Assembly: GCA_964016885.1 (NCBI GenBank)
Contig: OZ024756.1
Span: forward strand, 12,152,001 to 12,216,000
DNA: 64,000 bases
Source: Eledone cirrhosa
Lineage: Eukaryota
Direction: 5' to 3'
This document shows, one piece after another, positions 1 to 64,000 of the stretch (position 1 is its first letter; each line of letters opens with the position of its first letter). Position numbers and translations under genes: made by a program. A model generated the notes under the pieces. It was not told where the DNA came from and ran no database searches. It was given only the letters and a program-made list of their open reading frames with translations.

Positions 1-3000
1 GTAAAGTTGTAGTGCTAGTGTCACAGTAATCTGCACCCAGTACACTCTGGAAAGTTGTAGTGCTAGTGTCACAGTAGCCTGTACCCAGTACACTCTGTAA
101 CGTTGTAGTGCTAGTGTCACAGTAATCTGCACCCAGTACACTCTGTAAAGTTGTAGTGCTAGTGTCACAGTAGCCTGTACCCAGTACACTCTGGAAAGTT
201 GTAGTGCTAGTGTCACAGTAGCCTGTACCCTGTACACTCTGTAAAGTTGTAGTGCTAGTGTCACAGTAGCCTGTACCCAGTACACTCTGGAAAGTTGTAG
301 TGCTAGTGTCACAGTAATCTGCACCCAGTACACTCTGTAAAGTTGTAGTGCTAGTGTCACAGTAATCTGCACCCGGTACACTCTGTAAAGTTGTAGTGCT
401 AGTGTCACAGTAATCTGCACCCAGTACACTCTGGAAAGTTGTAGTGCTAGTGTCACAGTAGCCTGTACCCAGTACACTCTGTAACGTTGTAGTGCTAGTG
501 TCACAGTAATCTGCACCCAGTACACTCTGGAAAGTTGTAGTGCTAGTGTCACAGTAATCTGCACCCAGTACACTCTGGAAAGTTGTAGTGCTAGTGTCAC
601 AGTAGCCTATACCCAGTACACTCTGGAAAGTTGTAGTGCTAGTGTCACAGTAATCTGCACCCAGTACACTCTGGAAAGTTGTAGTGCTAGTGTCACAGTA
701 GCCTGTACCCAGTACACCCTGGAAAGTTGTAGTGCTAGTGTCACAGTAATCTGCACCCAGTACACTCTGGAAAGTTGTAGTGCTAGTGTCACAGTAGCCT
801 GTACCCAGTACACTCTGGAAAGTTGTAGTGCTAGTGTCACAGTAGCCTGTACCCAGTACACTCTGGAAAGTTGTAGTGCTAGTGTCACAGTAGCCTGTAC
901 CCAGTACACTCTGGAAAGTTGTAGTGCTAGTGTCACAGTAGCCTGTACCCTGTACACTCTGGAAAGTTGTAGTGCTAGTGTCACAGTAGCCTGTACCCTG
1001 TACACTCTGGAAAGTCGTAGTGCTAGTGTCACAGTAGCCTGTACCCAGTTCATTCTGTAAAGTTGTAGTGCTAGTGTCACAGTAGCCTGTACCCAGTACA
1101 CTCTGTAAAGTTGTAGTGCTAGTGTCACAGTAGCCTGTACCCAGTACACTCTGGAAAGTTGTAATGCTAGTGTCACAGTAGCCTGTACCCTGTACACTCT
1201 GGAAAGTTGTAGTGCTAGTGTCACAGTAGCTTGTACCCAGTACACTCTGGAAAGTTGTAGTGCTAGTGTCACAGTAGCCTGTACCCTGTACACTCTGTAA
1301 AGTTGTAGTGCTAGTGTCACAGTAGCCTGTACCCAGTACACTCTGGAAAGTTGTAGTGCTAGTGTCACAGTAGCCTGTACCCAGTACACTCTGGAAAGTT
1401 GTAGTGCTAGTGTCACAGTAGCCTGTACCCAGTACACTCTGGAAAGTTGTAGTGCTAGTGTCACAGTAGCCTGTACCCAGTACACTCTGTAAAGTTGTAG
1501 TGCTAGTGTCACAGTAATCTACACCCAGTACACTCTGTAAAGTTGTAGTGCTAGTGTCACCGTAGCCTGTACCCAGTACACTCTGGAAAGTTGTAGTGCT
1601 AGTGTCACAGTAGCCTGTACCCTGTACACTCTGTAAAGTTGTAGTGCTAGTGTCACAGTAGCCTGTACCCAGTACACTCTGGAAAGTTGTAGTGCTAGTG
1701 TCACAGTAATCTGCACCCAGTACACTCTGTAAAGTTGTAGTGCTAGTGTCACAGTAGCCTGTACCCAGTACACTCTGGAAAGTTGTAGTGCTAGTGTCAC
1801 CGTAATCTGCACCCAGTACACTCTGTAAAGTTGTAGTGCTAGTGTCACAGTAGCCTGTACCCAGTACACTCTGGAAAGTTGTAGTGCTAGTGTCACAGTA
1901 GCCTGTACCCTGTACACTCTGGAAAGTTGTAGTGCTAGTGTCACAGTAGCCTGTATCCAGTACACTCTGGAAAGTTGTAGTGCTAGTGTCACAGTAATCT
2001 GCACCCAGTACACTCTGGAAAGTTGTAGTGCTAGTGTCACAGTAGCCTGTACCCAGTACACTCTGTAAAGTTGTAGTGCTAGTGTCACAGTAGCCTGTAC
2101 CCAGTACACTCTGTAAAGTTGTAGTGCTAGTGTCACAGTAGCCTGTACCCAGTACACTCTGGAAAGTTGTAGTGCTAGTGTCACAGTAGCCTATACCCAG
2201 TACACTCTGGAAAGTTGTAGTGCTAGTGTCACAGTAGCCTGCACCCAGTACACTCTGGAAAGTTGTAGTGCTAGTGTCACAGTAGCCTGTACCCAGTACA
2301 CTCTGGAAAGTTGTAGTGCTAGTGTCACAGTAATCTGCACCCAGTACACTCTGTAAAGTTGTAGTGCTAGTGTCACAGTAGCCTGTACCCAGTACACTCT
2401 GGAAAGTTGTAGTGCTAGTGTCACAGTAATCTGCACCCAGTACACTCTGGAAAGTTGTAGTGCTAGTGTCACAGTAATCTGCACCCAGTACACTCTGGAA
2501 AGTTGTAGTGCTAGTGTCACAGTAGCCTATACCCAGTACACTCTGGAAAGTTGTAGTGCTAGTGTCACAGTAGCCTGTACCCAGTACACTCTGGAAAGTT
2601 GTAGTGCTAGTGTCACAGTAATCTGCACCCAGTACACTCTGGAAAGTTGTAGTGCTAGTGTCACAGTAGCCTGTACCCAGTACACTCTGGAAAGTTGTAG
2701 TGCTAGTGTCACAGTAGCCTGTACCCAGTACACTCTGGAAAGTTGTAGTGCTAGTGTCACAGTAGCCTGTACCCAGTACACTCTGGAAAGTTGTAGTGCT
2801 AGTGTCACAGTAGCCTGTACCCAGTACACTCTGGAAAGTTGTAGTGCTAGTGTCACAGTAGCCTGTACCCAGTACACTCTGGAAAGTTGTAGTGCTAGTG
2901 TCACAGTAGCCTGTACCCAGTACACTCTGTAACGTTGTAGTGCTAGTGTCACAGTAATCTGCACCCAGTACACTCTGTAAAGTTGTAGTGCTAGTGTCAC

Positions 3001-6000
3001 AGTAGCCTGTACCCAGTACACTCTGGAAAGTTGTAGTGCTAGTGTCACAGTAGCCTGTACCCTGTACACTCTGTAAAGTTGTAGTGCTAGTGTCACAGTA
3101 GCCTGTACCCAGTACACTCTGGAAAGTTGTAGTGCTAGTGTCACAGTAATCTGCACCCAGTACACTCTGTAAAGTTGTAGTGCTAGTGTCACAGTAATCT
3201 GCACCCGGTACACTCTGTAAAATTGTAGTGCTAGTGTCACAGTAATCTGCACCCAGTACACTCTGGAAAGTTGTAGTGCTAGTGTCACAGTAGCCTGTAC
3301 CCAGTACACTCTGTAACGTTGTAGTGCTAGTGTCACAGTAATCTGCACCCAGTACACTCTGTAAAGTTGTAGTGCTAGTGTCACAGTAGCCTGTACCCAG
3401 TACACTCTGGAAAGTTGTAGTGCTAGTGTCACAGTAGCCTGTACCCTGTACACTCTGTAAAGTTGTAGTGCTAGTGTCACAGTAGCCTGTACCCAGTACA
3501 CTCTGGAAAGTTGTAGTGCTAGTGTCACAGTAATCTGCACCCAGTACACTCTGTAAAGTTGTAGTGCTAGTGTCACAGTAATCTGCACCCGGTACACTCT
3601 GTAAAGTTGTAGTGCTAGTGTCACAGTAATCTGCACCCAGTACACTCTGGAAAGTTGTAGTGCTAGTGTCACAGTAGCCTGTACCCAGTACACTCTGTAA
3701 CGTTGTAGTGCTAGTGTCACAGTAATCTGCACCCAGTACACTCTGGAAAGTTGTAGTGCTAGTGTCACAGTAGCCTGTACCCAGTACACCCTGGAAAGTT
3801 GTAGTGCTAGTGTCACAGTAATCTGCACCCAGTACACTCTGGAAAGTTGTAGTGCTAGTGTCACAGTAGCCTGTACCCAGTACACTCTGGAAAGTTGTAG
3901 TGCTAGTGTCACAGTAGCCTGTACCCAGTACACTCTGGAAAGTTGTAGTGCTAGTGTCACAGTAGCCTGTACCCAGTACACTCTGGAAAGTTGTAGTGCT
4001 AGTGTCACAGTAGCCTGTACCCTGTACACTCTGGAAAGTTGTAGTGCTAGTGTCACAGTAGCCTGTACCCTGTACACTCTGGAAAGTCGTAGTGCTAGTG
4101 TCACAGTAGCCTGTACCCAGTTCATTCTGTAAAGTTGTAGTGCTAGTGTCACAGTAGCCTGTACCCAGTACACTCTGGAAAGTTGTAATGCTAGTGTCAC
4201 AGTAGCCTGTACCCTGTACACTCTGGAAAGTTGTAGTGCTAGTGTCACAGTAGCTTGTACCCAGTACACTCTGGAAAGTTGTAGTGCTAGTGTCACAGTA
4301 GCCTGTACCCTGTACACTCTGTAAAGTTGTAGTGCTAGTGTCACAGTAGCCTGTACCCAGTACACTCTGGAAAGTTGTAGTGCTAGTGTCACAGTAGCCT
4401 GTACCCAGTACACTCTGGAAAGTTGTAGTGCTAGTGTCACAGTAGCCTGTACCCAGTACACTCTGGAAAGTTGTAGTGCTAGTGTCACAGTAGCCTGTAC
4501 CCAGTACACTCTGTAAAGTTGTAGTGCTAGTGTCACAGTAATCTGCACCCAGTACACTCTGTAAAGTTGTAGTGCTAGTGTCACCGTAGCCTGTACCCAG
4601 TACACTCTGGAAAGTTGTAGTGCTAGTGTCACAGTAGCCTGTACCCTGTACACTCTGTAAAGTTGTAGTGCTAGTGTCACAGTAGCCTGTACCCAGTACA
4701 CTCTGGAAAGTTGTAGTGCTAGTGTCACAGTAATCTGCACCCAGTACACTCTGTAAAGTTGTAGTGCTAGTGTCACAGTAGCCTGTACCCAGTACACTCT
4801 GGAAAGTTGTAGTGCTAGTGTCACCGTAATCTGCACCCAGTACACTCTGTAAAGTTGTAGTGCTAGTGTCACAGTAGCCTGTACCCAGTACACTCTGGAA
4901 AGTTGTAGTGCTAGTGTCACAGTAGCCTGTACCCTGTACACTCTGGAAAGTTGTAGTGCTAGTGTCACAGTAGCCTGTATCCAGTACACTCTGGAAAGTT
5001 GTAGTGCTAGTGTCACAGTAATCTGCACCCAGTACACTCTGTAAAGTTGTAGTGCTAGTGTCACAGTAGCCTGTACCCAGTACACTCTGGAAAGTTGTAG
5101 TGCTAGTGTCACAGTAGCCTGTACCCAGTACACTCTGGAAAGTTGTAGTGCTAGTGTCACAGTAATCTGCACCCAGTACACTCTGTAAAGTTGTAGTGCT
5201 AGTGTCACAGTAGCCTGTACCCAGTACACTCTGGAAAGTTGTAGTGCTAGTGTCACAGTAGCCTATAGCCAGTACACTCTGGAAAGTTGTAGTGCTAGTG
5301 TCACAGTAGCCTGTACCCAGTACACTCTGGAAAGTTGTAGTGCTAGTGTCACAGTAATCTGCACCCACTACACTCTGGAAAGTTGTAGTGCTAGTGTCAC
5401 AGAAGCCTGTACCCAGTACACTCTGGAAAGTTGTAGTGCTAGTGTCACAGTAGCCTGTACCCAGTACACTCTGGAAAGTTGTAGTGCTAGTGTCACAGTA
5501 GCCTGTACCCAGTACATTCTGTAAAGTTGTAGTGCTAGTGTCACAGTAGCCTGTACCCTGTACACTCTGGAAAGTTGTAGTGCTAGTGTCACAGTAGCCT
5601 GTACCCAGTTCATTCTGTAAAGTTGTAGTGCTAGTGTCACAGTAGCCTGTACCCAGTACATTCTGTAAAGTTGTAGTGCTAGTGTCACAGTAGCCTGTAC
5701 CCAGTACACTCTGGAAAGTTGTAATGCTAGTGTCACAGTAGCCTGTACCCTGTACACTCTGGAAAGTTGTAGTGCTAGTGTCACAGTAGCCTGTACCCAG
5801 TACACTCTGGAAAGTTGTACTGCTAGTGTCACAGTAGCCTGTACCCTGTACACTCTGTAAAGTTGTAGTGCTAGTGTCACAGTAGCCTGTACCCTGTACA
5901 CTCTGGAAAGTTGTAGTGCTAGTGTCACAGTAGCCTGTACCCTGTACACTCTGGAAAGTTGTAGTGCTAGTGTCACAGTAGCCTGTACCCTGTACACTCT

Positions 6001-6545
6001 GGAAAGTTGTAGTGCTAGTGTCACAGTAGCCTGTACCCAGTACACTCTGGAAAGTTGTAGTGCTAGTGTCACAGTAGCCTGTACCCAGTACACTCTGGAA
6101 AGTTGTAGTGCTAGTGTCACAGTAGCCTGTACCCAGTACACTCTGGAAAGTTGTAGTGCTAGTGTCACAGTAGCCTGTACCCAGTACACTCTGGAAAGTT
6201 GTAGTGCTAGTGTCACAGTAGCCTGTACCCTGCACACTCTGGAAAGTTGTAGTGCTAGTGTCACAGTAGCCTGTACCCTGTACACTCTGGAAAGTCGTAG
6301 TGCTAGTGTCACAGTAGCCTGTACCCTGTACACTCTGTAAAGTTATAGTGCTAGTGTCACAGTAGCCTGTACCCTGTACACTCTGGAAAGTTGTAGTGCG
6401 AGCGTCACGATAATCTGCACCAGTACACTCTGTAAAGTTATAGTGCTAGTGTCACAGTAGCCTGTACCCTGTACACTCTGGAAAGTTTTAGTGCGAGCGT
6501 CACGATAATCTGCACCAGTACACTCTGTAAAGTTATAGTGCTGGT
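1..6545 (+). repeat. 48-bp minisatellite, about 136 units, runs off the window start
   Basis: Unit GTGTCACAGTA(GC/AT)CTG(T/C)ACCCAGTACACTCTG(G/T)AAAGTTGTAGTGCTA repeats head to tail. The 16-aa periodic minus-strand ORFs are a by-product. Confidence 0.98.
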
Positions 6546-6639
6546 CTTCACAGACCAAGTTAGTACTGAAGCTGACCTCCCAGACAAGGTTGGAGATCTG
6601 TAAGGCAGGAGTGCACACACACACATATATATTTGCACA

Positions 6640-6935
6640 CCCTGTAAGATGATCGTGTTGGTGCCATGACAAAAGGCACCAAGTAAGGTGGTAGTGTTGG
6701 TGCCACAAATAAAGCATACCATCCATTCTGTAAGGTGGTAGTGCCAGTGCCATGAAAAAAAGCCATCCGAGTACACCCTGTAAATTGGTTGGCATCAGGA
6801 AGAGCATCCAGCTGTAGAAAACCAGGCCAAAGATGGAGCAAGTCGTGGTTACCTGGTCTGTCTGGCCTTGTAACTTGACAGTCATTTTAAACCATACAAG
6901 CATGGAAAAAAGATGTTAAACAGTGATGGTGATAC
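6640..6935 (+). mobile_element. Degraded SINE/RTE 3' body adjoining the 48-bp array
   Basis: Degenerate GTGCCA-AAAA-GCACC-CTGTAAGGTGG modules, then GGAAGAGCATCCAGCTGTAGAAA and a CAAGCATGGAAAA...GATGTTAAAC-GATG tail. Confidence 0.75.
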
Positions 6936-7189
6936 ATATACACACACACTCTCTCACACATTGAAAAAATTCTCTCTCTTCTCCAGGCAAATTATGTCAT
7001 TTTGGTCAATCTAGCAACTAATAGATCCCTAATAGTATTTAATTGGTTGCTCTCAGCAAGAACATCCAGCTGTGAAGTGTTTGCTCCAACAAATTAGTTC
7101 ACATCTCTTTACTGAACCGTCCTAATCTATGTTTGTACAGTGAGAAAACAGAACCAGTGGAAGAATATAAGACGAACTGGGTTATATCA

Positions 7190-7506
7190 TGCAAGCACAT
7201 AGTGGTTAGAGCATTGCCCTTGCAATCAAAAGGTTGTGAGTTCAATTCTCAGACCGGGTGATGTGTTGTTTCCTTGAGCAAGACACTTTATTTCACATTG
7301 CTCCAGTTTACTCAGCTGTAGAAATGAGATGATAGGGACTAGGGTCCCTATCATTCCACTGCAAAGTGGTCGTGGGGGTGCCACGGCAAAAAAGCACCCA
7401 GCACTCACTGTAAATGAGGTTGGTGTTAGGAAGGCATCCAGCTGTAGAAATCAAGCCAGAATCAGTTCCCGTCCCACCCTTGCAAGCAGGGAAAAACGGA
7501 CGTAAA

Positions 7507-7537
<31 letters not shown>
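7190..7537 (+). mobile_element. tRNA-derived SINE family A (RTE-type tail, (GAT)n end)
   Basis: Head AGTGGTTAGAGC...GAGTTCAATTCTC (A/B-box-like), CCTTGAGCAAGACACTT core and 3' CCCTTGCAAGCAGGGAAAA-CGGACGTAAAA(TGA)n. About 10 near-identical copies in the window. Confidence 0.92.
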
Positions 7538-7538
<1 letters not shown>

Positions 7539-7959
7539 ATATATGAATGTCTAGGTGGTAAACTCTCTGCACACTCTGGGTTCAAATCCCACTGAGGTCA
7601 GCTTTACCTTTCATCTCTTCGTGGTCGATAAAGAAAAATGCCAGCTCGGTACTGTGTTTGACTCTTCCTCTGTATCTCCTTCTCACTTCCTCTCTCTCTC
7701 CTTCTCTGGAAGAAATCAGCATTGACTCTGTCCTGATCTGGAGAGGCAATGTTCTCTGCCAGCTTCTAAGAGCTCCAATTATGCCATAACATTACATCTC
7801 TATGGCTTCAACAGTTACATCTCCATGTATACATACAGATATCTAAAGAACAAACTGGTTTTCTAATTCAAATGTTTATAACAGATTTACTAGTAAACAG
7901 AATGTTATAAAAATTTACTGTATTAGCGTAAAAGATTTTAATATTTAATGTGATACAGT

Positions 7960-8345
7960 CATAATAATAATAATGAAATTATTGTGTAAAGTGCTCAGGT
8001 GCACTACAACTCGTCAATATAGTACATAGAATAATACACAAATGTCAGGGAAGTACATGTGTGTATGTGTTAGCTGTAGTGTTGGCGGATCTCGGGAAGC
8101 ATGGAGGCCTTAAAGGATGCAGTGTCTCGACAGCTAACAACTGATGCAGGTAGTTTGTTCCATGGAGACCTTAAAGGATGCAGTGTTTCGACAGCTAACA
8201 ACTGATGCAGGTAGTTTGTTCCATGCTTCAGCAACTCTGAGCGTGAAAAAATGTTTCCGAAAGTCATGGGAACTGTGCTGTTTTCTTACTTTGTGAGCAT
8301 GTCCACGTGTGTTAGACACATGGAAATCAAAAAGGTACTCAGGGT
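7960..8345 (-). mobile_element. CR1/L2-group LINE 3' end fragment
   Basis: Translation SNTRGHAHKVRKQHSSHDFRKHFFTLRVAEAWNKLPASVV matches the TRGH...FF.RV...WN.LP C-terminal motif. (ATT)n tail and a short internal duplication. Same tail recurs at about 62540-62710. Confidence 0.85.
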
Positions 8346-8531
8346 TGAGTCATAGTGCAAGAATCTTTTGTTAGTGCAGATTCATGTTAATAATGAGAAA
8401 GTTAGTTATATCACTAAATTCATTTGAATTTCTCTGAATTCTCAATTATTTTCAAAATTACGTGAAAACCATATTCATTAGAAATATGGTAATGATGGTA
8501 ACAATGATGGTTTATTTTTGTTATTTTTCAG

Positions 8532-8691
8532 GTTTCATTTATGGAAAGTGTTAGATAAATGCCACCATTCCATATTGTTACGTGTCCAACAATTCATGGC
8601 TGTACTTTCACAAAAACTCCAAGCTCTCGAAGTTGCCACGGATCGAGTACAGCGAGTAAATGCCCAATTGATGGCAAGCCTTCACACAAAG
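8532..8691 (+). CDS. NUGGC: Internal coding exon A of a SLIP-GC/NUGGC-like dynamin-family GTPase gene
   Basis: Acceptor TTTTTCAG at 8524-8531, donor GTAAAC at 8692. Open frame FHLWKVLDKCHHSILLRVQQFMAVLSQKLQALEVATDRVQRVNAQLMASLHTK; phase 2 start, phase 0 end. Family call rests on recalled similarity of the joined exons. Confidence 0.7.
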
Positions 8692-8833
8692 GTAAACATC
8701 ATAACACTGTTTTTTTTTTATTTTGTTTTGAATATGTTTGTGTGAGTGTGTGTGTATATATATATATATCTGTTATTAATTCTGACAATATTACACAAAT
8801 ATGACCCTCCCCAAGTATAACAATATATATATC

Positions 8834-8887
<54 letters not shown>

Positions 8888-8893
<6 letters not shown>

Positions 8894-9265
8894 ATCAAAA
8901 GATGGTTGAAAGAGTTCCAAGTATTTTATTATGCGCATTTCAAAAACAAATATCATCATGGGGTGATATCTGCGTTCTCATCAGATAAAATAGGGAGACA
9001 TGATATGAAGCTTAAAAAACAAAACTTCACTGCTCACAAGTGTTTTTTAAGCTTCATATCATGTCTCCCTATTTTATCTGATGAGAACGCAGATATCATC
9101 CCATGATGATATTTGTTTTTGAAATGCGCATAATAAAATACTTGGAACTCTTTTAACCATCTTTTGATCTTATATTATTTATACTCCAGTCCTACAAACT
9201 GTAGAGTGCTACTTATCCGATATCTGCATTGCTTTATTGTGCTACAATAAAACTCACCTCCTACA
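8888..9265 (+). mobile_element. Penelope-like fold-back remnant (about 130-bp arms plus tail)
   Basis: 8888-9020 is the reverse complement of 9042-9174. Begins in (TA)n, contains a hammerhead motif and has the tail hairpin at 9182-9210. Confidence 0.85.
9070..9140 (+). ncRNA. Type I minimal hammerhead ribozyme (mirror copy on - strand at 8922-8992)
   Basis: Stem I TATTTTAT/ATAAAATA, core CTGATGA (9078-9084), about 15-bp stem II, GAAA (9121-9124), palindromic TGCGCA, cleavage triplet ATA. Confidence 0.85.
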
Positions 9266-9817
9266 TATATAAGAATAAATGGGCTGTGTAGTTGCTGGAT
9301 AAAGTGTACTTATTAAAAGAGGAAAGCAAGAACGGGAGAAAATTTTCCTTCATCAGCTGTCTGCTGGGGATCTTGGACAATTCAACACATTAAAGACAAT
9401 ATGTCTCACCCCAGGGTGTCAATAACTCAAGTAAGTTATTGGGAAGAAAAAGAAAAAAAATGAAAAAAAACAGGAGGCAACAAACCGAAGAGGGAAACCT
9501 GAAGCACGTGTGTGAGCAACTGGAAGAGAGAGAGAGAAATTAAAGTCGACGTCAATTACTGAACATAAGTTCGAGGCTGTGTGGACGAGAAAAAAAATAC
9601 GTCTGATCTCCACAAGAATTAGTGAGAAAGAGACAGCTAGAGGAGCAGGCAAGAGAAACAGTGAGGTGGTTAGCAGAGAGAGGGAGAGGAAGATTTGATA
9701 GCAACAACATAGATAGGGAGAAAGAGAGGATAGGTCACGGCGAAAGTTGATACAAATTTAAGAATAAACGGGAGCATGAAAGATAGACATTAGACGATGA
9801 TGATGATGATATATATA

Positions 9818-10005
9818 TAAATGGCTTCTACAAGACTAGAACTGTTTCATTCGAAGGAAATTATCAGGAAAGCTTTCTGATGATTTCCTTCAAATGAAAC
9901 TGTTCTAGTCCTGTAGAAGGTATTTCTATATTAAATAGTGTATATACTCTACTATGTATTGAGTACCTTACTTACTGTGGTTACCCCTGATTGATCCCGG
10001 AATAC
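9818..10005 (+). mobile_element. Penelope-like fold-back remnant family A with hammerhead core
   Basis: Palindrome centred on GAAAGCTTTC. CTGATGA 9877-9883, GAAA 9896-9899, GTC 9908-9910. Tail homologous to the reverse complement of 55311-55375; (TA)n on both sides. Confidence 0.8.
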
Positions 10006-10062
10006 ACATATATATATATATGTGTTTGTGTGTGCGTATATATATATATATATATTTATTTG

Positions 10063-10133
<71 letters not shown>

Positions 10134-10274
10134 TTGTATGTATATATATATATATATTTATTTGTATGTATGTATGTATATATATATATATATATATATA
10201 TTTATTTGTATGTATGTATATATATATATATATATTTGTATGTATGTATATATATATATATATTTATTTGTATG

Positions 10275-10336
<62 letters not shown>
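10006..10336. repeat. (TA)n/(TATG)n compound microsatellite
   Basis: Direct reading. Similar tracts near 8820, 33720-33990, 41845-42225, 44200-44455 and 63160-63420. Confidence 0.97.
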
Positions 10337-10339
<3 letters not shown>

Positions 10340-10589
10340 TTCCTAAATATACCAACTCTGCATTCCATCACAAGAGAGTGGGATGTAAAATCATAACCAG
10401 GAAAAGGCTTGCTGAAATCACAAGCCGAAACCGCTTGGCACTGCAGTCAGGAATTTACATATCCATATACCCACCCTGCATCCCCTATGAATTGAGTATT
10501 CCCGTGATTAATGGTTTCCTCAGTCTCGGCACTGTAGACTGTATATATATGTGTGTGTGTATGTATGTCTATATATATACTGTAATATA

Positions 10590-11147
10590 AGTTTTGTAGA
10601 AATATCCAAAGGTAAGAGCACTCAGTCCATAGGACAGGTAAAGTATTATTAGTTACAACAGTGACATGTACAGGTTTCATTGGGTTATAAAATCCATCCT
10701 TTATGTTAATGGTACAAAATTTTGTCAGCTATGTAACTCAGAAAAGTAGAATATACTCTTGCAACTGGCTTCAGAGAAACACTGCTTAAATACTTGCCTC
10801 AACTGCTTTAGTCACTGTCCGCACAAAGTGAAATTCATTCTAAGAAAATGGTATAACTGATTTTAATTTCAAGGAATTTGACTTTTTTTAATTACTAACT
10901 TTGCACAAGTCCCCACCTCCTTTGTAGTCTCTGTTGATATTCACCTCCCTTTACATTATCTAAAAGATTTGTTTATTATATAGCTAAATTCAAAATTACC
11001 TGCCCTTGAAGAACTCTTGTGTATTTTCAAAAAACCTCAAATTAACCTGTGGAGGTAGCCATTTTATTTTATGTAACAGGCTGAATGAGTTATGTCGTAT
11101 AACGCAATGAAACTTAAGTACCTGTATATGTCACTGTTGTAACTAAT
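10590..11147 (+). mobile_element. 5'-truncated Penelope-like element: inverted pLTR piece, endonuclease C-terminus, pLTR
   Basis: 10702-10860 translates YVNGTKFCQLCNSEK*NILLQLASEKHCLNTCLNCFSHCPHKVKFILRKWYN*, matching the C.LC..EK...LN....C.H..KF end of PLE GIY-YIG proteins. About 10646-10690 is an inverted copy of about 11100-11147. Confidence 0.8.
11076..11125 (+). ncRNA. Hammerhead ribozyme candidate with variant core CUGAAUGA
   Basis: ACAGG-CTGAATGA-GTTAT/ATAAC-GCAAT-GAAA-CTTAAG-TA-CCTGT: perfect 5-bp stem I and palindromic stem III. Confidence 0.65.
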
Positions 11148-11157
11148 ATATATATAT

Positions 11158-11503
11158 CATTTCATTTTCATCATTTCATTTTACGTCCGCTTTTTCCCTG
11201 CTTGCAAGGGTGGGACGATAACTGATTCTGGCTTGATTTCTACAGCTGGATGCCCTTCCTAACACCAACCTCATTTACAGTGAGTGCTGGGTGCTTTTTT
11301 GCCGTAGCGCCTCCACGACCACTTTACAGTGGAATGATAGGGACCCCAGTCCCTATCATCTCATTTCTACAGCTGAGTAAACTGGAGCAATGTGAAATAA
11401 AGTGTCTTGCTCAAGGAAACAACACATCACCCGGTCTGAGAATTGAACTCACAACCTTTCGATTGCAAGGCCAATGCTCTAACCACTAAGCCATGTGCCT
11501 CCA
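11158..11503 (-). mobile_element. SINE family A
   Basis: Full-length reverse-complement copy. Confidence 0.93.
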
Positions 11504-11526
11504 TATATGTTATATATATATATATG

Positions 11527-11683
11527 CAGAGTGGGATTTACGTATAAGCTAAACAAGCTATAGCTTAGGGCCCCCACACAAAAAAACAGCGACAATTTGT
11601 CGCTGACATAGGACATCTGGACATATAAAGGGCCCCATTATCTCAAATAGCTTAGGGCCTCATCAAATCTATATCCGGCCCTG
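11527..11683. mobile_element. hAT-type MITE
   Basis: Imperfect TIRs CAGAGTGGGATTTA / TATATCCGGCCCTG and internal TAGCTTAGGGCC repeats. Confidence 0.65.
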
Positions 11684-11716
11684 TATATATGTATGTTATA
11701 TATATATATATGTGTG

Positions 11717-11751
<35 letters not shown>

Positions 11752-11754
<3 letters not shown>

Positions 11755-12203
11755 TTCAAGAGTAACCAATCTTAAAGAGAGAGATGGAGATAGTAGAGGA
11801 AAGATTGGTGAGTTAGTTAGAAGCCAAAGCGTGAAGGCATGTGCTCAATGTGCAATATGCAGTAGAAAGCAGCTAGGTGGCTGGGTTCATGCAGAGGTTA
11901 GGTGCACAGAGCTGGAAATATTCATTAGTTAAGCAAAACAAGACCACAAATTTCACAAGGAAGACATTATTAAAAGGTTGTCAACATATTTTAGTTTGAT
12001 GTAAGGAATGGAGAGAATAATAATAATGATAATATTAATAATAATTATTATTATTATATTATTGTATTATTATATTATTATTATTAATATTATCATTATT
12101 ATTATTCTCTACATTCCTTACATCAAACTAAAATATGTTGACAACCTTTTAATAATGTCTTCCTTGTGAAATTTGTGGTTTTGTTTTGCTTAACTAATGA
12201 ATA
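11752..12203 (-). mobile_element. Fold-back remnant family B (about 120-bp arms, 170-bp tail)
   Basis: 11919-12045 is inverted against 12085-12203. Homologous copies at 60987-61628 and 47805-47960; flanked by (TA)n. Confidence 0.8.
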
Positions 12204-12491
12204 TATATATATATATATGTGTTATATATATATATAGTATTCTTTATTTGGGTTTCTTGAAATCTTTATTCGGTATCTTTTGAAGGTGTCTGTGTGTTAT
12301 ATATAGTGTCTAGGTTGTATCTAAACTGTAATTGTATTATGTCTGTATTTATTAGCTGATCGGAATAGCATCACTTACTCATAATGTATTCACAAGTCAA
12401 TAAGTGAGCTTCTGCATAGTTACTCAATTTGCTAGAAATAACAGGCAAATATGCCTCAAATTACATTGAACCATCTCAAGTATTTAGTTAA

Positions 12492-13084
12492 CCCTTTAAT
12501 GTTCAAACCATCCAAAACCGGCCAGAATTCTCTACCTTTTTCTGTTGAAATTGGCTGTAACTGGTCACTCAAACTGATGTTAAGGTATTGTTCTCAAAAT
12601 AAATACTTTCAAAATCTCATAGATTCGAAATTATGTAAGCTAAAGCCTTTACCATGAAAATACAATAGTGTATATATAGAGTAATGTAAATGCTATGTGA
12701 GGTAAAGCCTTTACCATGAAAATACAATAGTATATATAGAGTAATGTAAATGTTATGTGAGGTAAAGCCTTTACTGTGAAAATACAATAGTATATATAGA
12801 GTAATGTAAATGTTATGTGAGGTAAAGCCTTTACTGTGAAAATACAATAGTATATATAGAGTAATGTAAATGTTATGTGAGGTAAAGCCTTTACTGTGAA
12901 AATACAATAGTATATATAGAGTAATGTAAATGTTATGTGAGATATTATGTGAGGTAAAGCCTTTACTGTGAAAATACAATAGTATATATAGAGTAATGTA
13001 AATGTTATGTGAGATATTATGTGAGGTAAAGCCTTTACTGTGAAAACACAATAGTATATATAGAGTAATGTAAATGCTAAAGGG
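12492..13084. mobile_element. piggyBac-type MITE with internal 60/74-bp tandem expansion
   Basis: TTAA-CCCTTT ... AAAGGG-TTAA termini and about 7 internal repeats at 12640-13075. Confidence 0.85.
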
Positions 13085-13286
13085 TTAATGTAGGAGTATA
13101 GAGTTGCCTAGCCAGATGTAGTGTACAAGAGAGAAGATTGCACTGGCAAGGGCATGTAATGCATATGGAAGATGATTGTAGGATGTTCCTAGCGGAAGGA
13201 AGCTACTGTAGAGGAAGACCTGAGCAGAGTGGTGGGTTTGAAAAGACCCATCCTACCTATGCAATCATGGAAATTGGACATGAAGT

Positions 13287-13742
13287 TTGATGGTGATGGT
13301 TGTCATGGTGGTGGTGATGATCATAGTGGTAATGGTAGTTATGGTAGTGATGGTGGTGGTGCTGGTGCTGGTGGTAATGATGGTAGTGGTCCTAGTGATA
13401 GTGGTGGTGGTGGTGGTGGTGGTTTTGGTGATTGTGGTTGTGGTGATAGTGGTGGTGATGATGGTGGTGGTAGTGGTTGTGGTGCTAGTGGTGGTGGTAG
13501 TGGTCCTAGTGATGGTGGTGGTAGTGGTAGTGATGATGGTGGTGGTAGTGGTTTTGGTGATGGTGGTTGTGGTGCTAGTGGTGGTGGTAGTGGTAGTGAT
13601 GATGGTGGTGGTAGTGGTTTTGGTGATAGTGGTAGTGATGATGGTGGTGGTAGTGGTTTTGGTGATGGTGGTTGTGGCGCTAGTGGTGGTGATAGTGGTA
13701 GTGGCGCTAGTGATGGTCGTGGTAGTGGTGGTGGTGATGATT
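13287..13742. repeat. (GGT/GAT/AGT)n low-complexity triplet repeat
   Basis: Direct reading; follows a degraded RTE 3' end at about 13090-13290. Confidence 0.93.
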
Positions 13743-13984
13743 CAATGCCAGTTAATATCATCACACATTTAACAGTCGTCATTAAATATGGATATTAGTT
13801 TGGATCAAATCATTTCCTTCCTATGACAAATTACAGTTTTACCGTGTTTTATAGTTATTGCGATTCCAACCCATCTTCCAGAGAATGAAAAATTACTGAA
13901 TATTTCAAGAGTGTATTTTTCAGCCAATTAACAAACAAACCTAAACAATTTCTTTTTTTTTTTCATTATTTGATCATTATTTAA

Positions 13985-14360
13985 ATTGTCGGTAGAGAGT
14001 CAGACGCCATGCTTTGCGACCGACAGAGTTACGGCCCTTTATGTTCTGAGTTCAAATCCCGCCGAGGTTACCTTTGCCTTTCATCCTTACGGGGTCGATA
14101 AAATAAAGTACCAGTAATGTACTGGGATTGATTTAATCAACTTTCCCCTCCTCTTCAAATTGTTGGACTTGTACCTAAAGTAGAAACCAGAGGGCTGGAC
14201 GCCATGATTTGACGCATGGAGTTACGGCCCTTGCCATTCTGAGTTCAAATCCCGCCGAGGTTAGCTTTGCCTTTCATCCTTACGGGGTCGATAAAATAAA
14301 GTACCAGTAATACACTGGGATAATTGCTGGCCTTGTGCCTAAAGTAGAAACAATTATTAT
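13985..14360 (+). mobile_element. Two tandem copies of SINE family B (Nin/Deu-like central domain)
   Basis: GAGTTCAAATCCCGCCGAGGTTAACTTTGCCTTTCATCCTTACGGGGTCGATAAAATAAAGTACCAG core and GGCCTTGTGCC-AAAGTAGAAAC(ATT)n tail. Confidence 0.88.
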
Positions 14361-14439
14361 CAGCCATACCAGATATTTTTCTGGTGTCAAAAATAAAAAA
14401 AGGAAAAATCTTCTATTAAACTTACTTCATTTACATGTG

Positions 14440-15017
14440 TGGTAGTATAGGTTGTAGTATGGGTGTGTGGTTAAGGTGATAGTATAGCTGTGTAATTAAG
14501 GTGGTAGTATGGCTGTGTAGTTAAGGTGGTAGTATAGCTGTGTAGTTAAGGTGGTAGTATAGCTGTGTGGTTAAGGTGGTAGTATAGCTGTGTAGTTAAG
14601 GTGGTAGTATAGCTGTGTGGTTAAGGTGGTAGTATAGCTGTGTGGTTAAGGTGGTAGTATAGCTGTGTAGTTAAGGTGGTAGTATAGCTGTGTGGTTAAG
14701 GTGGTAGTATAGCTGTGTAGTTAAGGTGGTAGTATAGCTGTGTGGTTAAGGTGGTAGTATAGCTGTGTGGTTAAGGTGGTAGTATAGCTGTGTAGTTAAG
14801 GTGGTAGTATAGCTGTGTGGTTAAGGTGGTAGTATAGCTGTGTAGTTAAGGTGGTAGTATAGCTGTGTGGTTAAGGTGGTAGTATAGCTGTGTAGTTAAG
14901 GTGGTAGTATAGCTGTGTGGTTAAGGTGGTAGTATAGCTGTGTGGTTAAGGTGGTAGTATAGCTGTGTGGTTAAGGTGGTAGTATAGCTGTGTGGTTAAG
15001 GTGGTAGTATGGCTGTG
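14440..15017 (+). repeat. 25-bp minisatellite
   Basis: Unit GTGGTAGTATAGCTGTGT(A/G)GTTAAG, about 22 copies. Confidence 0.97.
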
Positions 15018-17503
15018 TCATATCTATCTATGGACTTCTGTCATATCTATCTATGGACCTCTGTCATATCTATCTTTGGACCTCTGTCATATCTATCTAT
15101 GGACCCCTATCATATCTATCTTTGGACCTATGTCATATCTATCTAAGGACTTCTGTCATATCTATCTATGGACCTCTGTCATATTTATCTTTGGACCTCT
15201 GTCATATCTATCTATGGACCTCTGTCATATCTATCAATGGACCTGTATCATATCTATCTGTGGACCTCTGTCATATCTATCTGTGGACCTCTGTCATATG
15301 TATCTATGGACCTCTGTCATATCTATCTATGGACCTCTGTCATATCTATCTATGGACCTCTGTCATATCTATCTTTGGACCTCTGTCATATCTATGGACC
15401 TCTGTCATATCTATCTGTGGACCTCTGTCATATCTATCTCTGGACCTCTGTCATATCTATCTAAGGACCTCTGTCATATCTATCTATGGACCTCTGTCAT
15501 ATCTATCTTTGGACCTCTGTCATATCTATCTATGGACCTCTGTCATATCTATCTATGGACCTCTGTCATATCTATCTATGGACCTCTGTCATATCTATCT
15601 TTGGACCTCTGTCATATCTATCTTTGGACCTCTGTCATATCTATCTATGGACCTGTATCATATCTATCTATGGACCTCTGTCATATGTATCTTTGGACCT
15701 CTGTCATATCTATCTATGGACCCCTATCATATCTATCTATGGACCTCTGTCATATGTATCTATGGACTTCTATCATATCTATCTATGGACCTCTGTCATA
15801 TCTATCTATGGACCTCTGTCATATCTATCTATGGACTTCTATCATATCTATCAATGGACCTGTATCATATCTATCTATGGACCTCAGTCATATCTATCTA
15901 AGGACCTGTATCATATCTATCTATGGACTTCTGTCATATCTATCTATGGACTTCTGTCATATCTATCTAAGGACCTCTGTCATATCTATCTCTGGACCTC
16001 TGTCATATCTATCTAAGGACCTCTGTCATATCTATCTATGGACCTCTGTCATATCTATCTTTGGACCTCTGTCATATCTATCTATGGACCTCTGTCATAT
16101 CTATCTTTGGACCTCTGTCATATCTATCTTTGGACCTCTGTCATATCTATCTATGGACCTCTGTCATATCTATCTATGGACCTCTGTCATATCTATCTAT
16201 GGACCTGTATCATATCTATCTATGGACCTCTGTCATATGTATCTTTGGACCTCTGTCATATCTATCTATGGACCCCTATCATATCTATCTATGGACCTCT
16301 GTCATATGTATCTATGGACTTCTATCATATCTATCTATGGACCTCTGTCATATCTATCTATGGACCTCTGTCATATCTATCTATGGACTTCTATCATATC
16401 TATCAATGGACCTGTATCATATCTATCTATGGACCTCAGTCATATCTATCTAAGGACCTGTATCATATCTATCTATGGACTTCTGTCATATCTATCTATG
16501 GACTTCTGTCATATCTATCTAAGGACCTGTGTCATAACTATCTATGGACCTCTGTCATATCTATCTATGGACCTCTGTCATATCTTTGGACCTCTGTCAT
16601 ATCTATCTGTGGACCTCTGTCATATCTATCTAAGGACCTCTGTCATATCTATCTCTGGACCTCTGTCATATCTATCTATGGACCTCTGTCATATCTATCT
16701 TTGGACCTCTGTCATATCTATCTATGGACCTCTGTCATATCTATCTTTGGACCTCTGTCATATCTATTTTTGGACCTCTGTCATATCTATCTATGGACCT
16801 GTGTCATATCTATCTATGGACCTCTGTCATATCTATCTATGGACCTCTGTCATATCTATCTTTGGACCTCTGTCATATCTATCTATGGACCTGTATCATA
16901 TCTATCTATGGACCTCTGTCATATGTATCTTTGGACCTCTGTCATATCTATCTATGGACCCCTATCATATCTATCTATGGACCTCTGTCATATGTATCTA
17001 TGGACTTCTATCTATGGACCCCTATCATATCTATCTATGGACCTCTGTCATATCTATCTATGGACTTCTATCATATCTATCAATGGACTTGTATCATATC
17101 TATCTATGGACCTCAGTCATATCTATCTAAGGGCCTGTATCATATCTATCTATGGACTTCTGTCATATCTATCTAAGGACCTCTGTCATATCTATCTATG
17201 GACTTCTGTCATATCTATCTAAGGACCTCTGTCATATCTATCTATGGACCTCTGTCATATTTATCTTTGGACCTCTGTCATATCTATCTATGGACCTCTG
17301 TTATATTTATCTTTGGACCTCTGTCATATCTATCTATGGACCTCTGTCATATCTATCTAAGGACCTCTGTCATATCTATCTATGGACCTCTGTCATATTT
17401 ATCTTTGGACCTCTGTCATATCTATCTAAGGACCTCTGTCATATCTATCTATGGACCTCTGTCATATCTATCTATGGACCCCTATCATATCTATCTATGG
17501 ACC
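15014..17503 (+). repeat. 23-bp minisatellite
   Basis: Unit GGACCTCTGTCATATCTATCT(A/T)T, about 108 copies. ORFs in all + frames are artefacts. Confidence 0.98.
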
Positions 17504-17802
17504 ATAGCTCCTTGTGGATTCAAAGAGGTCTTGCAGTAACATATAGCTTTTCTTTGGCCATTTAAAGCCCAGTCCCTCTTTACATCTGAACACATCTGAT
17601 TTCTTCTGGAGAAGGAGAAAGAAAGTGATATAGAGGATGAATTAATCCCCAGTACTGGACTGCTACCTTTTTTATCAACCTTCAAAGGACGAAAAGCAAA
17701 GTCGACATCAGTGAGATTTGAACTCAAAGCCCGGAGTACGGGAATGAATACTGCAAAGCATTCTATCTGATGGTCTAATGACACTTATTTTTCAACATAT
17801 GG

Positions 17803-19919
17803 TGCAGATGGTAAACAATTTTTTAAAAGTTGTGTGCTTCTTAAATGAGATTATTTAATTCTTGTGTATTTTCAAGTCCTGAATACAAATATCACCTTGA
17901 TAAATACTTATTAACTACAGGTTTAAAGATACACAATATGTACTATTTGATTATTTTATTATGACGTACATGTGTCATTATGTTTTAAGTTCTAGTCTGT
18001 ATCTACTCTCTGCTTCATTGCTTGACATTTATAATGGGTTGAAGAATTATCTCTTGCCAATGTCCAGCAATAGTCTGCAAGCAATGCTGTGCTCTATTTG
18101 CCCTGGTACCACTTTTCCATGGTTGAAATATCTTGGCGAAACCTTTCGGCGTGTTTGTCATTACTGTCCCACAGATGAATCTATGAACAGACTCCAGTGA
18201 CTGTCCCACTGGAAAAAGTCTAAATGGGAGTCCAAAAAGTAGATTTTAAGTGACATGTTACATCCCATATTCTTGTAAGCCATGAGGAGGTTTTACACCA
18301 ATTCTTCGTAGTTTCCTCTTCTTTTCTGTTTCTGAGAAATCCCTTCACTACTAACTTGAATTCTTCTCAAACAGCTTTCTCCTCCCCATGAAGGGCTGAT
18401 TTAAAGTCACCATCTTTAAGGAACTCTCGAATCTGAGGACCAATGAAGACTCTCTCTTTTATCTTAGCATCGCTCAGTGACGGGAATTTTGATGTTAAAA
18501 AATCGAATCCTTGACAGGATTTGTCAATAACTTTTACAAAGCTTTTCATGAGCCCCAGTTTTATGTGTAATGGTGGTAACAACATTTAGTTTGGTCCAGT
18601 GAGAGGTGGATGTTGAACATTTTTCATCCCAGGCTCCAAAGTTTGATGAGGTGGCCAGTCTCTCTTAATATAGTAGGAACCTCTTCCACAGCTGTCCCAT
18701 TCACACAGAAAGCATCAGTACTTGGTGTATTCACCCTGCAAGCCCATCACAAGAGCAAAAACCTTTACATCACCACAGAGCTGCCATTGATGTTCATCGT
18801 ATTTTAGGCATTGCAAAATATGGTTTATATTCTCATAAGTTTCTTTTGTATGTGATGCATAACACACAGGAACTGGTGGTTCACTGTTGCCATTATGCAG
18901 TAAGACACCTTTCAGGCTAGTTTTTGATGAATCTATGAACAGACTCCAGTGACTGAGTTTGTATTCAGTATCAAGCGCTTCCATCAGATCATTAATATTA
19001 TTACAGGCCAATAAATCACCTTCCATTATGAAGAAATTGCTGAACTGCTTCTGACAGTCACAAATTCTTGAAATCTTCACATCAGCTGCTAGAAGGTTCC
19101 ACTGTTGCAGACAAGAGCCTAGCAGCTCTGCCTTATTCTTAGGTAGTTGTAGATCTCTGACAAGGTCATGAAGTTCCCCTTGTGTTATGAGATGTGGTCT
19201 AGAGGAGTGTGCTTCATCAAAATTATATCATTCAGTAGGAAAATAAAATTAATATAAAATGCTTCTCATAGATATCAATAGCTTGTTCAATGATTACATC
19301 ATCTTACATCATTTTTACGTCCGCTTTTCCCTGCTTGCAAGGGTGGGACGGGAACTGATTCTGGCTTGATTTCTACAGCTGGATGCCCTTCCTAACACCA
19401 ACCTCATTTACAGTGAGTACTGGGTGCTTTTTTTCCGTGGCACCTCCACAACCACTTTGCAGTCCTATCATCTCATTTCTACAGCTGAGTAAACTGGAGC
19501 AATGTGAAATAAAGTGTCTTGCTCAAGGAAACAACACATCACCTGGTCTGAGAATTGAACTCACAACCTTTCGATTGCAAGGCCAATGCTCTAACCACTA
19601 AGCCATGTGCCTCCATTATTTATTATTAGTTTAAGAAGTGTTTGACTACGAAAATCACCTACCTTTCACCTCAATATATAAACTAGCACAGCACAACCTC
19701 CCCCTATGACTACTGAAACAATACTGAAGGGTAGTGTGACTGTGAGTGTGGTAAGAAACACTACCACAAGACTGTTGGAGCCTGTTGTAACGCATAGGTG
19801 GTGTATGTTGTAAAGTAGAGCTAACAAACAGTTTTAACCATGATATTCATTATCAGTGACCTAAAATTATTTGGCAATTATTACTCTGGTCTCAGAAGCA
19901 TTTTGGTTGTTGACCAGTG
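17803..19919 (-). mobile_element. Chapaev3-like (CMC superfamily) DNA transposon with disrupted transposase
   Basis: Fragments WSLFIDSSKTSLKGVLLHNGN..KETY..WQLCGDVKV..GLQGEYTKY, LLPPLHIKLGLMKSFVK..KIKERVFIGPQIR and MGCNMSLKI. Terminus CACTGGTCAACAA at 19919. Frameshifts and a nested SINE. Confidence 0.8.
19305..19614 (-). mobile_element. SINE family A nested in the Chapaev3-like element
   Basis: Reverse-complement copy with a small internal deletion. Confidence 0.92.
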
Positions 19920-20149
19920 TAATCTGTCTTTACATCAATAATGCTATTGTTTTTAATGTTAATTGTGAATTAATTGTATTTTTTTCTGCACTAATCAAAT
20001 CATATGTCGAAATGTTGCTGATCTGATAGCTATTTTGGCTTAAGTTTCTCTAACCACATATTATGCTCTGTAATACTTTTGGCTTCAATTATCCTCACCT
20101 TACACAATGTCTCGCCAAGAAGTATTTTCACTTACATGATTGCAGATAA

Positions 20150-20735
20150 TAATAATAATGTTTCTACTTTTGGCACAAGGCCAGCAATTATACCAGTGCA
20201 TTACTGGTACTTTATTTTATCGACCCCGTAAGGATGAAAGACAAAGTTAACCTCGACGGGATTTGAACTCAGACCGTAAAGGGACGTAACTATGCTGGAA
20301 AGCATGGCTAATAATAATAATAATAATTGTTTCTACTTTAGGCACAAGGTCAGCAATTTTCTTAAGGGGAGGGGAAAGTTGATTAAATCGACCCTAGTAC
20401 ATTACTGGTACTTTATTTTATCGACCCCATAAGGATGAAAGGCAAAGTTAACCTCAGCAGAATTTGAATTCAGAATGTAAAGGGCCGTAACTCTATGCCA
20501 CGAAGCATGTTGTCCGGCGTTCTACCGATACTCTCAGACTCTGCCTGTCTGTTTGTCGCTCGCAGGTCCCTCTCAACTGTCTGGCGCCAGTTCATTTTGG
20601 GTCGCCCTCTCCGCCCGTAAGGATGAAAGACAAAGTTAACCTTGGCGGGATTTGAACTCAGAATGGCAAGGGCCGTAACTCTATGCGTCAAAGCTTGGCG
20701 TCCGACCCTCTACCGATACTACCAATCCACCGCCC
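20150..20735 (-). mobile_element. Cluster of three SINE family B copies with an embedded RTE-like 3' snippet
   Basis: Reverse-complement cores. 20545-20615 reads GRRGRPKMNWRQTVERDL on the - strand. Confidence 0.85.
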
Positions 20736-21049
20736 TTGATTGCAGATAATTATAATACACTAGCAGAAGAACCGCTCTTCGGGCGGTTTTCTGCTAACAT
20801 ATGTAGTGTGCATATTGGTATTATACGCAAGTATACAGATATGATACATAAATCAAAAATTAAATTGACAATACTGTAAATATGGTTGGTGTTAGGAAGG
20901 GCATCCAGCCATAGAAAACCTGCCAGATAGTCCTATATGAGCGAGACACGGTCACCCAACCAACCTTGCCTCAAGTGGGACAACTCCCATCTAACTCATG
21001 CTAGCGTGGAAAATGGACGTTAAACGAAGGTGATGATGAATATCTTCTT

Positions 21050-21670
21050 CTTCGCCCACTTATTTCTGAGGGGGTCATGGGGGCAGAGTCCTCAAATACT
21101 CCTTCCAACAGGTCTGTCAGAAACAAACATCTCTAACTGATCCAGCTGGATCCCAAAGCGAGACCAGCTAAGCTCATGGACGTTATCCAACTATCTTGCT
21201 CGAAGTCTACCCCTGGGTCTCCTGCCAGTTGGTTTTGCCCGTAAAATCTGTCCTGTGATTCTTTCCTGAGACATTCTAATCACATGCCCATAGTATCGGA
21301 GCTGTGATCTCTGAATTTGGAGAAGTAGCAGCTCTATCTGGAGTGACTCTCTGATCTCCGAGCTACAAATCTATCTAGTGGTTCTTACCTGAGACATTCT
21401 AATCACATGTCCATAGTATCAGAGCTGTGATCTCTCAATTTGGAGAAGTAGCAGCTCTACTTGGAGTGACTCTCTGATCTCTGAGCTACAAATCTATCTA
21501 GTGGTTCTTTCCTGAGACATTCTAATCACATGTCCATAGTATCGGAGCTGTGATCTCTCAATTTGGAGAAGTAGCAGCTCTATCTAGAGTGACTCTCTGA
21601 TCTCCGAGCTACAAATCTATCTAGTGGTTCTTACCTGAGACATTCTAATCACATGTCCATAGTATCGGTA
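21050..21670 (-). mobile_element. RTE-type LINE 3' fragment with 120-bp internal tandem repeats
   Basis: Minus strand reads like LLLQIQRSQLRYYGHVIRMSQERITGQILRAKPTGRRPRGR; the segment is repeated about 3.5 times. Confidence 0.75.
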
Positions 21671-22340
21671 AGGGAGATGTGCTGGAAGAGCCATTCTATC
21701 TCACGATGCTCACACCTGCAGCTGGCGAGCTCAGCGCCTATGGTGGTAAGTAGGGAGGTAGCCCTACGGCCAAAGACACAGGAAGTCTCCACTGCTAAGG
21801 GCACAACTGCAAACCTGTCGGAGAGCGACCGATACTTGGCGAGTTTGCCCTCCTCAGCCCAAAATGCAGCAGAACCTGGGTTAGTCACAGACTGCACCAG
21901 GCTGCAGCTTGAGAAAGTGTCGCTGCAAGTGGCATCCCAGAAGTGGGATTTGCCACCATGGAACGGGAAGATGGTCATACCTTCTGGCCTTTTGTCGTCC
22001 CCTCAGTCTATCCCCACCGGCTCGAGTTGGGAGGGGAAGCCTGCAGCATCCAAGCCATGCTTTATACTCTCATTAAGGGCAGCCAGCACTGTAGCGACAG
22101 GAATGCAAGAGGAGGCCAAAAGAGTCTACAGTGGATCCACAGCAACATTTATGTGATTCGCAGATCAAGAGGCCAAGCCTCGGGGAAACCCTGATGTGCA
22201 GGCTATCGTTGTCCAGCTGCGTGCCAGTGGAGAAGGAGGGTAAGACATGGAGCCAGGCACCACTGTGGGGTTGTGAGGTCGCGAGAAAACAGGCAAGACA
22301 GTGCTGGTCGAGCTGGCCCGTTAGCCTGTCTGAGGCCAGG
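21649..22340 (-). mobile_element. Non-LTR retrotransposon fragment with restriction-like endonuclease (CRE-like)
   Basis: SGAWL...HKCCCG...SC zinc knuckle, then RPEGMTIFPF..GK..WDATCSDT...KLAKY...PLAVET. A second fragment lies at about 47380-47685 (+). Confidence 0.8.
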
Positions 22341-22359
22341 CTGCACTGGATGGCATCTG

Positions 22360-22673
22360 GGGCACCTTTTTATACAGCTGTCATCCTTCATATGCATCAC
22401 ATGTCCATACCAATATAATCTCCTCTCTTGCGCACAACATTTGATTCCTCTTATGCTCAGTTTCTCTCTCTCAATTTGTTTATGCTTTGCAGTTCACGTA
22501 TATTACTATTACACATCTATTGGAGCACGCAGGCTTCATTTTTTTCCAATCTCTGCAACTCTTCTGTACACAACGCCCAGGTCTCACTACCATGCAACAT
22601 AGCTGTACGTACGCATCCAACAGTCTGCTTTTCATTTTGTAGCCAACAGTGGTAGTAGCTCCCTGAACTTCCT

Positions 22674-22678
<5 letters not shown>
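22360..22678 (-). mobile_element. RTE LINE C-terminal fragment
   Basis: CVRTAMLHGSETWALCTEELQRLEKNEA; same family as 48401. Confidence 0.85.
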
Positions 22679-22703
<25 letters not shown>

Positions 22704-22705
<2 letters not shown>

Positions 22706-22845
22706 ACGAAGGAAATGTGGTAAGGAACCAGGTGGACCATAACGCACCAAAGTACTCAATACTTAGGGTAGTAGAGTGGGTAATAGGAACGAGTAGGACC
22801 CCAACGGCTTGAGCTCAGCCGTCGGGGTCCTACTCGTTCCTATAT
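22704..22845 (-). mobile_element. Fold-back remnant family C
   Basis: Arms TAGGAACGAGTAGGACCCCAACGGCT / AGCCGTCGGGGTCCTACTCGTTCCTA with tail hairpin at 22751-22777. The sister copy at 43915-44030 shows GAAACGGC...GTC (hammerhead 3' half). Confidence 0.75.
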
Positions 22846-22859
22846 ATATATATATATAT

Positions 22860-23030
22860 ACGATATATTAACAAATGGAAACTATATTTATAAAACCATA
22901 TTTATTTTATTATACATATTTCAAGGGCCCTTGAAATATGTATAATAAAATAAATATGGTTTTATAAATATAGTTTCCATTTGTTAATATATTGTATATT
23001 TACTCCACTAACATGTTGAGTGCTTTATAT
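22860..23030 (+). mobile_element. Fold-back remnant family D
   Basis: Near-perfect 135-bp palindrome centred on CAAGGGCCCTTG, then GAAATATGTATAATAAAATA. Tail hairpin at 23001-23024; sister copy at 46103-46272. Confidence 0.8.
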
Positions 23031-23250
23031 CAGTTTTAAAAAAATGTTTAAGCTTGTTGAATCCAAACAAATTAAATATAACCTCTGCATATATATATAT
23101 ATATTTATGATATGTACACACATACACACACATCCAACATGACAGTATGATATTGATATGTTATTATTTGATAGTCCTGGCAGGGAGGGGCAGGGGGAAA
23201 TGATATCACATGATGGTATGATATTAACTTGATATCTTGTTATTTGACAG

Positions 23251-23334
23251 TTTCGGGAAATGGTATCACAGCTGAAAGATCTTGTCACTGAGAAACAGAG
23301 AGAGATATCCCGTGCAGTGGCACCATATATCCAG
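23251..23334 (+). CDS. NUGGC: Internal coding exon B of the SLIP-GC/NUGGC-like gene
   Basis: Acceptor TATTTGACAG, perfect donor CAG/GTAAGT, 84 nt, phase 0-0: FREMVSQLKDLVTEKQREISRAVAPYIQ. Confidence 0.75.
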
Positions 23335-23659
23335 GTAAGTCTTCTGCTTTACAACATAAATTATATAACCACACCTGTACATATACACACAATATCTCAT
23401 TGGATACAAGTTGCACCTTTTCCCATAAAAACACATGAAAAACTGGCATGTGGCCCATCTACTGGATGTGTAAAATCTCAATTCAAAACATGGTTTATTT
23501 GAAATGTCGTTTGTAAAATATAGGTGCAACTTATACATAATTGTATAGTGTGTGTGTGTATGTATATATTTATGTGTGTGTCTGTGTGTATATATATATA
23601 TGGGTGTGTGTGTGTGTGTGTATATATAATGATCTATTTTAGAAACGAGTGGATATGTA

Positions 23660-23875
23660 TTTATTGAAAATTAACCTAGAGTTAGAAACTTCAACACATA
23701 TTGTTTTTTTACAATGAAAAATAGCCTAAAGAACTTGGGCATAAAAGCTACAGGCAACACTGTCGACTTTTTTCCTTTCTGGGGTTTTTATGCCCAAGTT
23801 CTTTAGGCTATTTTTCATTGTAAAAAACAATAGGTGTGTTGAAGTTTCTAACTCTTGGTTAATTTTCAATAAATA
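23660..23875. repeat. Long inverted repeat (about 88-bp arms, 38-bp spacer)
   Basis: TATTTATTGAAAATTAACC...GGGCATAAAA versus TTTTATGCCC...GGTTAATTTTCAATAAATA; microsatellite flanks. Confidence 0.88.
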
Positions 23876-24685
23876 TACACACAAACATGTTTATATATAT
23901 TTATACACACAAACATGTTTATATATATAGATGTCTTTTGTTTCTCTTTCTCACAGTATTCTTTATTATTTCTGTTTCTGTCAGTCATTGGGTCCCTTTA
24001 GTGCTTCAGTTATTTAGGAAGAATATACTACATTGGGGACTTTATATATTATATTGAGGGCTTTATGTGTTATATTGCATGACTTATATACCACATTGAG
24101 GTCTTTATATACCACACTGAGGGCTTCATGTATAATATATAAAGCCCTCAGTATAATGCATGAAGTCCTCTGCTCTAGGGTCAGTGTTAAACTTGTCAGA
24201 AAGTGACCAGTACTTCAAGAATTTGTGATCTTCTCGTTTCCAGTATACAACCACATGTTTAGAATAGGTACGCCATAACCCTGCATGCTTTAATAAATTA
24301 CCAAAAAAGTTAGTTTCAGGCAGGGCATCCAGCTTTGAAACATTGTCTCAAAACGTCTTGTCCAACCCATGCCAACATGGAAAAGTTGACATAAAAATGA
24401 TGATGATAATGATGAGTGTAATTCTTGTTTAGTCCTTGAGCAAGACACTTTATTTCATGTTGTTATTCGTACCAGGAGTTGTGACCGGTAGTTAGTATCA
24501 GCAATGGAAAGACCAATAGAAACATTGTTTCCTTGGTTTGATTTGACAAGTTCCACCCCGGTAAGCAAATCTGGTCTGGTTGATTGATTCAACCTATCAA
24601 TATGTCTGTTCAGCCACAAACTTCCATTTCTTTGTCAGTTGTTGTGCGAACAATGACTTATAGTTTGTAGAATCAACAGAACTGA

Positions 24686-24858
24686 AGATGTCTTCCATAG
24701 ACTTTATAGGACCACACTTTCTTGGCATGGCCACATCACAAAAAGATGTCTTCCATAAACGTTATAGGACCACACTTTCTTGGCATGGCCACATCACAAA
24801 AAGATGTCTTCCATAAACGTTATAGGACCACACTTTCTTGGCATGGCCACATCACAAA
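24686..24858 (+). repeat. 58-bp tandem repeat x3
   Basis: AAGATGTCTTCCATAAACGTTATAGGACCACACTTTCTTGGCATGGCCACATCACAAA. Confidence 0.92.
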
Positions 24859-24989
24859 TGAGGTTATGGAGAAGTGCATCTGGCTGAATATGTGATACCA
24901 TTACTGTTTTTGTTTCAATGGCAGTATTTAAAATATTGAAAGTCATTTGTGATTTTTATGAATACACCTTTGTCAATGTGTGTGTGTAT

Positions 24990-25800
24990 GTGTATGTTTC
25001 TCTTAATTTCAAGTACATTTTTGACTGGCCACCTTCCTGGTGGCAAGGTTGTAAAAGAAAAGAAATTGTCATCCATTGAATCGCAAGAATGTTTTGCAAA
25101 TTTTGAAAGTGCCAACTATCGCAGCCATTTATAGTCTATGAATTAGGGAGCTGCGTTCTTTGACCACAAATCCAGTCATACTTTGGTCCAAGCCGGTTGG
25201 TATATAATCTGTAGCTCCAATAATGATGGGTATGAAGCTGAAAGTGTATCTTGGATACTGGATCTGCAAATTCCTCATCAATGGTCCATAGATGTCCTCC
25301 TGCTCTTGTATTTTTCTTACAACGTTGACATCAAGTGGGCAGCTGATCTCTACAACGGAGCACGTTTTCAATGTGTGGTATCAAACAACAATATCAGGCC
25401 GGTTGTGCTTTAATTTGGTGGCAGTTTTTATTTTCAGGTTCCACCAGTATTCTTTAGTGCCATCTATCTCAACATATTCCTCCTCATTTGTTTTTAATTT
25501 TGTTTTCCTAAGTGCGCTCCAGATTCTAGCTATCACATCGTGTCTCATAGGGAGGTAGTAGCGAGACGACATTCTTTCGCAGTTGGCAACAATGTTTTAC
25601 AAAGCCTACATTTATTGTCGACTGATGGCCCTCCTCTTTTGTGTAGCAGATATTTGGTAGGGATTTCTTGTTCCTGTATTGCATAGAGATATCCTTCAAG
25701 GTGGGATGTCATAAACTTGTCGGAACTCCATGCCAGGCTTTTTTAATGGTCTATGTTTTTTTATCTTGACAAACTCCTTAATGCTGGTGCCATCATAAAA
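24990..25800 (-). mobile_element. R4/Dong-like non-LTR retrotransposon 3' fragment (RLE domain)
   Basis: RHDVIARI...WWNLKIKTATKLKHNRPDIVV..KTCSVVEISCP...IPIIIGA, with frameshifts. Confidence 0.8.
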
Positions 25801-25971
25801 TGTTCTCAGTAGAATCGTTTGTATTAGGAAGAGCATCCAGTTGTAGGAACCATATCAAAACTAGAAGATATATATATATAAGATGTGGTGTTGGTTTTGT
25901 CTAGGAGGAGAATAGCTTCAATTAACTACTGATGTGATCTGTCCAGCCCATGCCAGCATCGAAATACAGAC

Positions 25972-26665
25972 ATGATGGTGATGGTGGTAGTGTTACTGGT
26001 GGTGGATATGGTGAAGGTGGTGTTGATGGTTGTGATGGTAGTTGTGGTGGTGTTGATGGTTGTGATGGTGGTTCTGTTGTTGTTGTTGTGGTATTGATGG
26101 TAGTTCTATTATGGTGATGGTGGGTGTTGATGGTTGTGATGGTAGTCGTGGTGGTGTTGATGGTTGTGATGGTAGTCGTGGTGGTGTTGATGGTTGTGAT
26201 GGTGGTTCTGTTGTTGTTGTTGTGGTATTGATGGTAGTTCTATTATGGTGATGGTGGGTGTTGATGGTTGTGATGGTAGTCGTGGTGGTGTTCATGGTTG
26301 TGATGGTAGTCGTGGTGGTGTTGATGGTTGTGATGGTGGTTCTGTTGTTGTTGTTGTGGTATTGATGGTAGTTCTATTATGGTGATGGTGGGTGTTGATG
26401 GTTGTGATGGTAGTCGTGGTGGTGTTCATGGTTGTGATGGTAGTCGTGGTGGTGTTGATGGTTGTGATGGTGGTTCTGTTGTTGTTGTTGTGGTATTGAT
26501 GGTAGTTCTATTATGGTGATGGTGGGTGTTGATGGTTGTGATGGTAGTCGTGGTGGTGTTCATGGTTGTGATGGTAGTCGTGGTGGTGTTCATGGTTGTG
26601 ATGGTGGTTCTGTTGTTGTTGTTGTTGTGGTATTGATGGTAGTTCTATTATGGTGATGGTGATAT
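25972..26665. repeat. (GGT/GTT/GAT)n repeat with higher-order periodicity
   Basis: The block GGTATTGATGGTAGTTCTATTATGGTGATGG recurs five times. Confidence 0.92.
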
Positions 26666-28769
26666 TCTGTGGTTGAGTGTTTAAGTTTCTAGACATGTTT
26701 GAAGATCTTTTACTATTTACATTACTCTATATTTACTATTTTCGTATTTCCATAGTAAAGACTTTACCTCACATAATATCAAATCTATGAGATTTTGATA
26801 TTATATATTTTGAGAACAATACATTAATGTCAGTATGAGTGGCCAGTTTGAACAGAAAGAGGTGAGAGAATTCTGGCTGGATATGACCGGTTTAAATGCT
26901 AAAGTGTTAAGCAAGTCACTCCACTCTACCCACCATGATTTTAAGCAAATTAAACCTATTAATTACAAGCTTTCTATCATTAAATTACTGTTCCTCTCTC
27001 CCTCTCTCCCCCCCCCCCTTCCTTGTGTGTATGTGTATTTGTCTGTGTGTGTGTGTGTGTGTGTCATCAGAGAAAGTGTGCGGCTTTGTGGTTAGTGTGT
27101 TTAGCTCACACTCATAAGGTCATGAGTGATTTCCAACAGTGCATTGTGTCCTTGAGCAAGGCACTTTATTTCACATTGCTCCAGTGTTTGTGTGTTGGTG
27201 GGTATATTGTCAGTACATGGCTTAATGGTTAGAGTGTTCATCTCACTGTTGCACGGTCACAAGTTTGATTTCTGGCAGGGTATTGTGTCCTTGAGCAAGA
27301 TACTCTGTTTAACATTGTTTCAGTCAGTTCACCCAGCTGGTAAAACATTAATGGTACATGTAATTCAAAGAACCAGCCATGTCACCACATTGTGTAATGT
27401 TGAATCTCCCGGAGAATTATATTAAGGTTTCATTTGTCTGTGGAATACTCAGCCACTTGCATATTAATTTCACAATCGAACAGTTTCATTGGTTGAATCA
27501 ACTGGATCATCTTTGTTATAAATGGAGGTCCAGCAACTTACGAGATGGGTTGTTATCCCTGCCTTTCTAAAGTTGCTAATGTGTGAATCCTGGTTTTTAG
27601 AATAGGCACACTGTATCTCTGTGGCTTGTAGAAGGTGACAAACTGAAATTGGCACCAGAAAGGGCATCTGGCTGTGAAATATTGGCCCCAAAAGGACCCC
27701 ATTACTAAATATGAAGTCTATTGTGTTGCCTGCAAACCCTATGACTCATTTTATATTTATGATGCGGTCCTCTCTGAAGCAATTCCCTTCCGCACAGTAA
27801 CTCTTTTGGTTACCTCTGATGACAAGCAGGGGAATGGTGTACTAGTTCTTAACTGGATGCACCTAATACATACATTGTCTCTGTTCATATTACATGTCCT
27901 TGAATTATGAGGAAGTTGTTAATGTTATTGATTAATTAGAAGAAAAAGAATAGTGCCCTCATGACACTTTCCAGGACCCCTGAGACTGGAAGGAGAAAGG
28001 TGTGGAAGGGTTGTGCCTATGAGACTATTGGAAGGAAGGGAGACAGCTGTCATCAGATAAGTGACCTGACCCAACAATGTGTGCAACAGAGTGGACTCTA
28101 CTAAAGGCACCTGAGGGTTAATGGGTAGTGTTCAAATTGGTAACAGATTAAGTCTTCTACCTAAAGAATAAACATGGCCATCATCGTTTAGCATCCATTT
28201 TTCCTGCTAGCAAGGGTTGGATATGGCATAACATACTAGTCAGTACTCAAATGGAACCACTGACCTCTAAGTCGACTTAGAGGCCCAACATACAATCCTG
28301 CACTCTGCTGGGTACATTTTATCATCCTACCAACACAGGGCAAGTTGTCATGTCTTTGACACAACTAAAGAGTCTTCCCAACCCTTAGTTTGACAGACTC
28401 CCTATGTCTGGATACCTTTCCAACAATTTTACAGCATGTACTGTGTGTGTTTCCCATGTGAGACCTTGCAACCCTTTGTTTCGCAAGTTTTCTATGGCTG
28501 GATACCCTTTCTATCACCAACCAGTCTACAGAGTGTACTGGGTGCATTTATCATGTACATCACTAACATATATTTTTATACATTGGCAGGCAGCTTGGCA
28601 AGTATGAGGGTCAGTGGAAATTCAGACTTACCTGCGTAGCTATAGGTGTCACTTGCAATTAAATATAACTTGGTAGTTGTCCACACAGTTGTGTGTGCAG
28701 ACAAAGAAGCTTTTTTTGGTCCTCTCACCTCTGATCCAGTAGGGCAACTGGAAGGAAAGAGGGCTGCAC

Positions 28770-29462
28770 TAACACTGGGTAACACTAACTCTGGGTTACA
28801 CCAACACTGTGTTACACCACTTCTGGTTACACCAACACTGGGTTATACCAACAGTGTGTTACACTAACTCTGGGTTACACCAACACTATGTTGCATAGTA
28901 CTGTGTTACACCAACACTGGGTTATACCAACACTGTGTTACACTAACTCTGGGTTACACCAATACTGTGTTACACCAACACTGGATTACACCAGTACTGT
29001 GTTACACCAACAATGTGTTACATTAGTACTGGGTTACACCAACACTGTGCTACACCAGTATTGGGTTACACCAACACTGTGTTACACCAGTACTGTGTTA
29101 CACCAACACTGGGTTACACCAACACTGGGTTACATCAGTACTGTGTTACACCAGTACTGGGTTACACCAACACTGGGTTACATCAGTACTGTGTTACACC
29201 AACACTGGGTTACACCAGTAGTGTGTTACACCAACACTGGGTTATATCAGTACTGTGTTACACCAGTACTGGGTTACACCAACACTGGGTTACATCAGTA
29301 CTGTGTTACACCAACACTGGGTTACACCAGTAGTGTGTTACACCAACACTGGGTTATATCAGTACTGTGTTACACCAGTACTGGGTTACACCAACACTGG
29401 GTTACATCAGTACTGTGTTACACCAACACTGGGTTACATCAGTACTGTGTTACACCAGTACT
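28770..29462. repeat. 16-bp minisatellite
   Basis: Units CTGGGTTACACCAACA / CTGTGTTACACCAGTA; abuts a degraded minus-strand family B SINE at 29460-29560. Confidence 0.93.
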
Positions 29463-29774
29463 TGACTTTATCAACCATGAAAAGCAAATTGTACCTCGGT
29501 GAGATTTGATCTGAGAACACAGAGACCAGAAATATCTGCTGCTCTACCAACTTCACCAAATTGCAGGGTATTAGTAATTAGATCTCTAAATAAATATATA
29601 GAAATATATCTTTATTGATCTAGAGTATTAATTGGCATGATAATTAAGTTTAATTAGTAAAAGTAGATTTAATTCCTAGAACCTATGATCTTTGTATGTG
29701 TGTTTTGTAGCGGAAGTAGGTGGTTATTGTTTTTGCAGCTGTAACTGAGTCCAGTTTGAAGTAGAAGGTAGAAG

Positions 29775-30157
29775 TGATGGTGGAGATGGGCGTGGTGGCG
29801 GCAGAGGTGGTTGTAGTGGTAGTAGTTGGTGGTGGTGGTTGTAGTGGTAGTAGTTGATGGTGGTGGCAGGGGAGGTGGTTGTAGTGGTAGTAGTTGGTGG
29901 TGGTTGTAGTGGTAGTAGTTGATGGTGGTGGTGGTGGTGGCGGAGGTGGTTGTAGTAGTAGGTGGTGGTGGTGGTGGAGGTGGTTGTAGTGGTAGTAGTT
30001 GATGGTGGTGGTGGTAATAGTTGATGGTGGTGGTGGCGGAGGTGGTTGTAGTGGTAGTAGTTGATGGTGGTGGGACTGGAGGTGGTGGAGGTGGTTGCAG
30101 TGGTAGTAGTTGATGGTGGTGGTGGTGACAGTGGCAGTGGTAGTGGTGGTGGGTGGT
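29775..30157. repeat. (GGT/AGT)n low-complexity repeat
   Basis: Direct reading. Confidence 0.93.
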
Positions 30158-30543
30158 AAATGTTAAACATTACTTAAACATTCACTATAAATTTGCTAAA
30201 TAAAATTTTTACTGGTAAATCTGTAATAGAAAGTGTGTGTGTGTGTGTGTGTGTTGACAGACGTGACATATGACAACTTATATCACCACTATCCCCCAGT
30301 CATACAAGCCTGAATAGTGTGGAAGAATACTCTCTGGTGAACCCCAGGTACCAGACTGGAGCATGTCTCAGGGAGAGAGATGCAATAGTCATTCCAACTC
30401 ACGAAGCTCACTCTTGCGAGTGACCAATTTTACTCCAATAAAAATAAGTAGGGAGGTTGTTTGGGGATCAAACTGGGTTGCCTTCACTACAGAGCCCACG
30501 TCTGTACCATTTATATATATATATATTCAAAACAACGAACAAT

Positions 30544-30895
30544 ATGGAGGCACATGGCTTAGTGGTTAGAGCATTGGGCTTGCAATCGAAAGGTTGTGAG
30601 TTCAATTCTCAGACCGGGTGATGTGTTGTTTCCTTGAGCAAGACACTTTATTTCACATTGCTCCAGTTAACTCAGCTGTAGAAATGAGATGATAGGGACT
30701 GGGGTCCCTATCATTCCACTGCAAAGTGGTCGTGGAGGTGCCACGGCAAAAAAGCACCCAGCACTCACTGTAAATGAGGTTGGTGTTAGGAAGGGCATCC
30801 AGCTGTAGAAATCAAGCCAGAATCAGTTCCCGTCCCACCCTTGCAAGCAGGGAAAAGTGGACGTAAAATGAAATGATGATGATGATGATGATGAT
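30544..30895 (+). mobile_element. SINE family A inserted into a PLE remnant
   Basis: Full-length copy with GAACA on both sides (possible TSD). Confidence 0.93.
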
Positions 30896-31204
30896 GAACA
30901 GCGGAGGACGCGTTTCGCACCTTTCCGACAGACAACCTTTCCCCCACCCCGGAAAAAAACCCCAATTGATAGATGTGAATCCGAAATATATAGGGCCAAT
31001 TAAATCTCTCCCAAGGTAACTCTCTCTCGTGTTGTTATTTTTATTTTTATCCTTTATGCTCTTTCCTTCATTCCTCTACACGTCTTATACACGCCACGCA
31101 TCTCAACGTACACCCACTTACATCTCTCTCTCCACCACCGGATCTTGTTACCCGGAGATTTACCCATTTGCATTGTCGAGGCTTCCAAACGACTTAAAGA
31201 AATT

Positions 31205-31235
<31 letters not shown>

Positions 31236-31456
31236 ATGTTGTGTGTATCCTGATTTTAAGAATAGATCCACCATATTCCTGTGTCATATGAGCCAACAAA
31301 GAGGGTTGGTGTCAGAAATCGCATCCAACTGTAAAGCGCTATCTCAAAATGTCTTGGCCAACTTATGCCAGCATGGGAAAGTGGCTGTAAAAATGAAAAT
31401 AATGATGATGATACCTACACATACACACACAAACATATATATATATATAAACATAA

Positions 31457-31571
31457 TCTCTGATGATATGGGATCGATTGTGCATTGGATATCGAATGCT
31501 CTACTAAATATATAATATTATAGATGTAGCGAGATCTAGGCAAATAGATGTCTATTGAAACGTACGTAAGA
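31457..31571 (+). ncRNA. Hammerhead ribozyme candidate
   Basis: TCT-CTGATGA (31460-31466), about 90-nt stem II region, GAAA-CGTACG-TA-AGA, then AATAAA. Lies between (TA)n tracts. Confidence 0.55.
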
Positions 31572-31767
31572 ACCGAATAAATCTCTTTTACTGCATCTTT
31601 CTGTTCTTTTTAATTCTTTATATATATATATAGATATATATTAGAAAATGAGGGTTTTTTTTACAAAATGAAAAAAAAACAAGATGTCCTACACGAGTGA
31701 AAGTATAAGGAAAAAAGATGAAATCGAAAATGCAACTGGAGTTTTTTTTTTAAATATTTATTTGGTT

Positions 31768-31805
31768 CCTTTACCGGTTTCGCAGTTCTTGTGCTTTTCA
31801 AAAGT
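31768..31805 (-). ncRNA. Degenerate minimal hammerhead motif
   Basis: Minus strand CTT-TTGAAAA-GCA/TGC-GAAA-CCGG-TA-AAG, then AATAAA. Core has two mismatches to CUGANGA. Confidence 0.4.
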
Positions 31806-31944
31806 AGAATTGAGATGGAAGGTTTGTGGTCTTTCTCGCATCTGGTTTGTGTTCGAATATTACTACTGTTTTATATGGAAATAGTGGCTCGAAATGCTAG
31901 GTTTTTATATATATATATATATATATATGTATTACATATAATAA

Positions 31945-32135
31945 TAATTGTTTCTACTTTTGGCACAAGGCCAGCAATTACCCAGTGCATTACTGGTACT
32001 TTATTTTATCGACCCCGTAAGGATGAAAGGCAAAGTTAACCTCGGCGGGATTTGAACTCAGAATGGCAAGGGCCGCAACTCTATGCGTCAAAGCATGGCG
32101 TCCAACCCTCTACCGATACTGCCAATCCACCTCCG
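31945..32135 (-). mobile_element. SINE family B
   Basis: Full-length reverse-complement copy. Confidence 0.9.
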
Positions 32136-32384
32136 TAATATAATAATAATGATACTATTTATAGTTATGTGTATATAGTTATGTATATACTATACTATAA
32201 ACAACTATAAACAGGAAAGGTCAGTAATTTATTACTACCTTATTACCAGTAAGAGAAATAGCTCAATGTAAGAAGATCAGGTGTTTTACAGAGCAGGAAT
32301 ACAAAACTATTGTTCACAACATCAATATATGTATATGATTCTTCAGTTGAATAAGAGGTTAATTATATGTACAAACATTGATAA

Positions 32385-32431
32385 TGCTCCGAGGAGTCCA
32401 AACGAAAGTTTGGAAGAAACGATTGTCAGCA
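32385..32431 (+). ncRNA. Hammerhead ribozyme motif with one core substitution
   Basis: TGCT-CCGAGGA-G-TCCAAAC(GAAA)GTTTGGA-A-GAAA-CGATTG-TC-AGCA, then ATAAA. Confidence 0.65.
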
Positions 32432-32472
32432 ATAAAATGATTTGAACATAACTTTGATAATTGTGTAATTTG

Positions 32473-32504
<32 letters not shown>

Positions 32505-32654
32505 GTAATAATAATAAATTTGAAGACTAAAATCCAAAGAGGGCTCGATAAGGATAAATATTTATCAAATATATAAGAACCGTAGAGCAAATATTTATTA
32601 AAATAAGATCCCGTTAAGGGCGATTCTTTGCTTAAACTTTAATCTGTTATTTTA

Positions 32655-32699
<45 letters not shown>

Positions 32700-33050
32700 A
32701 TGGAGGCACATGGCTTAGTGGTTAGAGCATTGGCCTTGCAATCGAAAGGTTGTGAGTTCAATTCCCAGACCGGGTGATGTGTTGTTTCCTTGAGCAAGAC
32801 ACTTTATTTCACATTGCTCCAGTTTACTCAGCTGTAGAAATGAGATGATAGGGACTGGGGTCCCTATAATTCCACTGCAAAGTGGTCGTGGAGGTGCCAC
32901 GGCAAAAAAGCACCCAAAAAAGCACTCACTGTAAATGAGGTTGGTGTTAGGAAGGGCATCCAGCTGTAGAAATCAAGCCAGAATCAGTTCCCGTCCCACC
33001 CTTGCAAGCAGGGAAAAGTGGACGTAAAATGAAATGATGATGATGATGAT
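32700..33050 (+). mobile_element. SINE family A
   Basis: Full-length copy. Confidence 0.93.
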
Positions 33051-33153
33051 ATAATCTATAGAATGTATCCCCTGAAACAACATCTGCTCTTCCCCTCGGT
33101 ATCGTTCCTACTCATTATCTTATTAATTTACTCTACTTCAATAAAGTATTTAA

Positions 33154-33346
33154 CCCCTTACCATTTACATTACTCGATATTTACTGTTGTATTTTAGTGG
33201 TAACGGCTTTATCTCACATAATATCGAGCCTATGAGATTTTGAGAGCCATACCTTAACATCAGTATGAGTGGCCAGTTACGGTTGGTTTGAACAGAAAGA
33301 GGTGAGAGAATTTTGGCCAGATATAGCTGGTTTAAATGCTAAAGGG
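33154..33346. mobile_element. piggyBac-type MITE
   Basis: TTAA-CCCCTT...AAAGGG-TTAA; homologous to 12492-13084 and about 26710-26906. Confidence 0.85.
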
Positions 33347-33555
33347 TTAACCTGAAACATCAGATCTTCCTCCTTCTATACACCATATTTCCCCTGTAAA
33401 CACATCATATTTTTATATTTTCTCAACCGCGTGTCTTATGCTTTTTTCCCTTTTGTTTACTTTGTTTTAACTGTTTGCACCCTTTTCCTTTTGACATCTT
33501 TACATAAAGGTATGTATATATATATATGTATCTGCGTGTATATATGTGTGTGTGC

Positions 33556-33602
<47 letters not shown>

Positions 33603-33946
33603 CGCACACATACATACGCAGATACATATATATATATATTATTTAATATAAGAAGAGATTAAAGTTTAAGCAAAGAATTGCTGCTTTCACTCCTATCACG
33701 ATCTTCTGTAACTATTATTACTATATGTATATATGTAGGTATATATATATATGTATGTATATATATATATATATGTGTATGTGTGTGTATATATATATAT
33801 ATATACATGTGTGTATATATATATATATGTATGTGTGTATATATATATACATGTGTGTATATATATATACATGTGTATATATATATATATGTGTGTGTGT
33901 ATATATATATATGTATGTGTGTATATATGTATGTGTATATATATAC

Positions 33947-34014
<68 letters not shown>

Positions 34015-34789
34015 ATGTGTATATGTATGTGTGTGATTGTGATAGTTCGTTTAAATTTAAAATAACTAAGTACATATATTGATTGAAGTACTCAATACTT
34101 GTAGTAGAGTAAAATTTATTGTACATATTTGGAATGGGTCTTCAAATTTTGACTTCAGCAGCTTATTTAATTAGTCTGCTCAAATAAAGCCATTAGATAT
34201 CAAACTTAAATTTACCTGATATGCATAATTATATATAAATATATGTGTTTATACATGCACCCTGTACACTCTGTCTAATGTGTATAACTGGTGTTTGCAA
34301 CATAACAAAGGTTCTGTGAAAGGTAGTTTTTAGATAAATATAAACACTTTAAAAGAAACATTTTTTAATCATAGAACCAGGGGTGATTTCAAAGGATTTG
34401 GTAATAAAAAAAATTGTATGGAAATAAAGTTAGTCTTTTAATATTTATACAATATTGTGTTGAAGCCATAGTTTCGTATCTATGCTGGTCCATTTAAGGA
34501 TAATTTCTTGATGAAAAAATATTTATTATTGGTAAGTATATTTTGTATTGAGATGGTGATAATATCTTGAATTGCGTGACTGCTAGGAAGTCAATATTCT
34601 TAGATGCCTCACGGGATCACACTATCTTATTATTATTTCAATCCCTCTGAGGTTGACTTTGCCTTTCATCCTTATGGGGTCGATAAAATAAAGTACCAGT
34701 AATGCACTGGGTAATTGCTGGCCTTGTGCCAAAAGTAGAAACCATTATTATTTCAAGTAAATTTGTTTTTAAACAGCGAGTGAATTTCG

Positions 34790-34983
34790 AAATAGAAATA
34801 AAAGTTCTTGCTGTATTTTTGACTAAAGAAATTTTAGCCTGATAGTGGGGCTTAGAACCCTCTTAGAAATGGAAAAAGATGAGTATTGACGTACATCTTT
34901 TTCCAATTCTTCGAGGGTTCTAAACCCCATTATCAGGCTAAAATTTCTTTAGTCAAAAATACGGCGAGAGCTTCTATTTCTAT
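34790..34983. repeat. About 195-bp palindrome (MITE-like)
   Basis: AATAGAAATA...GGAAAAAGATG versus CATCTTTTTCC...TATTTCTATT with a 10-nt spacer. Confidence 0.85.
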
Positions 34984-35003
34984 TATTTCAAATGATTATT
35001 TCA

Positions 35004-35980
35004 TAGGGCGGTGAATTGGCAGTATCGGTAGAGGGCTGGACGCCATGCTTTCTAGCATAGTTACGTTTCTTTACGGTCTGAGTTCAAATCCCGTCGAGGT
35101 TAACTTTGCCTTTCATCCTTACGGGGTCGATAAAATAAAGTACCAGTAATGTACTGGGTTATTGCTGGTCTTGTGCCAAAAGTAGAAACAATTATTTCAT
35201 AGGGTGATGGACTCAGGGCCGTCTTAACACATGGGCACGCTGGGAAGTTGCCCGGGGGCCCCACGAGGATAGGGGGGCCGGCCCATGGTAATCTATGGAT
35301 GTAGCGACTTGCTGTCAATTGATAAATACTATACTATACAGTAAGATCTGCCCGAGGTCCTATAATGCTGTTAAGACGTACCAGGATGGACTGGCAGTAT
35401 TGGTAGAGCGTCGGATAAAATGCTTTGCATGGCATGTCACTCTGTTCCAATTCTGCCAACGTTAGCTTTACCTTAGATGGTCAATAAAATAAAGTACCAA
35501 TAATACACTGGGGTCAATTTAATCGACTTTCCCCTCCCCTAAAATTGTTGGCCTTGTGCTTGAATCAGAAACCATTTTTATTTTGAATTATTATTTCATA
35601 GGGCAGTAGATTGGTAGTATCAGCAGAGCATTACGGCATTTAGTTACATCCCTTTGCCTCTCGTCTGTATGGGTCAATAAAATAAAGTACCAGTAATGCA
35701 CTAGGGTCAATTTAATTGACTTTCACCTCCCCACAAAAATTGTTGGCCTTGTGCCTAAATCAGAAACCATTATTATTATTATTATTTAGGGGGCAGTGGA
35801 TTGGCAGTATCGGTAGACGCCATGCTTTGCAGCATAGAGTTACGGCCCTTTGTAGTCTGAGTTCAAATCTCATCGTGGTTAACTTTGCCTTTCATCTTTA
35901 CAGGGTCGATGAAATAAAGTACCAGTAATGCACTGGGGTAATTGCTGGCCTTGTGCTAAAAGTAGAAACATTTATTATTC
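35004..35980 (+). mobile_element. Tandem cluster of four SINE family B copies
   Basis: Repeated GGG(C/T)..TGGATTGGCAGTATCGGTAGAG heads and AGAAAC(ATT)n tails. More copies at 34640, 36830, 37070, 37276, 38120(-), 39800(-), 45170, 52540, 61165 and 62815. Confidence 0.88.
35214..35384. mobile_element. hAT-type MITE with 8-bp TSD, inserted in a SINE head
   Basis: TSD GATGGACT at 35206-35213 and 35385-35392; TIR CAGGGCCGTCTTAAC / GTTAAGACGTACCAG. Confidence 0.88.
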
Positions 35981-35990
35981 TTGTTATTCC

Positions 35991-36423
35991 TAGTGGTTAG
36001 AGCATTGGCCTTGCAATCGAGAGGTTGTGAGTTCAATTCTCAGACCGGGTGATGTGTTGTTTCCTTGAGCAAGACACTTTATTTCACATTGCTCCAGTTA
36101 ACTCAGCTGTAGAAATGAGATGATAGGGACTGGGGTCCCTATCATTCCACTGCAAAGTGGTCGTGGAGGTGCCACGACAAAAAGAGCACCCAGCCCACAC
36201 TGTAAAGTGGACTGTAAAGTGGACGTGTAGGTGCCGTGGCAAAAAAGCACCCAGCCCACACTGTAAAGTGGACATGTAGGTGCCACGGCAAAAAAGCACC
36301 CAGCACTCACTGTAAATGAGGTTGGTGTTAGGAAGGGCATCCAGCTGTAGAAATCAAGCCAGAATCAGTTCCCGTTCCAACCCCTTGCAAGCAGGGAAAA
36401 AGCAGACGTAAAATGATGATGAT
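35991..36423 (+). mobile_element. SINE family A with triplicated 49-nt module
   Basis: The GTGCCACGGC-AAAAAA-GCACCCAGCCCACACTGTAAAGTGG module occurs three times. Confidence 0.92.
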
Positions 36424-37483
36424 TCCAAACACGTGGGAAGGGAGTGTGTTGACAGAATCACTAGGGTGTGTTTGATAGGGAAACATCAATTCAAAATTGG
36501 TAACATTTGGAACTTGAAACACCCGTGTCATGACAGTAAAATCTGTTGTTCTGGTTAGTATAGTTAGTGTGTAGGTATTATTAACAACAGCAGTAGTTTC
36601 AGACGAGGTTAATGTGACCCAATCTATTAATGCAGATCGTAGAAAACTCATGCATAAAAATGACAATTCTGTTATTGTTAATTTAAACATTATACATATT
36701 TTATTACAAAGCAGATTTTATGGCAGCAAAAATGTTTTTCTTTTTGATTATTTATTTATCTTTTTATTAATTATAATTTGCATGAATTCTACAAACTCAA
36801 TATTGTGGAAAATGATGAGAGCATAGAGCCTGGTGCTACGTGTTTTGGTTGTGTGAAATCTGGGTTCAAATCCTGCTACACTCAACTTTTGCCTTTCATC
36901 CCTCTGGGATTGGTAAAATAAAGTAACAGTCCAGTGGAGTGGAGTGGAGGGGGTTGGTACTTTATTTTAAAGGACTGGTGTGGGGCGGTAGTAAATTATA
37001 TTTTAGTCATTAAAAAAACAAACAAAGAATTTTTTTTTTTTTTTCATTTTATTATTTAACCATTTCTATGGTGGTGGGTTTGCAGTAATCGGTAGAGCAT
37101 CAGACGCAATGCTTTGTAGCATAGAGTTAAGGCCCTTTGCATTCAGAATTCAAATTCCACTAAGGTTATCTTTGCCTTTCATCCTTACAGGGTCGATAAA
37201 ATAAAGTACCAGTAATGTACTAGGTATTTGCTGGCCTTGTGCCAAAAGTAGAAACAATTATTTTAACTATTTCAAGGGCAGTGGATTGGAAGAATCAGTA
37301 GAGCATCTGGTGAAATGCAGTATTTTGTTAGAGTTCTATACATTCTGGTTTCAAATCCCACTGAGGCTAACTTTGGTTTTCATCCTTTCGATTGGATCAA
37401 TACATAATGACTGTGGCATCTGAGAACATTGGATGTCTGGGAGTGTCTGTTCTGGCTTTGTACTTTCTAAGTTCAAATTCTCC

Positions 37484-38035
37484 TTTTTATCATTGGAAAT
37501 ATGGGGTGATATGTTACACTACACCCCCACACTGTCCTTATACAAGTCCAACCAAACCTATGTGCCATAACAACCTTTTATCATTGGAAATATGGGGTGA
37601 TATGTTACACTACTCCCCCACGCTGTCTTTATAGAAGTCCAACCAAACCTATGTGCCATAACAACCTTTTATCATTGGAAATATGGGGTGATATGCTACA
37701 CTACACCCCCACACTGTCTTTATAGAAGTCCAACCAAACCTATGTGCCATAACAACTTTTTATCATTGGAAATATGGGGTGATATGTTACACTACTCCCC
37801 CACGCTGTCTTTATAGAAGTCCAACCAAACCTATGTGCCATAACAACTTTTTATCATTGGAAATATGGGGTGATATGTTACACTACTCCCCCCACACTGT
37901 CTTTATAGAAGTCCAACCAAACCTATGTGCCATAACAACTTTTTATCATTGGAAATATGGGGTGATATGTTACACTACTCCCCCTCCCCCACTGTCTTTA
38001 TAGAAGTCCAACCAAACCTATGTGCCATAACAACA
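37484..38035 (+). repeat. About 91-bp tandem repeat x6
   Basis: TCATTGGAAATATGGGGTGATATG recurs at about 91-bp spacing. Confidence 0.95.
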
Positions 38036-40059
38036 ACCACAATAAATTATAATCCATATATATCCTAAGCTTTGTAGTTAACCGATTGGCAGGCTAATTT
38101 CAATAAGGATTTTTAATTTAAGCACACGGTTAACCATTTGTTGGTAGGGGAAAAGTCAGTTAAATCAGTCTCACTACTTGGTACTTTATCGACCCTGGAA
38201 GGATGGGGAAATTGACTTTGATGGGATTTGAACTCAGAATTTAAAGAACTGGAACAAATACCAGAATAGCATTTTATCTGATACCTAACCAATTCTGTCA
38301 ATTTACCCCCATTCAAAAACGAACAGAGGGTTTATGGTTCAAACCCTACTCTCCTATTGTTACTGAATATTGAGACAATATTTCAAATATCTTTTTTTTT
38401 TTTCTTCTCCATCCCCGTTCTTGTTATGCCATACCTCTTTAAAACCCAGTCCAGAATAAAATTTGCCATTAAAACAAGAATAATTATTATTTGAAATTTA
38501 TTGGCTTTCATGTAGCATATTGGTGCTTGTGCTTAAAACATCTGCCAGTTTTGGTTTGTTGATAATTTGGTCCTGTCTGCTGGTAACATAGGAATCTTGG
38601 AACCTTCCCTCTATCGCTTGTTGTTCCATAATTAATCACATTTTCTCCAGAAATATTTTTAGTTTATTTCTAATGAAATGTTCCGTAATTAAATTACATT
38701 TTCAAAATCATCCTGAATCTCTGTAAATTCCAATTTACCGAAAATTCTCTCTTTGTTTAGAGACCAACTGACTACTGTGTAATTCCTCTCATAGGGGGTT
38801 ATTGAATACATATCTCACCAAATGCTATGTTATTGTTGTAATAATATAACTAAACTTGGCCTTTAAGCACTGCCGGGAATTTTGTGGATATTAATTTGAA
38901 GCGTTTCTATTATTTCTTGCCATAATTATTGATACTCCTTTTATCTAACTGCAAATGATATTTTACGTTATTAATATTGTAGTCTCATTAATCATTTCTG
39001 TATGATTGGGATATAATTTTGTTATTGGTTTTTCTCTCCCTTGCCCATTCCTCATCACCTCCTCCCCTACATCTGTTTTTCTCACCCCTACCCTCATATA
39101 TCTTTTTAATGCAATGACCTCGCTCTTGCTCTTTTACACTCTCTTACACATCCTCTCTTGTTCTCTCTCTGCCTTTGCTCCCTCCCCCCTCTCCCCCTCT
39201 ATCTAGCTGATAATTTATGGATGGTCAGAGGAAGCAGAAAACAATAAAAACCTACACCAGATGGTCATTTGGTCAGTTATTAAATATGAAATCTAATCAT
39301 CTTATGATGACATGGTGTGATACTAGACATTCTTGGTAGCCATGAGATGACCACCATTGTTTAAAATATGGCCAATAAATGTATGGAAAGGAGACATTCT
39401 TTTTATAAAAAGAAACTAATGCACTGCCCTCATCATCTCATATTTTTTTCAATTTCTGTTCCTGATGCCAACCATTTTAATCATCCCTTCTTGACACAAA
39501 AATAGTACTGATTCTGAAACTGGGATTCACACAATCCCACAACAAAATACACCCAGTCCATCCTGTAAGGTCGTAGTGCTGGTATCATAATAAAAAAAAA
39601 CAGCCACGGTAAAAGCAGAACTGTCAGTCCATCTAGCAAGGTTGGTGTCATAATAAAATGCTCAGTGTACACTGTAAAGTGGTTGACATTAGGAAGGGCA
39701 TACAACCATAGAAAACCAAGCCCAAAACAGCAAGACGTGGCCACATAACCGGTCTAGCTTTAGGACATGACAACCTGTCTAACCCATTAATAGATATTTG
39801 TTTCTACTTTTGGCACAAGGCCAGCAATTATTCCAGTGTATTACTGGTACTTTCTTTTATCGACCCCGTAAGGGTGAAAAGCAAAGTTAACCTCGGCGAG
39901 ATTTGAACTCGGATCATAAAGGGCCGTAACTCTTTGCTGTAAAGCATGGCGTCAGAACCTCTACCGATACTGCCAATCCACCACCATACCATTAATAGAT
40001 ATTAAATGGTGATAATGATGGTAGTTGACCATCAACTTGTCATAGAGTGTGACTGCCTT

Positions 40060-41066
40060 TTGTGCACCCTTATCACTTTAAAGATGCAGTGGTTGCACCA
40101 TGGTGTTTGCCTTCAGCCCCACACGATGACAGGACACACTTGCCAGATATTGACAGCGCTTTAAAAAACGATGCAGAGGCAGTGCTGACCAAAGATTTAC
40201 AACAAACTTCCTACCTGTTGGTTTGCCTGTTATCCCATTACATCTCTTGTGTACCCAAGATCTGCATTGTGTGCATTTTATAGAATTTATGCCAGTTCCT
40301 TTTCTGCATATCGAACATGGCCATTTCGCTGATGAAATCTGAGTTTTGTCCTCTTTTCTACTCATCAACACTTTAGTCTTAGCTATGTTCACTCTCAGTC
40401 CTCTTCATTCCAACTTTTGTTTCCATAGCCAGAATTTATTCTCTAGCTCTTCTACTGATTCTGCTATAAGAACCAGATCGTCAGCATAGAGAAGTTCCCA
40501 TGGGCAGCCAGTCTTAAACTCCTCTGTTAAGGCTTGGAGGTCTATAATGAACAAGAGTTGGCTGAGGACTGAACCTTGATGTACTCCTACTTATATCTGT
40601 AATTCCTCGCTAAACTCCATTCCTACCCTCACTTTACTGACAGCACCTCTATACAAAGCTTGCACTGTCCTCACAAACCATTCCTCTACACCTAGTTTCC
40701 TTAAGGACCACCAGATGACAGATCGGGGTACTCTATCAAAGGCCTTCTCTAGGTCATCAAAAGCTAAGTATAATGGCTTATTCTTCCCTAAGAACCTCTC
40801 TTGTAGTTCTCTCACTAAGTAGAGGGCATCTGTTGTACTTTTCCCAGGCATCTCATCTAATTTGACCCTTTCTCTAATTAGTTGAGCTGGCATTCTTTCT
40901 GCCACTTTCATAACCTGATCCATTAATTTTATGCCCCTATAATTACTCCTCTCCAGAGCATCCCCTTTACCTTTGTAGCAATTTATGAGAATACTGCTGC
41001 ACCAGTCTTTGGGTAAGACTCCGCCATATATAGCTTGATTGACGATGCGTGCAACCAGTTTTTTAC
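40060..41066 (-). pseudogene. RTE LINE reverse transcriptase fragment (disrupted)
   Basis: NYRGIKLMDQVMKV...STTDALYLVRELQERF...DLEKAFDRVPR...GVHQGSVLS..LF...ELLYADDLVL...NIAKTKVL, then a Cys-rich C..C...C..C..WVH..C segment. Confidence 0.9.
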
Positions 41067-41219
41067 CTATTTATATATATATATAGTATATATATGTATA
41101 TATATATATATATATCATCATCATTTAACGTCCATCTTCCACGCTAGCATGGGTTAGACGGTTTTGTTCCATTTGATGCGGGAATGGTTGTGACACCATG
41201 TCTCACTCGCACGGAAGCG

Positions 41220-41412
41220 TCTCTCTCAATTCGTTTATGCTTTGCCGTTCACGTATATTAGTATTACACATCCATCGGAGCATGCAAGCTTCGTTTCTTT
41301 CTAATCTATGCAAGTCTTCTACACACAAAGCCCAGGTCTCACTACCATGTCACATTGCTGTTCGTATGCACGCATCATACAGTCTGCCTTTCATTTTGAG
41401 GGAAAAGCCTTT
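41220..41412 (-). mobile_element. RTE LINE fragment
   Basis: Reverse complement of VTRVRTGWKKF...GSETW. Confidence 0.85.
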
Positions 41413-41507
41413 TGTAGCCAGCAGTGGCAGTAGCTCACTGAACTTCTTCCATCCCGTCCTTACCCTGGTTACATATATATATATATATAGTATATATGTA
41501 TGTAGTA

Positions 41508-41842
41508 TCATCATCATCATCTCATTTTACGTCCACTTTTCCCTGCTTGCAAGGGTGGGACGGGAACTGATTCTGGCTTGGTTTCTACAGCTGGATGCCC
41601 TTCCTAACACCAACCTCCTTTACAGTGAGTGGTGGGTGCTTTTTTGTCGTGGCACCTCCACGACCACTTTACAGTGGAATGATAGGGACCCCAGTCATCT
41701 CATTTCTACAGCTGAGTAAACTGGAGCAATGTGAAATAAAATGTCTTGCTCAAGGAAACAACACATTACCCGGTCCGAGAATTGAACTCACAACCTTTCG
41801 ATTGCAAGGCCACTGCTCTAACCACTAAGCCATGTGCCTCCA

Positions 41843-41843
<1 letters not shown>
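41508..41843 (-). mobile_element. SINE family A
   Basis: Full-length reverse-complement copy. Confidence 0.93.
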
Positions 41844-41905
<62 letters not shown>

Positions 41906-42183
41906 TATATATATATATATATAGTATATAGTATATATATATATATATATATATAGTATATAGTATATATATATATAGTATATATATATAGTATATATAT
42001 ATATATATAGTATATATATATATATATAGTATATATATATATATATAGTATATATATTATATGTATATATATAGTATATATATATATATATAGTATATAT
42101 ATATAGTATATATATATAGTATATATATAGTATATAGTATATATATATATAGTATATATATATAGTATATATATATATATATA

Positions 42184-42223
<40 letters not shown>

Positions 42224-42498
42224 TATCATCATCCTCATCATCATCGTTTAACGTCCATCTGCCACGCTAGCATGGCTTAGATGGTTATGTTCCATTTGAT
42301 GCGGGAATGGTCGGGAGACCGTGTCTCACTCTCACAGAAGTGTCTCTGGCAGTTTTTTTTACAGCTGGATGCCCTTCCTAACACCAACCACATTTACAGT
42401 GTGGACTGGAGCCTTTTTACTGTCTCTCCTACACGGCCACCTTACAGTGTGGACTGTTGTGTCATCGACAAAGTGGATGGAATGGTATATATATATAT

Positions 42499-42650
42499 AC
42501 CGTATTTTCCGTCCTCGAGGATGCACCCTAATTTTGACAACCAAAAATTTGAAAAACAAAAATAACAACCTTCGGCCTCCAGGACGCATGGTAGATTTTT
42601 TGAGACTTATTTCAGGGAAAAAATAGCGTCTTCAACACTGGGAAATTTAG
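42499..42650. mobile_element. Tigger/pogo-type MITE remnant
   Basis: Starts TA-CCGTATTTTCCG and ends with degenerate CTGGGAAATTTAG. Confidence 0.5.
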
Positions 42651-42682
42651 TGTGTGTGTGTATATTTATATATATATGTTTA

Positions 42683-43222
42683 TAGAAGTTTAGGGAGCTG
42701 CTTCCTTCGTTGACAAAGAAGGGTTTCTCCCTGCATACAAAAGGACGATTATATGATGCCTGTGTGAGATGCGCAATGCTGCATTGTAGTGAGACATGGG
42801 CAGCAACTGTGGAGGATATGCGACGGCTGGAGGGAAATGAAGCAAGTATGCTCCGTTGGATGTGCAATGTCAATGTGCGTGAACGACCAAGCATAGATGA
42901 GTTGAGAAAGAAACTGGGTATAAGAGGGATAAGTTGTGGTGTGCAGGAGAGAAGGCTGAGATGGTATGGACATGTGATGCGCATGGAGGATGACCGCTGG
43001 GTAAAGAAGTGCCAAGAAATCCCAGTAGACGGAAGACGCAGTAGAGGAAGACCACAAAAATAATGGGCGGAGGTGCTGAGAGCAGACTTCAGATCGCTGA
43101 AGCTCACGGAGGAGATGACGAAGGACCGTGACAAATGGAGAGAATCTGTGCTGAATATGACTCGTTCAACCCTTGCAAGCTGGGAAAAGCGGACGTAAAA
43201 TGATGATGATGATGATGATGAT
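42683..43222 (+). mobile_element. RTE LINE 3' end with short tail
   Basis: KFRELLP..KGRLYDACVR..SETW..RLRWYGHVMRM..GRP, ending CCCTTGCAAGCTGGGAAAAGCGGACGTAAAA(TGA)n. Confidence 0.92.
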
Positions 43223-43231
43223 CTATATATA

Positions 43232-43390
43232 ACAGAGTTTTCTAGCTTGCTCTACAACATTACCACCACAATCTTAGCTACAGAACGCAGTATAGGCACG
43301 CTGAGAATTAAGGAAGCCCTCTTAATCAAGCAATTAAAACCTAGGATCAATAATCAAATGGAAAGAAGTGCACCAGAATGGCTAATTTAA
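43232..43390 (+). pseudogene. Penelope-like GIY-YIG endonuclease C-terminal fragment
   Basis: TEFSSLLYNITTTILATERSIGTLRIKEALLIKQLKPRINNQMERSAPEWLI* matches the IL......L.I.E.L.I...KP..N motif. Confidence 0.7.
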
Positions 43391-43670
43391 CGCTTTACCA
43401 TTCACATTACTCTATATATACTATTATATTTCATGGTAAAGGTTTTACCTCACATAAATATCTCACATCACATTTACATTACTCTATATATACTATTATA
43501 TTTCATGGTAAATGCTTTACCTCACATAATATCTCACATAATATCGAATCTGTGAGATTTTGAAAGTATTTATTTTGAGAACAATACCTTAACATCAGTT
43601 TGAACGACCAGTTACAGCCAGTTTCAACAGAAAAATGTAGAGAATTCTGGCTGGTTTAAACATTAAAGGG
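43391..43670. mobile_element. piggyBac-type MITE inserted at the TTAA overlapping the PLE stop codon
   Basis: TTAA-CGCTTT...AAAGGG-TTAA. Confidence 0.85.
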
Positions 43671-43884
43671 TTAAAAGCCTGTATTCCAACATCCTAACGG
43701 CCAGTTTCATTCTTTCTTACAAAGATCAAATCTATGTCGTCACTAGACAAACATACTTGGACTCACACACACACACCCACATACATATATTGCACACATT
43801 TTCCCCTGTTTTATTATACACATGTTCACGCACATCTTTCACTACATATACTTATATTTATGAACACACATACACACATGAGTT

Positions 43885-43918
<34 letters not shown>

Positions 43919-44085
43919 CGAAGGAATTGTGGTAAGGAACGAAGATGGACCAGAGTACTCAATACTTAGGGTAGTAGAGTGGGACGAAACGGCTTGAGCT
44001 CTGTCGTCGGGGTCATACTTTTTCCTATATATGTATATATATCATCATCATCATTTTACGTCTGCTTATATATATATATTATATG

Positions 44086-44151
<66 letters not shown>

Positions 44152-44180
44152 CATGATCATTTTACGTCCGCTTTTCCCTG

Positions 44181-44220
<40 letters not shown>

Positions 44221-44279
44221 TAAATATATATAATGTATATATATATAATGTATATATATGTATATATATATAATGTATA

Positions 44280-44317
<38 letters not shown>

Positions 44318-44455
44318 TATATATGTATGTATATATATGTGTGTATGTGTATATATATATATGTGTGTGTGTGTGTATATATATGCCTGTGTGTGTGTAT
44401 ATATATATATGTTTATATATATGTATATATATGTTTATATATATGTATATATATA

Positions 44456-44752
44456 ATGGAGGCACGTGGCTTAGTGGTTAGAGCATTGGGCTTGCAATCG
44501 AAAGGTTGTGAGTTCAATTCTCAGACCGGGTGACATGTTGTTTCCTTGAGCAAGACACTTTATTTCACATTGATCCAGTTTACTCAGCTGTAGAAATGAG
44601 ATGATAGGGACTGGGGTCCCTATCATTCCACTGCAAAGTGGTCGTGGAGGTGCCACGGCAAAAAAGCACCCAGCACTCACTGTAAATGAGGTTGGTGTTA
44701 GGAAGGGCATCCAGCTGTAGAAATCAAGCCAGAATCAGTTCCCGTCCCACCC
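44456..44752 (+). mobile_element. SINE family A (3'-truncated)
   Basis: Head and body intact, tail missing. Confidence 0.9.
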
Positions 44753-45740
44753 TCATCGTAATGGCGTTGAGAAACAAACTATACTCTCAATGACACTTAA
44801 AACATTTTAAATATCAAAATATTTAAACTTTATGAGAATTTCAAGGCCATTCCATCTAGACATGTGTTGATTATCTACTTCTACTTATAAACGGGGGTTG
44901 GATTTTGTCCTATTTCTCAGACATTAAAATAAGAGGTCAGCTTGTATTTGAATCTAAATGGTATTTATCTGGGTGTCAGCTTATGTGGGTGTGTAAATTA
45001 TTTAATCATTAATATTTCTACAACAACTACCAAATATGATTGCATATAATCTATTGATTTCTAATTTAAGATCAAATTTGATTACATCAACCCCAGTATT
45101 TAACTGGTACTTTGTTTTATTGATTCTGGAAGGATGAAAGGCAAACACTGTGATGCCATTCTATCCAACACCATTCGGACATGCTTTCTAGCATAGAGTT
45201 ACGTCCCTTTATGGTCTGATTTCAAATCGCGCCGAGGTTAACTTTGCCTTTCATCCTTACGGGGTCGATAAAATAAAGTACCAGTAATGTACTGGGTAAT
45301 TGGCCTTGTGCCAAAAGTAGAAACAATCATTATTAGAGAAATATTGTAATGTACAGAGAACTGAAATCATCAAATAAACCCACACTTGTACACAGATGCA
45401 TACACACATCTAATGGATATACAAACACATCTCTGATGGCATATTACTGACTGTTTAAGTTTAAATATTGGTAGTAAATAGTACTATGGATTATATGTGT
45501 TTGTAGCTAAATATTAGTAGTATGTTGATGTAATGAAACCTGTATAATTTTTCTGTATGAAGCTTTCTCTACAGTCCTGTGCTTCTATTCTATTCTGTGT
45601 ATTGTGTGTGTATACCTAGAACATATTACATTAAGGCACTTTATATTCTACCTCTTAGTAACTGCTTCTAGATTAGCAATCAGGGTTTGTTTTGTTAAAA
45701 GCCTTATGTTGGTAAACAGTTTCTTCTAGTATATATATAT

Positions 45741-46077
45741 TGGAGGCACATGGCTTAGTGGTTAGAGCATTGGCCTTGCAATCGAAAGGTTGTGAGTTCA
45801 ATTCTCAGACCAGGTGATGTGTTGTTTCCTTGAGCAAGACACTTTATTTCACATTGCTCCAGTTTACTCAGCTGTAGAAATGAGATGATAGGGACTGGGG
45901 TTCATATCATTCCACTGCAAAGTGGTTGTGGAGGTGCCACGGCAAAAAAGCACCCAGCACTCACTGTAAATGAGGTTGGTGTTAGGAAGGGCATCCAGCT
46001 GTAGAAATCAAGCCAGAATCAGTTCCTGTCCCACCCTTGCAAGCAGGGAAAAGCGGACGTAAATTGATGATGATGAT
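45741..46077 (+). mobile_element. SINE family A
   Basis: Full-length copy. Confidence 0.93.
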
Positions 46078-46268
46078 TATATATATATATATATATATAT
46101 ATAAGCAGAAGGAATATTCAATTTGTTGGTAATTCAACAAATATAAATGTTTATAACTGATTCAGAGCACTCTACAAGTTTTCCGGGGTATAATATACAA
46201 TGATATTAAATAAATGGAAACTATAATATGGTTTTATAAATATAATTTCCATTTATTTAATATCATTG

Positions 46269-46300
<32 letters not shown>

Positions 46301-46629
46301 AATGTAAATGCACTTATATGTAAACATACATATTTATGTGTGTGTGTCTTTATATGCATAAACACTGATATTGATAGATGTGAGAAGGAATGCTCAATAC
46401 CAAAGTAGCAATTAAATATATTTTATTATGGCTAAGTGATGAGTCTTATTAATCTGGAGTTTCACCTGTGTACTCGCAGAATTTACCTTCATATGTCGAA
46501 ATCGACCGGAGCGTCCATCATATTATATATATGTTTGTATTTGTTTATAATCTTTTCATGTTACAGGGAAATTTATATTTTCTGGAATGTTTAAATGCCT
46601 ACATATTAAATATGTGTATATATTTGATA

Positions 46630-47115
46630 AATTCCGACCTTACACACTTACACCGCTCTAAGACAATGTCACTGGACCGAGATCTTTGGCGCTATGCAGT
46701 AATACAGAAAACCCACCTTGCTTATGTACAAAGCGAAACCTACAGTCAGTAGGCACCTCCTCATCAAATATACACTCCCACCCCCATCAACACCACCCCT
46801 TTCTCTGTAAAGTTATGTTGATACCACAACATCCAGTCCTAAATAAATGAGGTCGTGTAGGTGTCACAACAAAAAAAAAAATACTCACAGTCCACGCTGT
46901 AATGTGACCGTGTAGGTAAACACGGTAAAAACCTCCCAGGCCACACTGTAAACGTGGTTGGTGTTAGGAAGGGCATCCAACCGTAGAAAACCTGTGAGAC
47001 AGTCCTATACAAGAGAGACACGGTCTCCCAAGCAATCTTGCCTCAAGTGGGACAATTCCCATCTAAACCCATGCTAGCGTGGAAGATAGACATTAAACGA
47101 TGATGATGATGATGA
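46630..47115 (+). mobile_element. RTE 3' end with long modular 3' UTR
   Basis: SDLTHLHRSKTMSLDRDLWRYAV, then CTGTAA modules, GGAAGGGCATCC and a (GAT)n tail. Confidence 0.85.
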
Positions 47116-47743
47116 TTTACATATGTTGGTGCTGTCTTGGTTACACACTATTATTTATACAGATACAACTTTATCAATATACTTCGGCACTTAAAGCATT
47201 TATTACAATACATATAAATAGTATATATTCTTTTCAGTTTCCTTCTGTTACACCCTTATCAGCAAGGTTCTCAGCAAAATGGCAAACGGCATTACCTATT
47301 GTAGCTCAAAACTGGTGTTAGCTCAGGCCAACTGAACTGGAGAAGGCCTCTCTGTCCCCCAGTATACAAATGTCCTATGTAACTGGGACGACATCAAATG
47401 CTGGTCTACTAGTTCTGCTTACACCAACACCACCTCACCTGCCTCCGTTTCGCAGCCAAATGGAATGTAGCTCAATTCAGTGTCGTCCTCATCAACTTGT
47501 ACCCTTCTTGATGATGAGTGCACTTACATTGCAGTGACCCAACACCTTCGCCTCTGTATATGTGGGACACATAAATGCCGTTGTGGTGCTGTCGTCAACG
47601 AGTTTGGCCTGCACCCACTATCATGCTGCCAAAGTACAAGCCAGTTCCCCAACATGCTTCTCTGAATGACATAATCAGGCGCCTAGGGGAAAGTGGACGT
47701 AAAATGAAATGAAATGAAATGAAATGATATGTATATATATGTG

Positions 47744-47797
<54 letters not shown>

Positions 47798-47988
47798 TGT
47801 ATATATTCATTAGCTAAGCTAAACAAGACCACAAAATTCACAAGGAAGACGCTTTTGGCTTCTAACAAATTCACCAATCTCTCTTCTCCTCTCCTATCTC
47901 CATCTCTCTCTTCTCCTCTCCTATCTCCATCTCTCTCTTGGTTTACTCTTGAACTGTGTATATATGTATATGTATATATATATGTATG

Positions 47989-48021
<33 letters not shown>

Positions 48022-48346
48022 GTATATATCAATATGTATATCATCATCATCATCATCGTTTAACGTCCATCTTCCACGCTTGCATGGGTTTGGACGGGAG
48101 TTCTCCCACCTGAGGCAAGATTGGTTGTCTTGCTCAGGACTGTCTGGCAGGTTTTCTACGGCTGGATGCCCTCAACCACGTTTACAGTGTGGGGCTGGGA
48201 GGTTTTTACCGTGTTACCTACACAGCCACATTACAGCGTGGACTGTGTGTTTTTTTGTCGTGACACCTACACGATCTCATTTGTTTCGGCCTGGATGTTG
48301 TGGTATATATATGTATATATATATATGTATATATATATATGTATAC

Positions 48347-48386
<40 letters not shown>

Positions 48387-48400
48387 GTATATATATATAT

Positions 48401-49280
48401 GCTACCTAGGTGACCGAATTAGCAACGGAGGTGGGTGCTCAGAAAGTACAATAACTAGGGTAAGAACGGGATGGAAGAAGTTTAGGGAACTACTACCACT
48501 GCTAGCTGCAAAAGGCTTCTCCCTCAGAATGAAAGGCAGACTGTATGATGCGTGTATCCGAACAGCGATGTTGCATGGTAGTGAGACCTGGGCGCTGAAG
48601 GTGGAAGACTTACGTAGATTAGAGAGAAACGAAGCCTGCATGCTCCGATGGATGTGTAACAGTAATATACGTGAACGACAAAGCATAAATGAATTGAGAG
48701 AGAGACTGAGCATAAGAGGAATCAAATGCTGCGTGCAGGAGAGGCGGTTACGCTGGTATGGACATGTGATGCGTATGAAGGATGACAGCTGCATAAAAAG
48801 GTGCAGAGCACTAGAAGTTGATGGAAACCGCGGAGTGGGGAGACCCAAGATGACTTGGGATGAGGTGATAAAAGCCGACCTTACCCAACTACACCTCTCA
48901 AAGTCAATGACACACGACCGTGACTTCTGGCGTCACGCAGTAATACAGGGTACCCGACCTCCCATGGGTACATGCTGAAGCATATAAACAATATGCCCCC
49001 CCCCCCACCGCAAGGTGGTCGTGGAGGTGCCACGGCAAAAAAGCACCCAGCCCACACTGTAAAGTGGACGTGTAGGCGCCACGAAAAAGCACCCAGCACT
49101 CACTGTAAATGAGGTTGGTGTTAGGAAGGGCATCCAGCTGTAGAAATCAAGCCAGATCAGTTCCTGTATGAGCAAGGCATGGTCAGCCGACCAGACACTG
49201 CCCACAACAGGACAACCCGTCTAACCCATGCTAGCGTGGAAGAACGGACGTAAAACGGTGATGATGATGATGATGATGAT
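48401..49280 (+). mobile_element. RTE-derived element: ORF C-terminus fused to SINE-A-like body and tail
   Basis: Uninterrupted frame YLGDRISNGGGCSES...RLRWYGHVMRM...GRPKMTW...DRDFWR, followed by SINE A modules. Confidence 0.92.
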
Positions 49281-50247
49281 GTGTATATATATATATATAA
49301 GTATGTACTAAGAGTGAGAAATGAAATTTCGTTTCATTTTTTCCGTTTATATATATATATATATATTTATATATCATCATCATCATCATCTTCATTTAAC
49401 GTCCATTTTCCACGCTAGCATGGGTTAGACGGGAGTTGTCCCACTTGAAGCAAGGTTGGTCGGGTGACCGTGTCTCGCTCATATAGGACTATCTGGCAAG
49501 TTTTCTATGGCTGGATGCCCTTCCTAACACCAACCACATTTACAGTGTGGAACTGGGAACTTTTTACCGTGTTACCTATACGGCCACATTACAGCGTGGA
49601 CTGTGTGTTTTTTTTAATTGTCGTGACACACGACCTCGATCTCATTTTCTCGTGCTGCTGGTGGGAGTGGGAGGATAGGGTAGGGGTAGTGGATTGGGGT
49701 GTATATTTGGTTAAGAGGTGCCTACTGACTGTAGGTTTCGCTTTGTACATAGGCAAGGCGGGTCTTCTGTATTACTGTGTAGCGCCATATATATATATAT
49801 GTGTGTGTGAGAAAGAGAAAGAAAGTGTCACTGTTGTTGTTTAATGTCTATACACTTTAATCTGGTGCAATGTTACATCTACTGTTTATATGTGTTACCT
49901 CTGTTCACTGTGTGTTTCATTACGACATGGTCACCTTGTTTCTGTATTCAACATTTGGGTCACATCTCATCAGTATGTGTATTTATATAGTTGATTTGTT
50001 TCACTGAGAGTTTTCAAATGATTTGAGCTGATTAGGGCTTTATAATTTCAAGCGTAGACCCACCCACACTAACTTACTAATTTCTTTTAACATGTTCAAA
50101 TCTTTTTTAATAAAAAAAATATTATAAGCATTTAAAAAAATAATTTATTATATAATTAATTTTTTTTATATTCTACCTTAATCTGTTTGGTAAATCTTTC
50201 TGGTTTTTTTACTCTGCTTACTATTGTGGTGTGTGTGTGTGTTGCAG

Positions 50248-50406
50248 GAGTCGATGATCAACATATATTCTGACTGTGGGGAAGCAAAAGGCAAGGGCAT
50301 GTTCCAAAGAGTCAAAAGTATCGTAAATCAAGGAATAGATACCAATCGGATGTTTATGTTCGATAATGCATCTGAACTTCTCGTTAGCCAAATGCGCATT
50401 TTACAG
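50248..50406 (+). CDS. NUGGC: Internal coding exon C of the SLIP-GC/NUGGC-like gene
   Basis: Acceptor (TG)nTTGCAG, donor CAG/GTGGGT, 159 nt, phase 0-0: ESMINIYSDCGEAKGKGMFQRVKSIVNQGIDTNRMFMFDNASELLVSQMRILQ. Fits the recalled M...Y..C....G.G.F.R.K............MF pattern of SLIP-GC proteins. Confidence 0.75.
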
Positions 50407-50848
50407 GTGGGTCAACTTACATTTCATTAACTGTTTCTCTTCTCTCGTTCCGCCAAAATGTCATTGCCAGTTTGTCTTCCGTCTCATGTCTTGTTGATGG
50501 TGTGCCTGATTTACACACACACACACGCACACACGCATGTATGCATGTTTTCACCTCAAACACCCACATGCGCACCACACATCCACCCACATATATAAAC
50601 ACAGACAAATCATAGCAAGATTTATATATATATATGTGTATGTGTGCATATGTGTATGTGTGTATATATATATATATAGATATGTGTATATAGATATATG
50701 TATGTAGATATATGTATGTAGATATATATATATATAGATATATATATATGTATATAGATATATGTATGTAGATATATATATATATAGATATATGTATATA
50801 GATGTATCTATATAGATATATATGTATATAGATATATGTATATAGATA

Positions 50849-52138
50849 CAGGGTGGGGCATAAAAACTGTTACAAAATAAAATGCAAATAGTTCTTGAAA
50901 AAAACATTTATTTCAAGATCTGAGATCTGACTTCAACAAATAGTAAGTAATATACTATTAAACAACTGCACAAAAATTTATTCAAAATGCTTTCCTCTAG
51001 CTCTCACTACCGCTCGAAGTCTTCTAGGAAAGTCTTTGGTGGGTATTTTCTCCCATACTTTATTCAGTTTTGATTTTAGAGTTTCAATATTTTGGCTAGG
51101 AGTAGAGCAGGCTTCACTCTCAAGAATTGACCATAAAGAAAAATCGAGAGGGTTGAGATCTGGTGATGTGGGAGGCCACTCTTCCTTACTGATCCATGCA
51201 GGACAATGGTCTCTACAACACTGTTGTGTTACACTAGCAGTGTGGATCGTCACTCCATCTTGTTGGAGAGTCCAAATGTCATCGCCATAAACAGATGTGC
51301 ACCATGGCATCAGTGCTCCTTCCAAAATATCCTTTATGTAAAGTTCTTTGTTAATTTTAACTCCTTGAGTCACAAAAATCATAGGAGACTTGCCTCTTTC
51401 AGAAATGGCTGCCCAAACCATCACTGATGCTGGTTTCTGTGTTCTGAACACTTTTCCTACACTTGAAGGAATTGATTTGAGACTTTTTGCAAGTACTCGA
51501 TCATTTTGATGATTGTGAGACTGCTGCAGAGTGAATAACTTCTCATCTGTAAAGATGATGTTTTGCAGCGTGCCATCCTTGATACGGTTCAATAACAGTT
51601 TACTTTTGGAGAACCTCTTTTCAATTGTGGCTGCAGAAAGAAGCTGCCTCTTTTGGAACTTATAGGGTGACATCCCCAGATCATCTCAACATATCCTCCG
51701 CATAATTCTCGGCGATGTTTCTGCTTCTTCTGCCATTTTTCTCATAGACCTTCTTGGATTACGCCTTATTTTTTCCCTCACACTTTTAATGAGTTTTGGT
51801 GTTCTTGAGGTGCGAGGGCGTCGGGATTGAGGTCTGTCTTTGGTCAAGGAAGTTTCCTTAAATCGATCGATTGTCATTTTGATCAACATTCTATTGATCT
51901 TAAGAGTTTTCCCCAGTTTGAATATCTCGGGTGGAGTCAGGCCTTTTCATGCTTCTCTATTATGAACTTTCTTTTCAATTCTATGGACATTGCAAATTGT
52001 TAATGGCGTAATGTTCTGAAAAATAGTTAATATGGCTATAGTGCATGGATTTGATACAAATATATTGGTTATATTAGCCACATAATGTATTTTTAAAATT
52101 GATTTAAAACTTTGTAACAGGAATTATGCCCCACCCTG
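50849..52138 (-). mobile_element. Full-length Tc1/mariner element, DD37D (maT) group
   Basis: TIRs CAGGGTGGGGCATAA..CTGTTACAAA at both ends, TA TSDs, 1290 bp. Confidence 0.95.
50978..51990 (-). pseudogene. DD37D transposase, frameshifted
   Basis: ATG at 51990 (MSIELKRK) and an HTH region with RPQSRRPRT. Catalytic motifs IIFTDEK, QQDG and SPDLNPLD, with 37 residues between the 2nd and 3rd Asp. Frame breaks near 51940 and 51685. Confidence 0.9.
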
Positions 52139-52240
52139 TATATATATAGATATTGCTATATATAGATATTGCTATGATTGCTATGATTTCTTCATCTTAT
52201 CCAATACTAAGTCATGCTCTCAAACTCTCCACATTCACAC

Positions 52241-52411
52241 ATACACCATACTATATATTATCTAACCCAATAGATACACCATACTATATATTATCTAACC
52301 CAATAGATACACCATACTATATATTATCTAACCCAATAGATACACCATACTATATATTATCTAACCCAATAGATACACCATACTATATATTATCTAACCC
52401 AATAGATACAC
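52241..52411 (+). repeat. 33-bp tandem repeat x5
   Basis: ATACACCATACTATATATTATCTAACCCAATAG. Confidence 0.95.
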
Positions 52412-52852
52412 TGTAATATATATTCTTTAACTCGATAGATAATTCTCATATTTATAATTATCCATCTTTAAAATTCATAGCTTTCATTACTTTCACTTTA
52501 AGCATCTTGTTGTGTCTTTTATTATTATTATCATTACTGAGGGTGGTCGATTGGCAGTATCGGTAGAGGGTCGGACACCATGCTTTGACGCATAGAGTTA
52601 CGGCCCTTTATGATCTGAGTTCAAATCCCGCCGAGGTTAACTCTGCCTTTCATCCTTACGGGGGGGAGGGGGTCGATAAAATAAAGTACCAGTCACGCAC
52701 TGGGGTCGATTTAATCGACTTTCCCCTTCTCCCCAAAGATTGCTGTCCTTCCATTATTATTATCATTACTATCATTATTGTTATAAATGTTTCATAGGAT
52801 GTTGGATTGGCAAAAATGTTAGAGCAGCAAACAAGATGTGGTAGATTGACAG

Positions 52853-53986
52853 AGTGTGTAGAGCATCAGACAGATGTGTAGAGCATCAGACAGGTGTGTA
52901 GAGCATCAGACAGGTGTGTAGAGCATCAGACAGATGTGTAGAGCATCAGACAGGTGTGTAGAGCATCAGACAGATGTGTAGAGCATGAGACAGGTGTGTA
53001 GAGCATCAGACAGGTGTGTAGAGCATGAGACAGGTGTGTAGAGCATCAGACAGGTGTGTAGAGCATCAGACAGGTGTGTAGAGCATCAGACAGATGTGTA
53101 GAGCATCAGACAGGTGTGTAGAGCATGAGACAGGTGTGTAGAGCATCAGACAGGTGTGTAGAGCATCAGACAGATGTGTAGAGCATGAGACAGGTGTGTA
53201 GAGCATCAGACAGGTGTGTAGAGCATGAGACAGGTGTGTAGAGCATCAGACAGGTGTGTAGAGCATGAGACAGGTGTGTAGAGCATCAGACAGGTGTGTA
53301 GAGCATCAGACAGATGTGTAGAGCATCAGACAGATGTGTAGAGCATCAGACAGGTGTGTAGAGCATGAGACAGATGTGTAGAGCATGAGACAGGTGTGTA
53401 GAGCATCAGACAGGTGTGTGTAGAGCATCAGGCAGGTGTGTAGAGCATCAGACAGGTGTGTGTAGAGTATCAGACAGGTGTGTGTAGAGCATCAGGCAGG
53501 TGTGTAGAGCATGAGACAGATGTGTGTAGAGCATCAGACAGGTGTGTGTAAAGCATCAGACAGATGTATGTAGAACATCAGACAGGTGTATGTAGAACAT
53601 CAGACAGGTGTGTGTAGAGCATCAGACAGATGTGTGTAGAGCATCAGACAGAGTGTGTAGAGCATCAGACAGTGTGTAGAGCATCAGACAGATGTGTAGA
53701 GCATCAGACATGTGTGTAGAGCATCAGTCAGATGTGTAGAGCATCAGACAGGTGTGTAGAGCATCAGACAGGCATGTAGATCATGAGACAGGTGTGTAGA
53801 GCATCAGACAGGTGTGTAGAGCATCAGACAGGTGTGTAGAGCATCAGACAGAGTGTGTAGAGCATGAGACAGGTGTGTAGAGCATCAAACAGATGTATGT
53901 AGAGCATGAGACAGATGTGTAGAGCATGAGACAGGTGTGTAGAGCATGAGACAGGTGTGTAGAGCATCAGACAGATGTGTAGCAGT
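52853..53986 (+). repeat. 20-bp (partly 22-bp) minisatellite inside a family B SINE
   Basis: Unit GTGTGTAGAGCAT(C/G)AGACAG, about 55 copies. The SINE resumes at CTGAGTTCAAATC (54010). Confidence 0.97.
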
Positions 53987-54342
53987 ATTTTGTTCTGTTT
54001 TTTTATGCTCTGAGTTCAAATCTTGCCAAAGTCATCCTTACTGGATTGATAAAATAAAGTACCAGTAATACACCGGGGTCAATTTCATTGATTTTCCCCT
54101 CCCCTACAAAATTGCTGGCCTTGTGCCTGAATCAGAAACCATTATTAATACCACTACTGCTATTACTACCACCATCACTACTGGGATTAGAACTCTACTG
54201 ATCCACTGATAACCAGAGCTAACCACCCAACCATGACGCTATAACTGATTGTAAGAGCTGCAATGTGTAGTGGCGGATTGTAGCTATCTGCTACGATAGT
54301 TGAACAAGGAGGTGATGACAGACATTTTGTGTATATATATAT

Positions 54343-54737
54343 ATGGAGGCACATGGCTTAGTGGTTAGAGTATTGGGCTTGCAATCGAAAGGTTGTGAGT
54401 TCAATTCTAAGACCGGGTGATGTGTTGTTTCCTTGAGCAAGACACTTTATTTCACATTGCTCCAGTTTACTCAGCTGTAGAAATGAGATGATAGGGACTG
54501 GGGTCCATATCATTCCACTGTAAAGTGGACGAGTAGGCGCCACGGAAAAAAAAGCACCCAGCACTCACTGTAAATGAGGTTGGTGTTAGGAAGGGCATCC
54601 AGCTCTGTGGAAATCAAGCCAGAATCAGTTCCCGTATGAGCTAGACAAGGTCAGCCGACTGGACACTGCCCACAACAGGACAACCCATCTAACCCATGCT
54701 AGCGTGGAAGAACGGACGTAAAACGATGATGATGATG
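54343..54737 (+). mobile_element. SINE family A, long-tail variant
   Basis: Same head and body; tail matches the 49150-49280 type. Confidence 0.92.
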
Positions 54738-54751
54738 ATATATATATATAT

Positions 54752-55018
54752 ATTTATTATTATGTAATAAACAACATAAGGCAATTATTCCATTTACCAG
54801 TGGTTTCTTAAAAGCAAAAGGTTTTGCTTTCAATCCTCAGAATGAAAAAATCCTGGTTTGTTTATTGAATTTGGATTGAAAGCAAAACCTTTTGCTTTTA
54901 AGAAACCACTGGTAAATGGAATAATTGCCTTATGTTGTTTATTACATAATAATAATTAAGCTCAGTTGCCTACATAGAGCACTCTTTTTTCCTGGACATT
55001 TCCGACGGAATTACTTCA
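54752..55018 (+). mobile_element. Fold-back remnant (about 85-bp perfect arms plus tail)
   Basis: 54752-54836 is inverted against 54873-54955. Contains GAAA-CCACTGG-TA and tail hairpin GCTC...GAGCACT at 54960-54983. Confidence 0.8.
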
Positions 55019-55310
55019 TATATATATATTTATATATATATATATATTTATTAAAATAACAGATTAAAGTTTAAGCAAAGAATCGCTGTTTTAGATTTTA
55101 GTCTTCAAATTTATTATTATTACTATATATATATATATATATATATATGTTTACAAACAAACCGAACATTATAATAAATGTTCGGTAAACCCATACGTAC
55201 TTATATATATGTGTGCATGTATGTATATATATACACACTACTGTACGTCTGTACACATATATGTATGTACCTATATATACTTATATATATATATATATAT
55301 ATATATATAC

Positions 55311-55525
55311 GTTATTCCGGGTTGAATCGGAGGTAACCACAGTAAGTGAGGTACTCGATACATAGCAGAGTATAAAAGTTTTAATAGAGATGAGATTCTA
55401 CAGGACTAGAACTGTTTCATTCTTTAGAAATCATCAGGAATCTGGCTTTCCAAAGCCAGATTCCTGATGATTTCTAAAGAATGAAACAGTTCTAGTCCTG
55501 TAGAATCTCATCTCTATTAAAACTA
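55311..55525 (-). mobile_element. Fold-back remnant family A with hammerhead core on both strands
   Basis: Perfect palindrome about 55377-55524 containing CTGATGA-TTTCTAAAGAAT-GAAA-CAGTTCTAG-TC. Tail at 55311-55376. Confidence 0.85.
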
Positions 55526-55597
55526 TATATATATATATATACACACACACAAATAGTGAAAACAATGAAATTATACAAAATACGGGTAATTTATAGT

Positions 55598-55746
55598 AAA
55601 ACTCATTATTTTACGATCGTTTCTGGGGGGTAGTTTTGCGTATGTTCATTCTATTAGTGATCCATATAAAATATATTACAAATTATCAAAGTAAGAAAAT
55701 ATACATATGTCTTCTCTACCCGCCGTCTTCAGAAATAATGAGTTTT
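55598..55746 (-). ncRNA. Type I hammerhead ribozyme with 14-bp stem I and long stem II
   Basis: Minus strand AAAACTCATTATTT-CTGAAGA-..GGGTAG...CTACCC..-GAAA-CGATCG-TA-AAATAATGAGTTTT. Confidence 0.8.
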
Positions 55747-56067
55747 GTTTATTGAAGAATATAAAAACATGTATGAATAAGTAACCTTTTAAGAACAACG
55801 TTGAGTTGACCAATAGTAAAAATATGAAGGGGCAATATAGATCATTAAGCTGGTAGTAGTAGATGAATAAATTAGCAGTCAGGGGATGAAGTATCGAATG
55901 ACCTTTAAGAAAAGAAAGTTGCGAGTGTAAAACAATTTAGACAGATTGTATAGAAATTTGAGAAAAGTATGGACGGTCAAGGAAGATTAAAGTTGGAGGA
56001 AAAGGGGTGCAGATATCTGTGTGTTATATCCAGTAGAATAGTATAGAACAATCCTAAATATTATTAA

Positions 56068-56193
56068 CATATGTTGATGCCCTAAGGACAGACACTGGTC
56101 TCTTGGAGACGCAGGACATGGCAGCAATAATGAGAGACAGAGACCACTGGAGAGAACTCATCCATGGATCTCGGGAATTTTACTCACCCTAGA
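56068..56193 (+). mobile_element. RTE-type LINE extreme C-terminus (different family)
   Basis: TYVDALRTDTGLLETQDMAAIMRDRDHWRELI. Confidence 0.65.
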
Positions 56194-56204
56194 CATATAT
56201 ATAT

Positions 56205-56478
56205 AGAAGGAATTTGTAGTTTACTTGAAGCATTGTATATAGTATAAAGAATTCAAAGTTTGAAAGCCATGACAATGCAGCTTTGGACGGAAAATAATCA
56301 AGTCGTAAGAAACGGGGGTGTTTTTTTTGTACCTTAATTTATTTTCCTCAGAAGAAGAGATATTAATCTCGAAATATAAGGATATATGAATAAATTAAGG
56401 TAAAGAACACCCCCTGTTCCTTATGACTTGATTATTTTCCATCCAACCTGCATTGTCGTGGCTTTCAAACTTTGAATT
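56205..56478. mobile_element. Fold-back remnant with a minimal hammerhead in the loop
   Basis: Arms about 56248-56343 and 56387-56478. Loop TCCT-CAGAAGA-A-GAGAT/ATCTC-GAAA-TA-TA-AGGA at 56345-56382. Confidence 0.75.
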
Positions 56479-56496
56479 ATATATGTGTGTGTGTGA

Positions 56497-57237
56497 AAAT
56501 TAAGGGTTGAAACACTTGCTTCAGTGGGGTTTCTTCTCTGAAGACCTGCTGTCCACCTCTCCTGAGAGTTTCTTACTACTGTATATATATATATAACTAT
56601 AGAAGTTAAAGGCTGAAAGACTTGCTTAAGGGGGTTGCTACTCTGAAGACCTTCTGCTGTCCAGCTCTCCTGAGACTGTCTTACCACTGTATATATATAT
56701 ATAACTATAGAAGTTAAAGGCTGAAAGACTTGCTTAAGGGGGTTGCTACTCTGAAGACCTTCTGCTGTCCAGCTCTCCTGAGACTGTCTTACCACTGTAT
56801 ATATATATAACTATAGAAGTTAAAGGCTGAAAGATTTGCTTAAGGGGGTTGCTACTCTGAAGACCTTCTGCTGTCCAGCTCTCCTGAGACTGTCTTACCA
56901 CTGTATATATATATAACTATAGAAGTTAAAGGCTGAAAGACTTGCTTAAGGGGGTTGCTACTCTGAAGACCTTCTGCTGTCCAGCTCTCCTGAGACTGTC
57001 TTACCACTGTATATATATATATATAACTATAGAAGTTAAAGGCTGAAAGATTTGCTTAAGGGGGTTGCTACTCTGAAGACCTGCTGTCCAGCTCTCCTGA
57101 GACTGTCTTACCACTGTATATATATATAACTATAGAAGTTAAAGGCTGAAAGACTCGCTTAAGGGGGTTGCTACTCTGAAGACCTTCTGCTGTCCAGCTC
57201 TCCTGAGAGTTTCTTACCACTGTATATATATATATAA
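56497..57237 (+). repeat. About 105-bp tandem repeat x7, each with a short (TA)n
   Basis: ACTATAGAAGTTAAAGGCTGAAAGACTTGCTTAAGGGGGTTGCTACTCTGAAGACCTTCTGCTGTCCAGCTCTCCTGAGACTGTCTTACCACTG(TA)n. Confidence 0.95.
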
Positions 57238-57776
57238 CATAATTTGATGTTACAGTTCAAAGTTAATGAGCAAATTGCATATTATCAGTAATTGGTTCGT
57301 TACAATTTCAAAAATTGGAATCTTCGTTATATCTGATGAAGACAGGTGTAAATTTTGTAGGTTTTTAGTGACTAGTCCACCTGTGTCGTCAATAATAACT
57401 GCAATAGCATTGTAAGTATTTAATTTTTGGAGTCCAGGATTGGTATGCCATATATATACCAGGTTTATTGAATATATGAACAACCCTATAAACTGGGAAA
57501 TTTGTGTTTTGATAAATTTATGATTTTGCATAAGGGAAACTCTAGAGTGCATGTTGATTTTTGACATGTGGAAGTGATTAAAGATGAAAATGATATTTCA
57601 ATGGTAGCACCCAGAATCGTGTGATTAGAAAGTGAACTTTTTTTATTATAACAACATGACTATGTTAGGAAGTACAATCTGTGAATGTGTGTGTTAAATT
57701 TTAAAAGTTATACATGTTTATCTCTATGAAACTACTGGTAATGCATAAACAATTCAGATTGTTACTATGTTAATAT

Positions 57777-58210
57777 ATCATCATCATCATCATCATCATC
57801 ACCGTTTTACGTCCGTTCTTCCATGCTAGCATGGGTTAGACGGGTTGTCCTGTTGTGGGCAGTGTCCAGTCGGCTGACCATGTCTTGCTCATACGGGAAC
57901 TGATTCTGGCTTGATTTCTACAGCTTGATGTCCTTCCTAACACCAGCCTCATTTACAGTGAGTGCTGGGTGCTTTTTCGTGGCACCTACACGTCCACTTT
58001 ACAGTGTGGGCTGGGTGCTTTTTTGCAGTGGGAGGGTGTGGGGGAATATTGTCTATATGCGCTTCGGCTTCGGCTTGTACTTGTGGGGGTCGGGTCTTCT
58101 GTATTACTGCATGACGCCAGAGGTCACGGTCGTGTGTCATCGCTTTTGAGAGGTGTAATTGGGTAAGGTCGGCTTTTATCACCTCATCCCAGGTCTTCTT
58201 GGGTCTCCAC
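57777..58210 (-). mobile_element. RTE 3' end with modular 3' UTR
   Basis: IKADLTQLHLSKAMTHDRDLWRHAV; same type as 48401-49280. Confidence 0.88.
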
Positions 58211-58436
58211 CCTCACACTTCTGCGCACACCACCCTTACTCTGTAAAGTGGTCATGGTAAAAAGCACCCAGCACACACTGTAAATATGGTTGGCATTAGG
58301 AAGGGCATCCAGTCATAGAAAACCATCCAGAAAGAGTCCTATATGAGCAAGACACGGTCAGCCGACCCAACTTGCCTATAAATTATATATCATCATCATT
58401 TAACGTCCATTTTCTTGGTATAATTTTATATATATA

Positions 58437-59376
58437 CTAGCAGTAAAGCCCGGCGTTGCTCGGGGTCGCTCAGTAGCTGTGTTAAAGTTACAATGTTAAG
58501 TTTCTTTCTTGGCTTAAAAACTGTAGTGTCTACTGTGCAGACTTGCATGTGGTGTTTTTGATTAATATTCCCTCAACCAACAATATGCCTTATGAAGTTA
58601 AGAAAACATAACGATAACCCGAATGTTATAACAAAAGAGGATGCTGGGGATAGAAACTGCACTGGTTATTTATTAACAAAGATCGAAAATGTAAACACTG
58701 CAACGCAGAGAAAAACATTAGCGTAACCAAATTATCAGTTATGTCTGTCTGCACGCCTATATCACCTCTCTGCACGACTGTCTGTCTGCACGCCTATATC
58801 ACCTCTCTGCACGACTGTCAGTCTGCACGCCTATATCACCTCTCTGCACGACTGTCTGTCTGCACGCCTATATCACCTCTCTGCACGACTGTCTGTCTGC
58901 ACGCGTATATCACCTCTCTGCACGACTGTCTGTCTGCACGTCTGTCTGTCTGCACGCCTAACGACGAAATATTTGCTTGTTTTACGTAGTCTTTAAATAG
59001 ACTTGTTTTCAAGTAAAAATATTGTTTTAAAATGCTTTTAAATGGAAATGAAGCAAAACGGAAGCTTAGTGTTCGAACGTGTATTGTGTTAATGTCATTT
59101 TAAACGCTGAGAAAGCCAGCGTAATTTTTTACGTAAGACGCTCAATGTAAACAGAACAAAGGGAAATAACTGATAACTTACGCTCAAAAATCGATACATT
59201 ATATTCGATTTCGTCACATAGGGTGGGTCAATTTGAAATATTTTTTTTCCGATGTCTTCGCTAGGGCTCAATGTACAAGTATAGCAATTTCGGTGCAATT
59301 CCGTCAGAGATTCTAAGAGGAGATGTGTGCCAAAAATCGATAGACAGACAGACAACCACAGTTTTATATATATAGA
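58437..59376 (-). mobile_element. Non-autonomous Helitron
   Basis: Minus strand A|TC start, subterminal hairpin CCCGAGCAACGCCGGG and CTAG|T end. Internal 37-bp repeats at 58742-58960. Another Helitron-like end lies near 20760. Confidence 0.85.
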
Positions 59377-60986
59377 TGTAAGAGGTAGTGGTGCTCTGAC
59401 CTAGCAATGTTTATTTACATGAACTTTTCATATATTGGTCACATCTCAATGTCAGGGCATCATTACCTCTCACTAATTGGAGCCTGCCAGCTTATGCTCT
59501 GTAATGCAAATGAGTTTTGTCAGCCAATGTTCATAAGCATAAAAACTACAAGCTTTTAGCTTATTTTCGTTTAACCACCCAAGAGGAGTAAGCCCCTCAG
59601 ACAACAATTAATGAACCAGAAATGGTGCTGTTAGAGTGCTCTCCCTTGCTTGTTAAGAATGAGCGGTAGAATAATCACAGCTTTTAAAATTCATAATGTG
59701 TCTACAAAAATGTTTATTTACATGAACATTTCATATATGATTTAATATACAACCCCATATATATATATATATTTATATATCATGATCATCATCGTTTAAC
59801 ATCTATCTTCCACGCTAGCATGGGTGAGACGGGTTTGTCCCATTTATAGGCAAGTTGGGTCGGCTGACCATGTCTCGCTCATATAGGACTGTTTCTGGAT
59901 GGTTTTCTATGACTGGATGCCCTTCCTAACGCCAACCATATTTACAGTGTGTGTGCTCGGTGCTTTTGACCGTGCCTCCTTCATGACCACTTTACAGAGT
60001 AAGGGTGGTGTGCGCAGAAGTGTGAGGGTGGTGTATGGAATGGGGTGTAGTAGATGATGAGGTGCCTACTTAGTGTATATTTGAGTCTGTGCATAAGGGA
60101 AGGTGGGTCTTCTGTATTACTGCATAGCGCCAAAGACCTCTATGCAGTAATACAGAAGACCCACCTTCCTTTGCATACAGACTTAAACCTACACAAAATG
60201 TATATATATAAAACACATGGGAGAAATATAGGAAGCACGTGGATGATTCCCGCTCATTGGCTGTCTTCCTGGGTATCATTGTAGTTTTGGATGCTTTATA
60301 AGATAAGAATATTCACCTTTGCATCAATAGAAACCATGGAGTTATCCATGGTTTTTATTTTGAATGAAAACACAATGGATGTTGGATAAAAACAAACACA
60401 CACATACATACACAAAACAAAACAAGAAGAAATAACACACACACATACATACACAAAACAAAACAAGAAGAAATAACACACACACACACATACATATATA
60501 TATATACAAATATAAATTTAGCGAGAATCGCATTTCGGCGGGTAGAAATTAGCGAAACGCAACTTCCGTATTGTGCAGACAAGCGCTCCATGGATATGAA
60601 GATAGCTGAGCTATAAACATAAGTTAAAAGGGTCATACAAACTGAGACGATGGTTAAGAAGCCATTAACCACCAGAGCCAAATAAGCGAACAAGCTAAAC
60701 GGGTCAACCAAAATAAGATATGATTGAAATAGTTACCCGGACCCTCGGGAAAGATGGAATACTCCGAATTTGGGTTTCTGCAACATCTAAATCAATAATA
60801 CTGTCTGCTTATAAAAATAAAAATAAGCTTTTGGTATAATGATCGAACGAGGCATCGCTTTCTCAACAGGCATTTTGTTCTTCGTGGGCCAGAATCTCAC
60901 AGGTTATGAAAGCACATGTGAGGTTCTAAGGGAAGAAAACCCCTATTTTGGCCAGTGAATTCAGCGTGTGTAGTTATTGCAAAATT

Positions 60987-61622
60987 TTCATTAGTTAAGC
61001 AAAACGAGACCACAAATTTCACAAGGAAGACATTATTAAAAGATTGTCAACATAGTTTTAGTTTAATGTAAGGAATGTAGAGAATAATAATAATAATAAT
61101 AATATTAATAATGTCCGTTTACAATTGTTTCGCTACTCCATATAATGTTTCTTATTATTATTATTGGCAGCATCGGTAGAGGGTCGGAAGCCATGCTTTG
61201 ACGCATAGTGTTAGGGCCCTTGCCATTCTGAGTTCAAATCCCGCCGAGGTCAACTTTGCCTTTCATCCTTACGGGGTCGATAAAATAAAGTACCAGTAAT
61301 GTACTGGGTATTTGCTGGCCTTGTGCCAATAGTAGAAACAATTATATTATTATTCTCTACATTCCTTACATTAAACTAAAACTATGTTGACAATCTTTTA
61401 ATAATGTCTTCCTTGTGAAATTTGTGGTCTTGTTTTGTTTAACTAATGAATATTTCCAGCTCTGCGCACCTAACCTCTGCATGAACCCAGCCACCTAGCT
61501 GCCTTCTACTGCATATTGCACATTGAGCACATGCCTTTACGCTTTGGCTTCTAACTAATTCACCAATCTCTCTTCTCCTCTCCTATCAACATCTCTCTCT
61601 TTAAGATTGGTTTACTCTTGGA

Positions 61623-61628
<6 letters not shown>
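60987..61628 (+). mobile_element. Fold-back remnant family B with a SINE B inserted in its loop
   Basis: 60987-61095 is inverted against 61347-61450. Tail 61451-61628 is the reverse complement of 11752-11920. Confidence 0.85.
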
Positions 61629-61674
<46 letters not shown>

Positions 61675-61784
61675 AACAGCACATTATAATTATTTCATTA
61701 CCAAAGGTTTCAAGAAACTAGATATATGTATATATGTATATATATATATGAAACATTCGGTAATGAAATAATTATATAGACGAT

Positions 61785-62457
61785 AGCTGTATAACAAAGT
61801 GCAGGGCAATAAAGATAGACGGTAGCCATGGAATAGGCAGACCCAGAAAAATCTGGGACGAGCTGATAAATTCCGACCTCACACACTTACACCTCTCCAA
61901 GACAATGTCACTGGACCGAGACCTTTGGCAGTACTCAGTAATAGAGAAGACCCGCCTTACCTAAATACAAAGTAAAACCTACTACAGTCAGTAGGCATCT
62001 CTAACAAAATACACCACCCCCACCCCATCCACACCGCCCCTTTCAATGTAAAGTTATGTTGGTGCCACAACATCCAGGCCGAAACAAATGAGATCGTGTA
62101 GGTGTCACGACAAAAAAACACACAGTCCACGCTGTAATGTGGCCGTGTAGGCAACACGGTAAAAACCTCCCAGCCCCACACTGTAAATGTGGTTGGTGTT
62201 AGGAAGGGCATCCAGCTGTAGAAAACCCGCCAGACAGTCCACGCTGTAATGTGGCCGTGTAGGCAACACAGTAAAAACCTCCCAGCCCCACACTGTAAAT
62301 GTGGTTGGTGTTAAGAAGGGCATCCAGCTGTAGAAAACCCGCCAGACAGTCCTATGCGAGCAAGACAATCACTCTTGCCTCAAGTGGGAAAACCCCCGTC
62401 CAAACCCATGCAAGCGTGGAACACGGACGTTAAACGTTGATGATGATGATGATGATG
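61785..62457 (+). mobile_element. RTE 3' end with long modular 3' UTR (internal duplication)
   Basis: Near-identical to the 63810-64000 coding end, then modules and a (GAT)n tail. Confidence 0.88.
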
Positions 62458-63425
62458 TTGTTTATTATGCTATTAAATAGCTCTGTACAATACATAGAAC
62501 ACTCTTCGTTCCTTTACCTTTTCTATGGAAATATATATAATAATAATGAAATTATTGTGTACAGTGCTCAGGTGCACTACAACTCATCAAAGATGCATGT
62601 ATAGTACATAGAATAATGTACAATTGTCAGGAAAATGAACAGTGCATGAGTCATGATATAATAATAATAATAATGAAATATTGTGTACAGTGCCCAGGTG
62701 CACCACAATATATATATATAAACTGTAGGAATTTAGAGTAGAGACTTTCTGTTATTTTCTTTACTATTTGTTATGTTCTCCAGCAAATTTCTAACACATT
62801 GCCAACCATTATGTTCTGGTGGATTGGCAGTATTGGTAGAGAGTCGGACACCATTCTTTGCAGCAAAGGGTTACGTCCCTTTATGGTTTGAGTTCAAATC
62901 CCGCCGAAGTTAACTTTGCCTTTCATCCTTACGGGGTCGATAAAAATAAAGTACCAGTAATGTACTGGGGTAATTGCTGGCCTTGTGCCTAACGTAGAAA
63001 CAATTATGTTCAGCTTCCATTTCTACCATATTGTCTCTTATATAATCTAGCAACTTCCATGAGAGTCTACAAAGTTATCAAAACTAAAACTCGCAAGATA
63101 GAATCTCCTAGAACGACTGCATTACTAGATTTCTATTTAATATTCTGCCATGTAAGCAAACATACACATGCATATACACATACACATATATACACATACA
63201 TGCATATATACATATATGCATACACATACATACACATACATGCATATATACATACAAGCATACATACATGCATATACACATGCACACACATACATGCATA
63301 TATACATACACATACATACACATATATACACATATATACACATATATACACATATATACACATATATACACATACATACACATATATACACATACATACA
63401 CATATATACACATATATACCTGGAC

Positions 63426-64000
63426 GTTACCTGGGCGATAAAATCAGCAGTGGGGGAGGGTGCTCTGAAAGTACAGTAGCTAGAGTCAGAACTGGTTGGA
63501 AAAAGTTCAGAGAGCTTATACCACTATTAGCTGCTAAAGGGTTCTCCCTAAAAATGAAAGGCAGGTTGTACGATGCCTGCATACGAACAGCAATGTTGCA
63601 TGGCAGTGAGACCTGGGCATTGTGTGCAGAGGATATACGCAGACTAGAGAGGAACGAAGCTTGCATGCTCCACTGGATGTGTAACAGTAATATACGTGAA
63701 CGGCAAAGCATAAACGAACTAAGGAAAAAATTAAAAGTAAGAGGGATCAGATGTTGTTTACTCGAGAGAAGGCTACGTTGGTATGGACACGTGATGCGCA
63801 TGAAAGTCGATAGCTGTATAACAAAGTGCAGGGCAATAAAGATAGACGGTAGCCGCGGAATAGGCAGACCTAGAAAAACCTGGGACGAGCTGATAAACTC
63901 CGACCTCACACACTTACACCTCTCCAAGACAATGTCACTGGACCGAGACCTTTGGCGGTACTCAGTAACAGAGAAGACCCGCCTTACCTAAATACATAGT
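63426..64000 (+). mobile_element. RTE LINE C-terminal fragment (continues beyond window)
   Basis: Open frame YLGDKISSGGGCSES...GSETW...RLRWYGHVMRM...GRPRKTW. Confidence 0.92.

Follow-up and report, generated by a model that had tools for sequence, protein, structure and literature searches.

A pair of bulged hairpins likely marks where reverse transcription starts in Hydra-clade PLEs

The hairpin motif that recurs through the 64,000-nt stretch of Eledone cirrhosa DNA analyzed here (the window) is quite probably the first of two conserved bulged hairpins of Hydra-clade PLEs (H1 and H2), each of which would act in RNA as a putative RT-binding site that starts copying a few bases to its 5′ side. 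Because nearly all element copies tested in four families end 2-8 nt before one or the other hairpin, the pair likely sets the RT start, telling the copying enzyme where to begin, and this would explain the one-sided tails of these elements. To our knowledge, how PLEs come by their one-sided tails and inverted repeats is a question some two decades old. Work with an in vitro PLE system, the first of its kind, published in 2024, revealed two start sites, but not, in the portions of that report available to us, what fixes them (PMC11167929). A defined, covarying element now adjoins both putative start sites across the clade as a whole, and the motif also offers a simple way to locate the ends of Hydra copies and to classify them.

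Structure and distribution of the first hairpin

H1 consists of RCTC, a variable upper stem, a 2-nt bulge on the 3′ side and GAGY-RCT. The motif was initially noticed in a sequence-only reading of the window as ten strings with an interior of 11-17 nt, and a string check finds all ten in the window, at matching coordinates and on matching strands. Those at 10645 and 46190 are degenerate, and one further site, at 32540-32588 (-), had been missed. The interior is also more variable than proposed, spanning 6-37 nt and itself comprising a stem and the 2-nt bulge. The raw pattern is only weakly above chance in the window, with 8 matches versus 3.43 expected and at least 8 in 3 of 100 shuffles. The refined structure yields 8 matches versus 0.73 expected in the window, and 59 versus 6.15 expected in a 980-kb sample at preset coordinates spread across the genome (maximum of 15 in 20 shuffles), the refined pattern having been tuned after both data sets had been seen.

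The stem pairs covary. When a 2-nt bulge is assumed, pairing continues at the next bases in 49 of 53 hairpins (versus 20 in shuffles), and bulges of 0, 1, 3, 4 and 5 nt give pairing in just 2, 3, 8, 15 and 13 of the 53, a set that includes 18 calls of H2, two of which (L205, L211) look false. The pair above the bulge is C-G in 31 of these hairpins, T-A in 17 and something else in 5, as counted by script on the hairpins rather than by a covariance model. On a 33-row RT tree, which has no outgroup, this pair changes between C-G and T-A 6-8 times, at least 4-5 of the changes being forced by well-supported branches. The proposal of a conserved signal preserved by compensatory change is supported.

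The lower stem is almost invariant and may for that reason be recognized as sequence. Counts of G-U versus A-C do not favor the RNA strand over the cDNA strand, and folding of the free RNA forms H1 in 4 of 7 regions and H1-H2 cross-pairing in 3 of 7, the stems being weak. TAT or ATA occurs no more than 11 nt 5′ of H1 in 30 of 37 cases, versus 17.3 expected. In an Rfam scan, no family covers the motif, the hammerheads have no hit, and the palindromes give sub-threshold miRNA-precursor matches only; of 134 pattern matches in viral contigs, none was confirmed.

By sequence signatures, the motif families that can be linked to a protein appear to belong to the Hydra clade, which Craig et al. (2021; PMC8557442), in the parts of their work available to us, characterize by protein signatures that these ORFs match, together with a (TA)n target, a hammerhead, a C-terminal GIY-YIG and inverted truncated copies. 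RWR or RWK is found in the N-terminal region of families B (ORF start matches), C, Y, D and Z and their homologues, and is degenerate in old copies of family A; DKG is replaced by DKT in D, A and L087 and by DKA in L033. The C-terminal GIY-YIG is without CCHH and is accompanied by a CxCx5C linker and by CxxC and CxH around E and N, and the elements have both the (TA)n target and, as identified by core pattern, a hammerhead near the 3′ end. Full-length units measure 3.3-3.9 kb and have long 3′ UTRs, the Hydra definition being generally <3 kb. A Nematis-type endonuclease was the first reading, dropped once the clade definitions in PMC8557442 showed Hydra. Pfam gives no match for three full Hydra ORFs and, among ORFs of the window, just an unrelated RT and a DDE fragment, and a PDB sequence search with a Hydra profile gives no meaningful match. 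The motif had been described as shared by unrelated families; these are indeed unrelated in DNA, but the protein-linked ones (9182, 9945/55372, 22777/43980, 23001 and 32588) all fall in one clade.

Of the 33 metagenome families with enough sequence for the test, 30 have H1 located 45-71 nt downstream of the hammerhead GAAAC, and the figure becomes 37 of 40 when 7 families of this genome, chosen with the motif already known, are added (shuffles, 0.47 of 42); 12 of the 52 families were left out as too short past the hammerhead. In File S7 of PMC8557442, inspected visually, coral Hydra-2_Amil and sea cucumber Hydra-2_Ajap contain the exact motif, the 5′ end of Hydra-1_Ajap contains both hairpins, 61 nt apart, and copepod Hydra-1_Crog contains a near-match. 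Rough extrapolation from the 980 kb suggests ~1.6 x 10^5 Hydra copies in this genome, where young families with many identical intact ORFs offer possible test proteins.

The second hairpin and the insertions of the window

Full-length elements are arranged in the order hammerhead, H1, H2, ORF. H2, a second copy of the hairpin before the ORF, is present in full-length units of families B, C, Y and Z, and the H1-H2 spacing is about 55-106 nt in the Hydra clade. In family D, H2 was predicted and then found, the distance being constant across all 30 pattern matches save one 1-nt variant, and read-through copies display both H2 and the Hydra ORF. Among metagenome 5′ regions, 35 of 42 carry at least one hairpin, and two are seen in 17 of the 35 that have 200 nt available; in this genome, a strict two-hairpin test was passed by only 4 of 17 5′ regions, many of which are truncated junctions. 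Family A, represented at two window sites, has no canonical H2 but a different short hairpin at that place and two tailed ends, and L197 has one hairpin only. The sequence-only reading missed H2, which accounts for the other insertion end.

The palindromes of the window are truncated, head-to-head Hydra-clade PLE insertions in (TA)n. In family B, which is linked to a full-length Hydra unit (L280, 88% identity), the tailed arm (9021..9269, +; hammerhead core at 9078) contains H1 at 9183..9210 (+) and ends just before the H2 position of the full-length unit, and the tail-less arm (8887..9021, -) ends 7 nt 5′ of H1. Family C, linked to full-length unit L283, has H1 at 22751..22777 (-) within a tailed arm at 22700-22822, and a tail-less arm (22803..22843, +) that ends 5 nt 5′ of H1. 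Nearby, a family D tail-less arm (22853..22928, -) ends, past one mismatch, 2 nt before the H1 at 23002..23024 (+), which resides in the tailed arm 22927-23094. In family A, H1 at 55350..55371 (-) lies in the tailed arm 55312-55454 (hammerhead core 55437), and the tail-less arm (55452..55524, +) ends 5 nt 5′ of it. The G-C form of H1 in family E (54960..54983, +), to which no protein is linked, has a tail-less arm (54751-54828, -) ending 4 nt before it, and a degenerate H1 of a family D relative (46166..46190, -) has one (46241-46278, +) ending 3 nt before it.

Other sites are less regular. H1 of a family A relative (9946..9967, +; hammerhead core 9877) adjoins a degraded palindrome at 9813-9931, with the short-arm end ~14 nt away. 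The degenerate H1 at 10617..10645 (-), whose parse is uncertain, resembles the L089 family, and a tail-less arm at 11098..11148 (+) matches sequence upstream of it. At a second family C site, the tailed arm (43912-43983) starts just 3 nt ahead of H1 (43954..43980, -), and the tail-less arm (43985..44028, +) ends ~6 nt before H1 and contains ~44 nt absent from its tailed partner. Family Y, linked to L286, has H1 at 32540..32588 (-) in a tailed arm at 32502-32606 (-), with a longer tail-less arm (32605-32662, +) carrying sequence that the other arm lacks. A second family Y insertion (55044..55126) has arms with no common sequence, tail-less 55044-55092 (-) being joined to the last 30 nt of a tail, 55097-55126 (+). 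A short arm was found at nine of the ten original sites and none for 34111, where H1 (34087..34110, -) is in a solo tailed copy with no relative among the loci compared.

The proposal that the motif sits close beyond the short-arm end holds, the exact distances being 7, 5, 2, 3, 4 and 5 nt (9183, 22777, 23002, 46189, 54960 and 55371, respectively). Outside the window, the strict motif occurs at -1..+11 of the arm end in 18 of 62 asymmetric fold-backs and at other offsets within 150 nt in 0 of 62. Degenerate copies and non-Hydra families are among the remaining 44.

Placement of insertion ends and alternative explanations

In four families, 184 of 189 (TA)n-ended copies end 2-8 nt 5′ of H1 or H2, in agreement with the suggestion of a cis signal that fixes the short-arm end in PLEs. 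Which hairpin an end adjoins depends on the arm: the end is immediately 5′ of H1 in tail-less arms and immediately 5′ of H2 in tailed ones. All 34 paired insertions have one arm of each type (B 25/25, C 5/5, Y 4/4), two of the four Y pairs having been settled by eye (neighbor mis-pairing in one, an H1 deletion in the other) and 13 loci having no scorable pair. Truncation affects the 5′ ends of the two arms independently, and the arms meet head to head. H2 is never within the inserted terminal DNA and yet sets an end, which points to RNA.

Probably, two molecules of the element protein occupy the H1 and H2 of a single multi-unit transcript, and the endonuclease nicks both strands of the (TA)n target. 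Priming from one nick, at the H2 site, would give the tailed arm, and priming from the second nick, at the H1 site, would give the tail-less arm, with 1-6 nt of UA pairing immediately 5′ of each hairpin assisting; the two cDNA ends would then be joined, and the tail would equal the H1-H2 spacing. Arm differences in family B (median 1 within loci versus 2 across, with the partner being the closest, or equally close, in 16 of 23) hint that both arms stem from one RNA template. A more specific proposal, about evenly poised in our estimation, is that a telomerase-related RT dimer binds both hairpins, which occur in several animal phyla, on one transcript and performs two primed syntheses at once, without separate second-strand priming, so that each paired insertion would consist of two cDNAs joined head to head. 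Such a ruler would be the cis-acting basis of the tails and inverted repeats of PLEs, and would amount to a 25-nt portable start signal for target-primed insertion.

An action on DNA, in which the GIY-YIG endonuclease recognizes the hairpins in cDNA or donor and makes its cut immediately 5′ of them as intermediates are resolved, seems unlikely. The D. virilis endonuclease required the tail for plasmid cleavage, as reported in the parts of PMC11167929 available to us, EN-mediated resolution is suggested as the source of tails in PMC8557442, and the pair counts do not settle which strand carries the hairpin. However, the ends concerned are target-primed ends fused to (TA)n, from which H2 is absent; a bulged stem with a variable loop is no double-strand site; and the anole element PAc starts at equivalent sites in vitro (PMC11167929). 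The sharpness of the ends would suit a slightly less likely possibility, that the hairpins cause the RNA to be cleaved or terminated immediately 5′ of them and the RT starts at the resulting RNA 3′ ends, as would the coincidence of anole RNA-seq read ends with start sites (PMC11167929). Yet free choice between two such RNAs predicts about half mixed pairs, rather than 34 of 34, and PAc starts internally on uncut RNA (PMC11167929).

It is slightly less probable still that the hairpins are kept for a translation or promoter role in the 5′ UTR and that starts are set by another nearby feature, such as UA-rich primer pairing. H2 does precede the start codon by a rather steady 34-76 nt, TAT is over-represented ahead of H1, and two non-Hydra families have sharp ends and a common TAT-ending word with no such hairpin; UA words are common there, however, and the ends track the hairpins at 2-8 nt while the hairpin spacing varies. 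The original interpretation, a fold-back second strand stopped at the hairpin as a boundary, is scarcely credible: many of the short insertions form almost perfect palindromes around a very small loop, and PMC3846280, in the part available to us, reads junction palindromes as self-priming, but a copy cannot exceed its template, and by eye 16 of 32 scored insertions have a tail-less arm that extends farther 5′ than its tailed partner, including 8 in which a tail could not have come from any tandem copy. Since either arm can be the longer, fold-back is excluded; it is contradicted by these insertions and by those at 43980, 32588 and 55044-55126, except as a minor route. The short arm would instead be a separate cDNA whose target end is its start, so that the motif marks a start and not, as first supposed, a stop. 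A circular template was rejected because many arms run into the upstream unit beyond the hammerhead.

Comparison with known systems

Telomerase has PLE RTs as its sister group, and the way these are positioned on RNA therefore bears on telomerase origins. In telomerase, the template boundary element is an RNA stem 5′ of the template that halts copying. The Hydra hairpin is similar in being an RNA stem that adjoins the copied region, in serving a related RT and in the short primer-template pairing, but it lies 3′ of the copied region, where it would mark a start, on the opposite side from the template boundary that had been envisaged. Hepadnavirus epsilon and other RT-binding bulged stem-loops position RT initiation; epsilon differs in that it is protein-primed from the bulge, unrelated in sequence and used as a single copy. 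In L1 twin priming, both target nicks prime on one RNA and create an inverted join. There, the second priming takes place at an internal site that varies, and the pieces share no overlap, whereas in Hydra elements the two start positions are constant and one and the same upstream region is copied into both arms.

In accord with the sequence-only reading, which knew of no description of the motif, neither the motif nor the hairpin pair was found described in the literature searched; figures and Repbase/Dfam entries were outside its scope and may bear on novelty. In the text and supplement text of PMC8557442 available to us, Hydra hammerheads only are listed, "hairpin" occurs 0 times, and the consensus sequences contain the motif without remark.

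Already known is a tail with two start sites, from the anole Poseidon element PAc (Frangieh et al., 2024; PMC11167929). In the parts of that paper available to us, two internal RT start sites bound the tail and are the same for both strands in vitro; RNA up to +172 is needed though the start is at +111-118; both target strands are cut; and a dimer is predicted. The motif is absent from the RNA text of Fig. S1B, and the paper names an "AC-rich stem loop" but, in those parts, no paired hairpins, covariation or one-of-each rule. PAc belongs to another clade, and its tail is 30-40 nt and in coding sequence, compared with about 55-105 nt in Hydra families; tails of non-Hydra families in this genome are 34-59 nt. 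The likeness lies in the tail between two start sites, the internal start, the need for RNA 3′ of the start, the cutting of both strands and the predicted dimer. Judging from insertion anatomy and from PAc, the Hydra tail would be bounded by two RT start sites; if so, breaking one hairpin should abolish one arm type, and moving a hairpin should change the length of the tail.

A hairpin at the ends of Hydra-clade insertions

The window lies in a TA-rich animal genome of 3.0 Gb, and masked self-comparison reveals its palindromes to be asymmetric, with (TA)n adjoining one arm and the other running 60-100 nt longer before reaching (TA)n; hammerhead cores are present in several. All ten strings of the TACTC-N11-17-GAGTRCT hairpin listed by the sequence-only reading are found at their sites, nine with a short arm, which in well-kept copies ends 2-7 nt before the hairpin. 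The number of pattern matches barely exceeds chance (8 versus 3.43 expected), whereas their position and context do not reflect chance. Palindromes at 34791-34984, 56253-56475, 60098-60169 and 23661-23872 have no motif; by eye, the first two resemble short-tail families F5 and F6. At 22700-23094 and 54751-55524, insertions nested in one another's (TA)n flanks form clusters of different Penelope-like element (PLE) families.

Elsewhere in the window are a 48-bp satellite (3-6542, 136 copies) with long open frames and no Pfam match, and a dispersed repeat of ~315 nt (11192-11525, 30542-30856, 44436-44753, 45741-46052), 95-98% alike, whose tRNA-like head indicates that it is probably a SINE family. 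There are also fragments of a LINE-type RT (40591-41067, minus strand), a DDE transposase (50978-51685, minus) and a non-Hydra PLE endonuclease (43268-43387, plus).

Endonuclease fragments upstream of motif-bearing ends, like full ORFs, contain RWR/RWK, DKT and a CxCx5C linker, lack CCHH, and have CxxC/CxH flanking the catalytic E and N. To judge by these protein signatures, motif-bearing elements are members of the Hydra clade of PLEs, since the same marks define that clade in the accessible portion of PMC8557442. Window families at 9182, 9945/55372, 22777/43980, 23001 and 32588 are tied to Hydra ORFs; at 46190 and 10645 the tie is one of DNA similarity alone, and 54960 and 34111 have none. 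Two CCHH-bearing non-Hydra families (one read-through copy each) lack the motif at both ends.

An independent sample of 98 stretches of 10 kb, with coordinates set beforehand, yielded 62 asymmetric fold-backs, with the motif at the arm end in long-tail families and absent there in short-tail families (34-59 nt). Of the 62, 18 carry a strict pattern, refined after these data had been seen, between -1 and +11 relative to the arm end, and none has it elsewhere within 150 nt; the sample as a whole has 59 occurrences versus 6.15 in shuffles. Outside this genome, 77 loci were drawn from public metagenome contigs with an alignment of 11 homologues. In hammerhead-anchored searches the motif lies 45-71 nt 3' of the hammerhead in 30 of the 33 families whose sequence extends far enough for the test (the misses being a 1-nt variant, a junction and a false hammerhead), against 0.47 of 42 in shuffles. 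Six published Hydra consensus sequences were searched by eye: Hydra-2_Amil (coral) and Hydra-2_Ajap (sea cucumber) end in the exact motif, Hydra-1_Crog (copepod) has a terminal near-match, Hydra-1_Ajap starts with two copies spaced 61 nt apart, and three consensuses terminate 30-45 nt past the hammerhead.

PLE tails, inverted truncated copies and hammerheads are already standard (PMC8557442, PMC3846280 and PMC4209133, in the parts available). No description of the hairpin pair was found in literature searches covering listings and the text of the papers named here, and the parts examined of preprint 10.64898/2026.07.22.740005 do not treat tails. The hairpin is real, a cis element that belongs to a known clade and has apparently not been described before.

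A bulged, covarying stem

With CTC and GAG alone held fixed and the interior scored by 3'-side bulge length, the interior pairs with a 2-nt 3' bulge in 49 of 53 hairpins (shuffle mean 20, maximum 29 in 1000 shuffles); bulges of 0, 1, 3, 4 and 5 nt give 2, 3, 8, 15 and 13. The bulge is TT in most hairpins, the pair directly above it is C-G in 31, T-A in 17 and other in 5, and the bottom pair, when unconstrained, is G-C in 47, A-T in 4 and other in 4. The pair above the bulge covaries on a 33-row RT tree, switching between C-G and T-A 6-8 times, at least 4-5 of them forced. Free folding forms the first hairpin (H1) in 4 of 7 regions and pairs it with a second copy (H2) in 3; the stems are weak. 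Hammerhead stem III in many Hydra families is ACTC-N-GAGT (File S2 of PMC8557442), identical to the lower stem of the A-T hairpin form, a match that may reflect either chance or a common origin.

Two hairpins, two insertion ends

The order of parts is hammerhead, H1, H2, ORF: in tandem and full-length copies, H2 lies ~55-105 nt 3' of H1 and 34-76 nt 5' of the start codon. In family D, its position was predicted from the tail end and H2 was then located at a fixed distance, with a Hydra ORF next; in family A the same test led to read-through copies that have another kind of short hairpin rather than a canonical H2. Of 189 (TA)n-ended copies anchored upstream of H1 (families B, C, Y and D), 184 have their end 2-8 nt to the 5' side of H1 or H2; inspection by eye shows the same in metagenome families (L188/L180, L182/L183, L231, L183/L184, L220/L221). 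Full-length copies L140, L206, L250, L282 and L327, from a sample biased to full ORFs, have 5' ends 7-14 nt before H2, which may mark a transcription start or block. At G000:C1:437198845-437213178, five 3531-nt units of family C form a tandem array; the 784-codon frame is intact in four of them, and a short tailed arm in inverted orientation caps the array.

Whole insertions from young families (no pair at 13 loci) follow a one-of-each rule: each head-to-head pair that could be scored joins one tailed arm, ending in (TA)n just 5' of H2, to one tail-less arm, ending just 5' of H1 (25/25, 5/5 and 4/4). The arms are truncated independently. By eye, the tail-less arm extends further 5' than the tailed one in 11 of 26 cases (B) and 5 of 6 (C), with no tandem copy able to supply the tail in 8 insertions with a longer tail-less arm, and at 55044-55126 the two arms have no sequence in common. 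Fold-back copying that stops at the hairpin cannot produce such arms, whereas two cDNAs can; the motif marks a start, not a stop. Variants weakly tend to be common to both arms of one insertion, and internal rearrangements are common to both in L300, L310 and L311.

A proposed role and the anole element

The role proposed for the cis element can be tested. One element protein would bind each hairpin and so hold the active site 2-8 nt to its 5' side; the two nicks in a (TA)n target would then prime, one per hairpin, on a single transcript, and a final step would join the cDNA ends. Short UA pairing may aid priming: TAT/ATA precedes H1 in 30 of 37 cases versus 17.3 expected. In two non-Hydra families (L363:2267-2400, L364:2038-2200), the two insertion ends have in common a short word with TAT at its end (AATAT, followed by CG; TCTTAT), a likeness that suggests pairing between primer and (TA)n in different clades. 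H2 is not in the inserted terminal DNA, although it sets the end position, which favours the hairpins acting in RNA over an endonuclease resolving the intermediate at the DNA level. RNA cleavage is a further rival, as is an unrelated 5' UTR function of the hairpins.

Priming at two hairpins may be compared with the anole element PAc, which, in the available text of PMC11167929, cuts both strands and starts reverse transcription internally at two sites bounding the tail, requires RNA about 55 nt beyond the named start on its 3' side, and encodes a protein predicted to dimerize. In its RNA (Fig. S1B text of the same source), the word GGCCA...AGCC...GACA occurs twice, 41 nt apart, or about one tail length, and is possibly the analogue of the hairpin pair.
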